DNA of 60,908 bases, taken from positions 1-60,908 of the forward strand of contig JABHVE010000056.1 in the NCBI GenBank assembly GCA_018658465.1, in the 5' to 3' direction. Source of the DNA: Alphaproteobacteria bacterium. GTDB lineage: Bacteria; Pseudomonadota; Alphaproteobacteria; UBA2966; CAIVPW01. The notes under the pieces were generated by a model. The model was not told the DNA's origin, ran no database searches, and saw only the letters and a list, made by a program, of their open reading frames with translations. This document shows, one piece after another, positions 1-60,908 of the stretch. Both the position numbers and the translations under genes were made by a program. Numbering within the stretch: position 1 is the first letter of the stretch; every line of letters starts with the position of its first letter.

Positions 1-115
1 AATTTATGTTGAAATTAAAATTTCATCAAACAAATTATTCTTGAAACTATTTTTGGTTTTTTTAATAATTTTTATTGTTAAAATTTAAAATTGTTATTAA
101 GTAAGTTTTTTAGAA
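1..115. other. AT-rich (~14% GC) terminal segment, compositionally unlike the rest of the window
   Basis: I counted 17 G/C in the first 120 nt. The switch to GC-rich sequence falls at about 113-120 (ttttagaatttcc|gccacaaatggccc). Confidence 0.9.
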
Positions 116-1007
116 TTTCCGCCACAAATGGCCCTGCCCGGCCGTCTTCGATGGTCGCCGAACCGCTGCCCGAAATCGCAATCTCGGCCGGCCCATTCAG
201 GGAACCGATCGCCCCCACACCACTGCCTCGAATATTCAAAGCCAATCCCGAACGGACCTCTGCCACCTGTAATTTGCCGCTGCCGGAAATTGAAAGGGCC
301 GCGGATTGGGCGGATCCGGCCGTAGCCACGGCACTGCCCCTAAGACTTAGGGCCAAATTTTCTGCCACATCACCGATGGAAAAGTTACCGCTGCCGGAAA
401 CTGTAATGGCGGCTGTGTTAGCGGATTCCACGGAGGCACGACCGCTTCCGCTCAGACGCAGCACCAGCGCCCCGGAAACTTTGCCAAATTTCAGATTGCT
501 GCTTCCGTTCAGGGCAACGGCGGCGCTGGTCACATCGCCAACCTGGCCGCCGGTAATGTGGCCATCCACATCAATCGGAGCCGAAATATCCCCAACAAAA
601 AGCTCACCCGTCAAATCATCGATGGATACCGGGATACCCTTTGGGATCCGAACCGTTACGTCCATATCACGATCCCGGAGGCCGAAAATTCGGATCCAGC
701 CCAACCCTCGGTCCTGGTCGATCACTAATGTGCCGTCTCGGGTGCCAATATCCAGGCGTTTCAGTGCGTCAGACGGCCCGTGGGCGGTGACTGAAATTGT
801 GGAATCGTCGGTGACCTCTATATGCAAAGACCCTGCAAGGTCTGAAACCCGTAACGCATCGGCATCAAACGCCGCATAATCCTGGACACTTTCCTTCGCG
901 GACGCCATCCACCAAACACCGGCAACAGCGATAACAGCCACGGCAATGCCAATGGCCCGGGGGTCTCGCATGGGGGAATGGGCTGTATGTGAAGACTTTT
1001 CGCTCAA
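78..1007 (-). CDS. Membrane-anchored DUF2807 / GIN-domain (autotransporter-adhesin-head-like) protein. The last ~13 codons are read from the AT-rich segment.
   Basis: N-terminal TM helix (AIGIAVAVIAVAGVWW), then reiterated SGSG/GSG beta-solenoid-type repeats (ISGSGSATI, VSGSGNFSI, ISGSGKLQV, IRGSGVGAI). TTG start with AAGGA 7 nt upstream. The C-terminus ILKNLLNNNFKF is encoded by the 14% GC segment. Confidence 0.7.
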   Translation of the reverse strand: MSEKSSHTAHSPMRDPRAIGIAVAVIAVAGVWWMASAKESVQDYAAFDADALRVSDLAGSLHIEVTDDSTISVTAHGPSDALKRLDIGTRDGTLVIDQDRGLGWIRIFGLRDRDMDVTVRIPKGIPVSIDDLTGELFVGDISAPIDVDGHITGGQVGDVTSAAVALNGSSNLKFGKVSGALVLRLSGSGRASVESANTAAITVSGSGNFSIGDVAENLALSLRGSAVATAGSAQSAALSISGSGKLQVAEVRSGLALNIRGSGVGAIGSLNGPAEIAISGSGSATIEDGRAGPFVAEILKNLLNNNFKF

Positions 1008-1067
1008 ACTGGGATTCCTTGTTTGGTGATAGGCCGTTTACCTTCTCGTGATACCATCGCGGCCGAA

Positions 1068-1592
1068 ATGACCGAAGCAAGTCCCCTAGATATGGGTGCG
1101 AACCCCGAACCCGCAAGCGCCGATGCGCAGGAATTTCGCGCGAGTTTGGAGGGGACCTGTATCAGCACCCAGACCTATTTGGCCAACGACTACCTCAATA
1201 ATTTCAACGAGGTCGTGATGTTGCTGGAAATGGTCCCCGACATGCCAGATGTGTTGGAGGACCTAAAGGAATGGACCCCGGTCACCTATCGTCAGCATTT
1301 CGAGGCCAGCGGCCTGTCCGAAAATCAGCTTGCCATCGAAGCCTATGAACGGGCCCCCGAACGCTTTCGCCGCCCCTTCGACGGTACCGTCGAGCAAATG
1401 AAACGTGTCATCGCGTCGTCCGTGGACCGTGTGGAAAAAGCACTGGCTGCGGGGGAAACCGATCAGCTAAAGGCCATCGCCGTTGGCGCATCCCAGGTGG
1501 TCGGCAAGTTGATTGATGTGGCCGGCGCCATTGTCCATGGATCCGAGGCCACCCACGACCAAGGGGAAATCGATAGTCTTTTGGGCGACTAG
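1068..1592 (+). CDS. Hypothetical protein (acidic, helical)
   Basis: Clean ORF with GC-rich third positions. I prefer the ATG at 1068 to the GTG at 1023, which would leave only 15 nt to the divergent gene. No family recognised. Confidence 0.6.
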   Translation: MTEASPLDMGANPEPASADAQEFRASLEGTCISTQTYLANDYLNNFNEVVMLLEMVPDMPDVLEDLKEWTPVTYRQHFEASGLSENQLAIEAYERAPERFRRPFDGTVEQMKRVIASSVDRVEKALAAGETDQLKAIAVGASQVVGKLIDVAGAIVHGSEATHDQGEIDSLLGD

Positions 1593-1632
1593 TTGATTAT
1601 CCAAGATTTGGCGGCAAGGGCACGGGAATAAT

Positions 1633-1866
1633 CAAGTCCAGATCGCGCCTGATATTGGCGCGTGAATCTGAACGGCATATTCAAGTGCAGATCGTGGCAA
1701 AGCCGCGTGAATCTGAACGTAGTGGTGAAGTGCAAATCGCGCCTGCTAAAGGCGCGTGAATCTGAACGTTGTGGTGAAGTGCAGATCGCGCCTGCTAGAG
1801 GCGCGTGAATCTGAACGGCAAATTCAAGTGCAGATCGCGCCTGCTAGAGGCGCGTGAATCTGAACG
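1633..1866. repeat. Tandem array of 5 copies (period 45-49 bp), each carrying an interrupted GC-rich palindrome
   Basis: Units start at 1633, 1682, 1727, 1776 and 1825. Consensus: aAGTGCAGATCGCGCCTGCTAGAGGCGCGTGAATCTGAACG plus 6-9 variable nt. Hairpin: CAGAT-CGCGCCT / AGGCGCG-(tga)-ATCTG. The array sits between convergent genes. Confidence 0.9.
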
Positions 1867-1873
1867 TCAAATA

Positions 1874-2377
1874 TTATGGCCCGATGGGCCGTCCCATCAT
1901 CACCCGCCAATCCCAGGGTCGATCGAATCGGATCCCTGGCTGCCACAGGCCGGCCCGGGCCGCTTCGGCAATTGCTTCCGCTTCCACGTACATGTCGGAT
2001 TGTTCGCGAAACGCGAAGGCAAAACCAGACAGCACCATTTCCTCGGCGATATCTTCGCCGAACGCCCCGCACGTCATATAGGGAACGCCTAAAAGCGCCG
2101 GGGATTCGACGTAATTGCATTCGATGGGCCCGAAGGACAGCAGAATTTCGAGTTGCCGCAGGGCGTTGTCATAACAGCCGTAGTACCGGCGGCCGGCGAA
2201 GCAGGCGTTGGCCTGGTCGGGCTCGGGGGCATCAATGCCGTACAGGGCGAATGTGGTCTCACCAATCGTAATGTGATCGGCGTTGACCGCAGTGGCCATA
2301 CCCGCCAAATCCTGAGCCGCGGCAGGAAGCCCAACCCCCACCACCATCACAATCATCCCAATAAACACGCGAACCAT
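1874..2377 (-). CDS. Secreted thermonuclease (SNase-like) family protein
   Basis: Signal peptide MVRVFIGMIVMVVGVGLPAAAQ and the motif ITIGETTFALYGIDAPE, typical of staphylococcal-nuclease homologues. I chose the internal ATG at 2377; the longer ORF to 2719 overlaps the divergent regulator gene. Confidence 0.7.
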   Translation of the reverse strand: MVRVFIGMIVMVVGVGLPAAAQDLAGMATAVNADHITIGETTFALYGIDAPEPDQANACFAGRRYYGCYDNALRQLEILLSFGPIECNYVESPALLGVPYMTCGAFGEDIAEEMVLSGFAFAFREQSDMYVEAEAIAEAARAGLWQPGIRFDRPWDWRVMMGRPIGP

Positions 2378-2467
2378 TCTTATTCCCTTGATCTCCGCCC
2401 ACAGGTGCCCCGGCTGCCCGAGGCGCAGCAAGTGTACCACTCGGGCGCAAGCGGCTACACTAGCCCT

Positions 2468-3220
2468 ATGGAAAGTCCGGCAGCTCCCACACCCAAAGGC
2501 CCCGGAAATAGTTGCGTAAATTGCGGCGTGCGATCGGCCACGGTCTGCGCCGCCTTGGGCGATCCCCAGCTTGAAGAAGTCGAGGCCCACAAAGTCGGGG
2601 ACCATTATTTTCCCGCCGGGTCCGACCTGTTTCTTCAAGGGACCCAGAGCGAGTACCTGTACACCATCAAAGAAGGCTGGGTCATGCTGTACACGCTGTT
2701 GCAGGATGGCCGCCGCCAAATCAACGAATTCTGTCTCACTGGCGCTTTTATTGGCTGCCAGTCAGACATGATGGGTCCATCAAGTTATTCAGCCCAGGCG
2801 CTGACCGGCGTTACGGTTTGCGCCCTGCCCCGGGAAGGCATCGACGCCGTGTTCCAGCGGGTCCCCGAAATGGCCGTGCGGTTCGCCTGTATCGCGACAA
2901 AAAGCATGGAAAGCGCCTTTGCCACATTGGCGACAGTGGGCCGAGGTACTGCGCGAGAGCGCATCGCCCATTTGTTGGCTGATTTGGAAGCGCGATCACA
3001 AGTTGTTCAGACCGAATCAAGTGCCGGGCCGTTGGCGCTGCCCATCACCCAAGAACACATCGGTGACGCCCTAGGGCTAACATCGGTTCACGTAAGTCGG
3101 ACTTTGAAGCAATTGCGCGAAGACGACATCGTGTCCCTGCGCGGCCATGCCCTGCACATTCTGGATCGGCCGGCCTTGATGGACGTGGCCGGTATCACGC
3201 CACACCAGACCCAAACGTAG
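2468..3220 (+). CDS. Crp/Fnr-family transcriptional regulator, FnrN-like (N-terminal Cys cluster)
   Basis: N-terminal C-x2-C-x7-C (CVNCGVRSATVC) plus the central Cys in FIGCQ. cNMP-binding-type beta-roll. C-terminal HTH EHIGDALGLTSVHVSRTLKQLRED. Start taken at MESPAAP (ATG 2468). Confidence 0.85.
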   Translation: MESPAAPTPKGPGNSCVNCGVRSATVCAALGDPQLEEVEAHKVGDHYFPAGSDLFLQGTQSEYLYTIKEGWVMLYTLLQDGRRQINEFCLTGAFIGCQSDMMGPSSYSAQALTGVTVCALPREGIDAVFQRVPEMAVRFACIATKSMESAFATLATVGRGTARERIAHLLADLEARSQVVQTESSAGPLALPITQEHIGDALGLTSVHVSRTLKQLREDDIVSLRGHALHILDRPALMDVAGITPHQTQT

Positions 3221-3312
3221 CAACGGCGCAACAGGTTGCCCCGCAGCGCCGTCTGGCTAGGAAGTTTGCTTTGGTCTGTGCAATCGACCCCAAGTGGCCG
3301 CTTGCTAGAAAC

Positions 3313-3408
3313 CTAGTGTGAGTTGGTCCGGTTGGTCACCCACATAAGCGTCACGGAGAATGTTGCAAACGCCGCGATCGCCAAGGCCAAATACAGAGGT
3401 GGAGTCAT
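3313..3408 (-). CDS. Possible 31-aa single-TM small protein
   Basis: Hand translation: MTPPLYLALAIAAFATFSVTLMWVTNRTNSH. AGGAA lies about 7 nt upstream. It is below the ORF-track length cut-off and there is no homology evidence. Confidence 0.3.
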   Translation of the reverse strand: MTPPLYLALAIAAFATFSVTLMWVTNRTNSH

Positions 3409-3669
3409 GTGGTTATTCCTTGTTTGTGTGGGTGAACCTGATGACCAAACCTTAGGACTGCGGGTGACCCCGGGCATTAACCTGGATTAGGTTTACATGC
3501 GTCATATTGACCCGGTGCGGGCAATTACCTATCCGAGCTGGGGAAGAGGAAAAATCGATGGTCATGGCAAATAAAAATCCAAAAAATTCGACGGAATTAG
3601 CGCCCGAGGTCGTTATTCCCATGCGCCTTACCGGTGCTGGGGAGTAATGATGAGCGGACCAAGGCGCAG

Positions 3670-4263
3670 ATGACGCTGATGGCCACCGAAATGGGGCAAT
3701 CAGCCCCGCCGATGTCGGAGGAATCCGATGAAGCATTGATGGTCCGCATTTGTGCCGGTGAACGTTTGGCGTTCACGGCATTGCTGGACAGACATTTGAA
3801 GGCTGTGGCCGGATTTGCGTATCGAATGCTGATGGACACCGCCGAGGCAGAGGACGTGGCCCAGGAGACATTTTTAAGACTTTGGCGAAACCGGAATAAA
3901 TGGCGGCCAGAGGCAAAGCTGCGGACTTGGCTTTTTCGGGTTGCCCGCAACCTGTGTATCGACCGGTTCCGCCGCAAAGAAGTGGTCACCGACCAAATCC
4001 CTGAACAGGTCGATCCCAGGGGCGGCCCGTCCGCTGATTTGCAACGCAGTCAGTCGGCCGGATTGGTGAACAACGCAGTGGCGCAATTGCCTGAACGTCA
4101 GCGGGCGGCGATCTCGTTGGTTTACCACCAAGATCTAAGCAACATCGAAGCCGCTGGAATTTTGGGTGTGAGTGTCGACGCATTGGAATCTTTGTTATCC
4201 CGGGGCCGCCGTGGCCTGAAAAAGCGATTGGAAGAATTAAAACCCCATCTTTTGGAAGAATAG
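3670..4263 (+). CDS. ECF-type RNA polymerase sigma-70 family factor
   Basis: Region 2: RLWRNRNKWRPEAKLRTWLFRVARNLCIDRFRR. Region 4: LPERQRAAISLVYHQDLSNIEAAGILGVSVDALESLLSRGRRGLKKRL. The start is uncertain (GTG 3634, ATG 3670, 3679 or 3712). Confidence 0.85.
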   Translation: MTLMATEMGQSAPPMSEESDEALMVRICAGERLAFTALLDRHLKAVAGFAYRMLMDTAEAEDVAQETFLRLWRNRNKWRPEAKLRTWLFRVARNLCIDRFRRKEVVTDQIPEQVDPRGGPSADLQRSQSAGLVNNAVAQLPERQRAAISLVYHQDLSNIEAAGILGVSVDALESLLSRGRRGLKKRLEELKPHLLEE

Positions 4264-4265
4264 AC

Positions 4266-4763
4266 ATGGCTAAATTTGATCAATCCTCTCAACCGCCCTC
4301 ACCAGTATCCGCCAAACGTGCTGCGCGGATTTTGGAAGCGTACGGTGCCGATCCGGCCCGCTGGCCCGCGGCTGAACGCTCCGGCACCCTGGCGGCTCTG
4401 AACAAATTTCCCGAATTGGCAGATGCCAGACAGTCGGCCACAGACATGGACCAAATTCTGGGTGGGGCCCCCGACTACACGCCGTCGGCTGATTTGGCGC
4501 GGCGCATTTCGGCGGCCGCCCTTCACGAACCAAAAACCCCGGCCTGGCGTACATGGCTGTCTGGTCTGATCCCCGCGTCCGCCACCCCCATGGGTTTGAT
4601 GCAGTCGGTGGCGACGCTGTTTGTTGCGGTGACCCTGGGGGTCATGGCCGGGGCCTTTATTCCGGGCAGTGACAACGACGCCATGGCGGAAGAATTCATG
4701 CTGTTGGCTTTCGGCCCGGCGTATCAAATGCAAACCTTTGAAGAAGTAGGAGGTGCCGAATGA
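4266..4763 (+). CDS. Putative membrane-anchored anti-sigma factor (assigned by position)
   Basis: Starts 3 nt after the sigma stop codon. Has a cytoplasmic N-domain (ARILEAYGADPARWPAAER) and one TM helix (LMQSVATLFVAVTLGVMAGAFI). No zf-HC2 motif was seen, so the function is inferred from context only. Confidence 0.5.
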   Translation: MAKFDQSSQPPSPVSAKRAARILEAYGADPARWPAAERSGTLAALNKFPELADARQSATDMDQILGGAPDYTPSADLARRISAAALHEPKTPAWRTWLSGLIPASATPMGLMQSVATLFVAVTLGVMAGAFIPGSDNDAMAEEFMLLAFGPAYQMQTFEEVGGAE

Positions 4764-5203
4764 GCGGTATTTCTAGGACCTGGGCCATCGTGGTTCTGGG
4801 ATCGTTGGCGGTGAATTTTTTCATTGCAGGTCTTCTGATTTCCAGTTGGGCCTTTGGTGGACCCGGCAGCCCGATTGATCGTTTCAACGGCGATCGGTTT
4901 CGCGACCAAACGCAATCGGACCGCATGGTCCGCCAAATCACCGAACGCCACCTGGCCAATATCCGCCCCAGTATCCAGGCGGTGACAGAGGCCAGCCGGG
5001 CGGTCAGTTTGGCGCTGGCTGCCGATCCCTTTGTTGAGCAGGCACTTGTTGACGCCCTGAATGCTTTACGCACCAGTACGCTAGAGTCCCAAGCGGCCAT
5101 GCACGATGCTATGGTTGAATCCGTGCGGGATATGACCCCAGCACAAAGACGCGAACTTGCGGCGGAGAGCCGACGAAGCCCAGGGAGGCTACAGGGAAGA
5201 TAA
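4760..5203 (+). CDS. Periplasmic Spy/CpxP/heavy-metal-sensor-like (LTxxQ family) protein with N-terminal anchor
   Basis: ATGA overlap with the upstream gene and a strong RBS (GTAGGAGG). N-terminal TM/signal WAIVVLGSLAVNFFIAGLLI, a helical body, and an LTxxQ-like MTPAQRRELA. Confidence 0.6.
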   Translation: MSGISRTWAIVVLGSLAVNFFIAGLLISSWAFGGPGSPIDRFNGDRFRDQTQSDRMVRQITERHLANIRPSIQAVTEASRAVSLALAADPFVEQALVDALNALRTSTLESQAAMHDAMVESVRDMTPAQRRELAAESRRSPGRLQGR

Positions 5204-7080
5204 TGGCAAGCACAGCAGCACGCAAAAAACGCGGCCGGCGCAGGCTTTGGCAGATTTTGGCGGCGGTGGCGGTCATCGCTGTGGTCGGTTATTTTTTCGT
5301 GCAGCCGGCCAGCGAGGCCAGCCTGGCGGAATACCGCATGGGATCGGTTCAGACGGGCACGGTAATCAGTACCGTCGCAGCCACTGGCACCGTGAACGCT
5401 GTTGGCACAGTCGAAGTCACCTCTCAGGTGTCGGGCCAAATCATCGAGGTATTGGTCGACTACAATTCCCAGGTCACCGAAGGTCAAGTCCTGGCCCGGG
5501 TCAATCCGGAATCCTTCGAAGTCAAACTGATCCAGGCGGAAGCCGATCTGGCGATATCCAACGCGTCATTGGTTTCCAACCGGGCGTCCGTGGAACGGGC
5601 GCGTTCCGACCTGCGTAACGCCGAAGCGTCTCTTCAGGGCACCATGGCCCAGGTCGCAAATTCACAAATTTCCTTGGATTCTGCTCAGCGCGATTGGGAA
5701 CGCCAAGTCGAGTTGTTCGAACGCAAAGTCATTTCCAATGTGGCACTGGAACAGGCCCGCTCGCAATTCGAACAAGCCCAGGCGTCCTTTGATCAAATTA
5801 ATTCCAGCCTAATGGGGCAAACGGCGACCTTGGACGGGCGCCGGGCGTCGTTGGAAATCGCCCAGTCCGGTGTGGTCACCGCAACGGCCCAGGTGCTGCA
5901 GCGGGAAGCCTCCCTCACCGCAGCGCAGATTGAGTTAGCAAATACGGCGGTGCGATCCCCCGTGGACGGGGTCATCATCGAGCGCGCGGTGGAAAAGGGG
6001 CAGACAGCTGCCTCCAGCACCAACTCCAATGCGACCCTGTTCACCATCGCCGAAAATCTGCGCAACATGCAGGTAGAAGTCAGCGTCGATGAAGCCGATA
6101 TCGGCACCATCCGCGAGGGCATGCGCACCACCTTCACAGTGGATTCCTATCCTGGCCGCGAATTCAATGGTGTCGTCGCCCAAGTGCGCTTCGCCCCAAA
6201 GACCGTCCAAAACGTCGTGACCTATATCGTCGTGGTGTCGGCGCCCAATCCTGATCTGGCGCTGCTGCCGGGCCTGACGGCCAGTGTCCGCATGGTCATC
6301 AGCGAGCGCCAGGACGTGTTGCGCATTCCCAACGCCGCCCTGCGGTTCGAGCCCTTTGGCTTCGAAGCCCCAGAACAAGCCGGACGCGGTGGTGGCGGTG
6401 CGCCTGCGGGCGGATTTGGTGGTGGTGGCGGTTTTGGCGGTGATGCTGCCGCAGCGGGCGGCGGCGGTGCCCCAGCTGGCGGCGGCGGCGGTCGTGGTGG
6501 CGGTGGTGGTGGCGGCGGATTGGCAGCGGCTGTCCCCGAAGGCGTTGACCTGACCGAAGACCAACAAGCCGAAGTCACCGAACTTATGGGGGACGTACGC
6601 CAGGTATTTGGGGCTTTGCGTCAAGAAGGTGTGCCAATCGAGGAAATTCAGGCCCGTTTAGCAGCGCGCCTAGAAGAAGCCCTGATGACCGTCATGACCG
6701 ACGCACAAAAAGAGATCTACGCCGCGGCCCAAGAACAAGTCCCTGAGGCCGGGGCGGTAGCTGACGCCGGTGGGGCACCAGCCCCAGGTGGCTTTGGCGG
6801 CGGTGGACGTGGTGCCAGAGGTGGCGGCGGCGGCGGTGCCCCTGGTGCAGGGGCAGCCCCGGTAGAAACCAGAACCGCACGGGTGTTCTTGTTGGATGCA
6901 GACGGTGTACCGCAGCCAATGACCGTGACTGTGGGCATTTCCGACACCGGATTTACCGAACTTGTGCGCGGCGAATTGGCAGACGGCCAACAATTGGTGG
7001 TTGGCGCTAGTGCGGCAACCCTGGCGGCCCAGGCCAATGCGGCCAATGAAGGCGGTGGCCGATTCCGCTTCGGGTTCTAG
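5203..7080 (+). CDS. macA: Efflux periplasmic adaptor (MacA/HlyD family) carrying a ~170-aa Gly-rich / helical insertion
   Basis: TAATG overlap with the upstream gene. Contains a lipoyl/barrel-type segment ([30 protein letters not shown]), a coiled-coil hairpin, RSPVDGVII, and a membrane-proximal end ([29 protein letters not shown]). The insertion spans aa ~384-555. Confidence 0.85.
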
Positions 7081-7090
7081 GGACCATCCC

Positions 7091-7837
7091 ATGACCCCAC
7101 TCATTGAAACCGTTGATCTGGCCAAGCACTACCAAGTTGGCCCCCACACCGTGCAGGCGTTGAACGGCGTGACCGTTTCAGTGAACCCGGGCGAATTCGT
7201 CGCCGTGATGGGGCCGTCTGGGTCCGGCAAAACGACGTTTATGAACTTGCTGGGGTGCCTGGATGTGCCAACGTCTGGGACATATCGGCTGGAGGGCCGG
7301 GACGTTTCCGGTCTTGATTCCGACGAGCTAGCCGAAGTCCGCAGCAGCAAGATCGGTTTCGTCTTCCAGTCATTCAATTTGTTGCCACGCATTACCGCCC
7401 TGGCAAACGTCGAACTGCCCATGGCCTACAGCCGGGTTTCCCGTGAAGAACGCCTAGAATATGCCGAGGAAGCTTTGCGCGAAGTGGGGCTTGAAGACCG
7501 CATGGATCACCGCCCCGTACAATTGTCCGGCGGCCAACAACAACGGGTGGCCATCGCCCGGGCACTGGTGGGGTCACCGTCGCTGATTTTCGCTGATGAG
7601 CCCACAGGGGCCCTGGATACCAAAACCGGTATTGAAATCATGGGGTTGCTGGGGGAACTAAATTCCAAGGGCATCACGATCATTTTGGTCACCCACGAAC
7701 AAGAAGTGGCCGAATACGCCAAGCGCATTTTGCATTTCCGCGATGGCCTTTTGGTTTCCGACGAATCTCCGGACTCCACCACCCAAACCCCGGCCCCAGC
7801 CGACGGCGCGGCCCCCCAGGACGGGATAGCCCTATGA
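7091..7837 (+). CDS. ABC transporter ATP-binding protein (MacB/LolD-type)
   Basis: Walker [10 protein letters not shown], signature [15 protein letters not shown], Walker [13 protein letters not shown]. Start at [10 protein letters not shown] (ATG 7091). Confidence 0.9.
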
Positions 7838-9066
7838 CATTTCTTGATTCGTTTTTGTCGGCGCTGCAATCCCTGCGCTCGAACGTCATGCGCAGTGTAC
7901 TCACGGCCTTGGGAATGATCATCGGCGTGGCCGCTGTCATCATCATGGTGGCGGTTGGCTCCGGTGCCCAACAAGGCATCGAAGCGGTGATCGAGTCCAT
8001 CGGATCGAACCTGTTGATCGTGTCGGCAGCATCCCAGGGCCGCGGCGGTGTGCAACAGGGTGCGGGCACCCAAGTGGCCCTGACCTCTGCTGACGCCGAT
8101 GCCATGTTCACAGAAATTCCGGAAATCATGTTCGCCGCCCCGGCCGTTAGCGGCCAGGGCCAGATCGTGTTCGGCAATGCCAATTGGCACACCAGCATCC
8201 AGGGCATTACGAATTCTTATATGCCCGTGCGCGACTGGACCATCGCCCAGGGCCGGCCTTTTGAAGAATGGGAAATCGATGGCGGCGCAAAGGTCGTTTT
8301 GATCGGTGAAACCGTCGCCGAGAACTTGTTCGAGAACGAGGACCCAGTTGGCCAGGTCATCCGGGTCGAACGTGTACCGTTCGAGGTCATCGGCACCCTG
8401 ACTCCAAAGGGCCAGTCGAGCTTTGGTCAAGACCAAGACGACATCATGTTTGTGCCCCTGAAAACCGCAAAACAGCGGATCGTGGGTGGCAGAACCGGTG
8501 CTGGTGACACGGTGCAAACCATTTACATCAAGGCGCAAACCACGGAATTAGTGAGCTATGTGGAAATCGCCATCGCCGAATTACTGCGCCAGCGCCACGG
8601 GTTGCTGCCCGGCCAGGACGACGATTTTCGCATTCGCAACATCTCCGAAATTTTGGGTGCCCGCCAGGATTCGTCACGGATGATGGCCCTGTTGCTGGCC
8701 GCGGTGGCGTCGGTTTCGCTGATCGTTGGCGGCATTGGCATCATGAACATCATGCTGGTGTCGGTTACCGAGCGCACCCGCGAGATTGGCGTGCGCATGG
8801 CGGTGGGCGCTGCCCGAGGCGATATCCTCACGCAATTTCTGATCGAAGCGGTGGTGATTTCCGTCATCGGCGGTGTCATCGGCATTGTCATCGGGGCCAC
8901 GGGTTCCCAAGCCGCCGCAGCCCTTGGCGACTGGCCCTTGCGCCTAGAAGGCAGCTCGGTACTGCTGGCTTTCGGATTTTCGGCTGCCGTGGGAATTTTC
9001 TTCGGGTACTATCCCGCACGAAAAGCCGCACACCTGGACCCGATCGAAGCGCTGCGTCACGAATAA
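7834..9066 (+). CDS. ABC transporter permease, MacB periplasmic-core / FtsX family
   Basis: 4-nt overlap with the ATPase gene. N-terminal TM, a large periplasmic domain, and a C-terminal FtsX-type 3-TM bundle ([14 protein letters not shown]...). Confidence 0.9.
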
Positions 9067-9160
9067 CCCCGGCCTTGCAATCAGACCTGACCGAGACAAC
9101 CTAACAATTCAACGCCACGATCCGGAAGTCGCGCGCGGCCCGGCATTAAGGAGACGACGG

Positions 9161-10504
9161 ATGCGTACCAAATTCCAAATCACTGGGGCAGCGGCCATTA
9201 TTGTTGCCCTGTCCGCATTCCCTGCCGGGGCGGAAACCCTGAACGATGTGCTGGCGTTGACCTATACCGCCAACCCCACCTTGGAAGCCCAGCGCGCGTC
9301 CTTGCGGGCCCAGGACGAATCAGTGGCCCAGGCTTTGGCGGGTCGCCGCCCGTCGGTCACCCTGTCCACCTCCATTGGCCGATCGAATTCTGCCGCAAAT
9401 ACTACCGTCAATTCCACACCCGCCAGTTTGTCGTTGGCGATCAATCAAACCTTGTACCGGGGTGGCCGCATCGTCGCCGGGATCGACCAAGCGGAAATCA
9501 ATATTCTCAGCGCCAGGGCGGGCCTGCTTAGCACCGAGCAACAGGTACTATCGTCTGCCGTTTCTGCCTACATCAACGTCCTTCGCGATCAGGCCGTGTT
9601 GCAGCTCAACCGTTCCAGCGAACAGGTTCTGACCACGGAGCTTCAGGCCACCCGCAACCGCTTCGAATTGGGGGACGCGACCATCACCGATATCGCCCAA
9701 TCCGAGGCTGCGGTGTCGGCGTCCGCGGCGTCGCGCATTCAATCCGAAGGATCGTTGTTGAACAGTTTGGCCACGTTCGAGCGCATCGTCGGAGCCGCAC
9801 CCGGACAATTGGAAACGCCCCAAGCCTTAACTGCATTGATCCCGGAGTCTTTGGCCCAAGCCATTGCCATTGGCCTGGCCGAAAACCCGTCAATTTTATC
9901 GGCCCAGTACACGGAAGTGGCGGCGCGGATCAGTGTTGATACGGCCCAAGCCGCCCGGCTACCAACCGTGACACTTAGCGCCCGGACGACACGATCAGAA
10001 AACCGCGCCGTTAATTTGACCCCGGCCGTATCGACTTCGCTCACCTTGTCCCTGTCCATGCCCCTGTACCAATCGGGCGCCGAATTCGCGTCGATCCGAT
10101 CGGCCATTGAATCCAACGCCCGGTCATTGATTCAGCTGGAAGACGCCCGGCGATCCGTTCAAGCGTCGGTCACCCAGGCATGGCAGCAATTGGCCGTGGC
10201 CCGCGCCGGCATCGTTTCACGCAGCGACCAGGTCCGCGCAAGTTTGGTGGCGGTCGAAGGTGTCCGCCAAGAAGAACAAGTAGGGGCGCGCACCCGGCTA
10301 AACGTGTTGAACGCTGAACAGCAATTGCTGAACGCCCGTGTGTCCTTGGTCACCGCCCGACGGGACGAGCTGGTGGCAAGTTACGGATTGCTGGCAGCCA
10401 TGGGCCGCCTGACCGCCGCCCAGCTGGGGCTAGCCGTGAACCTGTACAATCCGGCCGAGAATTACTTGGCCATTCGCGGGTCGATGTTCGGGATCAATCC
10501 CTAG
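9161..10504 (+). CDS. tolC: TolC-family outer-membrane channel
   Basis: Signal peptide AAAIIVALSAFPAGAETL, a duplicated OEP repeat architecture, and RBS AAGGAG upstream. Confidence 0.85.
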   Translation: MRTKFQITGAAAIIVALSAFPAGAETLNDVLALTYTANPTLEAQRASLRAQDESVAQALAGRRPSVTLSTSIGRSNSAANTTVNSTPASLSLAINQTLYRGGRIVAGIDQAEINILSARAGLLSTEQQVLSSAVSAYINVLRDQAVLQLNRSSEQVLTTELQATRNRFELGDATITDIAQSEAAVSASAASRIQSEGSLLNSLATFERIVGAAPGQLETPQALTALIPESLAQAIAIGLAENPSILSAQYTEVAARISVDTAQAARLPTVTLSARTTRSENRAVNLTPAVSTSLTLSLSMPLYQSGAEFASIRSAIESNARSLIQLEDARRSVQASVTQAWQQLAVARAGIVSRSDQVRASLVAVEGVRQEEQVGARTRLNVLNAEQQLLNARVSLVTARRDELVASYGLLAAMGRLTAAQLGLAVNLYNPAENYLAIRGSMFGINP

Positions 10505-10506
10505 CG

Positions 10507-12042
10507 CTACTCAACTAGATTGGGGACGAACCCCGCTGGGAAGTCCGTACCTTGCGTGATCGCCCCGGTGAAAATGGCCTCCAACACCAAAGCCGATTTG
10601 AAATACGAATTGGTCAAGTTGGCATTTGTGAAATCAGTTTCCCGCAAATCCGTCTGCCGCAAATCGGCTTCCGTCAAATCTGCGCCTAGCACAATCGCCT
10701 TCACCATATTGGCGTTATAGAAGCTGGTTCCAATGGCGATCGCGCCGGTTAAATCCGCCCGGGTCAGTTGGGAAACATGGAGCCACGCGCCGGTTAGGGT
10801 CGCATTGCGGAAACTTGCCCCACCCAAGCGTCCTTCGCGCATATCCACATATGTGAAGTTGGCGTCATCAAAGGTGCCATTGATCAACTGAACCCGCGCC
10901 ATTCTTGCTTCTTCGAAATTGGCACCGGTGGCATCTGCCCCATCCAAACGGGCTTCGAATAACAGGGCAAAGCTGAGGTCCGCGCCAACCAAATTCGCCC
11001 GCTTCAGATCGGCTTTGTTGAGGATGGCACCCGTCAGGTTGGCCCCTTCTAAATTCGCACCTGCCAGTCTGGCGTCGTGGAGAACCGCGCCTTCGAGATT
11101 GGCTCCGGCCAAATTTGCACCGCGAAGATCGGCCCGGGTAAAGTCCACTTCGAAGAAATCACACCCTGGGCAATCCCGTGCCCGCAGCACCTGTTCCGGA
11201 ATCTCGTGAACAATGTTTGCGACCTCGGCCAACCGTGCTTCACGATTTGGAATTTCAGTGACCAGGAATTCTTCCATCCTAGTTTCGCTCCAAAATTCTC
11301 CTTCGACTGCCCGACCTTCGATGCGGATATTCATACCGGCTTGGCCAGGACGACGATAATAGTCGGCGGCCAGATGGGTCATCACACCCCTGTCCCCGTC
11401 CAATCGTTCGCAGCGATCCTTGATGAAGATTTTCTGGAATGGCTCCTCGCCCTCTTCGGGTTCGGCTTTGACGCACGACCAAGGGAAATCATTGTTGTAC
11501 CGACCGGTCAAAAAGTTGCGCAAGGTGAAAGCCCGCTGGCGCATGTCCAGGTCGTCGAAGTGATTTCTGTCTGCGCGTTGGTCCGAGACAATCCGAATTC
11601 CCATCAAAAATCCGTCATCATCGAATAAACCCGACACAATGATGGGCAGGTCATAAGCGGTTGTGCTGCGATACCGCTGCGCACGGATCGGCAAATTGCC
11701 CGCAAGCGCCCAATATTCCAGGGTATCGTCATAGCGGAAGTAAATTTCATGCAGTCCCGTGCCGGGTTCGGCCGGGCACATGGCAAAATCGACCCAGCCC
11801 TCAAGTTCCGTCGAAGGCGGTCCACCATTGGTTCCACAGGAAAAATCGGCGTAATTGGCGAAATCCATCTCTTTGGCGTGGTCGCCAAGTTTCAGATCCC
11901 AGATGGAGTAAACATACGCTTCGGTTCCGCCGCCCACGGGTTCCTGGGCCAGACTGGCTTGACCGAACCCAAACACCGCACTCCCAACAAACAGAGCAAA
12001 CCAGGTCGCAACAATTCCCCGCAGGGCTACATTCAAACGCAT
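10507..12042 (-). CDS. Secreted protein: ~290-aa unknown N-domain plus ~210-aa pentapeptide-repeat domain
   Basis: Signal peptide ATWFALFVGSAVFGFGQASLAQ. The C-terminal half is made of A(D/N)LxG repeats (ADLRGANLAGANLEGAVLHDARLAGANLEGANLTGAILNKADLKRANLVGADL...). Confidence 0.85.
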   Translation of the reverse strand: MRLNVALRGIVATWFALFVGSAVFGFGQASLAQEPVGGGTEAYVYSIWDLKLGDHAKEMDFANYADFSCGTNGGPPSTELEGWVDFAMCPAEPGTGLHEIYFRYDDTLEYWALAGNLPIRAQRYRSTTAYDLPIIVSGLFDDDGFLMGIRIVSDQRADRNHFDDLDMRQRAFTLRNFLTGRYNNDFPWSCVKAEPEEGEEPFQKIFIKDRCERLDGDRGVMTHLAADYYRRPGQAGMNIRIEGRAVEGEFWSETRMEEFLVTEIPNREARLAEVANIVHEIPEQVLRARDCPGCDFFEVDFTRADLRGANLAGANLEGAVLHDARLAGANLEGANLTGAILNKADLKRANLVGADLSFALLFEARLDGADATGANFEEARMARVQLINGTFDDANFTYVDMREGRLGGASFRNATLTGAWLHVSQLTRADLTGAIAIGTSFYNANMVKAIVLGADLTEADLRQTDLRETDFTNANLTNSYFKSALVLEAIFTGAITQGTDFPAGFVPNLVE

Positions 12043-12184
12043 TTGTTATCTTCCATGCCTCATTTCCGCCACAGGTGCAGAGTATTTCCGATCAGAAGGA
12101 AGTCAAGCATGTCACGCACTGTTGAGCCATTTGATCTCAATCTGTATTCTCCGCCTCAAGTTGGGGCGTATTAATAAAGGATCT

Positions 12185-12751
12185 ATGATGATTTCCAAAT
12201 TAAATCCCTTTAAGCCAAGGCAATGGGCGGCCGCTGCACTCTCCGCAGCGATTTTGGCCGTCGGGGCTTTCGGATTTTCCTCAGGCGCAGAAGCACAAAA
12301 TGTGAAGCTTGGGAAAACCACATGGCAGGAAGGCGGCGCCGATTGCGTCCGTTGCCATGGTTGGGCCGGCGATGGCCAAGGCGAAGACGAACGGGCGCCC
12401 CAAGGTGCCAATTTGCGCCTAAGCTTTTTAGATCGCGATACGATGGAAATGTTCATCAAATGCGGCATCCCGGGTACGGAAATGCCCCATTTTGATCGCG
12501 GTGCCTACACCGATGACCGGTGTTTCGGTCAAACCGCCCAGCAAATCGGTAACGACAAACCAGACATTGCCGAGCGCACTATCATCAAGCGGCAAATCGA
12601 CGCACTTTTGGATTATTTGTACGCCGAAGTGGTTGGCAAGGGCATGCCGGTTTCCTTGGAAGTCTGTGAAGCCTATTACAGCGTTGGATCAACCCGCTGC
12701 GTTGGTAAATACGCTCCAGCAGCCGAAGCTGCTCCCGCCGCCGGCGGCTAA
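12185..12751 (+). CDS. Mono-haem c-type cytochrome (periplasmic)
   Basis: Signal peptide AAALSAAILAVGAFGFSSGAEAQ and a single CxxCH motif (CVRCH). Start at ATG 12185 after AAAGGA. Confidence 0.8.
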   Translation: MMISKLNPFKPRQWAAAALSAAILAVGAFGFSSGAEAQNVKLGKTTWQEGGADCVRCHGWAGDGQGEDERAPQGANLRLSFLDRDTMEMFIKCGIPGTEMPHFDRGAYTDDRCFGQTAQQIGNDKPDIAERTIIKRQIDALLDYLYAEVVGKGMPVSLEVCEAYYSVGSTRCVGKYAPAAEAAPAAGG

Positions 12752-12788
12752 AATTTTATCCATCAATCCGCAAACAAGCGGATCGAAA

Positions 12789-12821
12789 GGGCCGGGCACC
12801 TATGTGTCCGGCCTTTTTTTA
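12789..12821 (+). terminator. Rho-independent terminator downstream of the cytochrome c gene
   Basis: GGGCCGGGCAC-ctat-GTGTCCGGCC (one mismatch) followed by TTTTTTTA. Confidence 0.7.
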
Positions 12822-13095
12822 TGGTGCAAGCCTGGATGGGAGGAGCCACTACCTCTGTCAAAGATTTGGACAGGGGCGGCCCCCAGTGGACCAGGGGGCC
12901 GGGTTTGTTTTTGCGGCCCGTGTGGCTGCGCCGGTGGAGTGCCTGAGAGAGCCCAAGGGAACACCCACCCAGAGACCCTCCGGCCGTGCCAGCGCCGACC
13001 CTAGATGACTTCAATGGCATGTGGATGTAGGGAGCTTCCGCCCCAAGGCTGGTGGCCAGGGATCGGCCCGTAAAGGGTCCCGATGAAGGGCAGGC

Positions 13096-13133
13096 AAAGA
13101 AAAGGGCGGACCAGCTTATCGCTGGCCCGCCCC
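13096..13133 (-). terminator. Rho-independent terminator downstream of the PQQ dehydrogenase gene
   Basis: On the minus strand: GGGCGGGCCAGC-gataa-GCTGGTCCGCCC followed by TTTTCTTT. Confidence 0.7.
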
Positions 13134-13149
13134 AATCATTTAGACGTCT

Positions 13150-14940
13150 TTACAGAGAGAACGCGATGACGTACGCGCCCGAGATCTGTGAAGCAAGGTC
13201 ATCATAACCACCGCCTGAACGACCATTCATCAACACGACAATGTACTGCGTGCCACCGGTCGAATAGGAAGAGATCGGAGCCTTGGTGGAGATCCCGCCT
13301 GGGAAGCTCCACATTTCGGTCAGATTTTCGTCGTTGTAAGCCGTAACGCTGCCGTCACGATTTACGGTCCAAACTAGACCACCAGCCGAAGCCATAACGC
13401 CGGACTGATTGCCCCAAGGGAATGTTGCCTTGGCCTGAACCTTCATGTTTACGACGTCAACCGCGGTGAGCGAACCGAACGGGGAAGTAAACCCGCCGCC
13501 GCCGCCCAAGAAGACCGCGCCCGGACCCTTCGGGTTACCACCCTGAGGACCGACAACTTCGTTCTCCAGATCAACGTTGACCTGTGTGCAACCGTCATCG
13601 CCTGCACCGTACGCGATCATCTTGACCGGGTTAAATGCAGGAGGCTGCCAACGCAGGCCACCGGCCGGCGTCGGGCAAGACGGAACTTCCGGGAACGCCC
13701 GCAGATTACGAGTGGCCGGAATGTAAGTCTGAACCAGCTTGGAGGGATCATACTCGATCGCCTTACCAGTTTTCGGGTCCAAACCAGCGGTCCATGTGAC
13801 TTCCGCCACATACTGGGTGTAGTTGACGAATGTGCCGTCTTCGCGGTTCAGGTGATAGTAGAACCCGTTCCGTGCAAAGTGACCCATGACAGGAACGCCA
13901 TCGACGTCATAAAGCAGATTGACGTTGATTTCGTCATAATCCCAAGACTCGTTGGCGATGTACTGGAAGCCCCATTCGATGGCGCCAGTATCAATGTTGA
14001 AGCCAAGAGCGGCATCGGTCCAAAGGTTATCGCCGGGGCGATATTCCGGATCGAACATGGGCACTGGGTTGGCTGTGCCCCAAATGGTCAGGCGCGTTGC
14101 CGGATCATAGGAACCAGTGGTCCACAAGGATGCACCACCTGTACGCCATGCATTATGGTCGTCGGCCCACGTTTCGTGACCAGGCTCACCTGGTGCCGGA
14201 ATCGTGTATGTCCGCCACAGCTCTTCACCTGTGTCTGCGTCCAGGGCGGCCAACCAGCCACGTGTTCCCCAGTCGCCAGCGCTCTGACCGACGAGGATCT
14301 TGCCCTCAACCGCCAAAGGTGCTGCGGTGAACTTTTCGCCGATCACAAAGTGCTCAGCATCCGGTCCGCCGGGAAGGTTGTCGTAACCAAGGATGGTACG
14401 GGCAACCTGAACATCCCAAACGAATTCACCGGTGTTGCGGTCAACGGCGATGGCACGGCCATCAACGTTGTTGCCGTAAACGTTTTTGCCCCAAAGTGCG
14501 GGACCACGTGAACGGGCGCCTTCGGCTTCTTTGTCTGTTGCCGGGTCGGCGGTCCAAACGATGGAACCGCTGCCGTCACGGGCATCAATCTTGTAGATGG
14601 TGCCCCAACCGTCATTGAAGAACAGCATGCCGCCATCGGCGAGAATTCCGCCTTCGGCGTTCGGGCCATTCAGTGCACCGTCAAGAGCGGTACCGCCAAA
14701 TGGTACGATCCAAGCGGCCTTCAGATTTGCGACGTTGCCGCGATTGATCTGAGCCAATCCGGAATACCGGTGCGAGGCATAGTTTTGAAAAGTAGTGATC
14801 CAATTTTGCGGCTCGGCGTCGGCGTTCTCCAACCGATACTGAGACACATCAGCGGCGGCGGCAGGAAGCGCGATCGCAGCGGCAAGGGCGCCGCCTACGA
14901 CCGGAGCAACCATCCGGCGCAGGTTAATACCTGTAGTCAT
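13150..14940 (-). CDS. PQQ-dependent dehydrogenase, methanol/ethanol (MDH/XoxF/ADH) superfamily, divergent member
   Basis: Signal peptide with an AAAAD cleavage region. Eight-bladed propeller-type W-motifs. WDYDEINVNLLYD...HFARNGFYYHLNR aligns with the XoxF-type WDYDGVNEM...HFDRNGF. RBS GGAGGAG. Confidence 0.8.
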   Translation of the reverse strand: MTTGINLRRMVAPVVGGALAAAIALPAAAADVSQYRLENADAEPQNWITTFQNYASHRYSGLAQINRGNVANLKAAWIVPFGGTALDGALNGPNAEGGILADGGMLFFNDGWGTIYKIDARDGSGSIVWTADPATDKEAEGARSRGPALWGKNVYGNNVDGRAIAVDRNTGEFVWDVQVARTILGYDNLPGGPDAEHFVIGEKFTAAPLAVEGKILVGQSAGDWGTRGWLAALDADTGEELWRTYTIPAPGEPGHETWADDHNAWRTGGASLWTTGSYDPATRLTIWGTANPVPMFDPEYRPGDNLWTDAALGFNIDTGAIEWGFQYIANESWDYDEINVNLLYDVDGVPVMGHFARNGFYYHLNREDGTFVNYTQYVAEVTWTAGLDPKTGKAIEYDPSKLVQTYIPATRNLRAFPEVPSCPTPAGGLRWQPPAFNPVKMIAYGAGDDGCTQVNVDLENEVVGPQGGNPKGPGAVFLGGGGGFTSPFGSLTAVDVVNMKVQAKATFPWGNQSGVMASAGGLVWTVNRDGSVTAYNDENLTEMWSFPGGISTKAPISSYSTGGTQYIVVLMNGRSGGGYDDLASQISGAYVIAFSL

Positions 14941-15222
14941 TTAGGGTCTCCTCCCTCGAGGGTTTGATGAATTATTTTTTCGTTTCGCGTTTTTACTAAG
15001 AAACTACGCATCGTTCGTTCCCGTCGCGGGCGCTTTGGCCCACGAGTAGGTGGATCGTAGGCACCCGAAAGAGCCCCGTCAAGCAAGAGTCGCCTAGGAC
15101 AACGGATTTATTCAGAATGCCCGCCCGGGGCACAAACATCGTTAAGATTTCTGCTCTTTTTGCGACGGTTCCACCAGCCATCGACCACCACAGGATGCTG
15201 GCGCACCGGAGGCCACAGCGAT

Positions 15223-16416
15223 TTAGGGTGCGACACCCGGAACGGCAATACCGGGCGGAAGCGGCAGCTGACCCGCTGGAAGCTGTGCACCGGGGGCAAT
15301 TTGGATGCCTCCAGGCAACGGAACGCCAGGGGGCAATGTAACGCCGGGGGGCAGCCCCGGGATTCCGCCCGCCGGCGCTTCCTCCGGGACCGGTTCAGTC
15401 AAATCAGCCACATCACGGTGAATTGCGCGCAGCTTGTAGCCCGGAAGCTGGTACGCCCAGCCTGCGGCGAGGGCATTGATACCGTCGGCCCGTTCCACGC
15501 CTTCTGACCCCGCCTCGGCCGAGGCGGAAAATGTCACCCAATTCACCTCGTCAATGGCGTAGGTCGTGACAACCACGGTCATCCCATCAGAGGTCGTGTA
15601 TTCCACCACTCTGGTCGGTTCGGCCCCAGCAATCTCGCTGGCCACACGGACATTTTCGAAAACTACAGATACCGCACCGGACGCCACTTGCTTCCACGCA
15701 CTGTCCACCGCCCGCATTCCTTCGATTTCGGGGAACATGTGGTAGCGGGTCAAGCCCTCCCCTTCATCTTGCTTAACGGCAGTCAGGTTGGTTTCCCCGC
15801 CTTCGCGGATGACAACCTTTTGAATGTCCGGTCCGGGAATATGGATCACCTGTTGGACCATCCATTCCGCCGCAGTGGGCGGCAAGGCAACAGTGCCGCG
15901 CACCAGCCACGATCGCGGATTGCCCGGCTCGCGCACATACATGCCGCCCAGGGGATCAAATTGCATTGTGCTGCTGACGCGGCCAAGGATGATCGCCGCC
16001 AATTCCTCGCCGTCAGCGGTTTCCAGGACAATTTCACGGGAATTGGAGTCTTCAGCCCCGACATCCTGAACGCCAAGCCTGAAATACAAATCCGGCTTGT
16101 CGGTCTTTTCCTCGAACCGCCGCAGGGATGCAATCCCCGCCACCACTGTTCGAACATTGTCGGTCGGCACCGGATACCGGGCCCGTTCCAAAAAGCCCCA
16201 CCCGTCTCCGTCGAGCACGATTGTGGATTCCGAATTGGGTGCCCGGAACCGCAACACCGCGACCTCGTTGGCTCTGGCCACCAGTTCCGGGAACAGCGGT
16301 TGATCGATTTCTGCCGCACCAATGGCTGAGCGGCTCTCCACCACCACGGCACCCAGTGCAGCGGCTAATCCGACGGCGGTTGCGCCCACCAGCATTACAA
16401 ATGATTTAGGGGTCAT
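15223..16416 (-). CDS. DUF4340-like protein with Pro-rich C-terminal tail (last gene of the GldG-type ABC operon)
   Basis: N-terminal TM (FVMLVGATAVGLAAALGAVVV). Its position directly after a GldG-like gene is typical of DUF4340. The tail reads PGLPPGVTLPPGVPLPGG...PLPPGIAVPGVAP. Confidence 0.6.
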   Translation of the reverse strand: MTPKSFVMLVGATAVGLAAALGAVVVESRSAIGAAEIDQPLFPELVARANEVAVLRFRAPNSESTIVLDGDGWGFLERARYPVPTDNVRTVVAGIASLRRFEEKTDKPDLYFRLGVQDVGAEDSNSREIVLETADGEELAAIILGRVSSTMQFDPLGGMYVREPGNPRSWLVRGTVALPPTAAEWMVQQVIHIPGPDIQKVVIREGGETNLTAVKQDEGEGLTRYHMFPEIEGMRAVDSAWKQVASGAVSVVFENVRVASEIAGAEPTRVVEYTTSDGMTVVVTTYAIDEVNWVTFSASAEAGSEGVERADGINALAAGWAYQLPGYKLRAIHRDVADLTEPVPEEAPAGGIPGLPPGVTLPPGVPLPGGIQIAPGAQLPAGQLPLPPGIAVPGVAP

Positions 16417-16429
16417 TGGTCCTTAATCC

Positions 16430-18352
16430 TTAAGCGCTTCTGCGGCCGCGCCGCAATGCCGCGCGCCGCCAAAGTGCAATCAGGACCCCGATGACAATAA
16501 CGATCATGGGGATGGCGGCAATATTAGCCAATTCCAACCTTGTCTCCAGGGCCTCAATGTCCTCGTTCAGGGCCCGACGAACATCGCGCAGCTCCTGACG
16601 GATCGTCAGCATCCTTCGATTAAACTCTAAGATGGATTCCTGATCTTCTTGGGTCAAAAGTTGAAAGTCGCCGCCGGCCCGACCCTGGGCCTGAAGTTCG
16701 GCGATACGATCTTGGGTTTCCTCCAGCTCAACGGTCAACTGTTGTTCGGTCTGGAAATACCGCCCACGGGCATCATCTTCGATCTGTTCCACTGTGGTGA
16801 ACGGCCGATGGGAAAGACCACGCCCACGCAGCCCGATCAGCGCCCCGCCGCCGGCCAAGTTTTCCACCGCATTGGTGACGAAATCGGCATTGCTTGAACT
16901 GGGAGCGCCGGCCTCGGTAACCGTGTGGCTGTCCATCAGCATGTCGGCATCTGCGACAATGATGACATTGATTGGTTTCACCGAGGTCATGATCTGGGGT
17001 TCTTCTTCAACCTCAGCTGCCTCTCCTTCCCCCGGTTCCGGACCGAAGTCGGCGGGATCGGCAGGCTTGCCATCGGGAAACGCGGTGTTGACCATCCCGG
17101 TAATGCGCGCCGCCACCGTTTGGCGCACGCCCTCGGGTTCGAAAATATCCAACAGGTCCTTGGGGTCGCCGCGCCGTCGCACGGCGATGGAATCGAGCAT
17201 CATCGAATCCCGCGTCGTCTGGATTAGCGGCGAGATGGTGACACCCTCCTGGCCCGTCTCACGCAAACCACCGGCCGCGGACATGCGCATCAATTGCAGC
17301 GTTCCGGTTACAACATCGTCCTGATTAAAGGCGTCCTGGCGAATTTGCAGCCACGGTACGTAATCGGTGACGACCCGGTTTGGCCCGGCAAACCCGGTAA
17401 TGCGAATCGCCATTTCCCGGTCGCCAACAATGCGATCATCCACCTGGTCGATACCCCACGCCGAAAACAGAGTGTTCAAATCCGAAGTGGGGAACAAATA
17501 CTGGACATTATTCTGCGGATTTTTGGGTGAATTCTCGGCGAAGGGATCGGTGAAGAAAATTACCGGACCCCCAGCCAGAACGAATTGATCAATGGCGTAC
17601 TGAGTTTTTTCGGGCAGGCCCGCCGGGTGCACCACCATTAGAACGTCAGCGTTGGGCGGAATTTGTTCGGCGTCATACACCAAACTGCGCACTTCAAACA
17701 CTTGCTGCATTTGGCGGATCAAGGCCACCGGCGGAATGCGTTCTTCTTCGCGGCCCATGACCCCCAGCCCATCGATCACGCCGACAACGGGCTTCCTGGG
17801 GTTGGCCAAATTGTTGACCATACGGGTCAGGTCGTATTCCAAGAATTGCTCTCGGTCCGGGGTCAGGAAAGAAATCACCTGCACATCGTCGGTGGAATTT
17901 GTCGCCACCAGCCCGAAATACCCGCGTTCACCTGTCGCACTCAATTGGAAGCCTTCCAGTTGGAAGGCAATGGCTCGGTCCTCTTCCGACGAGAACGGCA
18001 GGGCGTTGACAATTTCCACGCGGATCATGCCGTTTGACATCTCCGAGTATGTCCGCAGAAGCTCGTTGACCCGTTCCGAATACACTTTCAATTGTGGTGC
18101 GGCTTCCAACAGGTCCCGAGACTGATACAAGCGCACGGTGACCGGCTCGGCCAAAGCCTCCACGACGGACCGGGTGGATTCGGACAGTGTGAACAGCTTG
18201 CTTTCCGTCAGGTCGGTGCGCTGGGATCCAAGAACCAAGGCCGAAAACAAATTGACCGTCAGGAACAGCACCACCGCCAAAATGATCCCGATAACCGAAA
18301 GAATAGAGCGTTCAGTGTCGGCCAGTCTTTTTAAAATACCATCCATGGTCAT
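16430..18352 (-). CDS. GldG-family ABC-transport auxiliary protein
   Basis: N- and C-terminal TM anchors flank a large periplasmic domain. ATGA overlap with the upstream ABC-2 permease gene. Has a C-terminal coiled coil. Confidence 0.7.
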   Translation of the reverse strand: MTMDGILKRLADTERSILSVIGIILAVVLFLTVNLFSALVLGSQRTDLTESKLFTLSESTRSVVEALAEPVTVRLYQSRDLLEAAPQLKVYSERVNELLRTYSEMSNGMIRVEIVNALPFSSEEDRAIAFQLEGFQLSATGERGYFGLVATNSTDDVQVISFLTPDREQFLEYDLTRMVNNLANPRKPVVGVIDGLGVMGREEERIPPVALIRQMQQVFEVRSLVYDAEQIPPNADVLMVVHPAGLPEKTQYAIDQFVLAGGPVIFFTDPFAENSPKNPQNNVQYLFPTSDLNTLFSAWGIDQVDDRIVGDREMAIRITGFAGPNRVVTDYVPWLQIRQDAFNQDDVVTGTLQLMRMSAAGGLRETGQEGVTISPLIQTTRDSMMLDSIAVRRRGDPKDLLDIFEPEGVRQTVAARITGMVNTAFPDGKPADPADFGPEPGEGEAAEVEEEPQIMTSVKPINVIIVADADMLMDSHTVTEAGAPSSSNADFVTNAVENLAGGGALIGLRGRGLSHRPFTTVEQIEDDARGRYFQTEQQLTVELEETQDRIAELQAQGRAGGDFQLLTQEDQESILEFNRRMLTIRQELRDVRRALNEDIEALETRLELANIAAIPMIVIVIGVLIALWRRAALRRGRRSA

Positions 18353-19083
18353 CCGGCCTTTTTCAGCTCAACGATCTGCACGTTGATAAACAGGCAAACC
18401 GCCATCATTGACAGGAAGAAAACGACGGAAGGCACCTGAACCACACCCTTGGTGATGGTTTGGAAATGGGTCAGAAACGACATGGACGCGATCAAATCAA
18501 CGATATACGCCGGTGCCCAATCGGTGAAAAAGCCCAAAACGATATCCAGGCCGCTCATCATGAAGATGAATGAGGCGGCGGCTCCCACAACAAACGCGAT
18601 CACCTGATTTTTTGTCAGGGCCGACAAGCACGAGGTCAGTGCCAGCAAAGCACCCGCCATTAACAGGCTGCCCAAATAGCTGGCAACGATCACCCCGTGG
18701 TCCGGCTCACCCAGGTAATTGACCGAAATCCAGATCGGGAACGTCAAAGCAATGGCAATCGCGGTGAACGCCCAGGCCGCCAAGAATTTTCCCGCCACCA
18801 CTTGCCCCGTGGTCACCGGCAACGTCATCAGCAGCTCGATCGTTCCCGATTTTCTTTCTTCGGCCCACAGGCGCATGCCCACGGCTGGGATCAACACCAA
18901 GAAAAGCCAAGGGTGGAACCCGAAAAACGCCAGCAAATCCGCCTGACGCCGACCAAAGAAATTGCCCATATAAAATGTCACCGCCCCGGCACCGGCCAGA
19001 AAGATGACCAGAAAGACGTAAGCCAGGGGCGTCGAAAAATACCCCCCCAATTCGCGCCGGGTAATGATCCCAAGAGTTCTCAT
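18349..19083 (-). CDS. ABC-2 type transporter permease
   Basis: Six predicted TM helices. 4-nt overlaps on both sides. Confidence 0.8.
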   Translation of the reverse strand: MRTLGIITRRELGGYFSTPLAYVFLVIFLAGAGAVTFYMGNFFGRRQADLLAFFGFHPWLFLVLIPAVGMRLWAEERKSGTIELLMTLPVTTGQVVAGKFLAAWAFTAIAIALTFPIWISVNYLGEPDHGVIVASYLGSLLMAGALLALTSCLSALTKNQVIAFVVGAAASFIFMMSGLDIVLGFFTDWAPAYIVDLIASMSFLTHFQTITKGVVQVPSVVFFLSMMAVCLFINVQIVELKKAG

Positions 19084-20039
19084 CGTGCGCCCGCTTCCTC
19101 GCCAACCGTCAGCTGGCGGAACACTTCGTCCAATTTTCCGATCACCGTGCGCATCTCTGCCACTTCGATGTTGCTCTCACGCACCGCCGCAGCGACGCCT
19201 TCGGCAATCGTATGACCGGGGCTGGGAACCACCATCAATGAAACAATGCCATCGATCGTTTCGCCGGTTTCCACATCGCTAACATGGCCGATATCACGCA
19301 GAACCTTGGTCGCCCGTTGGCCATCTTGGCTGCCCACCCGCAGCACCACCGCGTTATGGGTCGGAGATTTTGCATGCAATTGTTCAGGGGTGCCGTCCAA
19401 CACCACTTTGCCCTGGTCGATGATCACGGCCCGGGTACAGGCAGCGTCCACTTCTTCCAGAATGTGGGTAGAAATGATGATCGCCTTGCTCTCGCCCATT
19501 TCCTTGATCAGTTCGCGCACTTGATGCTTTTGGTTCGGGTCCAAGCCATCGGTGGGCTCGTCCAGGATCAGCACCTCGGGATCATGGAGAATGGCCTGGG
19601 CCAAACCCACCCGGCGCTTAAAGCCTTTAGACAAGGTTTCAATCCGCTGGAACATCACCCGTTCCAGGCCCATGCGTTCAACAACGTCGGAAATCCGGCG
19701 TTTGCCAGCGGCGCGCGACAAATTTCTGATTGAGGCAATGAATTCCAAAAACCCTTTGACGGTCATATCCCCGTACAACGGTGCACCTTCGGGCAGGTAG
19801 CCAATTTTTTCCTTCACGGCCACGGGGTTCGTGCGGATGTCTTCCCCTAATACACGGGCCGTGCCTGAACTGGGCGGCAAATAGCCGGTTATGACGCGCA
19901 TAGAGGTGGACTTGCCGGCACCATTGGGGCCGAGAAATCCCAGGACCTCTCCCTTGGCAACCGAAAAGCTGACGTTATCCACAGCCAGGATATCGCCGAA
20001 CCGCTTGCTTAATGCGTCGACTTCGATCAGATCCGCCAT
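19080..20039 (-). CDS. ABC transporter ATP-binding protein
   Basis: Walker A GPNGAGKST, signature LSKGFKRRVGLAQAI, Walker B VLILDEPTDGLD. Start at MADLIEVDAL (ATG 20039). Confidence 0.9.
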   Translation of the reverse strand: MADLIEVDALSKRFGDILAVDNVSFSVAKGEVLGFLGPNGAGKSTSMRVITGYLPPSSGTARVLGEDIRTNPVAVKEKIGYLPEGAPLYGDMTVKGFLEFIASIRNLSRAAGKRRISDVVERMGLERVMFQRIETLSKGFKRRVGLAQAILHDPEVLILDEPTDGLDPNQKHQVRELIKEMGESKAIIISTHILEEVDAACTRAVIIDQGKVVLDGTPEQLHAKSPTHNAVVLRVGSQDGQRATKVLRDIGHVSDVETGETIDGIVSLMVVPSPGHTIAEGVAAAVRESNIEVAEMRTVIGKLDEVFRQLTVGEEAGAR

Positions 20040-20308
20040 GCGGTAGACGCCCCCTCTCAGGACCAAACCCCGTTAACCGGGGGAGTTTTTATGCGCAAAG
20101 GGACAAAGGTTCAAGCACACTTTGCGCGATCCCCTGTCCCAGTACGCCAATGTTGGCGTGAATATGCGGCAATATCAAGGCAGGTTTTCCACAAGCCGCA
20201 AATCTAGCCTGTGGACAAAAGGCCAGTTGCTCTTGAAGTTCAGGGCGTTCAGAGTCCCCCCCAGGGGATGCCCCCACGCAATTCGAACAACATCTAGGGT
20301 TGGCCAAA

Positions 20309-20563
20309 ATGTCCAAACGACACTTCTTCGAGCCAGACCTGGGATCGGAACCCGACAGCCCCTTTGCCAGGGATCAAGACGGTAAATTGGTGCGGCGGAA
20401 CTATTGGTTGGATATGGGGGATCCATCGGTGATCCGGGCAATGACAGCCGGGATCGGTGCCCGGCTTTCCAACGATCAAAAACGTGCCCACCTCACTGAC
20501 GTGGGCCGGGAACACTTGATCGATCAGGTCTGTGTTCAGGAAATATTGCCGCCGCAAGCCTAG
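20309..20563 (+). CDS. Hypothetical small protein
   Basis: ORF in an otherwise empty intergenic gap with plausible codon usage. No family recognised and the RBS is weak. Confidence 0.35.
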   Translation: MSKRHFFEPDLGSEPDSPFARDQDGKLVRRNYWLDMGDPSVIRAMTAGIGARLSNDQKRAHLTDVGREHLIDQVCVQEILPPQA

Positions 20564-20588
20564 GCGCCCTTGGCCAGCTCGGCCGCCC

Positions 20589-23500
20589 CTATTTCACTTC
20601 GTCGGGCTTTCGCGAAGATTCGAACGCAGACAGCACCGAGGCCAACAGCTCTTCGTTCGAAGTTTGGGATTTCACCAAGGCATGGTGAATTTCGTCTGCC
20701 AATTCCCGCGAAACCTCAGTGGCAGAAAACACAATAACCGGAGGCGCAGTCACCTGAGATCCACCCGCCAATTCGGACAACAAGTCAGTCCCGGGCCGGT
20801 CCGGCAAATCCAAGTCCAGCAGAACCAAATCAAAATCATGTTCCGCCAATTGTTCCTGAGCCTGGGAAAACGAGCCAGCGGGCACAACCTCGGCATGGTC
20901 ACCCAATAAATCCGCAACGATGTCCCGAAGGTCCGGGTCATCTTCCACATGCAAAATCTTTGGCAGCCCGCCGCGGTGAACCCGGGCGCGATCAATTGCA
21001 TGGAGCAGGCGTTCGGTGTCCACCGGCTTTTCAATCCAATCGACCACATTGATCGCGTCGCCGTTGATCGTGTCTTCCTCGTCGGCGGAGATTACCGAAA
21101 CAACGACGATTGGCAGATCCCGGGTCGCTGGGTTTTCCCGCAATTCCTTCATGAAGGTCAGCCCGTCTTTCCCCGGAAGATTTAGATCAAGGGTCATTGC
21201 CGCGTAACGATTTGCCATGAGCATTTCAGCCGCGACTTCGGCTGAGTCCGCCACATGGGCATGGACACCGCCACTCTCCAAAATAAGCCGCAATAATTCA
21301 GCGATGTCGGGTTCATCTTCGCAAATCAAAACGGTTTGAGATCCGGCACTTAGTGGCTCGGATTTTTCGCCGACTTTGGCGACATCCAAGATCGGCAATT
21401 CAAAAAAGAATGTAGTCCCTCCCCCTGGGGTAGCCTCGAACCCGATCTGGCCGCCGTGTCGTTCAACAATTGCTCGGCAAATGTTCAGGCCAAGGCCGGT
21501 CCCGCCTGCGCTGCGGGTGTCAGTGGAGTCTGCCTGGGAAAACTTTTCAAAAATCAGGTCTTTGAATTCATCGGGTACACCCGAACCGTTGTCAGAGACC
21601 GAAGCGCGAATGGTGTTTTTTTGGACACCCACAGCAACCTTCACCGTTCCGCCTATTGGCGAAAACTTGGCAGCGTTTGACAGGAAATTTGCCATGACCT
21701 GGGTCAAACGATCACGATCCCCAGAGACCATCGCAACTGGCAATTTTTCGGCGATGTGAAGGACCACACTGCGCTCTTCACCGATGGTGTGATTTTGCTC
21801 CACCGAGTGGACCACGATGTCCGACAAATTCACCGGGTTCATGTGGAAATTCATCTTCCCAGCTTCGATCTTTTCGATATCAAGAATGTCATTGATTAAT
21901 CGAATAAGCCGATCGGAATTCGAATAGGCGATTTCCAACATCGAGTTGAGCCGTTCTGGCAGTTCCCCGGTCACACCGGAGCGAATTAATCCCAATGCTC
22001 CCTTGATCGAGGTCAAAGGGGTCCGCAATTCGTGACTAACGGTGGAGACGAATTCGTTCTTCAAACCCTCCACTGCTTTTAGGTCGGTGATGTCCCGCAC
22101 CACCCCGGTAAACATGCGTTTGCCAGCGATGGGCATTTCCCTGACAGCCAGGCTCATGGGGAACACGCGGCCATCTTTGCGCTGACCAAACACTTCGCGG
22201 CCAATGCCGATGACTCGGGTTTCTCCGGTCGTCAAATACCGGCCCACGTATCCATCATGCTCGCCCTTATAGGGTTCCGGCATCAACATGCGGACGTTGT
22301 TGCCGATGACTTGCTCTGGCGTGTGGCCAAAAATCTGTACTGCACTCGCGTTGAACGTTTGAACAACGCCCAGGGAATCGATGGTGATAATTCCATCGTC
22401 CACCGTGTTCAGAATTGCATTCAACGTCTCTGTGCGGTCGGCGACCAAACTTCTGATTTCAGCGCTGCGTGCTGCATTGGCGCGCACATAAAATCCAAGC
22501 AGCAAAACAATCAGAAAAACCGGCACCGCCCCCACCCATGGCTGATAATTCCGAAACCCAGAAAACTCGGGGCCGGAGGGGGTTGAAATCACCAGCCACA
22601 TACGGTCGCCCACCGAAATTTCCAAGGCAGCATGAACCCCGGACTGCAACCTCTGAATTGTTGGGATTGCTGGCTGCTTGTCTGGATCAACGGAAACTGA
22701 AAGCACCAAGCTGTCGCCCGGCGCCGCCTCAAGATCGAAAATATCGATCTCGAATCCTGGACCCCCAGCGGCCCCGGACAGGTCGATGGCATCGGCGACC
22801 GTGCGTTGGATATCCAACACAGCCAACGCGTATCCCAGCAGGGCAACGCGCCGCTCCTCAACCGAGCTCACCGGGGTGCCAGGCCGGTAGATTGGCGAAA
22901 AAATCAGCACGCCGGGACGGGTGCCGCCACCCTGGACCAAATTGATTCTTCCGCTGGCCACCACTTGGCCGGTATCCCGCGCCTCTTGTTCCAACACATC
23001 CGCGTCCTCTGGGCGTTCCCAGCTGCGCAGCAAAATCGCGTAATTCTTCAGGGTTTGCGCCACATCTGGATGGTCATTCCCCAACACCACCCGGCGAATT
23101 TCCAAAGACCGCAGAAACAACGGCTCTGCTTCTTCAAATCGCCCCTCCAGATAATACAATCCGGCCAGGTTGTTATAGCTTGTAGCGACTTCCCGGTGCT
23201 CCAGGCCGTACACGGCCTCCCAAATCACTTGGGACCGCAAATAATACTCTTCGGCAGTAACAAATCGCTTTTGCGCGTGAAAAATGACTGCCAAATTGTT
23301 TAGGGTTTGGGCCACCAAGGGGTGATCAGCCCCCAATTGACCTTCCCGAATTGCCAGGGCCCGCACCAACAAAGGCTCGGCAAAGTCCAACCATCCCAGC
23401 TGTTGGTATACCGCCGCCAAATTATGGGTGTGCTTGGCGGTGGTCACATGATCGGCACCGAATTCTTCTTCCGCCAAGCGCGCAGCCTCTTCGGCGAACG

Positions 23501-23645
23501 GCAGGGCGTTCAAAAGCTCGCCTTTTTGGTAAAACGCCAAGCTTTGATCGGCGGCATCCAGCAGCTGCGGCGTTTGCGCCACGGCCACGGCTGACCATAA
23601 CGCAAGCGCAACGAAACTAGCGATGACGCGTAAAGCTGCCCGCAC
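20589..23645 (-). CDS. Hybrid sensor histidine kinase: periplasmic TPR array plus CHASE-like domain, TM, PAS, HisKA, HATPase, two receiver domains
   Basis: TPR_12-type repeats (ATSYNNLAGLYYLEGRFEEAEPLFLRSLEI...). H-box STVSHELRTPLTSIKGAL. G-box GTGLGLNICRAIV. REC1 VLICEDEPDI...LDLNLPGKDG. REC2 ILHVEDDPDL...LLDLDLPDRPG. Start placed at GTG 23645, which has AAGGA upstream and gives the signal peptide RAALRVIASFVALALWSAVAVAQ. The ORF is open to 23738. Confidence 0.85.
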   Translation of the reverse strand: MRAALRVIASFVALALWSAVAVAQTPQLLDAADQSLAFYQKGELLNALPFAEEAARLAEEEFGADHVTTAKHTHNLAAVYQQLGWLDFAEPLLVRALAIREGQLGADHPLVAQTLNNLAVIFHAQKRFVTAEEYYLRSQVIWEAVYGLEHREVATSYNNLAGLYYLEGRFEEAEPLFLRSLEIRRVVLGNDHPDVAQTLKNYAILLRSWERPEDADVLEQEARDTGQVVASGRINLVQGGGTRPGVLIFSPIYRPGTPVSSVEERRVALLGYALAVLDIQRTVADAIDLSGAAGGPGFEIDIFDLEAAPGDSLVLSVSVDPDKQPAIPTIQRLQSGVHAALEISVGDRMWLVISTPSGPEFSGFRNYQPWVGAVPVFLIVLLLGFYVRANAARSAEIRSLVADRTETLNAILNTVDDGIITIDSLGVVQTFNASAVQIFGHTPEQVIGNNVRMLMPEPYKGEHDGYVGRYLTTGETRVIGIGREVFGQRKDGRVFPMSLAVREMPIAGKRMFTGVVRDITDLKAVEGLKNEFVSTVSHELRTPLTSIKGALGLIRSGVTGELPERLNSMLEIAYSNSDRLIRLINDILDIEKIEAGKMNFHMNPVNLSDIVVHSVEQNHTIGEERSVVLHIAEKLPVAMVSGDRDRLTQVMANFLSNAAKFSPIGGTVKVAVGVQKNTIRASVSDNGSGVPDEFKDLIFEKFSQADSTDTRSAGGTGLGLNICRAIVERHGGQIGFEATPGGGTTFFFELPILDVAKVGEKSEPLSAGSQTVLICEDEPDIAELLRLILESGGVHAHVADSAEVAAEMLMANRYAAMTLDLNLPGKDGLTFMKELRENPATRDLPIVVVSVISADEEDTINGDAINVVDWIEKPVDTERLLHAIDRARVHRGGLPKILHVEDDPDLRDIVADLLGDHAEVVPAGSFSQAQEQLAEHDFDLVLLDLDLPDRPGTDLLSELAGGSQVTAPPVIVFSATEVSRELADEIHHALVKSQTSNEELLASVLSAFESSRKPDEVK

Positions 23646-23799
23646 AATCAAAATCCTTTGGGTTGACCCAAATAGTACCAGATCAGTGGTTAACAGAATG
23701 AACGAGAACCACCGTTCGCACCGAAAAAATGACGACAATTTTGATGCAAATTCGCAGCCAACTTAGGCCACGGGGGCGCGAAATGATGGCCGAAAAAAT

Positions 23800-23876
23800 T
23801 GGTAGCGGGGGGCGGACTCGAACCGCCGACACGCGGATTATGATTCCGCTGCTCTAACCAACTGAGCTCCCCCGCC
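23800..23876 (-). tRNA. tRNA with CAT anticodon (elongator tRNA-Met type; tRNA-Ile2 not excluded)
   Basis: Minus-strand read: GGCGGGG-GA-GCTC-AGTTGGTTA-GAGC-A-GCGGA-ATCATAA-TCCGC-GTGTC-GGCGG-TTCGAGT-CCGCC-CCCCGCT-A-CCA. The full cloverleaf can be drawn by hand. Confidence 0.85.
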
Positions 23877-23913
23877 AGACCGGCGCATATATCGATCAGC
23901 GCTGGGGCTCAAG

Positions 23914-25047
23914 TCAAGCGGGCTGAGCCTGAAGCTGTTCGATTTTTTCGCCGTCCGCGCCAATTGGGGGAGGGGTAATCCACCCACCGCCCAAAACCCG
24001 GGTGCCACGATACACAACACAGGCCTGGCCCGGGGCCACCCCATATTCCGGCTGATCCAGCTCTACCATGGCCCCGCCATCCGCGGTGGCGGTAAGCGTC
24101 CCGCTGACCGGCGGCCGGGTCGATCGGACTTTGACTTCCCCGCGGATTGGCGCGGTGGGGGCCTTTGCGGTCAGCCAATTCATGTCGCGGACGCGAAATT
24201 TGGTCACCGCCAAGGCGTCGTTATCGCCAACGATGACGCGATTGGTCTTTGGCTCCAATCGCACCACATACAGGGGGTCGCCGCCGCCCAACCCAAGGCC
24301 CCGCCGTTGGCCCACCGTGTAATGGATGATGCCTTGGTGTTGACCCAGCACCCGGCCGTCCACGTGGACGATGTCCCCCGGCACCGCCGCTTCGGGCATC
24401 AAGCGTTCGATGGTGCGCGCGTAATCGCCGTCTGGGACAAAACAAATATCTTGGCTATCGGGCTTGGCGGCGACTTTCAGACCGAACCGATCGGCAATCG
24501 CCCGGGTTTCGGTCTTGTCCATGTCCCCCAAGGGAAACCGCAAATATTCAAGCTGCTCGCGCGTGGTGGCGAACATAAAATAGCTTTGATCGCGGCTGGG
24601 ATCCGCCCCCTGGTGAAGCTCTGGCCCCTCGTCACCGTCCACCCGGCGCACATAGTGGCCAGTGGCCAAGAAATCCGCGCCTAGGTCTTTCGCAGCGGCA
24701 AGGAGATCGCGAAACTTCACGGTTTGATTGCAGCGCACGCAGGGGATTGGCGTTTCGCCAGCCGCATAGGTCTGAACGAAATCATCGATGACCGACTCGC
24801 GAAATTTGGTTTCGTAATCCAGCACATAATGAGGAATCGCCAAATCCTGGGCCACCCGCCGGGCATCGGCGATGTCCTGGCCAGCACAGCACGACCCAAC
24901 GCGGCCCTTCATCGCCCCGTCGTCGTACAGCTGAAGTGTGACCCCCACGACTTCGAAGCCCTGGTCGGCCATCAGTGCCGCCGTAACGGAGGAATCCACG
25001 CCGCCGGACATGGCCACAACGGCGCGGGTTTTCGTATTTTCAGACAT
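23914..25047 (-). CDS. mnmA: tRNA 2-thiouridine(34) synthase MnmA
   Basis: PP-loop [10 protein letters not shown], catalytic-Cys context CVRCN, and typical length and order. Confidence 0.9.
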
Positions 25048-25090
25048 GGCAGGAATATAAGCGTGCCAAGCGGCAGCGCAAGCCGACCGA

Positions 25091-25864
25091 CTATTTGCCT
25101 AAGTATTTGAACCAGTCTTCGGTGGCCGAGGCGATCTTGCCGGGGGTCCACACCGGCGCATCCCGCCAGTATTCAATATTTTCCAGCATGATGGCGACGC
25201 CGTCTTCGATGCCAACTTTTGGGGCCCAGCCCAAGGCATCGGAAATCCGGGTCATATCGGCAAATGTGCAATCGGGCTCCCCCGGACGTTTGGGAATGTG
25301 GATGCTTTCCTTGGCCTTTAACAATTCCACCAAGCGGTTGACGCTAACCGGGGCGCCAGATCCGACGTTGAACACCTGGTCCCGCAAATTACTTGCCGCA
25401 GTGGTCACCAGGGCATCCACAACATCCGAGACGAACGTGAAATCTCGGGTTTGCTCGCCGTCACCGACGATGGTCAGGGGCTTGTCCGCCAGCATCTGGG
25501 CCAGAAACACGCCGAACACCGCGCCATAGGTCCCGGAAGTTCTGGCCCGGGGGCCATACACATTAAAAAACCGCAATACCATAACCCGCAGGTCATAGAT
25601 CTTGCCCCAATGAAGGACCAATTCCTCGCCCATGTTTTTGGTCAAGGCATAGGGAAATTGCGGGCGAATTTCCGCGTCTTCCGGAGTCGGGTAGCTGTCA
25701 GGAATTCCGTAGCAGGTGGATGATGCCACATAGGTCAGCCGTTTGACCCCCGCCCGCTTCGCCGCTTCCAAGACGTTGAATGTGCCGTCCACATTGGTCG
25801 TGAAATATTCTCGTGGCTCGACAATGGACGGAACAATGTCCGCCCGGGCGGCCAAATGAAACAC
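25091..25864 (-). pseudogene. NAD-dependent epimerase/dehydratase (extended SDR), 5'-truncated: the Rossmann GxxGxxG region is missing
   Basis: The translation begins at the mid-protein motif VFHLAA. The catalytic YxxxK is present (PYALTKNMGE). About 70 N-terminal residues expected for this family are absent, and the reading frame is closed by a TGA 11 codons upstream. Confidence 0.65.
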
Positions 25865-27792
25865 CCGTTCGGATCCAAAATCATGATGACGCTGCCGTCA
25901 CCAAGGATGGTGTTGCCCGAGAACACGCCGATGTGGCGCAGAATGGGGGCAACCGGTTTGACCACGATTTCCTCGGTATCGAACACCCGATCCACAACAA
26001 TGCCAAACCGATAGCTGCCAACCTGGGTGACCAGGATGAACGAGTCTTCTGCATCGGCCACTGGGTCATGAACGGCAGGCTTGTCATCGGTTTCGGCTTC
26101 TGGTGTCGTATCCGTGCCGTCGACAGAGGCAGCCTTTTCGTCATCGGCCGGTGTATCACCCGCCAACGCCTGATCCAATTTCAAGACGGTCTCTTCGACT
26201 CTGGCAATATCTTCGAGCTGCAAAATTGTGCGCAGATCAACCAGAGGCAAAAGCCGGTTGCGAAGTCTCAGAACCGGGGTCTCGTTAATGACCTCGATCT
26301 TGTGCTCGGATTCTTTGGACGCCCGCACCAATTCCACAACGCTGATTTGCGGCATTGCAAACCGTTCGCCGGCGCAGCCCACAATCAGAGCGGAAACAAT
26401 GGCCAAGGTCAGAGGAATTTTAATCGTAAAGGTTGTCCCCTGGCCGGCGATGGACTTGGCATCGACCGTCCCGCCGATCTTTTCGACGTTGGTGCGCACC
26501 ACGTCCAAGCCAACGCCACGGCCCGACACACTGGTCACCGCCTTGGCGGTCGAGAACCCTGCCTTAAAGATGTATTGCAGGGCCTGTTGCTCGGACAAAG
26601 AGGATAGCTCTTGTTCTGTGGCGATTCCGTTGTCCAGGGCCTTTTGTTTCACCCGATCAATATCGATCCCGCCCCCATCATCCGAAATTCGCATAATGAT
26701 GTGGCCGCCTTCGTGGAAGGCGTTCAGGGTAATGGTGCCGGTTTCAGGTTTGCCGGCGGCAATGCGTTCTTCGGTGCTTTCCAAGCCATGATCGCCGGAA
26801 TTTCGCACCATGTGCATCAGCGGATCTTTAATGAGTTCCAACACCTGGCGATCTAGCTCGGTTTCGGCGCCGATCATTTCAATCTCGATCTTCTTGCCAA
26901 GGTCGTTGGCCAGGTCGCGCACGATCCGAGGCAATTTGGCCCAGGCGTTGCCGATCGGCTGCATCCGGGTTTTCATCACGCCTTCTTGAAGATCGGTGGT
27001 GACATGGCTGAGCCGCTGCAAGGGAACTGTGAATTCGCTGTCAGAGCCTTCACGGACACGCAGCAATTGCATCAGCTGATTGCGAGTCAGAACCAGCTCG
27101 CTCACCGTGGTCATCAGGGTTTCCAGAAGATCAACGCTGACCCGAATGGTTTGGTTTGCGGAGGAACTATCACCCGACTTTTCGGCCTTCTTCGCCGCAG
27201 CGGGGTCTTTCTTTTTCGCAACAGCCGTGGTTTTGGCCGCCACAACCTCTTTCGACGATTCTGGCTCTGGGTCTGGCGCAGAGGCTTCGTCTTCGGGGCC
27301 GGGGGCGTCGTTAAACGCCGCTTCCAGCGCGTCTAGCTCGTTGGCCTTGATGTCATCGAATTCGCTTGTTGCCGACGCTGCTGCCGCGGGCTCAGCCGCT
27401 TTGGCAGGTGCCTTGGCGGTTGCTGCGGTTTCGCGCAACCGGCCGACAATTTCCGAATCATCCCCTTCGGGCTCTGTTTCCAGTTCGCCCAGGCCTTGTA
27501 CGATTTCTTTGATCCGATCCAGGGCTTCCAGAACCAGAGTGATCACATCTGGAGAAACATCAATTTCGCCATCGCGAATTTTGCCCAGAACGTCTTCCCC
27601 CGCATGGGCGACCGTTTCAAGGCGCGGCAGGCCCAAAAACCCGCTGGTGCCCTTGATGGTATGAACGAGACGGAAAATGTTACCCAGAATATCCGGATTA
27701 TCCGGTTCCTGTTCTAGCTTCACTAGCTCAACGTCGGTGACGTCCAGAGCCTCATTCGTTTCGGTCAAAAATTCTGCTAGAAGGTCGTCCAT
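25735..27792 (-). CDS. cheA: Chemotaxis histidine kinase CheA. The native C-terminus is replaced by 42 codons read out of frame from the epimerase remnant.
   Basis: HPt HTIKGTSGFLGL, dimerisation/HATPase (GRGVGLDVV, GQGTTFTIKIPLTLA), and a CheW-like domain ending GDGSVIMILDPNG. It then continues CFIWPPGRTLFRP..., which is the +1 frame of the epimerase gene. Confidence 0.8.
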   Translation of the reverse strand: MDDLLAEFLTETNEALDVTDVELVKLEQEPDNPDILGNIFRLVHTIKGTSGFLGLPRLETVAHAGEDVLGKIRDGEIDVSPDVITLVLEALDRIKEIVQGLGELETEPEGDDSEIVGRLRETAATAKAPAKAAEPAAAASATSEFDDIKANELDALEAAFNDAPGPEDEASAPDPEPESSKEVVAAKTTAVAKKKDPAAAKKAEKSGDSSSANQTIRVSVDLLETLMTTVSELVLTRNQLMQLLRVREGSDSEFTVPLQRLSHVTTDLQEGVMKTRMQPIGNAWAKLPRIVRDLANDLGKKIEIEMIGAETELDRQVLELIKDPLMHMVRNSGDHGLESTEERIAAGKPETGTITLNAFHEGGHIIMRISDDGGGIDIDRVKQKALDNGIATEQELSSLSEQQALQYIFKAGFSTAKAVTSVSGRGVGLDVVRTNVEKIGGTVDAKSIAGQGTTFTIKIPLTLAIVSALIVGCAGERFAMPQISVVELVRASKESEHKIEVINETPVLRLRNRLLPLVDLRTILQLEDIARVEETVLKLDQALAGDTPADDEKAASVDGTDTTPEAETDDKPAVHDPVADAEDSFILVTQVGSYRFGIVVDRVFDTEEIVVKPVAPILRHIGVFSGNTILGDGSVIMILDPNGCFIWPPGRTLFRPLSSHENISRPMWTAHSTSWKRRSGRGSNG

Positions 27793-27982
27793 GTTTCTTC
27801 CCCAAAAACCTTGTTTTTCGTCATTTTTTTAAGCCGCCGCGCTATTCAAAAGCCAGCGACCCCACCCGCACTGCACACTCTGGAGGAGAGTCGTTAATAA
27901 CCCGTGAAATGTAGTTAATATCGTTCAGGTCAAGGGGAACAGGCAGGAAACGCCTAATCTTGGCTCGGGTACGAAACGATTT

Positions 27983-28609
27983 TCAGGAAAGCTCTAGTGC
28001 CGCCCTTAGGCTAACAAAACTGGTCCCATCGCCCTCGATTTCCACCGAAATCCCGGTGTTGCGGGCCAACTCCCCCGCATAGAACGCCTGAATTACGTGG
28101 GCGCTGATTTGGTTATCAGGTGCTTTGCCCTGTAACGCCGCTTGGCGATCTGGTGCCAGGGTTGCCCCCACCCCTGCACCGGTGACTTTCAGGGCGTCCG
28201 AGGAGATTTCCAGCTCCACATCACCGCCCCGAGGCAAGGATTCGGCCACCAATAAAATCATATTCATCAACAGCTTAATGACAGGCTGGGGCAAATCAGG
28301 CGGGGTGTCGGCGGGCCAATCCAGACCGACTTTTCGCCCCTGGAAGAACTTTTGCGCTGCAGACTTGGCCTCCGCCACAGGAATTTTCACCCCAAGGCCC
28401 CCGGCCGCGCCAAAAGCCAAGCGGAAAAACATCAATCGATTCAAGGTTTCACCGGCGCTGAATTCCAGCAAATCCATTGAAGCAAAGTCGGCGCCTTCGG
28501 GCATTTCGTCCCGCAAAAGCTCTAATCCATTATTTACCGCTCCTGCTGGTGCCGCCAAATCATGGCAAATGCGGGAAACCAATAACGACGCCAAGGTCAC
28601 ATCATCCAC
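27983..28609 (-). CDS. chpT: ChpT-family histidine phosphotransferase
   Basis: [24 protein letters not shown] is the ChpT-type pseudo-HisKA motif. About 200 aa with a degenerate ATPase-like C-domain. Confidence 0.75.
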
Positions 28610-28814
28610 AGGTTACCCCCCAACAAAAATTTCAATGTCCGCGATCATTCAGCCAAGAAATACCATACTTTTCCAAGGGTATCTTGAGAGCCTGGGCGAG
28701 AGATCCGGGATGGTGATTCTAGGTGAATTGCGCTTAGTATGGAGGTTGGGCACGGAATACAACGCGTTACGCCAACAATTCGATATGGCACAGCGCGAGT
28801 TTGGGCAAGTTGAG

Positions 28815-29843
28815 ATGCACGGGAACAGCGAAGCACCTGTCAAAAACCCACCGATGATCGACCCGTTCGGTCGTCCGGTTTCGTACCTGCGCGTGTCGGT
28901 CACCGACCGCTGCGATTTCCGTTGCGAGTACTGCATGTCGGAAGACATGAAATTCCTGCCCAAGTCTGAAGTGCTGACCCTGGAAGAGCTGTACCGGGTG
29001 TGTACCGCCTTCGCCCGCAAGGGTGTCCGTAAAATCAGACTGACCGGGGGCGAGCCCTTGGTACGCCGGGACATCATGACTTTGATCAGGCGCCTTGGGG
29101 CCCACGTGAAATCGGGGGAATTGGATGAACTGACCCTGACCACCAATGGCAGCCAGCTCACCCGCTTTGCCGAAGAACTGGTGGATGCAGGGATCAAAAG
29201 AATAAACGTTTCTGTCGATTCCCTTGATGTGGACAAGTTCCGCAAAATCACCCGCCGCGGTGACCTGAACAAAGTGCTGGAGGGGATCGAGGCGGCGTCA
29301 AAGGCCGGCCTGGCCATCAAGATCAACGCCGTGGCGATGAAAGGCCTGAACGACAGCGAATTCGACGACATGATCCGTTGGTGCGGCGAACACGGCCACG
29401 ATATGACTTTGATCGAGACCATGCCCATGGGCGAGGTCGATCACGATCGCACCGATCACTATTTGCCGTTGGTTCAGGTCCGCGCCGATTTGGACAAACG
29501 CTGGACCCTGAAAGATCTGGATTTCAATTCCGGAGGCCCTGCGCGGTATGTGCGGGTTGAGGAAACCGGGCAAAAGCTTGGCTTTATCACTCCGCTTTCC
29601 CACAATTTCTGTGAGTCTTGCAATAGGGTGCGCCTGACCTGTACCGGCATTTTGTATATGTGCCTGGGACAAAACGACAAAGCCGATTTGCGTTTCCCTC
29701 TGCGGGTCACCGACGACGAATCCTTGCTCGACGCGGCCATCGACGAGGCCATCGGCCGCAAGCCCAAAGGCCATGATTTCGTCATCGACCGGGACAACAA
29801 CGGCCCTGCCGTCGAACGCCATATGAGCGTAACCGGCGGCTAA
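28815..29843 (+). CDS. moaA: GTP 3',8-cyclase MoaA (radical SAM)
   Basis: [27 protein letters not shown] (CxxxCxxC) and the C-terminal cluster CxxCNRxRLT. The start is uncertain (ATG 28785 or 28815). The ORF-track extension back to 28125 runs antisense through chpT and I reject it. Confidence 0.9.
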
Positions 29844-29862
29844 AGTCCCGCCCTTGGGCGTC

Positions 29863-30633
29863 TTACCCCCAAGGCCCCTCTTCCCAAGATTTTGATTTCG
29901 ACGACCTTCTGCCTCGCCGGCTAAGCGCTTTGCCGCGATCTTTTCCACGATCAAACAGCGGCACATCCCGGCGTTTCAGCACCAGCACCAACACCAGCCC
30001 GGCCAGGAACCCACCAATATGGGCCCAATATGCGACGCCGCCGCCCTCGTCGCCACTGGATGACGCCGTGGCGATGAATTGGAAGATGAACCATACCCCC
30101 AAGACAACGAAAGCTGGGATGCGCAGGGGGATCAGAAACCCAAAGGGAATGACAACCAATATCCGGGCGTGGGGGTGCAACAGGATATAGGCCCCCAATA
30201 CACCGCCGATGGCGCCGCTGGCCCCGATCATGGGGACGGTCGATGAGGGATCCTGGGCCGCCTGGGCCAGGGCTGCCGCTGCCCCACAGCCAAGGTAGAA
30301 GAGCGCGAACCGCACATGGCCCATGGCGTCTTCCACGTTGTTCCCAAATATCCACAGGTACAGCATGTTGCCGCCCAAGTGCATCCAGCTGCCGTGCAGA
30401 AACATGGAGGTGACAATGGAGAGTTCGGCGGAAACCAAAACGATTTCCGGGGGCAGGGAATTTTCGCCCAACAGCACCGATGGGATGAACCCCAATCGAT
30501 AGGCCATAAGGTTGAAGGCGTCGGTGGACGGCAGAGAAACCTGCCACAGAAAAACCGCGACGCAGGTGGCGATGATCCCAATGGTCACCCAGGGCGTTAT
30601 TTCCGTTGGATTGTCATCGTGGAGAGGGATCAT
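29863..30633 (-). CDS. Rhomboid-family intramembrane serine protease
   Basis: FLHGSWMHLGGNMLYLW plus the catalytic GASGAIGGVLGAY. Six or seven TM helices. Confidence 0.85.
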   Translation of the reverse strand: MIPLHDDNPTEITPWVTIGIIATCVAVFLWQVSLPSTDAFNLMAYRLGFIPSVLLGENSLPPEIVLVSAELSIVTSMFLHGSWMHLGGNMLYLWIFGNNVEDAMGHVRFALFYLGCGAAAALAQAAQDPSSTVPMIGASGAIGGVLGAYILLHPHARILVVIPFGFLIPLRIPAFVVLGVWFIFQFIATASSSGDEGGGVAYWAHIGGFLAGLVLVLVLKRRDVPLFDRGKDRGKALSRRGRRSSKSKSWEEGPWG

Positions 30634-30744
30634 TACCTTGGCGTCGGTTTTTTCGGAATTGGTCAGATTGCCAGAATGGTATACTGAAAATCATAATCGC
30701 GGACGGCCAATACAAGTGAACCCAAGGCAAATGAAGCCAGTGAC

Positions 30745-31515
30745 GTGAAAAAGACTCCCAAAATTTCCTTTGTTGCTGCCGACACCCCCCAGGCGCAGGA
30801 AGCCCGCAAGCAGTTGGTTCAGGCCATGGGCCATGTGGCACTGGCCAAAGCCGATGTGGTGGTTGCCTTGGGCGGCGACGGTCTGATGCTGCACAGCTTG
30901 CACCGCATCATGGGGCGGCGGGTGCCGATCTTCGGCATGAACGTGGGAACCGTCGGTTTCCTAATGAACGAATTTCGCACAGGCGACCTAAAACAAAGGC
31001 TTCAGGCGGCCGAGGAAGTGATCCTGCACCCCTTGCGCATGACGGCTCGCACCAAGGGTGGCGGGCGGACCACTGCCTTGGCCGTGAACGAAGTGTCTCT
31101 GTTCCGCATGACCAGCCAGATCGCCAAGCTGCGAATTTCCGTGGACGGTGTGGTGCGCCTGGACGAGCTGTTGTGCGATGGAATATTGGTATCAACCGCT
31201 GCCGGCAGCACGGCGTACAATTTGTCCGCCCACGGCCCCATTCTGCCCATGGGGTCCAACCTGTTGGCATTGACCCCCATCAATCCGTTCCGGCCCAGAC
31301 GGTGGCATGGTGCGATTTTACCCCACGACGCCGACTTTCGCATCGAGGTTTTGGAAAGCGACAAGCGCCCAGTTAGCGTCACCGCCGACAACAAGGAAGT
31401 ACGCGATATTACCCAGGTGCGGGTGGCCGAAGCGTCAGGTAAAGAGGTGGGATTGCTGTTCGATCCTGAACATAATTTGGAGGAGCGGGTTTTGCGGGAA
31501 CAGTTTTTGGCTTGA
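30745..31515 (+). CDS. nadK: NAD kinase
   Basis: GGDGLMLH motif, [25 protein letters not shown] start. Confidence 0.9.
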
Positions 31516-31568
31516 GAATTAGCCAATCGCGATTAAGTTTATAGTAGTGAGACAACAGGAGGCGAGCG

Positions 31569-31916
31569 ATGCAGGTACCGGTTCAGATTACGTTTCGCGA
31601 CATCCCATCTTCAGAGGCCATCGAGGCCCGCATTCATGAAGAAGCGGAAAAACTGGAAAAGATTCACGACAACATCACATCGTGCCGAGTCGTCATCGAA
31701 TCTCCCCATCACAGCCACAAAAAAGGGAACCTGTATCACACCGCGATCTATTTAAGCGTGCCCGGCGGTGACATCGAAGTCACCAAGGATAATCGCAAGG
31801 ACCGCACCCACGAGGACGCGTATATTTCGATCCGTGATTCCTTTCGCGAGGCGGCGCGCCAATTGACAAGCCATTTGGACAAACGCCGCAACCAGGTGAA
31901 AACCCACACATCATAA
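31569..31916 (+). CDS. hpf: HPF/RaiA-family ribosome-associated (hibernation) factor, short form
   Basis: MQVPVQITFRDIPSSEAIEARIHEEAEKLEKIHDNITSCRVVIE fits the S30AE/RaiA fold pattern. RBS AGGAGG. Confidence 0.75.
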   Translation: MQVPVQITFRDIPSSEAIEARIHEEAEKLEKIHDNITSCRVVIESPHHSHKKGNLYHTAIYLSVPGGDIEVTKDNRKDRTHEDAYISIRDSFREAARQLTSHLDKRRNQVKTHTS

Positions 31917-31923
31917 AGGTGCC

Positions 31924-32403
31924 ATGACCAACGCCGCAGGACACACCATGCGATGGAAACCAGCGAATGCGCTGGCAATGTTGGCTGTCGCACTTCTGGT
32001 TGCCGGATGTGGCGTGGACCCAGGGTCCAACAACGCCAGCCAGGCGGTCGCCAGCACCGACGAATGGCGGGACAATTACGGTGGCCCGGGTACCGAAGGC
32101 TGGGCCACCGCCACCAATCAGGTCGAATGGGTCACTTTGTGGGCGTCATTGGGGGTCGAGCCGCCGGCCGTTTTGGGGGACGGTCTTGTGGGCATCGGCG
32201 TGTTCTTAGGGCTTCGCAATACCGGTGGGTTTGGCATCACGATCGACTCCCAGCAAGACGAAGACGGCACGTACGTGGTTCGCTACAGCGAGGTAGAGCC
32301 GGGCCCCGGGGCCATTGTCACCATGGCGTTGACAGCGCCGTATGTGATTTGGACCATCGCCGATCCCGGCTTGGCCATCATCGTGGAAAAAACGACCCCC
32401 TGA
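31924..32403 (+). CDS. Lipoprotein, PrcB_C-like (tentative family call)
   Basis: Lipobox LLVAGC. TGGFGITIDS...VVRYSEVEPGPGAIVTMALTAPYVIWTI resembles the PrcB C-terminal domain pattern. Confidence 0.6.
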   Translation: MTNAAGHTMRWKPANALAMLAVALLVAGCGVDPGSNNASQAVASTDEWRDNYGGPGTEGWATATNQVEWVTLWASLGVEPPAVLGDGLVGIGVFLGLRNTGGFGITIDSQQDEDGTYVVRYSEVEPGPGAIVTMALTAPYVIWTIADPGLAIIVEKTTP

Positions 32404-32446
32404 TTGCATGGAGCCAGGTGCTGTGGATTTGGCGTAGACTGCGCCC

Positions 32447-33214
32447 ATGGCAGCACCCGTCACCAAAGAGCTGAGTTTCCCCGGAGCCCAAGGGGCGATC
32501 TTGGCGGCCAAATTGGATTTGCCCGAAGGCGAGCCCTGCGCCTACGCAATTTTCGCCCACTGCTTTACCTGCTCGAAAGAATTCCTGGCGGCGTCGCGGA
32601 TCAGCGAGGCCCTGGCGGATTTGGGCATCGGCGTTTTGCGGTTTGATTTCACCGGCCTGGGGGCATCGGAAGGCGAATTCGAGGGCACCAATTTTTCATC
32701 CAACGTGGGCGACCTGATTGCTGCCGCAGACCATTTGCGTGACAACTTCGAAGCGCCAAAAATTTTGGTGGGCCATTCATTGGGCGGTGCCGCGGTGTTG
32801 GCCGCCGCCCCACAGGTTCCGGAAACAGTGGCCGTCGCCACCATCGGCGCACCAGCAGATCCCCACCACGTGAGCCATTTGTTCGAGCCATCGCTGGGAG
32901 ACATCAAGGAAGACGGGGCCGCCAACGTTTCAATTGGTGGCCGGGATTTCACCATCCAGCAGCAATTCGTCGACGACATCGCCAACCACGATTTGACCAC
33001 AGCCATCGGCACGTCGCGCAAGGCTTTGTTGCTGTTCCACAGCCCCATGGACCAAACGGTGAGCATCGATAATGCCGCGCAAATTTATGGGGCAGCCAAA
33101 CATCCAAAAAGCTTCGTGTCCTTGGACAAAGCCGATCATCTGCTTACGAAAAAAGATGATGCGATCTATGTGGCTAAGGTTTTGAACGCCTGGGCCAGCC
33201 GCTACGTGGATTGA
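32447..33214 (+). CDS. Alpha/beta-fold hydrolase
   Basis: Nucleophile elbow GHSLGG, about 255 aa, dienelactone-hydrolase-like layout. Confidence 0.8.
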   Translation: MAAPVTKELSFPGAQGAILAAKLDLPEGEPCAYAIFAHCFTCSKEFLAASRISEALADLGIGVLRFDFTGLGASEGEFEGTNFSSNVGDLIAAADHLRDNFEAPKILVGHSLGGAAVLAAAPQVPETVAVATIGAPADPHHVSHLFEPSLGDIKEDGAANVSIGGRDFTIQQQFVDDIANHDLTTAIGTSRKALLLFHSPMDQTVSIDNAAQIYGAAKHPKSFVSLDKADHLLTKKDDAIYVAKVLNAWASRYVD

Positions 33215-33353
33215 GCTACACCAAAAGCGCCCTCCTCGTACAAGGCTGCCAATTGCCCGGACTTGGTGAGCTGTACGAACAATCCATCGGGCAATGTGGC
33301 AATGGACATAAAATTAGAATTCCCGCCGCTGCCCCAGGCAACAGGTGCAGCCA

Positions 33354-33800
33354 CTAATTCGCGAGCAGAGTCTCTAAATGGCCCGGCAGGTCATGAACGC
33401 TAATGTTCGTCAGATCTTTATCGATTTCACCCGCTATGAGGCCGCTTGCCTCCTTTGGCAACATGGCGCGCAGGTCGCCAAGAGTGCGCGGCGCGGCAAC
33501 CAAGAACAACCGTTCGAACGCGCCCTGTTTTCGATTCTCGCCAACAAAAAGGGCTATTTCGCGGGCTAGATTTTTCTCTGCTGTGCGGTTGGCGTCGGTG
33601 GAGGGTTCCATCCCGTGGCGGCCTTGGCCGGCGCTATCAAAGGACCGACCGGGCTTGTCAGCGTCGATATCGCGGCTCGCCAAGCCGGGCTGGGAAAATT
33701 CCTGAACCGTCGTGAGAGGCGCGCCAGGGCCGACACTGGCCGAAATACGGCATCGCCGCCCGTCCGCTACTACTATCCAACTGATGTGCTCTTGTTTCAT
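33354..33800 (-). CDS. Host-attachment-protein family protein
   Basis: WIVVADGRRCRI...SRDIDADKPGRSFDSAGQGRHGMEP...LFLVAAPRTLGDLR...EIDKDLTN matches the conserved pattern of that family. Start at MKQEH (ATG 33800). Confidence 0.7.
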   Translation of the reverse strand: MKQEHISWIVVADGRRCRISASVGPGAPLTTVQEFSQPGLASRDIDADKPGRSFDSAGQGRHGMEPSTDANRTAEKNLAREIALFVGENRKQGAFERLFLVAAPRTLGDLRAMLPKEASGLIAGEIDKDLTNISVHDLPGHLETLLAN

Positions 33801-33908
33801 TGCGTTCCCATTTGTTTGCGGCGCCCCGACCGCCCCATCTAAAAACCGATCCCAGCATAGGTACCATACACCGTACAACCGCCTAGGCCGACCCGCGATA
33901 CGCATTCG

Positions 33909-35357
33909 CTAACGATCATTCTCCCGATTATTGCGGCGATTTTCCTCGTCCACATCGGAATCCACAGGCGCATCCTCATCGACCACGGGGGCGTTCCCGC
34001 GATCGGGACGATTGTTCTCACGATCCGGGCGCTCATTGTCCGCCGGGTTGTTCTCGCGATCCGGTCTTTCGTTTTCGCCTGGAGCGTTTCCCCGGGCGGG
34101 ACGTTCTTCGGCTCCGGCATTGTTTTCCCTCGCGGGCCGCTCGTCCGCTCCGGCATTGTTTCCCCGAGCGGGCCGTTCATTCACGGCTGGAGCTTCTTCT
34201 CCGCCAGGGCGGCCACCGGCATTTGGGTTGGGTTCCCGTTCCGGTCTTTCTTCACCGCCAAAATTCCGTACTCGGTCCGGTGGCTCTTCACCGCCAACAT
34301 CACGAACCGGTCTTTCTTCACCGCCAAAATTCCGCCCGCGATCTGGCCGCTCTTCGCCACCGAAATTGGGTTCTCGGTCGGGCCGATCTTCACCACCAAA
34401 ATTGACTTGTCGATCCGGTCTCTCGTCCGCCCCACCCAATTCCGCCCGGCGGCCAATCCCGATGCGGTCCGGTGGGTCCCCACGATTAACCCGGTCCGGC
34501 CGATCTTCCCGAATGACCACTGCGCGTACGCCGCGGTCCCTGGCGTCCTCGCGCACCGCCTCGCCCCGCACCAAAATTCGCCGTTCGCTATTTTCGCGAT
34601 CGGCTGGGGATCGCTGGGCGCGTTCGCGTTCAACCTCATCAAGGACCCGAAGCCCGCGATCTTCGCTGCGCCGGGCTTCCCCGCGCACCACGTCTTCACC
34701 GCCGCGTTGCAACGCCACCCGTTCCCCGGCCCTGGCCACGGCCCGGCGTCCACCGGGGACGGCGGCGGGGTCATCCTCGATGGGGTCGACCTCCACCTCT
34801 CCCTCAAACACCGAAACCGTTGTGATGCCAAGATCATCCACCGCGACTTCGAAGTCCGTGCCACGAATGCCGATGGTCGCCACGGGCGTGGTGACAAGGA
34901 AATTTCCCGCCGGAATGGCCCCGGACACAATTCGAAACACCCCTTCCAAAAGACTGACCGCCAAATTCCCATCGCCGGTGACGGGGTCATAGACAAGTTC
35001 GTCCAGAACCATGCGGGCGTCTTCCCCAAGCTGGAAAATTGTGCCGTCGATGAACTCAATTTGCAGGGCACCGGCCACCAACGTGGTTACCACTTCGTTT
35101 CGAAACACTGAGTCATCGATGGTTAACGCATAGGGTGGCTTATTTTGGCCAACCCCAAAGGCAGAAATCCCCGTCTCCACCGCCCCGATGGAAACCGTGG
35201 TGGGAGCCAAAAACACCGACTGGACCGGGGGGCTAACCTGGGCGTGGGCCGGGGTCGCGCCGACGAAAAACACCGCAGCGACAATCAGGGCAATCGGAAA
35301 CGCGGTCGGGCACAGATTTTGCACCACCGGAAGGGGATGAACGTTTGTCATGGGCAA
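33909..35357 (-). CDS. Secreted FecR-domain protein with a long repetitive Arg/Asp/Glu/Pro/Gly-rich C-terminal tail
   Basis: Signal peptide ending ATPAHAQ. FecR-type core (IEFIDGTIFQLGEDARMVLDELVYD...TPVATIGIRGTDFEV). Tail of NFGGE(E/D)RPDR and ERPAR(G/E)NNAGA repeats. Confidence 0.8.
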   Translation of the reverse strand: MPMTNVHPLPVVQNLCPTAFPIALIVAAVFFVGATPAHAQVSPPVQSVFLAPTTVSIGAVETGISAFGVGQNKPPYALTIDDSVFRNEVVTTLVAGALQIEFIDGTIFQLGEDARMVLDELVYDPVTGDGNLAVSLLEGVFRIVSGAIPAGNFLVTTPVATIGIRGTDFEVAVDDLGITTVSVFEGEVEVDPIEDDPAAVPGGRRAVARAGERVALQRGGEDVVRGEARRSEDRGLRVLDEVERERAQRSPADRENSERRILVRGEAVREDARDRGVRAVVIREDRPDRVNRGDPPDRIGIGRRAELGGADERPDRQVNFGGEDRPDREPNFGGEERPDRGRNFGGEERPVRDVGGEEPPDRVRNFGGEERPEREPNPNAGGRPGGEEAPAVNERPARGNNAGADERPARENNAGAEERPARGNAPGENERPDRENNPADNERPDRENNRPDRGNAPVVDEDAPVDSDVDEENRRNNRENDR

Positions 35358-35475
35358 ATACTAAAGTACGCCACCGATGCGGTCCCCCCGTTGGGTTCCC
35401 GGGGCTTTTGGGCCAATGGCCATGATTGACCGCTGGTGGACCCACCCATAGGCTTAGTGAAAGGGCCAGAACACC

Positions 35476-37134
35476 ATGGAAGACACGACGGGTATGAGGA
35501 CTGAGCCTGGCGAAGAAAGCAAGGCGATCGCCAATTTGCGGTACGAACGCGACCGATTCGTGGCCTTTGCCTTCGCCTCGGCCGATGCGTTCCTGGAAAT
35601 TGATGGCGATCTGAAAATCCTGTACGCCACCGGGGCGGTGCAGCGCCTGTTGGGCCAAGCCCCTGAAAAGCTGACCGGCCAACGTCTGTTGAATTTGATT
35701 GACGAAGACTCAACACCGCTGGTCAACGCCGCACTGGAAATCGCCCAAAACCAAGGGCGGTTTGGGCCCATCAGTTTGAATATCACCGCACCAAAATCAG
35801 TGCGGGTGATTGCGTTTGGAACCTATTTGCCGGTTGAGGGCGGCCGCACGTTTGTGGCTTTGAGCGCTCACCGTATGGCGGAACCCGATGCCCCACCTGC
35901 CCAAAAAGACTTGGATCGGGAAACCGGTCTGCTAGCAAAAGATGCCTTCCAGGCGTTGGCCCAACGGGCGTTGACGAAGACCAACGACGCCGACCGCGCG
36001 TACAAAATGACCATGCTAGATCTGGAGGTGGTCGAGGAAATTCGATCACGCCTGGATGATTCTGCCGCCGACGATCTAATCAGCGAAATTGCCGCGCGGA
36101 TGCAGGCCAGCTCGATCAACGGCATGTCTGCCGGACGGATCGGCGCCGGCCATTATGGATTTGTCCACGATGCCGACACGGATGTCGGGGCACTGAAGGA
36201 CGCCATTTCGAAAAAGGCCGCTGCCGCCGATCCATCCGTCGGGGATATCGTATTACCCACCGCGACAGTGGAGCTGGATGGCAAGGAATTGTCAGAAGCG
36301 GACTCGGCAAAAGCGATGCTGTTCGCGATCAACAAATTTTCCCAAACCCACGGGGACTTCACTATTTCCGATCTGACGGACGGATACCAATCGATGTTGG
36401 AAGACACCCGCGAGCGGATTGTGGCGTTCAAAAAAACCATCGCCCAGGGTGATTTTCAAGCAGTGTTTCAGCCCATTGTCGATATTCGCACCCGCGCCCT
36501 GCACCACCACGAAGCACTGGTGCGATTCCCGGAAACCGGGGCCGATGGATCGCCGTACGAAATGATTACATTTGCCGAGGAAGCCGGAGTGATCGGCGAT
36601 TTTGACATCGCCATGGTGAAAAAGGTTATCGCCACGATCAACGCCGGGAAAAAAGTCGGCAAGCAGGTCCATGCCGCCGTAAATCTGTCGGGGAAATCCT
36701 TGGAAAGCCCGCTATTCATCCAAACGCTGCTGAACATTTTGAAAGACTGCCGCCCGATCCGCAATCACCTGATGTTCGAAGTGACCGAGTCATCGCGGAT
36801 TGATGATCTGGAGGCAGCCAACAAGGTGTTGCAGGAACTGCACAAACTTGGCCACCACGTGTGCCTGGATGATTTTGGTGCGGGGGCTGCGGCGTTCCAA
36901 TATCTGCGCGCGCTGGAAGTGGATTTTGTGAAAATTGATGGGATCTATGTGCGCGAAGCCTTCACCACGCCGAACGGGAAAATCTTTCTGACCTCCATGG
37001 CATCCCTGTGCAAAGAGCTGAAAATCCAGACCGTCGGCGAATTTGTCGAGACGGAAGAAGTCGCCCGGTTTTTATCCCAGGTCGGCGTCACCTATGGTCA
37101 GGGATATTTGTTCGGTCGGCCCGGCGGCCTTTAG
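35476..37134 (+). CDS. EAL-domain protein (c-di-GMP phosphodiesterase type) with N-terminal PAS-like and degenerate GGDEF-like regions
   Basis: EALVRF, NLSGKSL, EVTES, and DDFGAGAAAFQYLRALEVDFVKIDG. No intact GG(D/E)EF motif seen. Confidence 0.85.
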   Translation: MEDTTGMRTEPGEESKAIANLRYERDRFVAFAFASADAFLEIDGDLKILYATGAVQRLLGQAPEKLTGQRLLNLIDEDSTPLVNAALEIAQNQGRFGPISLNITAPKSVRVIAFGTYLPVEGGRTFVALSAHRMAEPDAPPAQKDLDRETGLLAKDAFQALAQRALTKTNDADRAYKMTMLDLEVVEEIRSRLDDSAADDLISEIAARMQASSINGMSAGRIGAGHYGFVHDADTDVGALKDAISKKAAAADPSVGDIVLPTATVELDGKELSEADSAKAMLFAINKFSQTHGDFTISDLTDGYQSMLEDTRERIVAFKKTIAQGDFQAVFQPIVDIRTRALHHHEALVRFPETGADGSPYEMITFAEEAGVIGDFDIAMVKKVIATINAGKKVGKQVHAAVNLSGKSLESPLFIQTLLNILKDCRPIRNHLMFEVTESSRIDDLEAANKVLQELHKLGHHVCLDDFGAGAAAFQYLRALEVDFVKIDGIYVREAFTTPNGKIFLTSMASLCKELKIQTVGEFVETEEVARFLSQVGVTYGQGYLFGRPGGL

Positions 37135-37146
37135 CCAACCTTGTGC

Positions 37147-39927
37147 CTAATTTGGGCCCAACACTTCGTTGATGGCATCTGTCACTTCGGTCACATCGAT
37201 GGGCTTGGTAATGTACCGCTTGAAGCCTGCGGCCAACCCCTTTTCCACGTCTTCCTTTGACGCCATGGCGGTCAGTGCGATGACCGGGATATCTGCCGTC
37301 CCGGGTGATTCAGCTAGGGCCTGACGGGCGGTTTCCCCATCGATACCCGGTAGGCTGAGGTCCATCAGGATAAGGTCCGGCAGGTGCAGCGCAGCCATTT
37401 CCAGGCCAATTTCCGCGGTCGGCGCCGAAACCATTGAGGTGTCGGGAATGCCGTCGATCAGGGCCTCAAGAAACCTTAGGCTTGAGAGATTATCTTCGAC
37501 ACACAAAATTGTGCGGTTGCGATCGATTAGTTCCACGGCGCCGTCAGCGCCTTGGATGGCCGGCCCGAGGGAACCTTCTTCGATGGGGAATTCCACCCAG
37601 AATTTACTGCCAACGCCAAAGCTGCTGGTGAACCCTACGCGGCCACCCATGGCCTCGGTCAAACGCTTGGTGATCGACAGGCCGATCCCCGTTCCCGGGA
37701 TGGCGGATTTTTCTTTGCCCAGGCGCGAAAACGGCTGGAACACTTCGGATTGGCGTTCTTCGGGAATACCGACACCAGTATCGGTGACTGAAAATCGCAA
37801 GAACCGATCTTCGGTTTCTTCCGCTGACAACAACAGCGATCCGCCTTCGGTATTGTATTTAACGCCGTTGGTCAGAATGTTCAGCAGCACCTGGTGCAGG
37901 CGGGTGGAATCAACCTTGATCAAGGGCAACTGCAACGCCGTCGTCAGATCGCGGAATTCGATGCCCCGTTGGTCTGCCAAATGTCGTGCGGTGGTGGAGG
38001 CAGTCATCACAAGTTCCACTGGGTCCAAATTTTTTAGGTCCAGCGAAACCCCCGTCGCATCAATTTGTGCCAGATCCAGAACGTCCTCGATCAACGACAT
38101 CAAATGTCTGCCCGATGACAAAACGTGGCCGGTGTAGCGGCGTCTATTGGCATCGGCAACTGGATCCAAATCCCGATCCAATATCTGGCTGAATCCCAAA
38201 ATCGCATTTAGCGGCGAACGCAATTCGTGGCTCATGGACGACAAGAAATCAGTCTTGGCTTGGCTTGCCCGCTCCGCCTCCTTCATCGCAATCTCCGCAG
38301 CTTCCTTGGCCGCTGTCAAAGCCTCCGCCGCTTCCACCCGATCCGTGATGTCGGTGATGGATCCCGCCATGTGTTGGGGCGTGCCATCGGCGCCCCACAC
38401 TGCCTGACCGCTTTCGTGGACCCAGATAAAGCGGCCATCCGCGTGGCGCATGCGGAAATCAATCTCGAACCGGATGCGATCCTCCAAGTGAAGAGTCAAC
38501 GCATGTTTTAATCCGGGCAAATCATCCGGGTGAACCAAATCGAAAAATGCATCAACGCCCGGTGGAGTACTGGCCTCGGTATAGCCCAAAATTTCGTGCC
38601 AACGGGCCGATCGATAACTTTGCCCAGCAAGGATGTCCCAATCCCAAATTCCTGAATCTGTTCCGGCGACGGCCAACGCATAGCGTTCTTGGCTATCCTC
38701 TAAATCTCTGGTTCTCGCCAAGACTTGTTTGCGCAGAGTCCACGACCAGGCGAGAATTCCACCCGCGAATGCCAATGCCGCGACCAATGCGGCCCCAAGG
38801 ATCTGGAACAGAGTTGTGCGTTGTACAGCATCGCGCGCCGCCGGATCAAAAACATAATCCAAATACTTGAAATTTCCGTCCACAAGCCCGGCCCTGGACA
38901 GCACCCCAAACATCGACGCCCAGCGATCAGGGTTGGAATGGCCCAAGGGAATTTCCGGGTAGTGCAGCACCACCAAGCCAATCTCATTCAACATCGACCG
39001 GTTGAACAGTTGAGGTTTGGGCACCGGTGCGGCGCGCACAAGGTCCGTAGCAATCCTGTCGGCAATGGCGTCGGGGTGGGTGAGCGCAAATTCCCAGCCT
39101 TTTAGACTGGCGTCTATGAATCGCTGAACAAGTTCTGGATTCTGTTCCGCAAGCTGTTCCGAGGTGAAAATGGCATCGCCGTAAAAATCGACACCATACG
39201 CAGATGGCCGCAGCAAGGCGCCCGGCAGGCCCAAATTTTTCACCAACCAATTGCCTGCGGGCCAAAAGGTAAAATAGGCATCGATGGTTCGGTTCTCAAG
39301 CAGGGTTGGGCCAGTCCCAGGCATGCCATCCACCCAACGGATTTTGCTGGGGTCGATCCCTTCGGCGGCCAGCACGGCATCGAATTCCGCCCGAGCGAGA
39401 TCCGAATTTGGCCGCATGACCGCCATGCCGACAATATCTGCGGGCGATGCGACGCGGGAATAAACTCGGGATATCAGGCCAAACCCACTTTGCTGGAAAA
39501 CCGGGCTGGCGATCCGCAAGGGCGCGCCGCCATCGATTGCCACCAACACGTCAGCAGCGCCAATGCCGAAATCTGCCCGGCCCTGCAGCACTTCTTCGAT
39601 GGGGTTGACTCGGCCGCCCTCTGGAAACGCCGAACGGACCTCCACATCAAACCCGGCATCAGCGTAATAGCCCTGCCAAACGGCAGCGTAATACCCGGCG
39701 AATTGGGCTTGATGTTCCCACCGGAGCTGCAGCACGATTTTTTCCGGTGGCGGCGGCGGCGCAGCTTCTTGGGCCGTCGCAGGTGACCCTGCAAACATGC
39801 CAACGGCAATCAGGCCAGCAAGGGCGACGGACAGAGCCCGACCAAGGACTGGCGCAGCCCAATTTCGGGAAATATCAGAGTCTCGCATTCCGCAACAAGG
39901 CCCAAGGAGTTTCGCTATCCCACCCAT
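37147..39927 (-). CDS. Hybrid sensor histidine kinase with periplasmic NMT1/SsuA-like solute-binding domain, PAS, HisKA, HATPase, receiver
   Basis: Periplasmic LQLRWEHQAQFAGYYAAVWQGYYADAGFDVEV. H-box SMSHELRSPLNAILGFSQ. GTGIGLSITKRL. REC ILCVEDN...LILMDLSLPGIDG. ATG 39888 is an alternative start. Confidence 0.85.
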   Translation of the reverse strand: MGGIAKLLGPCCGMRDSDISRNWAAPVLGRALSVALAGLIAVGMFAGSPATAQEAAPPPPPEKIVLQLRWEHQAQFAGYYAAVWQGYYADAGFDVEVRSAFPEGGRVNPIEEVLQGRADFGIGAADVLVAIDGGAPLRIASPVFQQSGFGLISRVYSRVASPADIVGMAVMRPNSDLARAEFDAVLAAEGIDPSKIRWVDGMPGTGPTLLENRTIDAYFTFWPAGNWLVKNLGLPGALLRPSAYGVDFYGDAIFTSEQLAEQNPELVQRFIDASLKGWEFALTHPDAIADRIATDLVRAAPVPKPQLFNRSMLNEIGLVVLHYPEIPLGHSNPDRWASMFGVLSRAGLVDGNFKYLDYVFDPAARDAVQRTTLFQILGAALVAALAFAGGILAWSWTLRKQVLARTRDLEDSQERYALAVAGTDSGIWDWDILAGQSYRSARWHEILGYTEASTPPGVDAFFDLVHPDDLPGLKHALTLHLEDRIRFEIDFRMRHADGRFIWVHESGQAVWGADGTPQHMAGSITDITDRVEAAEALTAAKEAAEIAMKEAERASQAKTDFLSSMSHELRSPLNAILGFSQILDRDLDPVADANRRRYTGHVLSSGRHLMSLIEDVLDLAQIDATGVSLDLKNLDPVELVMTASTTARHLADQRGIEFRDLTTALQLPLIKVDSTRLHQVLLNILTNGVKYNTEGGSLLLSAEETEDRFLRFSVTDTGVGIPEERQSEVFQPFSRLGKEKSAIPGTGIGLSITKRLTEAMGGRVGFTSSFGVGSKFWVEFPIEEGSLGPAIQGADGAVELIDRNRTILCVEDNLSSLRFLEALIDGIPDTSMVSAPTAEIGLEMAALHLPDLILMDLSLPGIDGETARQALAESPGTADIPVIALTAMASKEDVEKGLAAGFKRYITKPIDVTEVTDAINEVLGPN

Positions 39928-40014
39928 CCTAGCGCCAAACGTGTGTTTTCAGGCTAATTGATTCTCACATTTGCAAGAAAGATCGCCCAATTGCGGAATG
40001 CCAAGGATTTTTGC

Positions 40015-40069
40015 TGGTGCCCGCTGCTGGACTCGAACCAGCACGGCCGTTAGGCCAAGGGATTTTAAG
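40015..40069 (-). pseudogene. 3' half of tRNA-Leu(UAA) only, from anticodon loop to CCA. The 5' half is absent.
   Basis: Minus-strand read: CTTAAAA-TCCCT-T-GGCC-TAAC-GGCC-GT-GCTGG-TTCGAGT-CCAGC-AGCGGGC-A-CCA (class II long variable arm). Upstream there is no AGGGA stem, D arm or GCCCGCT acceptor strand. Confidence 0.8.
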
Positions 40070-40195
40070 ACCTCAAACCCAACATTCCTGTACAACCTTT
40101 TTCGGCTCAAATCGGCTGAAAATATGAGTTGTCGTTTATCCACAGCGAGGGCGACCACCCAGAACGTTCCGTAAAAATCTGTGCCTGATTACACA
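40063..40195. repeat. Left copy of a perfect 133-bp direct repeat
   Basis: I compared ttttaagacctcaaaccc...gtgcctgattacaca base by base and found it identical to 60776-60908. It starts inside the tRNA-Leu anticodon loop. Confidence 0.95.
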
Positions 40196-40496
40196 GGAAT
40201 TACACCGGCCCGTCTCGCCCTCTTTTTGCTGCCCACCAACCCGTGCCGTCGTCAACGTACTGATCCGTGCTGACTGAGAGCCATCCCGTACCCCTATTTA
40301 CTTGATGCACCCGGTTTTAAAAAACTTCTGCATTGTTCTCGGCGAATCTGTGGCATTTTCCCGCGATGAGGCCCTGCGTCAACCTCATGATGTCCAAATC
40401 AGTCTCGTCAGTGATCGGAACCCAAACCATCGGACCGGTTGAAAGGGGTTCGATCTCGATTTAGAAATTGGGGTCCCCGGGAAATCGAGGCCCAGG

Positions 40497-43400
40497 TCAA
40501 ATTGCGCCAACAATGGCGTCAGCCAATGCCTGAACGTGGGGCGGGCGGATCATGGAAATATGACTTCCTGGCACTGGAATAACTTGGACCGGCTGCGCGG
40601 TGTGCTGCTGCCAACCCAGATCCGGGCGGCGGGCAAGCCTACCTGGGCCGGAGGTGCTGCCGGACATTTTTCCTTCTGCCCTAAACACCAAGACCCGCCC
40701 GGGGTATAGGCCCCCCTCGTATTCTCCGGTGATGCGGTTGTGATCCAGCATCAGCTTCAGGAAACCCTGGAACTCTTCGACCCTGGTGGCCTCGGGCGCC
40801 AGCTCAAACGCTTTGAATTTGTCAAGAAACAGACTGTTTGTTTCCTCCATGCTGCTTGCCGCCAGCAGTTCCTTGGACAATCCGATGTCGTGGCCCACAA
40901 GTTCCGAAACCTTGTTCGCGAACGCAAAGAGTTTGGCCGTCAAATCCTCCGAACCGGACGTTGAATCGCTGGTCAGATCGGGCGCGATCTGGTCGAGCAC
41001 GGCGACAATCGGGGCGACACCTGTCCTCTGATGAAAAAGGCGCGCCATTTCAAAAGCGGCCAGCGCACCCATCGACCAACCCCCCAGAATCGGAACGCCG
41101 TCGTGGACAATATCAAGCATCGCCTCCAGATAAATTTCCGCCATCTTCGCGATGGAACCGGGCGCGACCCCGCCCTCTCCAAGCGCTGCCTGCAAACCCC
41201 AGAACGGTATCTCAGTACCCAGGCAACGGGCCAAATCGTAATAGCAAAGAACATTTCCTCCGGCAGGATGGACGAAAAAGCACGGGGGTTTTTTCCCCTT
41301 GGGCTGAATGGAGACCAGTGGAGTGGCGGCTGGGGCGTCAGCATCCGCCCGCAGCAAGTCGGCTAACCTCCGTATCGATCCGTACTCGAACATAGCCGAG
41401 AGCGGAATGCTGCGGCCAAATTTCTGGTGGATTGCGGCCATCAATCGCACCGCCAGCAAGGAATGCCCGCCCAATTCGAAAAATCCATCATCGATGCCTA
41501 TTTTTTCGATCTCCAGAACGTCCTGCCAAAGTTTCAACAGCTCCAGTTCCCAAGTATCGCGCGGTGCCCCGCCGGCAAATTTTTCTGCTTCAGGTTTGGA
41601 TTGGGCAAGGGCCCCGCGGTCAATTTTTCCGTTTGGCGTTAGCGGAATAGCGTCCGGGAAAGCGAACGAATTTGGAATCATGTAACCCGGTAGCCGAGAC
41701 TTCAGATAACGGGTCATGGTTTGGGCGCCAATTTCCGATCCCGCCCGACGACGGACGTATGCTGAGATCCGGCTCGTAGGAGCCTTGTCGTGGGGGCCCA
41801 GAACAACCGCCTGTTCCACGTCCGCGTGAGACAAAATCACCTGTTCAATTTCTTCCAAGTCCACACGAAACCCTCTGATCTTGATCTGCCGGTCGGCGCG
41901 GCCGAGAAATTCGATGGCGCCGTTTTCTAACTTTCGGCCCCGGTCGCCGCTGCGGTACAGGCGCTCCCCGAGCGTCCAAGGATCGGCCTGAAATTTTTCG
42001 GCGGTCCAATCGGGACGATTCAAATATCCCCGGGCAACCGTTGGACCACCGATAAAAATTTCCCCATGGATTCCGTCCGGTACCGGCTGGCGCTGACCAT
42101 CCAGCACATACGCGCAGGCGCCGCCGATGGGAAAGCCCAGGGGCACAGTGCTGGCAGCAAACGACTCATTGCTCGGAACTTCATAGGCCAGCACTCCAAC
42201 TGTTGTTTCGCTTGGGCCATAGTGATTCAGTATCCGCAGCGCCGGCGACACGTTACGGATTTCCCGAATTAATTCCGGCAGGCATGTCTCACCACCCAGC
42301 ACCAAGAGCATGCGTGGCAGCAGTGCGGGGGACTGTCCAGGCCCCATCAGAGCCCGCAGATGTGCAGGAACAATCTTTAAGCAATCCACGGGCCGGCGGC
42401 CGAAGTATTCGGCCAGGGCTACCGCGTCAGTGACGATTTTTTCGGGGACCAACACCACGCACCCGCCATTTAACAAAGGCGGGAAAAGCATGGTGTAGCC
42501 GAGGTCCGCGGCGGCTGAGGTGACTGTGGCAAAGCGGTCGCCCGCGCCCAAGCCCATAACGGCCCAAATGCCTTCGCAATAATGGGCCAGATGGCCGTGC
42601 TCGACCTCGATCCCCTTGGGGGCCCCCGTACTGCCGGATGTGTACACAATATATGCCAGCTGGCCCCCTTCCTCATCCAACCCTTGGTCGCCCGTCAAAT
42701 TGGCCGGGTCCTGTGCGCCGACGGCGTCGGCGCATTCGTCCAGATTTATGGCAGTTACGATTTCCAGGATTTCCCCCAAACCCACGTCGACGGCCGAGTC
42801 TGACAGAAGAAAATTTGCCTCGGCGTCCCTCAACATCGCTGCCATTCTATGGGGAGGATTAATAGGATCCAGGGCAACAAAAGGACTGCCCATTTTCCAT
42901 ACAGCCAGGACCCCAACCAACAGTTCCGGCGACCGTGGCAGCAGCAGCGCCACAGGCTCCCCCCGAGACGCTCCTGCCTTTACCAGGTGCCGCGCCAACT
43001 GGTTGGCCCGGGCGTTGAGTTCCTCGTAGTTGAGTTCTGTGTCCGCCCCTTCGGCGGCCATGGCGTACGGTGTTCGCGCAACCTGGGCTTCAAACTGGCG
43101 GTGCAGTGAAGGCGGGGCTGGCGGGGCTGCCACGACCGCCGGCCTCGGAGCTGAAATTTCCGTGTCGAAATATTCCAGCGAGCCCACCGCGCAATCAGGA
43201 TTGGCAATCACGCTTTCAAGCATGGATTGGTAGTGGTCCAACATCCGCCGGACAGTGGCCGCGGCAAAAACATCTTTGGAGTAGTGCAGCGTCAGTGTCA
43301 GCCCGTCGCCGATGTCCTCCGTCCACAGGTTCAGATCGAATTTCGCCAACCCATAATCAATTTTCAGGACTTCCAAGCGCATCCCCGGCACCTCGTAAAG

Positions 43401-44612
43401 GGATGGAACATTTTGGTGGACCAGCATGACCTGGAAAACCGGATGGCTGTTCAGGGACCGGGAGGGATTTAGCTCTCCCACCAGCCGTTCGAAAGGATAC
43501 GACTGATCCTGCACTGCGTTTTGGCAAACCGTCCGGACTTCCCCGAGAAAGATCCTGAAAGGCTTATCCCCGTTCACAGTGGTGCGCGTGACCACGGTAT
43601 TGGCGAAAAGCCCGAAAACGTTTTGAAAAGCGCGGGTGTCACGGTTGGCGGTCTGTGTGCCAACGGTGACTATTTCCTGGCCGGTGTACCGGAACAGCAG
43701 CGCGTGGAAGGTGGCCATGAGCACATGAAACGTGTTTGCCCGCTCGGCCCGGGCAAACTCCTTGATCCGAAAATTTAGGGCGGGGGCAAGCCGGGCGGTT
43801 TCAAGGCCTCCCCGGTGTGTCATCACGGCGGGCCGAGGGTGGTCGGCGGGCAGCTCCAATGGCGCCTCGAAAGATAGGCGGCCGGTCCAGCGTTCGCGCT
43901 GACCGTCGGCGGCGGCGCTGTTCAACCATTCCCGCTCCCAACCAACAAAATCGATGTATTGAAATTTTTGGTTGGGAAGTGGATCCGGCGCGGACGCGGC
44001 CAAAGCCCCATAGATGGCGGAAATCTCCCGGCCCAGCATTGCATTGGACCAGCCATCGGAGACGATGTGGTGGGTCGTGTTAAGCAAGAGGTACTCTTTG
44101 TCCCCCACCTGAACGACTGTGAACGCAAACAGCGGGCCGGTGTCCAACACAAACCGCCGCAACCCTTCCGCACGGGCGATTTCCATGGCCTGGTGTTCGC
44201 GCTCCTTTGGAGGCAGCTCGCGCAAATCCCGCCACGAAAACGCCGGTGCCAATTTTTTGTGCACACGTTGGTACGGTCGTCCTCCATCGGCGTGAAAAGT
44301 CGTACGCAGGATTTCGTGGCGAAGCGAGAAAGTTTTGACGGCTTCCTCCATCCAATGCGCGTTCAGAGGTTCCTCCCGGGTGGCACGCAGGGCACCGGGA
44401 TTGTTGAACGCCGAGGAGGAATCCGGAGAAAGTTGGGTCAGAAACCATATGCGCTCTTGGGCACCGGACAACGGGTAGTGTTGCTGTTGGTTTCGGGGCA
44501 TGTGCCCAACTGTTGGACCAGTACCGCCCCCCGACTCGTTCAACTTCTTTACAAGGGCCTGGATTCGATCCGGCGATAACGAAGCCAATCGCTGACCTAA
44601 ATGGTCAGTCAT
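40497..44612 (-). CDS. NRPS termination module, C-A-T-TE
   Basis: C: LSGAQERIWFL, HHIVSDGWS. A: LAYIVYTSGSTGAPKG, NHYGPSETT, YRSGDRGR, GRADRQIKIRGFRV, PNGKIDR. T: FFELGGHSLLAVR. TE: GGWSMGA. Start at MTDHLG (ATG 44612), overlapping the ER stop by 8 nt. Confidence 0.9.
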   Translation of the reverse strand: MTDHLGQRLASLSPDRIQALVKKLNESGGGTGPTVGHMPRNQQQHYPLSGAQERIWFLTQLSPDSSSAFNNPGALRATREEPLNAHWMEEAVKTFSLRHEILRTTFHADGGRPYQRVHKKLAPAFSWRDLRELPPKEREHQAMEIARAEGLRRFVLDTGPLFAFTVVQVGDKEYLLLNTTHHIVSDGWSNAMLGREISAIYGALAASAPDPLPNQKFQYIDFVGWEREWLNSAAADGQRERWTGRLSFEAPLELPADHPRPAVMTHRGGLETARLAPALNFRIKEFARAERANTFHVLMATFHALLFRYTGQEIVTVGTQTANRDTRAFQNVFGLFANTVVTRTTVNGDKPFRIFLGEVRTVCQNAVQDQSYPFERLVGELNPSRSLNSHPVFQVMLVHQNVPSLYEVPGMRLEVLKIDYGLAKFDLNLWTEDIGDGLTLTLHYSKDVFAAATVRRMLDHYQSMLESVIANPDCAVGSLEYFDTEISAPRPAVVAAPPAPPSLHRQFEAQVARTPYAMAAEGADTELNYEELNARANQLARHLVKAGASRGEPVALLLPRSPELLVGVLAVWKMGSPFVALDPINPPHRMAAMLRDAEANFLLSDSAVDVGLGEILEIVTAINLDECADAVGAQDPANLTGDQGLDEEGGQLAYIVYTSGSTGAPKGIEVEHGHLAHYCEGIWAVMGLGAGDRFATVTSAAADLGYTMLFPPLLNGGCVVLVPEKIVTDAVALAEYFGRRPVDCLKIVPAHLRALMGPGQSPALLPRMLLVLGGETCLPELIREIRNVSPALRILNHYGPSETTVGVLAYEVPSNESFAASTVPLGFPIGGACAYVLDGQRQPVPDGIHGEIFIGGPTVARGYLNRPDWTAEKFQADPWTLGERLYRSGDRGRKLENGAIEFLGRADRQIKIRGFRVDLEEIEQVILSHADVEQAVVLGPHDKAPTSRISAYVRRRAGSEIGAQTMTRYLKSRLPGYMIPNSFAFPDAIPLTPNGKIDRGALAQSKPEAEKFAGGAPRDTWELELLKLWQDVLEIEKIGIDDGFFELGGHSLLAVRLMAAIHQKFGRSIPLSAMFEYGSIRRLADLLRADADAPAATPLVSIQPKGKKPPCFFVHPAGGNVLCYYDLARCLGTEIPFWGLQAALGEGGVAPGSIAKMAEIYLEAMLDIVHDGVPILGGWSMGALAAFEMARLFHQRTGVAPIVAVLDQIAPDLTSDSTSGSEDLTAKLFAFANKVSELVGHDIGLSKELLAASSMEETNSLFLDKFKAFELAPEATRVEEFQGFLKLMLDHNRITGEYEGGLYPGRVLVFRAEGKMSGSTSGPGRLARRPDLGWQQHTAQPVQVIPVPGSHISMIRPPHVQALADAIVGAI

Positions 44613-45744
44613 ACGTGAGCACGAGCTTTCCCGTGTGCTGATATCGGGACATGAGCGTAAAAACCTCACCGATTTGGTCCACGGGGAACACCACCGTCTG
44701 AACCGGGTCAAAATGACCCTGGCCCAGATGATTGACGACCTCCCGCAGGAGCCCATTCATTCGGCCAGGCTGTTTCATGAACAACGAGAGATCAATGGCG
44801 GCAAAGGTCAGGCCTTTGCTGAATGGAGTGAGGTCCAGGGGCGCGCCCTGCGAAATGTCCTTTTTGTCTATCTGCAGGAATCTCCCAAATGGGCGCAGAA
44901 TTTCCAAGCCTCGGCGGACCGCCTCTCCCGACAGGGTATTCAAAATGACATCCACTCCTTCGCCGCGGGTGCGATCCATAATTTCATCGGCGAATGCCAC
45001 AGAGCGGGAATCCATGGGGCCTTCGACGCCCAGGGACACGAGCATCTCGCGCTTTTCCGGCGAGCCGGCCGTCGCGAAGATTTCGGCCCCGGTCCATTTG
45101 GCGATCTGAAGGGCCGACAGACCTACGCCACCGGTGGCCGTGTGAATTAACACCCGCTCGCCGGGCTGAATCCGGGCCACATGGCGCAAGGCGAAATAGC
45201 TTGTGGCGAAGACTGTGGGAATCCCCGCCGCGGCCTCGAACGTCATAGCGTCCGGGATCGGGACGGCTTGTTCAGCCAGCAAAAGGGGTACGGCGCAAAA
45301 ATGACCGTCCTCAATGATAACCCCTTCTGGCGTCATGCTGCCGACGGAAAGGGCGGCCACCCGATCCCCTTCCATGAACCCGGTCACACCTTCTCCGCAA
45401 GCCCGCACAATGCCCGCGTAATCCGTGCCCATCACCGATGGCACCCCAGGCGCGGCTGGATATAAGCCCATGGCGATCATCAGGTCGCGAAAATTGAGGC
45501 TGACCGCCTTGGCCTCCAGCTGAATTTGGCCGGGGCCCGGAGCGAGACCATCCATCTGATGCCTTTGGATCGAGCCGAAATTGCCCGGAGCGCCCAATCC
45601 AAATCCGTAATTTCCCCAGCCAGAGCGATCAGGTGTCTCGCTGTTTCGCGGGGCCGGTTTTTTGGCCGAGCCTACAAGCCGTTCAGCAAGTTTAGCCCGC
45701 TGCTCTGGCGAGAGGTTTGCGAGCCGGGCGGTTAGGTCAGCCAT
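44605..45744 (-). CDS. Stand-alone MDR-superfamily enoyl reductase (PKS_ER-like, trans-acting)
   Basis: LEAKAVSLNFRDLMIAMGLYP, nucleotide-binding IHTATGGVGLSALQIAK. The N-terminal ~45 aa form a non-catalytic extension containing LANLSPEQRAKLAERL. ATGA overlap with the PKS stop. Confidence 0.85.
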   Translation of the reverse strand: MADLTARLANLSPEQRAKLAERLVGSAKKPAPRNSETPDRSGWGNYGFGLGAPGNFGSIQRHQMDGLAPGPGQIQLEAKAVSLNFRDLMIAMGLYPAAPGVPSVMGTDYAGIVRACGEGVTGFMEGDRVAALSVGSMTPEGVIIEDGHFCAVPLLLAEQAVPIPDAMTFEAAAGIPTVFATSYFALRHVARIQPGERVLIHTATGGVGLSALQIAKWTGAEIFATAGSPEKREMLVSLGVEGPMDSRSVAFADEIMDRTRGEGVDVILNTLSGEAVRRGLEILRPFGRFLQIDKKDISQGAPLDLTPFSKGLTFAAIDLSLFMKQPGRMNGLLREVVNHLGQGHFDPVQTVVFPVDQIGEVFTLMSRYQHTGKLVLTYD

Positions 45745-48700
45745 CAGACCTCGTCCAATTCCGAGATCATCTCCTCCAGGGTTTCTTCGCTGGCCATGGA
45801 CACTAGCCGTTCCATCACCGCCTCGGCGAGGCCACGAACGGTGGGATTCTTTATGAACGAATCAATGGGAAGGTCGATGCTAAATGTATCCGAAGTAATG
45901 GCCGTCGCCTGCACCGCCAGCAACGAGTTGCCGCCTACTTCAGTAAAATCATCGTTTGCGCCGATCTGCGAGATGCCCAGGATGCCCTGCCAGATTTCGG
46001 CCACGGCCTTTTCAATGGCGTTTTCTGGGGCTTCGTACGGTGTTGAAAGGGACGGGCGCGCATGGGTGGGGGCCTCGGCTGTGCCCTCGTCATCAGAGTT
46101 GTCCGATTTGGCTCCGGCGTTGTTTTCCTCCTCGATCAACGCATCCAGGTCACGGGTGCTGACCACCACCTGGGGAAAGGACGGTGCGGCGAGGATGCGC
46201 GCGAGAGCATCGACGCCCTCGCCCGGCAGAAGGTCGGTCGGGTTTGCCGTCAGTGATTCCGGCATGCCAGCCCCGGCAATTCCTGGCGTCGTCGAAATGG
46301 TCCCGATGCTAGGCCCCGGCGCTCTTCCCGTGGCGGTTACCCGCTTTAGACTGTATTTCTTGACCTCCACCAGTACCCGGCCGTCAGTGTCCAAAAACGT
46401 GACGTCAAAGGACATGGTTTCGGCTTCGGGCCCGGCTTCTCCATTCAGTCGAATATGACTCCAGAACGTCGCCGTCAGGGGCGCACGTATGTGCACTTGC
46501 CGGTATCCAGTGGGCAAATATGCGCCTTCGGCCACGTGTTTGACGGCGGCGGCCAGCGCCACGTCTGTCAGCGCCGGATGATGCGGGTAGGTAATTAGAT
46601 CGCCGGAAAATTCGTCCGGCAGTTGGATCTCCGCCAGCCATTCGCCGTCGCCTATGCGAAGTCCGTTTAGCGCTTCCCACCGTGGGCCCAGTTCGAGATA
46701 GGGAGCGTCGTCGCCGTCCCGCACGCGATAGAACGGGCGGTCGTCGATTTCTCCGTCGAACCGGGCCACCAACGCGACGACATCGATTGCAGTTGGGGTG
46801 GGCGTCTTGGGAAGTTGGACGGTTCCCCGGAAATGTTCCTGCCAGTGGCCGCCCGGACCATTCCGCTGGCTTTTGAAACTGAACCGATATTTATCCCCGG
46901 CTTCCACAATGCTCAGGCGGACCCGGCGGTCCGTGTCCGGCTCGAACATCAGCGGTGAGATAAAGTAGGTATTTTCCAGAACCGCTGTGCTGCCCGGGTT
47001 CTTCAGGGCCGAGAATCGCGCCATCAAATCAAGAAATCCGGTCCCGACCATCGTTGGGATGCCGAAAACAAAATGGTCGCTGATGATCCAGTCCGATTCA
47101 GGACTCACCAACACGTCATAAAAGTCTTCGCCATGTTCGGCGCCAGCAAAACGCAGCTCCGGGCCATCCTCATCGCGGCTGACCGGGCCAACCCCGCGGC
47201 GGGTGTTCACCTGCTGCCAACGCGCTGCCATTCCAATTTCGGCCCACGACGGCCAATCAATGGAAACAGCGACCCAAGGACGTTTGGCTCGCAGAGATTG
47301 GGCCACGGCGTCCAAGAAGCTGTTGGCCGCACAATAATCCACCCGCCCAGCCTCGCCGAGAATGGACGAGATGGATGAAAACAACACAAAGAAGTCTAGG
47401 TCTTTGTCCTTGAACAACTGGTCCAAAATCAAGGTGCCCCGGACTTTTGCATTTAAGACGTCCGCCGCCATTTCGGGGGTCTTCAGGGAAATGATGCCGC
47501 TACCAGCAACGCCGGCTGCGTGGACGACGCCATGGATCGCGCCGAACCGGCCAACAGCATCGTCGACCACAGTGCGCATCGCGGCCAAGTCGCCGCTGTC
47601 TGCCCGGACGGCGATCACATTGGCGCCTGCCGATTCCAATGCGCGGATCCCGCGGATCCGTTCGCTGGTCGTATCGGTCTCGGAGTGATCGGACAGCCAG
47701 ACGTCCCAATCGCCACAGGCCAACAACGGGGCACGGTGGGTAAGAATCAGCGTGGCGCCCGCAATGTCCTCGGCGATCCGTTGGGCCACGATCAAGCCGA
47801 GCCCCCCCAAGCCGCCACTTATCAAGTATACGCCGTTCTCACGCGATACCGGGCCGAGGCCATCCTTCTCGGCAAGGCGCACCTGCTCGAAGCTCTCGAC
47901 CCAGCGATATCCGTTGCGGTAGGCCGCCAAAGTTCCGGCAGTGCCGAGCCGGGTCTCGGCAATCAAATTGGCGGCGAGTAAATCCGCCTCGTCTGCGGTG
48001 GCAGGAAAGTCGACGTCCACGAACCGCCCGTGTGCCCCCGGAAATTCCCGTCCCCAAACGCGGGCAGGGCCGATGGCCAGAGCTCTTACCGGATCCAACA
48101 CGCCTTCGCCGGCCACGTCGAACACTCCGCTGGCTGCCACCACGAGCCGCACACCGTCGATCACGTTGTGCTTGACCAGCGCTTGCTCCAGGAACAACGG
48201 GCTGTAAAACGCCAGCGCCTCGCTTTCATCCAGAGTTTCAAAGTCCGGCATTCCACCTGCCGTCGCCACGTTCCACAAATGAACGATGCGAGACGGGACC
48301 GTTGCCGCCTGCTTTAGTGACCCAAGTAACGCCTGATAATCATCCGCCACCCCGGGCCGAATGACCCATGTATGCGCGTCAATACTTTCGAAGGCGTTGC
48401 CCCGGCGGACGAGGACCACCTGTTCTCCGAGCTCTCGGATCTGGTTAGCCATTGCGGAGCCCACGCCTTCGCCGTCCTCCAAAATCAGCCAAGAGTCGCC
48501 AGAATTCGTTTCGCCATCTGGTTCCGGGCCCGACAACAATTCCGCAGCAGCTGTCCGCCGCCACGCCGGCAAGTAAAACCACGCGCTCATGTCTGGGTTC
48601 TTCTGGTCGATTTTGCGTACCGAGGATTCGGCGGATGAGGCTCCGGTCAGAAGAAAACGCTGCCGCTCAAACGGATATCCAGGCATGGACACGCGGCGGG

Positions 48701-51305
48701 GCTGGCGGTGCTTGTACAAGGTCGGCCACCGGATCGGACGCCCCGCAGCCCACAGTGCGCCAACCGCTCCCATGGCGTGCTCAAGATCGGAACCCGTGTC
48801 CGACTGTGCCCCCATGGTGGTCACGACCGAGTGCTCGCTCAATTTGGATAGTTGGGATTTCGCCGCGGAGGCCAGAGAGTGACCGGGGCCGCATTCCAAA
48901 ACGATTGACGGCTCCGACCCGTTGAACAAGGTCATCAACCCATCGGAGAACCGCACGGGGCGACGCACGTGTTGAACCCAATAATCGGGATCGGTGGATT
49001 GCTCGGCGGTCATCCACTCGCCGGTCACTGTGGAAATAATGGGGGTGTTGGGAGGCGCCAAGGAAATGGAGTTCATCACGCCCGCGAATTCACCCAGGGC
49101 CGGATCCATCATCGAAGAATGAAACGCATGGGAGGTATCCAAGCGGGAGGCGAAAATTCCCGCGAGCTTCAGCGTTGCTTCCAAGGATTCGATGTCCGGT
49201 GTGGGCCCGGCCACCACCGTAAGCTTGGGGCTATTAACTGCCGCCACCGACAGGGCGGACGTTAAGTAATCTGTGATCTCGCTCTCGGGCTGCAAAATGG
49301 CCAGCATTGACCCCTGAGGCAGCCCCTGGATGAGCTGTCCGCGCCGGGCTACCGCCACGGCGCCATCTTTCAGACTGAGAACACCAGCCAGAACCGCGGC
49401 CACGTATTCGCCGACGCTGTGGCCGATCAGCGCACCCGGTTGAATGCCCCAGGACATAAACATTTTTGCGACCGCGTAGTTGGTGGCAAAAATGGCCGGC
49501 TGTGTCACATCGGTATCGTTGAGGCGCTTGCCAGCGGCACTGTCGCCAGGATCGGCGTACATCACATCGCGCAGGTCGATATCCATGACGGGACGCAATG
49601 TCTCGCACACGGCGTCTATGGCTTCCCGGTAGGCGGGTTCAGACTCGTAAAGGCCAGCGCCCATGCCGACGTATTGGTTACCTTGGCCGGGGAATGCGAA
49701 AACTATCCGCCGCTCCTCAACGGGGCAGACTTCATGATTTCGGCCGCCAGGTTTGCGGTCCGTCAATCGCTCAAGCACATCCTCGCGGCCAACATTCACC
49801 ACATAACGCCGGTGCGGAAAATCCGCCCGTCCCACTTGGCTTGTGTATGCCAGGTCGTCCAAATCCACGTCGGTATTGGCGGCGATATGACTGGCGGCGG
49901 CCGTCGTCATTGCCTCCAAAGCTGTCTCAGATTTTGCCGAGAACACCACCACGTTTGCCGCGCGCGGCGCGCCGGTCCGAGTGTTTTCGGGCGGCTCCTG
50001 AAGAATGGCGCAGGCGTTGGTTCCTCCCACCCCGAACGAATTGAGCAGCGCTCGCAAGGGGCCAGCGCCGCGGGGCAACTTCCGCAGCTCGGTATTTACG
50101 AAGAACGGGGTGTTGGGAAAATCTATTTCCGGATTAGGAGTTTCGCAATTGACCGAAGCTGGCAAAATTCCATGCTTTAAGGCCATGGCGGTCTTGATCA
50201 TGCTGGCGGCCCCGGCGGCCACGTCGGTGTGGCCGATGTTTCCTTTTACCGAGCCCAGCGCACAAAAATGCTTTTGGTCTGTTTTGCGACCAAAAATTTG
50301 CGACAGCGAGGCGACTTCCACGGGGTCACCCAATGCCGTGGCCGTACCGTGGGCTTCGACAAACGAAATCGACGTTGGGCTCACCTCTGCGCGTTCGAAC
50401 GCCTCGATCCCGACCTCAACTTGGCCGTTCACGCTGGGGGCCGTAAAGCCCACCTTATCGCTGCCGTCGTTGTTGATCGCCCCATCCAAAATCACGGCGT
50501 GAATGTTGTCACCGTCGCTGATCGCGTCGGCTAGACGCTTCAGCAACACGACGGCGCTGCCCCGGCTGAACACCGTTCCGGCGGCCTTCGCGTCGAATGG
50601 ACGGCAATGGCCGTCTGGGGAATCCAGACCACCGTTTTGGTACAGGTAGCCTTTCCGCTCCGGGATTTCGATGGTGGCTCCGCCGGCCAAGACCAGGTCG
50701 CACTGAAAGGAGGTGAGGCTGGCGGCACCCAACAGCGCGGACACCACGGACGTGGAGCATGCACATTGCACGTTCACGCTGGGGCCGGTCAGGTTCAGTT
50801 TGTACGAGACCCGGGTGGTCACGTAATCCTTGTCATTACTGGTCACCACCGATGCGGCGTTGGCATATTTTTTTACGGCTGGGTGACGGCTGACATCGCC
50901 CAAATGCCAATTGGTTCCGACCCCGCCAAACACCCCAATGCGGGCGTCAGTCTTCGTCGGGACGTAACCACCGTCTTCCAGTGCGTGCCAGGCGCATTCC
51001 AGAAAAATTCTTTGCTGGGGGTCCAGCAACTCGGCATCCCGAGGCGTAAATCCAAAGAACGCGGCATCGAAATCCCCGGCGCCGTCAACAATGCCCCGCG
51101 TTTTCACATAATTTGGCGACTGAATGAGCTCTGGGGATATTCCAGATTCCAACAACTCTTCGTCCGTAAACGTTGTTAGCGACTCAACACCGTTCACCAA
51201 ATTTTCCCAGTATTCCGCGACGTTTGCCGCGCCCGGTAGGCGGCAAGCCATGCCGACGATGGCCACTGCGTTTTCGGTATCAACGTCGGGATTGTCGCGG
51301 TCCAT
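45744..51305 (-). CDS. Type I polyketide synthase, KS-AT-KR-DH(like)-carrier
   Basis: KS: VQCACSTS, EAHGTATALGDP, KGNIGH. AT: GHSVGEYVAA plus HAFH (malonyl-type). KR: GVYLISGGLGGLG and SSISSILGEAGRVDYCAAN. Double-hotdog DH-like region after the KR: ISDHFVFGIPTMVGTGFLD and HPALTDVAL. Carrier: FTEVGGNSLLAVQ. Confidence 0.9.
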   Translation of the reverse strand: MDRDNPDVDTENAVAIVGMACRLPGAANVAEYWENLVNGVESLTTFTDEELLESGISPELIQSPNYVKTRGIVDGAGDFDAAFFGFTPRDAELLDPQQRIFLECAWHALEDGGYVPTKTDARIGVFGGVGTNWHLGDVSRHPAVKKYANAASVVTSNDKDYVTTRVSYKLNLTGPSVNVQCACSTSVVSALLGAASLTSFQCDLVLAGGATIEIPERKGYLYQNGGLDSPDGHCRPFDAKAAGTVFSRGSAVVLLKRLADAISDGDNIHAVILDGAINNDGSDKVGFTAPSVNGQVEVGIEAFERAEVSPTSISFVEAHGTATALGDPVEVASLSQIFGRKTDQKHFCALGSVKGNIGHTDVAAGAASMIKTAMALKHGILPASVNCETPNPEIDFPNTPFFVNTELRKLPRGAGPLRALLNSFGVGGTNACAILQEPPENTRTGAPRAANVVVFSAKSETALEAMTTAAASHIAANTDVDLDDLAYTSQVGRADFPHRRYVVNVGREDVLERLTDRKPGGRNHEVCPVEERRIVFAFPGQGNQYVGMGAGLYESEPAYREAIDAVCETLRPVMDIDLRDVMYADPGDSAAGKRLNDTDVTQPAIFATNYAVAKMFMSWGIQPGALIGHSVGEYVAAVLAGVLSLKDGAVAVARRGQLIQGLPQGSMLAILQPESEITDYLTSALSVAAVNSPKLTVVAGPTPDIESLEATLKLAGIFASRLDTSHAFHSSMMDPALGEFAGVMNSISLAPPNTPIISTVTGEWMTAEQSTDPDYWVQHVRRPVRFSDGLMTLFNGSEPSIVLECGPGHSLASAAKSQLSKLSEHSVVTTMGAQSDTGSDLEHAMGAVGALWAAGRPIRWPTLYKHRQPRRVSMPGYPFERQRFLLTGASSAESSVRKIDQKNPDMSAWFYLPAWRRTAAAELLSGPEPDGETNSGDSWLILEDGEGVGSAMANQIRELGEQVVLVRRGNAFESIDAHTWVIRPGVADDYQALLGSLKQAATVPSRIVHLWNVATAGGMPDFETLDESEALAFYSPLFLEQALVKHNVIDGVRLVVAASGVFDVAGEGVLDPVRALAIGPARVWGREFPGAHGRFVDVDFPATADEADLLAANLIAETRLGTAGTLAAYRNGYRWVESFEQVRLAEKDGLGPVSRENGVYLISGGLGGLGLIVAQRIAEDIAGATLILTHRAPLLACGDWDVWLSDHSETDTTSERIRGIRALESAGANVIAVRADSGDLAAMRTVVDDAVGRFGAIHGVVHAAGVAGSGIISLKTPEMAADVLNAKVRGTLILDQLFKDKDLDFFVLFSSISSILGEAGRVDYCAANSFLDAVAQSLRAKRPWVAVSIDWPSWAEIGMAARWQQVNTRRGVGPVSRDEDGPELRFAGAEHGEDFYDVLVSPESDWIISDHFVFGIPTMVGTGFLDLMARFSALKNPGSTAVLENTYFISPLMFEPDTDRRVRLSIVEAGDKYRFSFKSQRNGPGGHWQEHFRGTVQLPKTPTPTAIDVVALVARFDGEIDDRPFYRVRDGDDAPYLELGPRWEALNGLRIGDGEWLAEIQLPDEFSGDLITYPHHPALTDVALAAAVKHVAEGAYLPTGYRQVHIRAPLTATFWSHIRLNGEAGPEAETMSFDVTFLDTDGRVLVEVKKYSLKRVTATGRAPGPSIGTISTTPGIAGAGMPESLTANPTDLLPGEGVDALARILAAPSFPQVVVSTRDLDALIEEENNAGAKSDNSDDEGTAEAPTHARPSLSTPYEAPENAIEKAVAEIWQGILGISQIGANDDFTEVGGNSLLAVQATAITSDTFSIDLPIDSFIKNPTVRGLAEAVMERLVSMASEETLEEMISELDEV

Positions 51306-51306
51306 T

Positions 51307-54300
51307 TTATATCTCCCTCAAATTCGACACCCGGCGCGCCACCGGTTTGTGCCGTTTGCGAAGGGCTTGGCGCCGGGCCATATCGGCGGCAACTCGCCCC
51401 GTAGCATCATCGCTCCGGGATAAATGGCGCGCCAAACTGCGGACGGTCGGAAATTGAAACAAGTCGATGTTTGACACCGTGACCCCAAGTTTTTGTTCAA
51501 TCAGCCCGCCTAGTCTGGCCATCATTAGAGAATGGCCGCCAACGTCGAAGAAGCTGTCTTGGGGTCCAAATTGCCCCGTCTCCAGTACTTCCTCCCAGAT
51601 AGCCGCCAACGTCCGTTCGTAATCGTTCGCGTAAATCCGATCCAATTCCGATCGTAACGTTTTCTGATACTCCGGCTTTGGCAGTGCAGCCAAGTCGGCT
51701 TTGCTGTTGGGCAGCATTGGGATTGAATCCAACCTCACAAAATGGGCCGGAATCATGTAGTCCGGCAGCTTTTGCTTCAGGTAGGTACGCAGTTCCGAAG
51801 CGTCGGGACCGCTTTGGTCTTCGTATAGAAGATAGGCCACCAGCCGAACATCGTCCGGTTCGTCCTCTCGAAGGATGATGATTGCGTGTCTGACATTCGG
51901 GTGATCGCCCAAAAGATGCTCGATTTCGCCCAATTCGACACGGTATCCGCGCACCTTCACTTGGCGGTCCAGGCGCCCGAGGAATTCGATATTTCCGCTC
52001 GGCAGGTACCTTGCTTGGTCGCCGGTTTTGAAAAGCCGGGCCCGGGCGTCAGGCTTGAACGGGTCTTGGACGAACGATGCCGCCGTCTGCTCTGGGTCGC
52101 CGTGATATCCGTCGGCGACGCAAACGCCACCAATATAAATTTGGCCGGTAAGGCCGATGGGGACCGGACTCATGTGGTCGTCCAAAATATGAATGCTTGT
52201 GTTGTGGATTGGCTTGCCGACGGGCACCGCCCGCAAGCGCTCGGCGCGCTGGCACTGCCAATGACACACGTAGATCGAGGCCTCGGTGGGGCCATAAAGG
52301 TTATGCAATTCTCCCGCATAGGCGGCGAACACATCTTCTTGCAGAGTGATCGGCAACACCTCGCCGCCGGAGAAAACCCGCTTCAACGATTTGCACGATT
52401 CTACTTGTCCTGAATCTACGAATCCCCGCAACGCAGACGGCACGAATTGAACGTGCGTGATGGTCTCGCGTTGGATCAAACTTGCCAAGGATTCTGACGC
52501 CTGCAGATCGTCGCGCCGCCCCACCACCAGGCGCGCCCCAGTGATCAGCGGGAAAAATATTTCCCAAACCGAAATATCGAAATTGATCGAGGTCCGCATT
52601 AGGACCGCATCGTCCGAAGTCAGCGGGAAGGTGTCGCGCAACCACAGCACAAAATTCGCCGGCCCCCCATTCGACACTCGCACACCTTTGGGACTGCCCG
52701 ACGAGCCCGATGTGTACATCATGTACATCAGGTCACTTGGCCCGGTGGCTGGGGCCTGGACGCCTGGCTCCGCAGAGTGGGATCCGCTGATATTCTCCGC
52801 ATAAACTAGCGTTGACGGCACCGGCCCGAGGCGGTCGCCAAGATCGCGGGTTGTGACGATGAGAGCGAGCCCCGCATCGGCGATGATCGCGTCGATTCGG
52901 TCACGGGGGTAATAGGGATCCAAGGGAACGTAGGCAGCCCCGGACTTCAACACCCCCAGCAGCACGATGATCATCTCGGCGGAAGGCTCAAGATGGATAC
53001 CCACTGGATCGCCAGCACGGGCGCCGTTCTTACCCAAAGTCTGGGCGACGGATTCTGCGCGGGCACCAAGCTCGCCATAAGTGAGCCGCGTTTCGCCGCA
53101 TTTGATGGCCGTGGCGTCGGGCGTCCGCGCGGCCTGGGCCTCAAACAACCCAATCAATCCAAGGTCGCGGTCGTTTTCGTGGGCAGTTGCGTTCCACGCC
53201 TCAATTCGTCGCAAATCTGTCTGGGGCGACACGGCAAAATCCGCCAAGACCCGGTCCGGATGGGCGACCGCCTCGCTCAAAACCTCAACGAACTGGGTCA
53301 GGAACCGTTCGATTGCGACACCGTCAATCAATTCGGTCTTGTAAGACAGCTTCAATTCGAAACCCTGGTCTTGGTCCTGGACGTCAAGAACCAAATCGTA
53401 CTTAGCGCCGGCGTTGCCATCCTCGTGGACACTTAGCCCCAAATGATCTCCGGCCCCAGTGGTAAGCAATTTTTCCTGCAGGGCGAACATCACCTGAAAA
53501 ACCGGCGTCTGATTCAGGCTTCTTTTTGGCCCCAGCAGATCGACTAACTGGTCGAATGGGAAGGACTGATGCTCCAATGAATCCAAGCAGTTTTTCCGAA
53601 CTTCGGCCAACAGCTCGGTGAACGGCTGATCCATCCGCAAGCGCGACCGCAAAACGATGGTATTGGCTAGGAACCCGATCAGATCCTCGGCTTCGGAATG
53701 GCGACGGTTAGCGACGGGGGTTCCCACAAGAATGTCGTCTTGGCCCGAGTACCGGAACAGCAGGACCTTGAAGACCGCCAAAAGCGTCATAAATGCGGTT
53801 GTCTGGTGCGCGCGATTAAATGTGCCCAGACGTTCCTTTAATTCGGCCCTGATCAGATGTGTTCGAATAGATCCTTCAAATCCGCGCACCGGCGGCCGCG
53901 TAAAATCGGCCGGAAATTTCAGATCCGGCGCACTGCCCATCAAGGACTCTCGCCAGTATTCCCGGGCCGGACCGTCATTTTCAGCGCCCGGCCCTTCCCG
54001 CCACGCCGACCAATCCCGATACTGAATTTGTTCGCCGCGGACGGGATCCGGCTCTGCTGCCTGGATGCGGCGGTATTGCTCCAGCAAATCCCGGCAAAAC
54101 AGATTAATGGAGCGGCCGTCGAAAATGATGTGGTGAACTGTGACCAGCAGGCGTTGGCGCTCAGGGCCGACTCGGACGAGCCTAAATCGGTACAGCGGGC
54201 CAAATTCCAGGTCGAACGGGGACGCAGCCTGGGCGGCTGTCAGCCTGTCGGCCTCCCGCGTCGCCTCGGCTTGATTCAATTGGCGCAAATCCACTCGTGG

Positions 54301-56385
54301 AAGTGTCAACGCCTCAAAATTTTCGGTGCGCGCCATCGGTTGACCGTGCTGCACCGCGATAACAGTACGAAGGGACTCATTGCGCCGGACCACAGCGCCC
54401 AAGGCGGTCTCTAGGTCGCCCGGGTCCAAATCCCCTTCAAACCTGACTGAAAACTGGATGTTGTAGGCGATTTGATCCGGGAAAGTCCGGCACAGAAGCC
54501 AAAGACTTCGCTGATTTTGTGAGCAAGGGTAGGTCCCAGTTTGACCCTGCCGCTTGATCGGTCTGCCACCAGGGCCCGAAATTGGATCCAATGCGCCAAG
54601 AAATTCAGAAAAGGCGGCGGGGGTGGCGTGGTCGAAAAAGTCTGCGTAGGACAACGTCGTCCGATGGGCCTCACCAACCCGCGCCAAAACCGCCGCGACT
54701 CCCAAAGAATCGCCCCCCAATTCGAAAAAATCGTCTTGGGTGCCGACGCCGTCGACGCCTAGAACTTCCTCCCATATCCGTACGATCTGCATTTCTCTAA
54801 CGGTGGCCGGTGCGACGAAGGCGTATGCCAGCGCCGGGCGCTCCCGGCCCGGAGCGGGTAAATTGGTGCGATCGATTTTCCCACTAGCGAGTTTTGGAAA
54901 TTTCTCCAGCAGCACAAACGATTTGGGAATCATATAGTCCGGCAGCCGGTCCGCGAGAAAACCGCGCAGGACATCGACGGTCGCGTACCTGGCCAGGCGG
55001 AACGTCAAATAGGCGGCCAAAGTCCGATCCAATTCGTTTTCACGGACGGCCACCACCACCGCTTGGCGGACGGCCGGATGATCTTGGAGCGCCGCTTCGA
55101 TCTCGCCGCATTCAACCCGATGTCCGCGAACCTGCAATTGAAAATCGCGGCGCCCAATAAAATCCAGGTCTCCGCTTTCCGTGCGGCGCGCCATGTCGCC
55201 GGTCTTGAACAGGCGTTTGTCCGAACCGGGCGAAAACGGATTTGGCACGAACCGTTCTTGGGTGGCCTGGGGAAGATTTACGTATCTGCTGGCAACACCA
55301 TCTCCAACGATGCAAATTTCGCCGGGCTCGCTGGCCGGAACGGGGCGCATTGCGCTGTCGAGCAAGTAGATTTCGGTGCCGTCAATCGGACGGCCGATCA
55401 TGACTTGGTCCCCGTCGCGCAGTTCCGTATAGCTGGCATTGGCGACGACTTCCGTGGGCCCGTACAAATTCCACAGGCGGGTGTCCGGGAACACCGAAAA
55501 CGACCGACCCACCAATGATTTGGCGACGGCCTCACCGGACAAAAACACGCCGGATGGAGGCGTAATTTGTTCACCCGTTTCCGACTTTGCCTCTGCGAAA
55601 CAAACCAATTCGTTCCACAAGGTGGGAACGCAATAAAGACCGTGGCGAGGATGATCCCGATACCAGGCCAACAACTCCCCAGGGTTTTTCACGGTCTCCC
55701 TGGGCAGAATATTCAGGGTTCGTCCCAGAAGGAGCGGCGTATAAAATTGGGTCACCCCAGCGGCAAAACACATCGAAGACGACAGCGGCAGGTTCAACTC
55801 GCCCGACTCTACAAACAGATGTTCCCGGTGCCAACGCGTGTAGTAGGCCAGGCTGCGGTGGGAAACGGCGACCCCCTTTGGCTTGCCGGATGACCCAGAT
55901 GTGTAAAGCACATAGGCGGTGCGGTCGGGGTCCTGTGTGACGTCAGGGTTTTCTGCCGCCGAAAATTCCTTTGATTGCACCACGTCTGCGACCGCGACGG
56001 CGCTGGGGCACAACGGCCCCAATCGTTCAAGGTGGCGGGTCTGGGTTAGCAGCACCTGGGATCCGGTGTCTTGCAGTTGAAAGGCTACGCGATCCGTTGG
56101 ATCGGTCGTAGAAACTGGTACATAGGCTCCGCCAGCTTTCAACACACCCAGGATCGCGACGGCAGTGTCCGGCCCCGGATCCAGTGCTATCCCGATGCAA
56201 GCGCCTGGAGTAACGCCCTCTTTCAGCAAATGATGGGCGATGGCGTTGGCTTGCGAATTTATTGCGGAGTAGCTGACTTCAATTGTGCCGAATTGGACAG
56301 CGACGGCGGCTGGGTTCCTGAAGGTCTGGTCTTCAAAAATCCCGTGTACAGTGCAGCTGGTTTGTTCCGTCCTGGGTTCCGGCAT
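51307..56385 (-). CDS. NRPS, A-T-C-A-T (loading didomain plus one elongation module)
   Basis: A1: AYVLYTSGSSGKPKG, NLYGPTE, FKTGDMAR, GRRDFQLQVRGHRV. T1: FFELGGDSLGVA. C: CSQNQRSLWLL, HHIIFDGRS. A2: MYMMYTSGSSGSPKG, NLYGPTE, FKTGDQAR, GRLDRQVKVRGYRV. T2: FFDVGGHSLMMA. Confidence 0.9.
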   Translation of the reverse strand: MPEPRTEQTSCTVHGIFEDQTFRNPAAVAVQFGTIEVSYSAINSQANAIAHHLLKEGVTPGACIGIALDPGPDTAVAILGVLKAGGAYVPVSTTDPTDRVAFQLQDTGSQVLLTQTRHLERLGPLCPSAVAVADVVQSKEFSAAENPDVTQDPDRTAYVLYTSGSSGKPKGVAVSHRSLAYYTRWHREHLFVESGELNLPLSSSMCFAAGVTQFYTPLLLGRTLNILPRETVKNPGELLAWYRDHPRHGLYCVPTLWNELVCFAEAKSETGEQITPPSGVFLSGEAVAKSLVGRSFSVFPDTRLWNLYGPTEVVANASYTELRDGDQVMIGRPIDGTEIYLLDSAMRPVPASEPGEICIVGDGVASRYVNLPQATQERFVPNPFSPGSDKRLFKTGDMARRTESGDLDFIGRRDFQLQVRGHRVECGEIEAALQDHPAVRQAVVVAVRENELDRTLAAYLTFRLARYATVDVLRGFLADRLPDYMIPKSFVLLEKFPKLASGKIDRTNLPAPGRERPALAYAFVAPATVREMQIVRIWEEVLGVDGVGTQDDFFELGGDSLGVAAVLARVGEAHRTTLSYADFFDHATPAAFSEFLGALDPISGPGGRPIKRQGQTGTYPCSQNQRSLWLLCRTFPDQIAYNIQFSVRFEGDLDPGDLETALGAVVRRNESLRTVIAVQHGQPMARTENFEALTLPRVDLRQLNQAEATREADRLTAAQAASPFDLEFGPLYRFRLVRVGPERQRLLVTVHHIIFDGRSINLFCRDLLEQYRRIQAAEPDPVRGEQIQYRDWSAWREGPGAENDGPAREYWRESLMGSAPDLKFPADFTRPPVRGFEGSIRTHLIRAELKERLGTFNRAHQTTAFMTLLAVFKVLLFRYSGQDDILVGTPVANRRHSEAEDLIGFLANTIVLRSRLRMDQPFTELLAEVRKNCLDSLEHQSFPFDQLVDLLGPKRSLNQTPVFQVMFALQEKLLTTGAGDHLGLSVHEDGNAGAKYDLVLDVQDQDQGFELKLSYKTELIDGVAIERFLTQFVEVLSEAVAHPDRVLADFAVSPQTDLRRIEAWNATAHENDRDLGLIGLFEAQAARTPDATAIKCGETRLTYGELGARAESVAQTLGKNGARAGDPVGIHLEPSAEMIIVLLGVLKSGAAYVPLDPYYPRDRIDAIIADAGLALIVTTRDLGDRLGPVPSTLVYAENISGSHSAEPGVQAPATGPSDLMYMMYTSGSSGSPKGVRVSNGGPANFVLWLRDTFPLTSDDAVLMRTSINFDISVWEIFFPLITGARLVVGRRDDLQASESLASLIQRETITHVQFVPSALRGFVDSGQVESCKSLKRVFSGGEVLPITLQEDVFAAYAGELHNLYGPTEASIYVCHWQCQRAERLRAVPVGKPIHNTSIHILDDHMSPVPIGLTGQIYIGGVCVADGYHGDPEQTAASFVQDPFKPDARARLFKTGDQARYLPSGNIEFLGRLDRQVKVRGYRVELGEIEHLLGDHPNVRHAIIILREDEPDDVRLVAYLLYEDQSGPDASELRTYLKQKLPDYMIPAHFVRLDSIPMLPNSKADLAALPKPEYQKTLRSELDRIYANDYERTLAAIWEEVLETGQFGPQDSFFDVGGHSLMMARLGGLIEQKLGVTVSNIDLFQFPTVRSLARHLSRSDDATGRVAADMARRQALRKRHKPVARRVSNLREI

Positions 56386-56570
56386 AAAAATCCATCAAAT
56401 CCATTGCCCACCAGTCATCAATCCGGAGTTGCGGCCGACAAAGCCGCATAACACAAGCCGCAGGGATCTGACTTCGACAAGCCCAGGAACGGGGACCGAT
56501 CTATATAACGTTACCGCCGGGGTTCACTCCGGCGGTAAAATGGCCAAGTCTTGGTTGAGTGGGCGGCCCG

Positions 56571-56873
56571 TCAGGAATTCATGATGTCGGCAACCACACC
56601 ATGATGCTTGAGCACATTCTCGCTCGTCGATTGGGCCTTTGCCGGGTCCACATGGTGGTAACCGGAGATCGCGTGGATGCCATGCCCCGCCCGGACTTTC
56701 GCGGCAATTTCTTTGATTTGGGCGACAATCGCTGGGTCGTCGGTATGCTCGGCAATCACATGGTCCAACGTTTTGGTTCCAGCCCGAACTTCATCGACTT
56801 GCCGGAGAATTATCGCCTTTAATTCCGAATCATCGGTGAAGTGATCCACAATACGCTCGGCCCTGGATGCCAT
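56571..56873 (-). CDS. Hypothetical 100-aa protein with His-rich C-terminal half
   Basis: Strong RBS (GGGAGG, 6 nt upstream). AGHGIHAISGYHHVDP...KHHG. No family recognised and no MbtH motifs. Confidence 0.6.
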   Translation of the reverse strand: MASRAERIVDHFTDDSELKAIILRQVDEVRAGTKTLDHVIAEHTDDPAIVAQIKEIAAKVRAGHGIHAISGYHHVDPAKAQSTSENVLKHHGVVADIMNS

Positions 56874-56950
56874 AAATACCTCCCTGAGAACTTCGTCGGA
56901 TTCATTATGTTTAGCCTATCTGCGAACTTTGGACCCTGGAAACGCCAAAG

Positions 56951-57958
56951 TCAAACTGTCGGAATGGCTTCCATCAACGTGTGGCCCGTGCGCATTGGAT
57001 TAACCTCAACGACTGTAAATCCCGCATCCTCAAGCAAATTGTGCATTTGCGCCAAATTTCTCGCCGTTGTTCCGGTTTCGCAGATGACCATCTGCATGAG
57101 ATCGTCCACAGCTTGGTGGGTGTTAGGCGCCGCGACTGCCGCAAGTGGCTCGATTACCAACAACCGGGCATCAAGCTTGCTGGCCATCGCCCGCCGGAGC
57201 GCCCCCAGGATTTTGGGTGAGCTGGTATCGTTCCAGTTGTGGAGGACGTTTTTGAGGATGTAAAAATCCCCGTTCCCCGGGAGGTCACCAAAAATGTCGC
57301 CGGAGACAAACCGCAGACGATCCGCCAAATCCGGCGTTTCGGTCTTCAGATCCTCGGTCGCCCGGGCACACACGTCCGCCCGGTCAACACAAAGCCCGCG
57401 CAACAAAGGCGCCGCGCCGAGCAAACTTTTTAGTAAAGTCCCGCGCCCGCCGCCGACGTCCACGGCCAGATCACCGGCTGACCAATCCCGCATTTCGGCC
57501 AACAGCGCGCCCACCGGCCGGGTAAGATCATCCATTGCGCGATCATAAACCGCCGCTGCATTCGGAGTCCGGGCCATGTATTCGTACACCGAGCCGCCGA
57601 AGACTTTGGGAAACGCGGACTCGCCAGTCTCCAAACAATGCATTAGTTCACCAAACCCGGCCTGATATTCCCCCGCTGCCAGCATGCAAAAATTGCGCAT
57701 CGAGTGGGGGTCGCCGGACCGCAGCGCCTGCGAATGCTCGGTGTTCGAATATCGGCCATCGGGCGTGGCCTCAAACAGCTCGACCGCGGCAAGCAGGTTC
57801 AGAACTCGGGATAGGACCGCCGCGACAGTGCTCGTGGCTTGTGCAAGATCGGCCGCTGAGCGCGGCCCGTCGTCCAACAGATCTGCAATTCCCAACCGGG
57901 CTGCAGCGCCCACAGCGGAAGCGATCCATCCTCCGCAAGCAAGCTGTAAGGCCAGCAT
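56951..57958 (-). CDS. Class I SAM-dependent O-methyltransferase (COMT / family-2 type with N-terminal dimerisation domain)
   Basis: SAM motif I VDVGGGRGTLL, DRLRFVSGDIF, YILKNVLHNWND, plus a winged-helix-like N-domain. Confidence 0.85.
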   Translation of the reverse strand: MLALQLACGGWIASAVGAAARLGIADLLDDGPRSAADLAQATSTVAAVLSRVLNLLAAVELFEATPDGRYSNTEHSQALRSGDPHSMRNFCMLAAGEYQAGFGELMHCLETGESAFPKVFGGSVYEYMARTPNAAAVYDRAMDDLTRPVGALLAEMRDWSAGDLAVDVGGGRGTLLKSLLGAAPLLRGLCVDRADVCARATEDLKTETPDLADRLRFVSGDIFGDLPGNGDFYILKNVLHNWNDTSSPKILGALRRAMASKLDARLLVIEPLAAVAAPNTHQAVDDLMQMVICETGTTARNLAQMHNLLEDAGFTVVEVNPMRTGHTLMEAIPTV

Positions 57959-58012
57959 TCTGTCGGTCCTGGGGTAATTCGCCGCTAACCGCCGCCTAGT
58001 TCCGGGCGCCGG

Positions 58013-58957
58013 TCACGATTTCGCCGCATGGTGGACGAATTTCAACAAAACGTCCGAGGCGCTGCGGTCGTCGGATTTGGCGGTCAGCAAATTCACGATA
58101 TCCTGGTGAGCAGGGCCCAATTTGCCGTAGGCATCGGTAATTGCCTTCAGGGACGACTTTATGGCACGGGCGTCCTTGAGCATCGATGCCACATCTAGTT
58201 CATAGGGAATTCGGCTCGGATCATCTGCCGGAGTTGGCTGCTTGTTGTGCCATTTCAGGATCTCTTCCACCAAATGATCCGTGGTTTCCTCCAATGGGCC
58301 GTGGCTATCGGCCAACGCGGTCGACAATTTCTCGACATCGGCCTGTGCCTTGGGTGTCATGACGCATAATTCCGCCTCGCCCTTCTTTTGGCGGATCCGA
58401 TTTGTCACGCGCTGGTTGACGATGACAAGAACTTTGGAGACCTTCCCGGCAGTTGATCTCATGGCAACACTGGAAACGAACCCAAGCACGCCAACAGTTT
58501 TATTTTTCACAGCCAGCAACTCCGCTTCCCTGGGGCTAAGGTCCTTGGGCGCAGCGCTTTCTTCGTCTTTCTCTAGCTCGGAGTCGGCCTTGCCTATGGC
58601 GTCGCCGCCGTTCAGCGTCTCCAACTGGTCCGAGGCGGCCTGGAAAACCACACCACGCGTTTTCACTTCCTCGCCGCTGACGCCCTTGGCCAACGCGGAT
58701 ACTAGCTGCCCGTACTGCTTAAGCACGTCGGCCACTGCCCGGCGCAGGGCTAGGGCATCTAACAACCTTCTTTCGGGCGATCCGGCCGGAGCACTGTAGG
58801 ATTTTGCCGTGAGTTTGACGTCGCCAGAGGTCATGACCATCCGGCTGTGCTGAAGGGCTTCCAAAGTCCCGAAGGTGTTGTTTAGTTTTGCGGCCAACGT
58901 TGAAGTTGATTCAGAAAATCCCTCAACCCTGGATCCAACTGTTTCGGTTTTGGCCAT
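58013..58957 (-). CDS. Hypothetical 314-aa soluble, largely helical protein
   Basis: RBS AAGGAG. Clean ORF. No catalytic motif or family recognised. Confidence 0.6.
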   Translation of the reverse strand: MAKTETVGSRVEGFSESTSTLAAKLNNTFGTLEALQHSRMVMTSGDVKLTAKSYSAPAGSPERRLLDALALRRAVADVLKQYGQLVSALAKGVSGEEVKTRGVVFQAASDQLETLNGGDAIGKADSELEKDEESAAPKDLSPREAELLAVKNKTVGVLGFVSSVAMRSTAGKVSKVLVIVNQRVTNRIRQKKGEAELCVMTPKAQADVEKLSTALADSHGPLEETTDHLVEEILKWHNKQPTPADDPSRIPYELDVASMLKDARAIKSSLKAITDAYGKLGPAHQDIVNLLTAKSDDRSASDVLLKFVHHAAKS

Positions 58958-59069
58958 GTAAAATTTCTCCTTTGACTTTGCCTTCGTCCGGGAACACAGA
59001 GCAAGGCAAATTATTAAATTCGTCCTGGCGGGCCACGCTTGGCGCGCGCTGGCGCCGATTTACCCGGCC

Positions 59070-59303
59070 TTATTCGTCCGAACCTTCGTGCAGCTCCTCA
59101 AGCCCTTCGTGCATTTCCGCCAGGCTTTTGAGCACTGTGACCAACCCAAAAATTAAAATGCCATGCTCACTTTGCAAGCCCTCAGAGAGCGAAAACATTT
59201 GTTCTTGCAATTCCCACGCGCTGGCGAAGACCATGAATAACCCAGCCACGATTGTTACGCTGGGTAGGGCTGCAAATCCGGTAATTTTGTACAAAATTTT
59301 CAT
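59070..59303 (-). CDS. Hypothetical 77-aa membrane protein (two TM helices, acidic tail)
   Basis: RBS GGAGG. TM1 ITGFAALPSVTIVAGLFMVFASAW, TM2 GILIFGLVTVLKSL, tail HEGLEELHEGSDE. Confidence 0.55.
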   Translation of the reverse strand: MKILYKITGFAALPSVTIVAGLFMVFASAWELQEQMFSLSEGLQSEHGILIFGLVTVLKSLAEMHEGLEELHEGSDE

Positions 59304-59359
59304 GGTAATCCTCCGGTGATTGTTTCGGATCAGTTCCTAGGCGTCCGACCGATGAAAGG

Positions 59360-60127
59360 TCAGCCGGATTTTAGCGCATCGGCGGTCATGGCCACCACAT
59401 CGATCGTCACATTGTCAGATGCTGGCCTCCGAATTGCCAGGGCCATCGAGTGAGCGCCCGTGAGGCGCCAAAGGCTGAAGTGCCAGCGACCGGTATGGTC
59501 GAATACCTTGTCGGTAAAACTAATCTGTGGGGACGAGCCCCGCAAGTCAAAGGCGAAAAGGTCGAGGGGTGCGGCCAGGCCTTCCCCAATGGCTTTGATA
59601 AAAGATTCTTTCAAGGTCCATTGGTCATAAAACATTGGCGCCTGGTCAGAGGGCCGTGCCGCCAGCAAATCGTCGATTTCGGGGGGTGCGAAAAACCGGG
59701 CTGCCACCGCCAGAAAATCAGTGGCCCTGTTGTGGGCCTCCGCATCCACACCCACGTCGAAACCGTTCGCCACCGCGCAAGCCACAAGTCCGTCCGTATG
59801 GGTGATGCTGAACCGCAAATCGGATTGGCTTTCTGGTTCCGCCACCATCGGTCGGCCATTCTTATTGGTTTGGAAAACCCAAGCAGATGCCGGCGTGCCG
59901 GCAAATCGCGCCAGCATCGAGCGCAGAAGAATGCGGGCAGAAATAAATCGCGTTTGGTCGGCTTCGACACGCAGCTGATCATGACGGTGCCACTCGGCGC
60001 TGGACAGTGCTTTGCGGGCGGAAAGACTGCTTGCTGCCAAGGCAATTTCCGCGCCCGCCAGATACCACAGCCAAACGGTTCCGGTGGGGGCAGCCGCCGC
60101 TGGCAGCTCCGGCTCGCGCTGGGTCAT
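59360..60127 (-). CDS. Sfp-type 4'-phosphopantetheinyl transferase
   Basis: FSITHTDGLVACAV, GVDAE, and WTLKESFIKAIGEGL. Confidence 0.85.
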   Translation of the reverse strand: MTQREPELPAAAAPTGTVWLWYLAGAEIALAASSLSARKALSSAEWHRHDQLRVEADQTRFISARILLRSMLARFAGTPASAWVFQTNKNGRPMVAEPESQSDLRFSITHTDGLVACAVANGFDVGVDAEAHNRATDFLAVAARFFAPPEIDDLLAARPSDQAPMFYDQWTLKESFIKAIGEGLAAPLDLFAFDLRGSSPQISFTDKVFDHTGRWHFSLWRLTGAHSMALAIRRPASDNVTIDVVAMTADALKSG

Positions 60128-60574
60128 ATTTAAAGTCCAAGTGCTTGGGCAGGGGCCGGGCGTGGATTCACCGAAGTAATTGCGCTTGGAACTCCCAGGG
60201 AAGCAATGCCAAATATTTTCTGGCGAGCTTTAAAAAAAGCGCCACGATGGTGAGGGCGTCTTCCGTAAGAAGCACCGTATTTCGGGTGTCGACCCCCGGC
60301 CCGAGGAACGATTGGACGGACGCTATTCCATCTCCGCTGCTGGTCCTCAAGGATGACGGAATGCTGGAGTAGCCGAGCAGAGAGCTGCCCACTAACTTAT
60401 CGAGAGCCATTGTGCGGGTCGCGGAGATTAGTTTTCGATGTACGCTGGTACGGCAACTGTAGGTCGTGATAAGAGAGTGTAATCGGGGTTTAGAAATTAC
60501 AGTCGCGCGCACTCAATAATCCTAGGGATGGCTGTGCTGCTCGCGTGTGATTTCAGGTTTTTTCGCGCCTGCCT

Positions 60575-60871
60575 CTATCCATCGTAGTAGAGAACGGCAA
60601 GGTATTCTTCGAGATTGTCCTCGTCGATCACGGTTTCGGGCCACCCAGACCAATCAGGGTCGTTGGGATCGTAGTCCAACGCAAGAGGCACGGGCACCGG
60701 GAAAAGCGGATACGACGCGCGTTCTAGGAGCCACTGACTACCGTCAACCAGTTGTTCCCCAATTGACGGAGCGTTTTTTAAGACCTCAAACCCAACATTC
60801 CTGTACAACCTTTTTCGGCTCAAATCGGCTGAAAATATGAGTTGTCGTTTATCCACAGCGAGGGCGACCAC
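60575..60871 (-). CDS. Hypothetical 98-aa protein. Its first 32 codons lie inside the right copy of the 133-bp repeat.
   Basis: GTG start. An in-frame TAA at 60902-60904 bounds the ORF. The C-terminal part (DPNDPDWSGWPETVIDEDNLEEYLAVLYYDG) looks protein-like. No family recognised. Confidence 0.4.
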   Translation of the reverse strand: MVALAVDKRQLIFSADLSRKRLYRNVGFEVLKNAPSIGEQLVDGSQWLLERASYPLFPVPVPLALDYDPNDPDWSGWPETVIDEDNLEEYLAVLYYDG

Positions 60872-60908
60872 CCAGAACGTTCCGTAAAAATCTGTGCCTG
60901 ATTACACA
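60776..60908. repeat. Right copy of the perfect 133-bp direct repeat, cut by the window end
   Basis: Identical to 40063-40195. Offset is 20,713 bp. Its true length is unknown because the window ends inside it. Confidence 0.95.

Follow-up and report, generated by a model that had tools for sequence, protein, structure and literature searches.

A tRNA-Leu(UAA) genomic island with an NRPS-PKS cluster as cargo and a second head-to-tail copy probably joined through the island's own integrase gene

Class A of Islander comprises tRNA islands whose attP is centred on the anticodon (Hudson, Lau and Williams 2015, PMC4383910), and the concept of sublocations is that of Williams 2002, as cited in PMC4383910. 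In an Islander tandem array each member has its own tRNA gene (tDNA) fragment and its own integrase (PMC4383910). Both the pks (colibactin) island of E. coli and the HPI of Yersinia are tRNA-Asn islands that carry an NRPS-PKS cluster, short direct repeats and a phage-type integrase (PMC8209727). CIMEs and the tandem accretion of integrative elements, e.g. ICESt1/ICESt3, have been reviewed (PMC5704250), and in Mx8 and SSV the integrase gene spans attP and is cut by recombination (PMC4383910).

The block that begins at 40015 of the window (the whole 60,908-bp stretch of DNA that was analysed) is a classical tRNA-integrated genomic island with an NRPS-PKS cluster as its cargo. The features of its left end and cargo are:

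40015..40069, minus strand: displaced tRNA-Leu(UAA) 3' fragment, reaching from position 32 in the anticodon loop to CCA; attR copy of the att block
40063..40069, unstranded: core/overlap copy 1, TTTTAAG (CTTAAAA, anticodon loop, on the tRNA strand); these 7 nt open the 133-nt repeat and close the tRNA fragment
40070..40496, unstranded: left (P) arm of the island, non-coding
40179-40196, minus strand: terminator-like hairpin in the left arm
40187-40205: candidate arm-type integrase site GATTACACAGGAATTACAC, of putative function
40497..44612, minus strand: NRPS C-A-T-TE (Pfam), 1371 aa by the JGI gene call; longest ORF to 44756
44605..45744, minus strand: zinc-dependent dehydrogenase, likely a trans-acting enoyl reductase (Pfam)
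45744..51305, minus strand: PKS module KS-AT-KR-DH-ACP (Pfam)
51307..56385, minus strand: NRPS A-T-C-A-T (Pfam)
56951..57958, minus strand: methyltransferase, Methyltransf_2 plus dimerisation domain (Pfam)
58013..58957, minus strand: 314-aa orphan protein, in every island copy
59360..60127, minus strand: Sfp/HetI-type 4'-phosphopantetheinyl transferase (PPTase; profile matches)

The minus strand of 40015-40069 reads CTTAAAA TCCCT TGGCCTAACGGCCG TGCTGGTTCGAGTCCAGC AGCGGGC A CCA. It is base-for-base the 3' 55 nt of the intact 87-nt tRNA-Leu(UAA) gene that ARAGORN called on sister contig L019 (tRNA-Leu(taa), 504-590), and the identity extends 0 nt beyond the 55-nt block on either side, confirming the tRNA 3'-half remnant of the original prediction. 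ARAGORN and Rfam made no call at 40015-40069 because it is only half a tRNA. ARAGORN found no tRNA 5' half and no second tRNA-Leu in the window, where the sole tRNA called is a tRNA-Met (23800-23876). The identity block has its first base at loop position 32, and the joint to the second copy described below also falls within the 7-nt anticodon loop; both support the predicted crossover in that loop. Both strands of the window together contain just 4 occurrences of TTTTAAG. The true att repeat is the 55-bp tRNA 3' half, with copies 21,458 bp apart (core to core). In the reconstructed attP the sole repeat of at least 9 nt is the GATTACACAGGAATTACAC motif, at −128 and +124 from the core.

On sister contigs, which come from the same population as the window, the window's left flank and the cluster are followed, directly after the PPTase gene, by a tyrosine integrase, an 83-bp spacer, an intact tRNA-Leu and housekeeping genes. 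L019 carries the integrase C-terminus, the 83-bp spacer and the intact tRNA. On a 152,649-bp JGI contig the window's left flank is followed by the cluster, then a 380-aa Phage_integrase, then housekeeping genes; its 608-bp gap between histidine kinase and NRPS matches that of the window, and its 257-bp gap between the integrase and the next gene matches as well. The same MAG has the integrase/tRNA exit on another contig: its integrase, MBT4710390.1, lies on a 5,588-bp contig and belongs to the same accession block as the window proteins (MBT4710728-741, 60,908-bp contig). The sister contigs thus bear out the proposal that the island is integrated, with its recombinase and the tRNA 5' half past the end of the window.

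Pfam confirmed the NRPS-PKS cluster, with A-T-C-A-T, KS-AT-KR-DH-ACP, an ER-like enzyme, C-A-T-TE, methyltransferase and PPTase. Domain and profile searches of the unit's proteins revealed no integrase, replication or transfer function. The 314-aa orphan protein had no match in Pfam, NCBIfam or PHROG and only 4 homologues; its AlphaFold model has a pLDDT of 43, too low for use.

The island resembles those of Islander: an intact tDNA marks one end and a displaced, equally oriented 3' tDNA fragment the other, the intact tDNA is adjoined by a tyrosine integrase, the identity block runs from the anticodon loop to the 3' end, and the size is 21 kb. It differs in that the window itself is without integrase and intact tDNA, and the joint to the second copy carries neither a tDNA fragment nor an integrase, which places it outside the Islander definition of a tandem array. 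With pks and HPI it shares a hybrid NRPS-PKS cargo on a tRNA-integrated island with its own integrase, and population variants with a decayed or absent integrative module. However, the tRNA is Leu-UAA rather than Asn, the repeat 55 bp rather than 17 bp, the integrase apparently of another family (homologues carry PF14659 and PF00589, and no P4-type N-terminal domain was seen), the host an uncultured marine-type alphaproteobacterial MAG, and the island is duplicated head to tail.

A repeat search of the window returned, as predicted, a 133-nt direct repeat of 100% identity (40063-40195 and 60776-60908, spacing 20,713), whose second copy runs off the window end at 60908. The features of this end are:

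60247..60360, plus strand: 38 codons with which the fused integrase ORF of the integrase-bearing variant begins, as its non-homologous N-terminus (tblastn and alignments)
60354..60360, unstranded: TGACGGA, the breakpoint at which the window diverges from the integrase-bearing variant
60361..60762, unstranded: segment X, variant-specific, with a small acidic minus-strand ORF that stops at 60575
60763..60783, plus strand: integrase-start remnant TTG ACG GAG CGT TTT TTA AGA, (M)TERFLR; codons 5-7 overlap the core
60776..60908, unstranded: opening of the second head-to-tail unit copy (the core and the arm's first 126 nt), cut short where the contig stops

With the 133-bp repeat, a second copy of the entire 20.7-kb island opens head to tail with the first; the 133 bp are the visible part of a repeat of the whole unit and not the att repeat. 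Both junction sequences read as given in the original prediction, where a repeat-induced assembly join had been one explanation. The contig does stop exactly within the repeat, and its opposite end has 120 bp of foreign-looking AT-rich DNA, indicating that contig ends are not clean here. However, six independent contigs from six samples (L001, L004, L010, L011, L012 and L013), assembled by SPAdes, MEGAHIT, Logan and one other assembler, cross the same joint. All six fuse 40196..40063 directly to 60775.. at 99.8–100% identity and extend 0.85–4.2 kb past it into the unit; L001 reaches 4,205 bp beyond, into the NRPS-TE gene. Every sequence crossing the end of segment X (7/7, the window and the six contigs) enters the arm. 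The joint is real, and a misjoin or chimeric contig end is effectively refuted by the recovery of joint and 415-bp segment X in six other samples and at least three other assemblers; the predicted start of a second tandem unit or circle was borne out. The 98-aa ORF predicted at the right junction is present but not clearly intact, its first 32 codons being arm DNA and only its last roughly 58 residues having a weak homologue.

No recombinase was visible in the window according to the original prediction, which holds at gene level but misses remnants at both 60763-60783 and 60247-60360. In (M)TERFLR, 6/7 residues are identical to the MTLRFLR of homologue P0002, the family N-terminus being M-x-L-R-F-x-R-L, and the whole plus strand of the window has a single [start]xxRFx[RK] motif, at this position. 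A tblastn search of the window with the 380-aa integrase covered residues 1-38 alone, in a frame that stops in the window at 60370-60372. The first 36 residues of the fused integrase are unrelated to its 28 homologues and homology begins at V-D-G, the codons of the TGACGGA breakpoint. Segment X, which we infer to be the native region upstream of a full-length integrase gene, matched nothing in L003, L019, the remainder of the window, plasmids or phages; its small acidic ORF has P0126 as sole homologue (59 aa, 45% identity, BLASTP). No contig found showed an ancestral arrangement in which segment X leads into a full-length integrase, which we counted against the origin proposed below.

tRNA islands usually bring a copy of the 3' end of the tRNA. 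We put at roughly 0.6 the probability that the NRPS-PKS island integrated as copy 1 and then gained a second head-to-tail copy, the joint arising via the island's own integrase gene. A tyrosine integrase placed the island in the anticodon loop of tRNA-Leu(UAA), and with the island came a copy of the tRNA's 3' 55 nt. The tRNA was thereby regenerated at the integrase end, and the 3' half native to the host was pushed to the opposite end, as 40015-40069. The genuine left-end core TTTTAAG may then have recombined with a look-alike, TTT TTA AG, in integrase codons 5-7, most likely off-target and catalysed by the integrase, either through integration of a circular copy into the integrase gene already present or through exchange between sister chromatids. 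This would have joined the beginning of the integrase gene to the left-end core and deleted integrase and tRNA copy from copy 1, which ends in integrase codons 1-7 and so has neither an integrase nor a tRNA-restoring segment. The array most likely exits through the variant with integrase, 83-bp spacer and intact tRNA-Leu. That integrase appears damaged by a deletion of ~0.54 kb between two TGACGGA heptamers, which would have removed segment X and the first roughly 45 integrase codons, probably part of the arm-binding domain. The two cluster copies in tandem are probably now locked in place.

Several observations weigh against this origin of the joint. The integrase-start remnant spans only 7 codons, the microhomology before the joint could be as short as 2–4 nt (TTTT), and AACGC, left of the joint on the tRNA strand, is unlike the tRNA anticodon stem and hence a poor core-type integrase binding site. 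The DNA left of the joint thus suits illegitimate recombination at TTTT(AAG) without integrase, as at TGACGGA, the region's other breakpoint being a plain 7-nt microhomology unrelated to att. We regard this as unlikely, since the right-hand partner of the joint lies within the 7-nt anticodon-loop overlap, 7 nt out of more than 20 kb and the one place where strand exchange is expected for this integrase family; about half of tRNA islands are classed as anticodon-centred in Islander (PMC4383910), which we also counted against it.

Among contigs and reads, none physically joins copy 1 to the integrase end of copy 2, which counts against the tandem, and a circle or a mixture of two strains therefore fits the same assembly graph. 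Several MEGAHIT contigs also pass the 60353 branch or the core unbroken, where a break would be expected of a strict 1:1 tandem, barring the loss of one branch to coverage gaps. A free, integrase-less 20,713-bp circle, excised or looped out and assembled with an integrated single copy as a lollipop walk (flank, loop, re-entry), would give the topology of the joint, which is that of circle closure. It would also suit the unitig-type contigs L011, L012 and L013, which cross the core unbroken by a competing attR branch, the exact PPTase allele in 22 contigs versus 5 for a flank protein of the same length, and a unit coverage of ~1.8x that of the flanks, readable in one low-coverage sample only (ERZ4200979: unit contig 5.09, flank contigs 3.02 and 2.71); this coverage was counted in favour of the tandem as well. 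But the unit lacks integrase, replication and transfer functions, and such a non-replicating circle needs constant regeneration from a tandem array or a never-seen ancestor. Excision of an integrase-bearing island predicts tRNA-half, core and arm, whereas we observed segment X, core and arm, and the −128 candidate arm site is missing from the joint. We consider the circle quite improbable.

Two coexisting strains, one with a single copy and the N-terminally fused integrase, the other an integrase-less variant array of unknown far end, would make the window a path through a shared graph, its left junction and right joint possibly on different molecules. Most single assemblies gave a contig of either the integrase type or the segment-X type, breaks at the branch being confined to some of them (L007 stops at 60352, a single base short of the first difference), and the JGI contig traverses a single copy. 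Such a mixture is nevertheless doubtful: the same MAG has both junction types, the unit sequences at either end are indistinguishable (at most about 1 difference per 8 kb), and the integrase-less array still needs an exit, for which none but the integrase end was seen.

Under the preferred tandem, whose two ends would lie on one chromosome, the units are identical copies and not different elements as in CIMEs and ICESt1/ICESt3, and the internal junction is a hybrid of integrase 5' end and core instead of a regular att. As in Mx8 and SSV, the integrase is truncated by recombination at a core inside its ORF; there this is the normal attP design, whereas the codon 5-7 site of this island seems to be a secondary one that arose by chance, with the normal attP some 1.3 kb off, next to the tRNA copy. 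The Sphingomonas parapaucimobilis plasmid NZ_CP155757.1 has different cargo and, as divergent upstream gene, a helix-turn-helix protein in place of the small acidic ORF. It encodes an integrase of the same family (42% identity, same conserved N-terminus) facing a tRNA-Leu(taa) in opposite orientation 65 bp away, a layout that we counted in favour of tRNA-Leu(taa) as the target of this integrase family.

The 133-nt direct repeat in the original prediction is exact, with 40063-40195 being 100% identical to 60776-60908 at a distance of 20,713 bp in a repeat search of the window, and its second copy runs into the window end. The predicted tRNA 3' half at 40015-40069 is also genuine. Read on the minus strand, it contains in order the anticodon loop CTTAAAA, the 3' anticodon stem, a long variable arm, the T arm, the acceptor strand, discriminator A and CCA, and it is base-identical to the 3' 55 nt of the tRNA-Leu(taa) on the related contig L019. 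ARAGORN and Rfam leave 40015-40069 uncalled because a half tRNA cannot score. Between the window and the L019 tRNA, identity ends abruptly on both sides of this 55-nt block, which runs from loop position 32 to the CCA. This pattern is the classical mark of an island placed in a tRNA gene by a tyrosine integrase, its attP being centred on the anticodon, and by this comparison the true att repeat is the 55-bp tRNA half and not the 133 bp. The 133-bp repeat thus stands as a repeat and falls as the att repeat bracketing the block. Group I introns are common in tRNA-Leu(UAA). An intron was rejected as the cause of the missing 5' half, with no Rfam intron model in 39700-40700 even at E <=10 and the 5' half then located on L019. 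An IS or MITE origin of the 133 bp was rejected as well, there being no additional copies within the window.

The far end of the island was found in V1, an integrase-bearing sister variant without segment X, the 60361-60775 stretch that precedes the second repeat copy in the window. Three V1 contigs (L003, L006 and L016) match the window up to 60360 and are unrelated beyond. L019 (MAG GCA_018648005.1) carries the integrase C-terminus, an 83-bp spacer and then, on the other strand, a complete tRNA-Leu(taa) of 87 nt; a Cupin_7 gene lies 87 bp beyond the tRNA. When the window, L003 and L019 are joined (314 bp of perfect overlap), the two cores are 21,458 bp apart. A 152,649-bp JGI contig has the same layout: it begins with the left flank of the window (CheA, MoaA, rhomboid, NAD kinase, a FecR-domain protein, an EAL protein and a hybrid histidine kinase), followed by a 608-bp gap of the same length as window 39889-40496 and by the whole cluster with the PPTase. 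A divergent 380-aa Phage_integrase lies 119 bp beyond the PPTase, and after a 257-bp gap come the housekeeping genes DUF2238, MoCF, SfsA, RadC, ADSL and purC/S/Q/L.

In Islander terms, the tDNA-distal island end has a displaced tDNA end fragment (40015-40069) oriented like the full tDNA, and an island tyrosine integrase gene adjoins the tDNA, 83 bp from the tRNA. The intact regenerated tDNA is absent from the window itself and was called by ARAGORN at the other end, on L019; it is also supported by the matching gene spacing on the JGI contig. The integrase proteins P0122 and P0001 match PF00589 and phrog_1. On sequence grounds the block passes as a tyrosine-integrase island in a tRNA gene with an anticodon-centred attP, a type that accounts for 2,083 of 3,919 Islander islands (PMC4383910). 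The option of an integrated island with its recombinase and tRNA 5' half beyond 60908 is therefore borne out by the V1 integrase and the L019 tRNA. The reported lack of any recombinase in the 20.7-kb unit is correct for a complete gene and incorrect as a total absence, as integrase remnants remain.

This integrase family appears to have a conserved target. On a Sphingomonas plasmid, an integrase of 42% identity and a tRNA-Leu(taa) of opposite orientation are 65 bp apart, and a 40%-identical integrase in IMG/VR adjoins a tRNA-Tyr. A viral scan with the integrase alignment recovered only relatives of <=40% identity, viral scans with exact patterns gave no match, and a metagenome scan recovered a single short integrase-type contig. 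Scans bearing on an empty site gave no exact match to the tRNA 35-mer among genome contigs or viral contigs, and an integrase protein scan of genomes returned nothing. Exact look-ups of the 926-aa ORF, the 1419-aa ORF and P0001 gave no useful match because their start codons differ from the recorded gene calls. In Sphingomonas parapaucimobilis, rpsA and IHF-beta accompany an integrase/tRNA-Leu(UAA) pair on a 138-kb "plasmid" (L028, NZ_CP155757.1, 2092-3819), which suggests that the molecule is a chromid, or chromosomal DNA assigned wrongly, and has an island at this tRNA too.

We next examine the joint at 60775/60776, where segment X runs into the core TTTTAAG (CTTAAAA on the tRNA strand) and the non-coding left arm of the island. 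The window DNA recurs at 99.8-100% identity in many other metagenome assemblies, and six contigs run from 40196..40063 straight into 60775.., as follows.

Contigs crossing the joint
L001, sample ERZ4201010, SPAdes
L004, sample ERZ23491405, assembler not identified, scaffold-type record name
L010, sample ERZ4200969, SPAdes
L011, sample ERZ27237579, MEGAHIT k141
L012, sample SRR7617886, Logan
L013, sample ERZ27250184, MEGAHIT k141

In one direction L001 extends for 4,205 bp, reaching into the NRPS-TE gene, and in the opposite direction it covers 7.7 kb of the cluster. All sequences that cross the right end of segment X enter the arm (7/7, window included). The look-up with the 98-aa ORF could recover joint-bearing contigs only, because this ORF spans the joint; look-ups with the PPTase and a 114-aa protein, which are free of this bias, gave the same picture. 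Since L001 and five further contigs cross the joint, 60776-60908 either opens a second complete unit of 20,713 bp or closes a circle. The original prediction, which had raised both forms, is supported and sharpened by these contigs and by V1. Its third option, a repeat-induced assembly join, was rejected, as the joint is not confined to one assembly. The window ends resemble de Bruijn graph overhangs, with 133 bp of re-entered repeat at one and 120 bp of AT-rich, foreign-looking DNA at the other, and fit a contig that halted on re-entering a loop. Window 1-120 has ~15% GC against 55-60% elsewhere, with a sharp change at ~121, and looks like a chimeric, k-mer-length contig-end overhang rather than native DNA.

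We prefer to read the locus as a tandem in the chromosome, with the V1 end as its exit. The fused V1 integrase (MBT4710390.1) is on a 5,588-bp contig of the same MAG as the window, whose proteins (MBT4710728-741, locus tags including HOB82_04335 and HOB82_04340) fall in the same accession block. In ERZ4200979 the k-mer coverage is 5.09 for the unit contig and 3.02 and 2.71 for flank contigs, a ratio of 1.7-1.9, which indicates about two copies of the cluster. L007 breaks off at 60352, a single base short of the first difference between V1 and the window, and indicates that both branches occur within one sample. Also in favour of the tandem, the arm always follows segment X, the unit has no gene for replication, integration or transfer, and excision of V1 could not yield this joint. 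A mixture of two strains, one with the joint and one with the V1 end, we consider unlikely, and a free circle carrying the joint slightly less likely still. On the side of a circle or two strains, no contig or read physically links copy 1 to the integrase end of copy 2, and several unitig-type contigs cross the core or the 60353 branch unbroken. The exact PPTase allele occurs in 22 contigs as compared to five for a flank protein of the same length (255-aa hydrolase), and unit contigs have ~12 mismatches in 98 kb as compared to 13 in 25.6 kb of flank contigs.

Across public assemblies, island 40063-60360 is more uniform and more often recovered than flank 24961-39141, and the hydrolase cluster contains 19 alleles and the PPTase cluster two. 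It is improbable, in our estimate, that the integrase-less 20.7-kb unit is an amplifiable or mobilisable NRPS-PKS cassette, in a multi-copy array or circle, that spreads between strains with an integrase acting in trans. Such a cassette would explain why the unit is seen ~4x more often and is ~4x less diverse than the flanking chromosome.

The chromosomal tandem is not a canonical tandem array as defined by Islander, because the internal joint has no tDNA fragment or integrase; it holds the 7-nt loop and seven integrase codons only. The 21 nt entering the core, TTG ACG GAG CGT TTT TTA AGA, encode (M)TERFLR, identical at 6/7 residues to the closest homologue (MTLRFLR) and matching the family motif M-x-x-R-F-x-R/K. 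On the + strand of the whole window this motif occurs once, at the joint, with ~1 per strand expected by chance; from the motif scan we calculate a chance of ~3 in 10,000 for a correct-strand occurrence no more than 10 nt from the joint. TTTTAAG itself is rare, with four copies over both strands of the window, two of which are the att copies.

We aligned 28 integrase homologues (52-62% identity), whose conserved N-terminus is MxLRFxRLxRPxIRRLKPGEKITEHGITAERLxDGDxRYSVNVMVDG. In the V1 integrase, 36 unrelated residues replace the first ~45 and homology starts at V-D-G, encoded by GTTGACGGA. This start coincides with the V1/window divergence at 60353-60360, and the unrelated residues are encoded by the island sequence that precedes the breakpoint (L003 3-1037, P0122; window 60247-60360). 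Homology beginning at V-D-G marks the V1 integrase, judged from the alignment, as itself a fusion without the canonical first ~45 residues. Part of its arm-binding domain is probably missing, and the enzyme may be inactive.

The simplest reading is an ancestor with segment X and a full-length integrase that underwent two rearrangements. The ancestral order would be PPTase, the shared 60128-60353, segment X, the integrase from 60763, the 83-bp spacer and the tRNA half. Recombination of the genuine core TTTTAAG with TTT TTA AG in integrase codons 5-7 would have made the duplication joint, and loss of ~0.54 kb between two TGACGGA heptamers would have made the fused V1 integrase. We favour an integrase-mediated secondary-site event for the joint, with a probability of about 60%, because its arm-side partner broke inside the 7-nt anticodon loop, 7 nt of >20 kb and the expected strand-exchange region. 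That same break argues against a joint made by plain microhomology without integrase, an origin we regard as rather unlikely; pointing towards it are the non-arm side of the joint, which is unlike an anticodon stem, the plain microhomology used in the sister rearrangement, and a real pre-joint homology possibly as short as TTTT.

In the reconstructed V1 attP, GAYTACACMGGAATTACAC is the only repeat >=9 nt, in direct orientation at -128 and +124 from the core, and its copies are candidate arm-type integrase binding sites. This 19-nt sequence lies at window 40187-40205 and L019 423-441, almost symmetrical about the att core, and its window copy overlaps a terminator-like hairpin. The joint is without the -128 copy, which makes it unlikely to be a competent attP.

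Under the ancestral order, segment X would be the native region upstream of the integrase, so no foreign origin is needed. Other origins were rejected. Convincing terminal inverted repeats are missing from segment X, which also has no plasmid or phage match (IS/MITE); the integrase tblastn signal ends at codon 38 (decayed integrase); and there is no similarity to L003, L019 or the remaining window (right-flank piece). It contains a small acidic ORF (60575-60775, minus strand) whose sole detectable relative in an exhaustive search of 1.8 billion representatives is P0126, a 59-aa protein of 45% identity. The idea that the ORF is part of a larger gene was rejected, with no homologue apart from itself among 5.8 billion proteins. 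The 59-aa match, the only one, suggests a genuine small gene, and the ORF may represent an uncharacterised small-protein family upstream of integrases; the Sphingomonas integrase likewise has a small divergent gene upstream.

The unit encodes a hybrid cluster, all on the tRNA strand, consisting of an NRPS (A-T-C-A-T), a PKS (KS-AT-KR-DH-ACP), an ER-like dehydrogenase, an NRPS (C-A-T-TE), a methyltransferase and the PPTase. GC content and composition do not differ between island and flank. The longest NRPS-TE ORF, of 1419 aa, and the ER-like gene share 152 bp (44605-44756). The JGI gene call has its start 48 codons downstream and gives 1371 aa; for this reason the 1419-aa ORF had no exact look-up match. 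A 314-aa protein (58013-58957) is present in every island copy. It has no domain matches and four homologues only; one of the four, 65% identical, is encoded on a 408-kb contig. The structure model of the protein is all-helical and of low confidence (pLDDT 43).

The nine scanned unit ORFs (77-aa ORF 59070-59303 excluded) are biosynthetic or domain-less small or orphan proteins, without the relaxase/oriT module that, with or without a type IV secretion system, defines an ICE or IME, and without type IV secretion genes. The unit also has no replication initiator or partition domain. Judged by this gene content it is not an ICE, IME or plasmid. We liken it to a CIME beside a related element (PMC5704250), a CIME being an element that has lost recombination and transfer genes and retains working att sites at both ends. 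In the unit, recombination and transfer genes are absent and the left site is a true attR, while the right site keeps the core and the arm of the next copy, without the tRNA half or the -128 candidate arm site. Unlike in a CIME, the internal junction is a hybrid of the integrase gene 5' end and the core. The closest cargo analogues are the pks island and HPI, NRPS-PKS islands at tRNA-Asn with an integrase and direct repeats, of which integrase-less immobile variants exist in some lineages (PMC8209727). In Mx8 and SSV, integrase truncation by recombination inside the integrase's own ORF is the normal design (PMC4383910), whereas the truncation here looks accidental.

The NRPS-PKS cluster of this uncultured alphaproteobacterium is thus a horizontal acquisition on a tRNA-Leu island whose boundaries and att site are now exact. 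An integrase cutting its own gene through an off-target core in the first codons is a candidate example of self-inactivation, and the later second deletion, which damaged the remaining integrase copy, would be one route to fixation of mobile cargo. About two cluster copies bear on dosage and on cluster counts estimated from MAGs. Where the end of a contig perfectly repeats a segment from inside it, a collapsed tandem duplication or a circle should be suspected, not an att repeat. The results are of use for cluster mobility, copy-number inference in MAGs and integrase self-inactivation.

Three repetitive stretches were observed in the flank. An intergenic array at 1628-1869 consists of five 49-bp tandem repeats, each with a GCGCGCC...GGCGCGT hairpin, and was rejected as CRISPR-like as it has no unique spacers. 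The FecR-domain protein gene contains a repeat with a 36-nt period (34012-34437), and a Gly-rich GGC-repeat coding stretch is found in a 625-aa ORF (6388-6861).

Follow-up and report, generated by a model that had tools for sequence, protein, structure and literature searches.

A marine alphaproteobacterial island associated with an integrase encodes a predicted hybrid NRPS–PKS–NRPS assembly line with a detached enoyl reductase

Organization of the gene block

The DNA analysed here, hereafter the window, is a 60,908-nt stretch from an alphaproteobacterium. The initial annotation, made from the sequence alone, had placed nine co-directional minus-strand genes at 40497–60127, and all nine open reading frames (ORFs) were found there. 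In transcription order, with the source of each assignment, they are:

59360..60127, minus strand: Sfp-type 4′-phosphopantetheinyl transferase (PPTase), 255 aa (Pfam)
59070..59303, minus strand: 77-aa protein, lineage-specific, with one hydrophobic N-terminal segment (ORF kept in locus L009)
58013..58957, minus strand: 314-aa protein, lineage-specific (ORF kept in L009)
56951..57958, minus strand: class I SAM methyltransferase of the aromatic small-molecule O-methyltransferase (O-MT) type, 335 aa, core gene (Pfam)
56571..56873, minus strand: 100-aa protein, all-helical, from a small family specific to the cluster, core gene (homologues and AF2 model)
51307..56385, minus strand: NRPS1, A1-T1-C-A2-T2, 1692 aa (Pfam)
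45744..51305, minus strand: type I PKS, KS-AT-psiKR/KR-DH-carrier, 1853 aa (Pfam and NCBIfam)
44605..45744, minus strand: stand-alone PKS-type enoyl reductase (ER), 379 aa (PDB sequence matches)
40497..44612, minus strand: NRPS2, C-A3-T3-TE, 1371 aa (Pfam)

The NRPS2 frame lies inside a longer ORF that reaches 44756, and a start at Met49 gives the 1371-aa protein that is likewise called in relatives. Pfam bore out the earlier domain calls for all synthase genes, the methyltransferase, the ER and the PPTase. As had been noted, neither a regulator nor an exporter is encoded among the nine genes, and E and in-line MT domains are absent from their products. The 1-nt gap at 51306 and the 8-nt overlap at 44605–44612 (ATGACTGA) are as previously described; the ATGA overlap reported at 45744 is not, as the PKS and ER genes meet there at TGATG and share a single nucleotide. 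Such tight junctions favour the reading as a functional line. Scans for promoters and terminators found nothing exceeding chance.

For comparison of motifs, we aligned the window with five related loci (L009, L010, L013, L014 and L016). On re-annotation no inactive catalytic residue emerged: the KS Cys/His/His, both HHxxxDG motifs, the four carrier serines and the TE GxSxG are intact in the window and kept in the five homologous loci. Purifying selection acts on each of the nine genes (dN/dS 0.16–0.32, window versus L009). With the A, C, carrier, KS, AT and release-domain motifs of a modular hybrid NRPS/type I PKS thiotemplate line all present, the cluster is, to judge from its sequence, an intact hybrid peptide–polyketide assembly line that follows ordinary assembly-line logic. 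Domains, motifs and selection upheld the original outline of an NRPS–PKS–NRPS hybrid forming one line, with the ER supplied in trans and with a methyltransferase of COMT type and an Sfp-type PPTase of its own.

NRPS domains and substrate codes

NRPS1 contains two AMP-binding stretches (6.9e-153), a Condensation domain (1.6e-89) and two PP-binding stretches in Pfam, with A1 at about aa 12–512, C at 616–1054, A2 at 1081–1570 and T2 at 1592–1655. NRPS2 consists of a C domain (4e-88), an A domain, a PP-binding domain and a Thioesterase (PF00975, 8e-21), the last retaining the catalytic Ser and His of a release domain. Conserved across the window and the five related loci are GGDSL, HHIIFDG and GGHSL in NRPS1, and HHIVSDGWS, GGHSL, TE GWSMG and GxH in NRPS2.

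Specificity codes were extracted by a procedure that, in the same kind of run, recovered the canonical Asn, Gln, Gly, beta-Ala, Ser and Ala codes. The window gave AATYFSLANK for A1, DIWQFGLIYK for A2 and DLTKVGHVGK for A3. Over the six loci the A2 code is identical, and one position varies in each of the other two (A1, AATY[F/L]SLANK; A3, DLTK[V/I]GHVGK). Because Asp235 is replaced by Ala in A1, this domain is expected to load a carboxylic acid other than an α-amino acid. Homologues of A1 bear generic names only among the matches, and the genomic context of P0169, another A1-type loader, gave no hint on the substrate. The A3 code reads as Asp-type. The A2 code reads as Gln-like, agreeing at 8 of 10 positions with what we take to be the reference code for Gln, yet at 7 of 10 with that for Gly. 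These codes are compatible with the skeleton proposed earlier (starter acid, amino acid, reducible C2 unit, amino acid and TE release).

Small proteins, methyltransferase and PPTase

In each of the five related loci a homologue of the 100-aa protein immediately precedes NRPS1, and the dN/dS of the window gene against L009 is 0.19. The family is small, with only 27 representatives at E ≤ 1e-3 among 1.84 billion. An AF2 model built from a 23-sequence alignment has six helices at a pLDDT of 94.7 and supersedes an earlier 5-sequence model (pLDDT 63.5); a Foldseek search of it against PDB folds returned nothing significant (best E = 2.5). Neither Pfam nor PHROG matched the protein, and the sole NCBIfam match was SfnB at 15.2 bits against a cut-off of 430.9. 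Its description as His-rich holds for the window copy, which has nine His, and fails for the family, in which those residues are not conserved. This helical protein is probably an obligatory partner of the assembly line, and it offers a test case of a small-protein family tied to NRPS loading.

Two other roles were considered for the 100-aa protein and rejected. An MbtH-like NRPS partner is contradicted by the lack of a PF03621 match (Pfam, E ≤ 0.01) and by the all-helical model without a PDB neighbour, and a metal binder by the non-conserved His residues.

The methyltransferase combines Methyltransf_2 (PF00891, 5.8e-29) with a Dimerisation domain (PF08100, 3.5e-13), and its closest solved structures are 6c5b, CalO6, MmcR, CalO1 and PhzM. 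A homologue occurs at variable position in five of the five related loci. Domain content places the enzyme in the aromatic small-molecule O-MT type, closest to phenolic O-MTs; O-transfer is putative, as the PF00891 family takes in N- and C-MTs besides O-MTs. A JGI label, 'C-methyltransferase', and a weak match to 2-ketoarginine MT were also seen, and the enzyme may be a C-MT.

The PPTase has the ACPS domain (PF01648, 6.7e-17; also PF22624 and PF17837) and the N-terminal pseudo-repeat domain of Sfp-type enzymes, and its 255 aa fall within their range of about 230–260 aa; a partial HetI-like match (108 bits) lies under the equivalog cut-off of 370. It is present in L009, which is 89% identical, with a dN/dS of 0.32, and no PPTase gene lies within 10 kb of the core in L010, L013, L014 or L016. 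The 77-aa protein has no match in Pfam, NCBIfam or PHROG, nor has the 314-aa protein in these or among PDB sequences; both are kept in L009 (dN/dS 0.26 and 0.24, respectively). The genes for the PPTase and these two proteins are lineage-specific and form part of the cargo of the mobile island described below.

The PKS module

Pfam identified in the PKS a KS (5.9e-63), an AT (3.2e-51), a KR (9.5e-46), a PS-DH (8.9e-25) and a PP-binding domain, which we bounded at aa 12–387 (KS), 535–839 (AT), 908–1356 (psiKR/KR), 1391–1661 (DH) and 1767–1830 (carrier). The motifs CSTS/HGTAT/GHT, GHSVGE and HAFH, the KR Tyr, DH His1411 and Asp1581, and GGNSL are kept in the five homologous loci, and HAFH indicates a malonyl-type AT. 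The nearest relatives are PksJ and MlnE for the KR, CurK, CurF and PksJ for the DH, and NRPS PCPs for the carrier.

The module could in principle work iteratively with the trans ER, building a longer saturated ω-amino-acyl chain before NRPS2 and hence a lipid-like pseudopeptide. It is unusual for colinear cis-AT modules to have the KR before the DH and the ER on a gene of its own, NCBIfam gave a partial PfaA-like match, and the initial annotation had also allowed several C2 units; against this, a single KS follows directly downstream of an NRPS carrier, and the PCP-like carrier with its dedicated downstream C domain suits a one-pass hand-over. We know of no sequence feature that is diagnostic of PKS iteration, and consider an iterative module unlikely.

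Distribution and comparison with known systems

Six genes form the conserved core: those for the 100-aa protein, NRPS1, the PKS, the ER, NRPS2 and the methyltransferase. This core is also found in Oxalobacteraceae, in an acidobacterial (Terracidiphilus-like) contig and in another metagenome contig, with synthases at 46–59% identity. A scan of genome contigs with the PKS returned, among the matches listed, distant KS only (24–30% identity), and megablast against plasmids gave no match.

In syrbactin (syringolin/glidobactin) and tubulysin modules, an aminoacyl thioester grows by one C2/C3 unit; KR and DH acting on an amino acid joined to malonyl (with an ER as well in tubulysin) yield a γ-amino acid, vinylogous or saturated, within a peptide. 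Their reductive domains are in-line and in the usual order, and gene organization, tailoring and taxa differ from those of the window. The likeness would be one of module logic.

Like the window, the detoxin/rimosamide/miramide lines of Streptomyces start with a dipeptide made by A-T-C-A-T domains, use one PKS module to extend the second residue with a single malonyl unit, and include an NRPS of the C-A-T-TE type (PMC9503745). In these lines the AT acts in trans, the KR has no DH or ER beside it and A2 is Pro-specific; a depsi bond links two TEs, the C domain of the C-A-T-TE protein is of the starter type, and there is a TauD dioxygenase (PMC9503745). The window differs in its cis AT, KR plus DH plus trans ER, single TE, non-amino-acid starter, and Gln-like and Asp codes. 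Assignment to a detoxin/rimosamide-type cluster was rejected on domains and codes, as the AT-less KS/KR PKS, the two TEs, the TauD dioxygenase and the Pro-specific A2 of that type (PMC9503745) are missing from the cluster.

That the cluster family has already been characterized under some product name we regard as decidedly unlikely. Its members include some in cultivated Oxalobacteraceae, and the literature search covered open-access papers; even so, no close homologue with a product name appeared among the best 120 PKS matches or the A1 matches, cluster members bearing generic names only, and no open-access paper was found to contain the specificity-code strings. The open-access literature on the architecture or on island-borne gene clusters does not describe the cluster, and the only analogue there is the non-equivalent detoxin/rimosamide/miramide type. 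The view of the cluster as an orphan without a characterized counterpart was not refuted. The core and its near-invariant codes, spread across marine Alphaproteobacteria, soil Oxalobacteraceae and Acidobacteriota, suggest one defined, selectively useful and undescribed small molecule. Compact (20 kb), complete and equipped with a PPTase, the cluster should lend itself unusually well to heterologous expression. It is a sound genome-mining lead that leaves known principles standing.

The stand-alone enoyl reductase

The ER has the Pfam domains ADH_N and ADH_zinc_N, and its best PDB matches are in-line ER domains (MAS 1.7e-67, CurK 3.7e-55, PpsC 5.4e-54). Alignment with those of MAS, CurK, PpsC and SpnB runs end to end (1.7e-67 to 9.3e-47), which points to a detached PKS ER domain: a bacterial, separately encoded copy of a modular ER that differs from its in-line relatives by an extra N-terminal segment of about 55 aa. 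With LovC, of the LovB/LovC trans-ER logic, it shares only the state of a separate polypeptide, a functional analogy. A crotonyl-CoA carboxylase/reductase (CCR) was rejected, with TIGR01751 scoring 71.5 bits against a cut-off of 378.55 and the PDB CCR matching at 8.9e-12 versus about 1e-67 for PKS ERs.

In six loci the ER retains its NADPH motif and an N-terminal RLAxLSPExRAxL motif similar to the N terminus of NRPS2, and its gene lies between those of the PKS and NRPS2, with overlapping or abutting junctions. It is very unlikely that the ER spares the PKS-bound enoyl and acts instead on, perhaps, the starter acid or the released product, leaving a vinylogous, syrbactin-like α,β-unsaturated γ-amino residue: the ER is a separate protein whose link to the PKS is inferred from the motif only, but its gene position and junctions, its closest relatives and its conserved NADPH motif all argue for action on the PKS.

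The segment of about 55 aa bears a docking-like helix that is likewise present on NRPS2. The ER offers a test case of a detached modular ER appearing to dock like an NRPS subunit.

An integrase-associated island

Four further features frame the gene block:

40012..40062, minus strand: tRNA-Leu(UAA)-like 3′ fragment with variable arm, T arm, acceptor 3′ strand and CCA (read by eye)
40063..40195, no strand assigned: left copy of a 133-nt direct repeat, minus strand ending in CTTAAAA (repeat search)
60247..60360, plus strand: 5′ remnant of a tyrosine integrase, 38 codons (match to contigs L020 and L023)
60776..60908, no strand assigned: right copy of the 133-nt repeat, cut by the contig end (repeat search, 100% identity)

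The two perfect repeat copies lie 20,713 bp apart and bracket a unit of about 21 kb. Three independent contigs (L017, L018 and L021) cross the right repeat into 40196 onwards, joining the unit head to tail. Two others, L020 and L023, match the window only to 60360 and then enter a PF00589/phrog_1 integrase, whose N-terminal 35 residues are identical between the window and the L020/L023 type and diverge thereafter. The full-length integrase is found in these two and in a 152-kb contig, with flanks identical to the window. Segment 60361–60775 of the window has no integrase-like frame by eye and holds two minus-strand ORFs without a Pfam or PHROG match.

The left repeat copy abuts the tRNA-like fragment without covering the tRNA 3′ end, and the fragment's 25-mer is unique in the window. 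Because neither ARAGORN nor Rfam calls it, the tRNA-Leu(UAA)-like assignment stays a putative one, read by eye. As in tRNA-associated integrase islands, there is a tyrosine integrase at one edge (in other assemblies) and a tRNA-like 3′ fragment with a direct repeat at the other; unlike in those islands, the repeat lies 5′ of the anticodon-loop sequence and not over the tRNA 3′ end. In L009 the cluster sits elsewhere in the chromosome. A search for an empty site via the flanking kinase found this kinase on a sole contig, which holds the island, and base composition gave no GC anomaly as an island signal. Together, the sequences suggest that the cluster is horizontally mobile and that an island associated with an integrase carries it in this marine alphaproteobacterium; its current mobility is uncertain because the integrase in the window is truncated. 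With its integrase-linked and head-to-tail forms, the cluster offers a test case of two structural states in ocean metagenomes.

Proposed pathway and product

We consider it likely (probability about 0.7) that, as an explanation of the whole locus, the window encodes a functional, horizontally mobile four-module hybrid assembly line. On the assumption of colinear assembly-line logic, the Sfp-type PPTase of the island would prime the four carriers, A1-T1 would load a carboxylic acid that is not an α-amino acid, and C-A2-T2 would add a Gln-like amino acid. The KS would accept the acyl-aminoacyl chain and extend it by one malonyl unit with the HAFH-type AT, and KR and DH in cis and ER in trans, the latter probably recruited through its N-terminal docking-like helix, would produce a saturated γ-amino-acid unit on the PCP-like carrier. 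C-A3-T3 would then add Asp, and the TE would release an N-acyl pseudotripeptide acid. One methyl would be added by the COMT-type methyltransferase, the likeliest target being an aromatic or enolic hydroxyl of the starter. In the marine alphaproteobacterial lineage, the cluster would travel with its own PPTase on the tyrosine-integrase-associated unit of about 21 kb.

A further-reaching version is possible but doubtful: the 100-aa protein would be a new dedicated partner, for example an activator of the Asp235-less A1 or a docking scaffold, the island a self-contained cassette of about 20.7 kb still excising or amplifying in pelagic Alphaproteobacteria, and the core one that moved between Alphaproteobacteria, Oxalobacteraceae and Acidobacteriota. 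If this were true, the product would be a new aryl/acyl γ-amino pseudotripeptide scaffold.

Given the KR-before-DH order and the trans ER, the line might also iterate or yield an unsaturated product.

Gene content and integrity of the cluster

Re-calling of ORFs placed all nine minus-strand genes at the coordinates that the initial annotation had assigned, and Pfam searches bore out its domain assignments gene by gene:

59360-60127, minus: PPTase (PF01648)
59070-59303, minus: 77-aa protein
58013-58957, minus: 314-aa protein
56951-57958, minus: methyltransferase (PF00891 with a dimerisation domain)
56571-56873, minus: 100-aa small protein
51307-56385, minus: NRPS1, A-T-C-A-T (AMP-binding 6.9e-153, two stretches; Condensation 1.6e-89; PP-binding, two stretches)
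45744-51305, minus: PKS, KS-AT-KR-DH-carrier (KS 5.9e-63, AT 3.2e-51, KR 9.5e-46, PS-DH 8.9e-25)
44605-45744, minus: ER, a 379-aa MDR reductase
40497-44612, minus: NRPS2, C-A-T-TE

The 77-, 314- and 100-aa proteins matched no Pfam or PHROG family and gave no credible NCBIfam match (SfnB was the only NCBIfam model hit by the 100-aa protein, at 15.2 bits where the cut-off is 430.9); a PDB sequence search with the 314-aa protein was likewise without a match. The NRPS2 start at 44612 is Met49 of the longest ORF and gives a 1371-aa product, as called in relatives too. Among the gene junctions, the 1-nt gap at 51306 was confirmed, as was the 8-nt overlap at 44605-44612; that between PKS and ER, described as ATGA, reads TGATG with a 1-nt overlap.

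The core motifs are intact and are conserved across five homologous loci. In the KS these are Cys and two His; in the AT, GHSVGE and HAFH; in the KR, the Rossmann motif and Tyr; and in the DH, His1411 and Asp1581. HHxxxDG is present in each Condensation domain, and each of the four carriers has its Ser; the TE has GWSMG with its His, and the ER has GGVG. Comparison with the 89%-identical relative locus L009 yielded dN/dS of 0.16-0.32 for every one of the nine genes, the three without family matches included; the nine therefore behave as real, constrained genes under purifying selection.

Reductive domains and proposed docking

The catalytic part of the ER aligned over its full length with in-line PKS ER domains in the PDB (MAS 1.7e-67, CurK 3.7e-55, PpsC 5.4e-54). 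An identity as a crotonyl-CoA carboxylase/reductase was ruled out by the much weaker PDB match to that class (8.9e-12) and by TIGR01751, on which the protein scored 71.5 bits, below the cut-off of 378.55. The ER carries an N-terminal extension of about 55 aa with the conserved helix RLAxLSPExRAxL, and residues 1-25 of ER (45670-45744) and of NRPS2 (44538-44612) share a similar conserved opening helix, R(L/I)AxL(S/A)(P/S)..., which suggests that both proteins dock at one site, the C-terminal tail of the PKS. Within the PKS (aa 908-1830), DH follows rather than precedes KR, and the terminal carrier resembles NRPS PCPs (GGNSL motif), both in the window and in 5/5 homologous loci. The KR is nearest to the trans-AT KRs PksJ and MlnE. 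The KR-then-DH order is unusual, though all catalytic residues are present.

Substrates, methylation and proposed product

Adenylation codes were read from an alignment of each A domain with a GrsA-PheA fragment, which reproduces DAWTIAAICK with Lys at position 517, so that the numbering is self-consistent. The same procedure recovered canonical Asn, Gln, Gly, beta-Ala, Ser and Ala codes from unrelated A domains, which supports the extraction. Across six loci, the codes of the two NRPS1 domains were AATY[F/L]SLANK (A1) and DIWQFGLIYK (A2), and that of NRPS2 was DLTK[V/I]GHVGK (A3); A2 was identical throughout and A1 and A3 each differed at a single position. A3 agrees at 9/10 positions with what we take to be the Asp code, and A2 at 8/10 and 7/10 with the presumed Gln (DAWQFGLIDK) and Gly (DILQLGLIWK) codes. 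Because A1 lacks Asp235, an alpha-amino group should not bind, and its predicted substrate should lack one. A code of the A1 type, AA[T/S]Y.[S/T]LANK, also without Asp235, is shared by free-standing A-T loading proteins from unrelated NRPS clusters, among them one of Flavobacteriaceae (proteins compared: P0165, P0166, P0169, P0170 and P0181); the sister clade has DAKN.GLANK.

The solved structures nearest to the methyltransferase (6c5b, CalO6, MmcR, CalO1, AlpH and PhzM) are methyltransferases with aromatic small-molecule substrates, which makes an aromatic or enolic hydroxyl its most likely target; the predicted enzyme may instead methylate C or N.

HAFH in the AT marks it as malonyl-type. 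Acting in colinear order, the domains would perform one malonyl extension on the PKS, with the docked ER reducing in trans, before a last residue, putatively Asp, is added and the TE releases the chain by hydrolysis. With one methylation, the expected product would be an N-acyl (possibly aroyl) Xaa-psi[CH2CH2]-CO-Asp acid bearing one methyl group. Syrbactin and tubulysin modules are presumably functional analogies of this line. The nearest described architecture that we found is the detoxin/rimosamide/miramide type (PMC9503745); the cluster departs from it in its AT and reductive domains, in the number of TEs, and in tailoring and specificity. The cluster belongs to the hybrid NRPS-PKS kind and introduces no new principle; its appeal is that of an orphan that spans phyla, is tractable and has a few unusual parts.

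Cluster family and the small protein

PKS homologues of the same length, at 50-57% identity, lie in contexts with a constant six-gene core of small protein, NRPS1, PKS, ER, NRPS2 and PF00891 methyltransferase, the last varying in position. In pairwise comparison with the window, the synthases share 46-59% identity and the small protein 28-53%; only the alphaproteobacterial version has the PPTase, 77-aa and 314-aa genes. Besides the marine 'Alphaproteobacteria bacterium' MAG that is the source of the window, the hosts are Oxalobacteraceae (L014, and L013 as judged by a neighbouring gene) and a Terracidiphilus-like acidobacterium (L010, judged by its Lon protease). Two distant members (L010, 20837-24321; L016, 20927-23634) add a radical SAM enzyme, which in L016 is of the B12-binding type, and in L010 the methyltransferase carries a fused AHSA1/SRPBCC domain; the products of these two loci are probably congeners with further tailoring.

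When 1.84 billion representatives were searched with a profile of the small protein, 27 matched at E<=1e-3, of which about 24 are proteins of ~100 aa. Members of the family contain the internal repeat (I/V)IxxFTxDPxLxAxI, and the His residues are not conserved among them. An AlphaFold model from 23 sequences has six helices (pLDDT 94.7), for which the best Foldseek match in the PDB had E=2.5. An MbtH-like identity was rejected.

Island structure and genomic context

Two identical copies of a 133-nt direct repeat flank the cluster at 40063-40195 and 60776-60908, with a spacing of 20,713 bp. The right copy is interrupted where the contig stops, and the window seems to span this 60,908-nt contig in full. 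Read on the minus strand, the left copy finishes with the anticodon-loop-like heptamer CTTAAAA, and the sequence directly after it (40012-40062) looks by eye like the 3' portion of a tRNA-Leu(UAA): it has a variable arm, a T arm (GCTGG/CCAGC) and an acceptor strand with CCA, and lacks the 5' half. Neither ARAGORN nor Rfam called this fragment.

In three contigs of other assemblies (L017, L018 and L021), the sequence continues from 60908 across one copy of the repeat to 40196 and beyond, thereby joining the PPTase side head-to-tail to the NRPS2 side, a junction that may represent a tandem copy or a circle. In further assemblies (L020, L023 and a 152,649-nt contig, the last with the same far flank as the window), a complete 380-aa tyrosine integrase lies instead 119 nt upstream of an identical PPTase. 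At 60247-60372 (plus strand), the window retains only the first 38 codons of this integrase, followed by a stop four codons later, and the breakpoint near 60360-60372 has the microhomology TCCGTCA; a 415-nt segment (60361-60775) stands in place of the integrase body. Two ORFs in this segment and across its edges, annotated as genes in L018 and L021, matched no family:

60168-60512, minus: 114-aa ORF
60575-60871, minus: 98-aa ORF

From these comparisons, we conclude that the cluster is the putative cargo of an integrase-associated island, which occurs in at least two structural states. In L009, the cluster lies without an integrase next to rpoD and a chorismate mutase (CM_2, 277-567), which may supply an aromatic starter, and homology to the window ends at the PPTase start.

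Elsewhere in the window, a ChpT-type histidine phosphotransferase (27983-28609) adjoins a CheA-like kinase (25735-27792), and a Host_attach/baeRF12 protein is encoded at 33354-33905; these genes are usual signalling context for an alphaproteobacterium and have no relation to the cluster.
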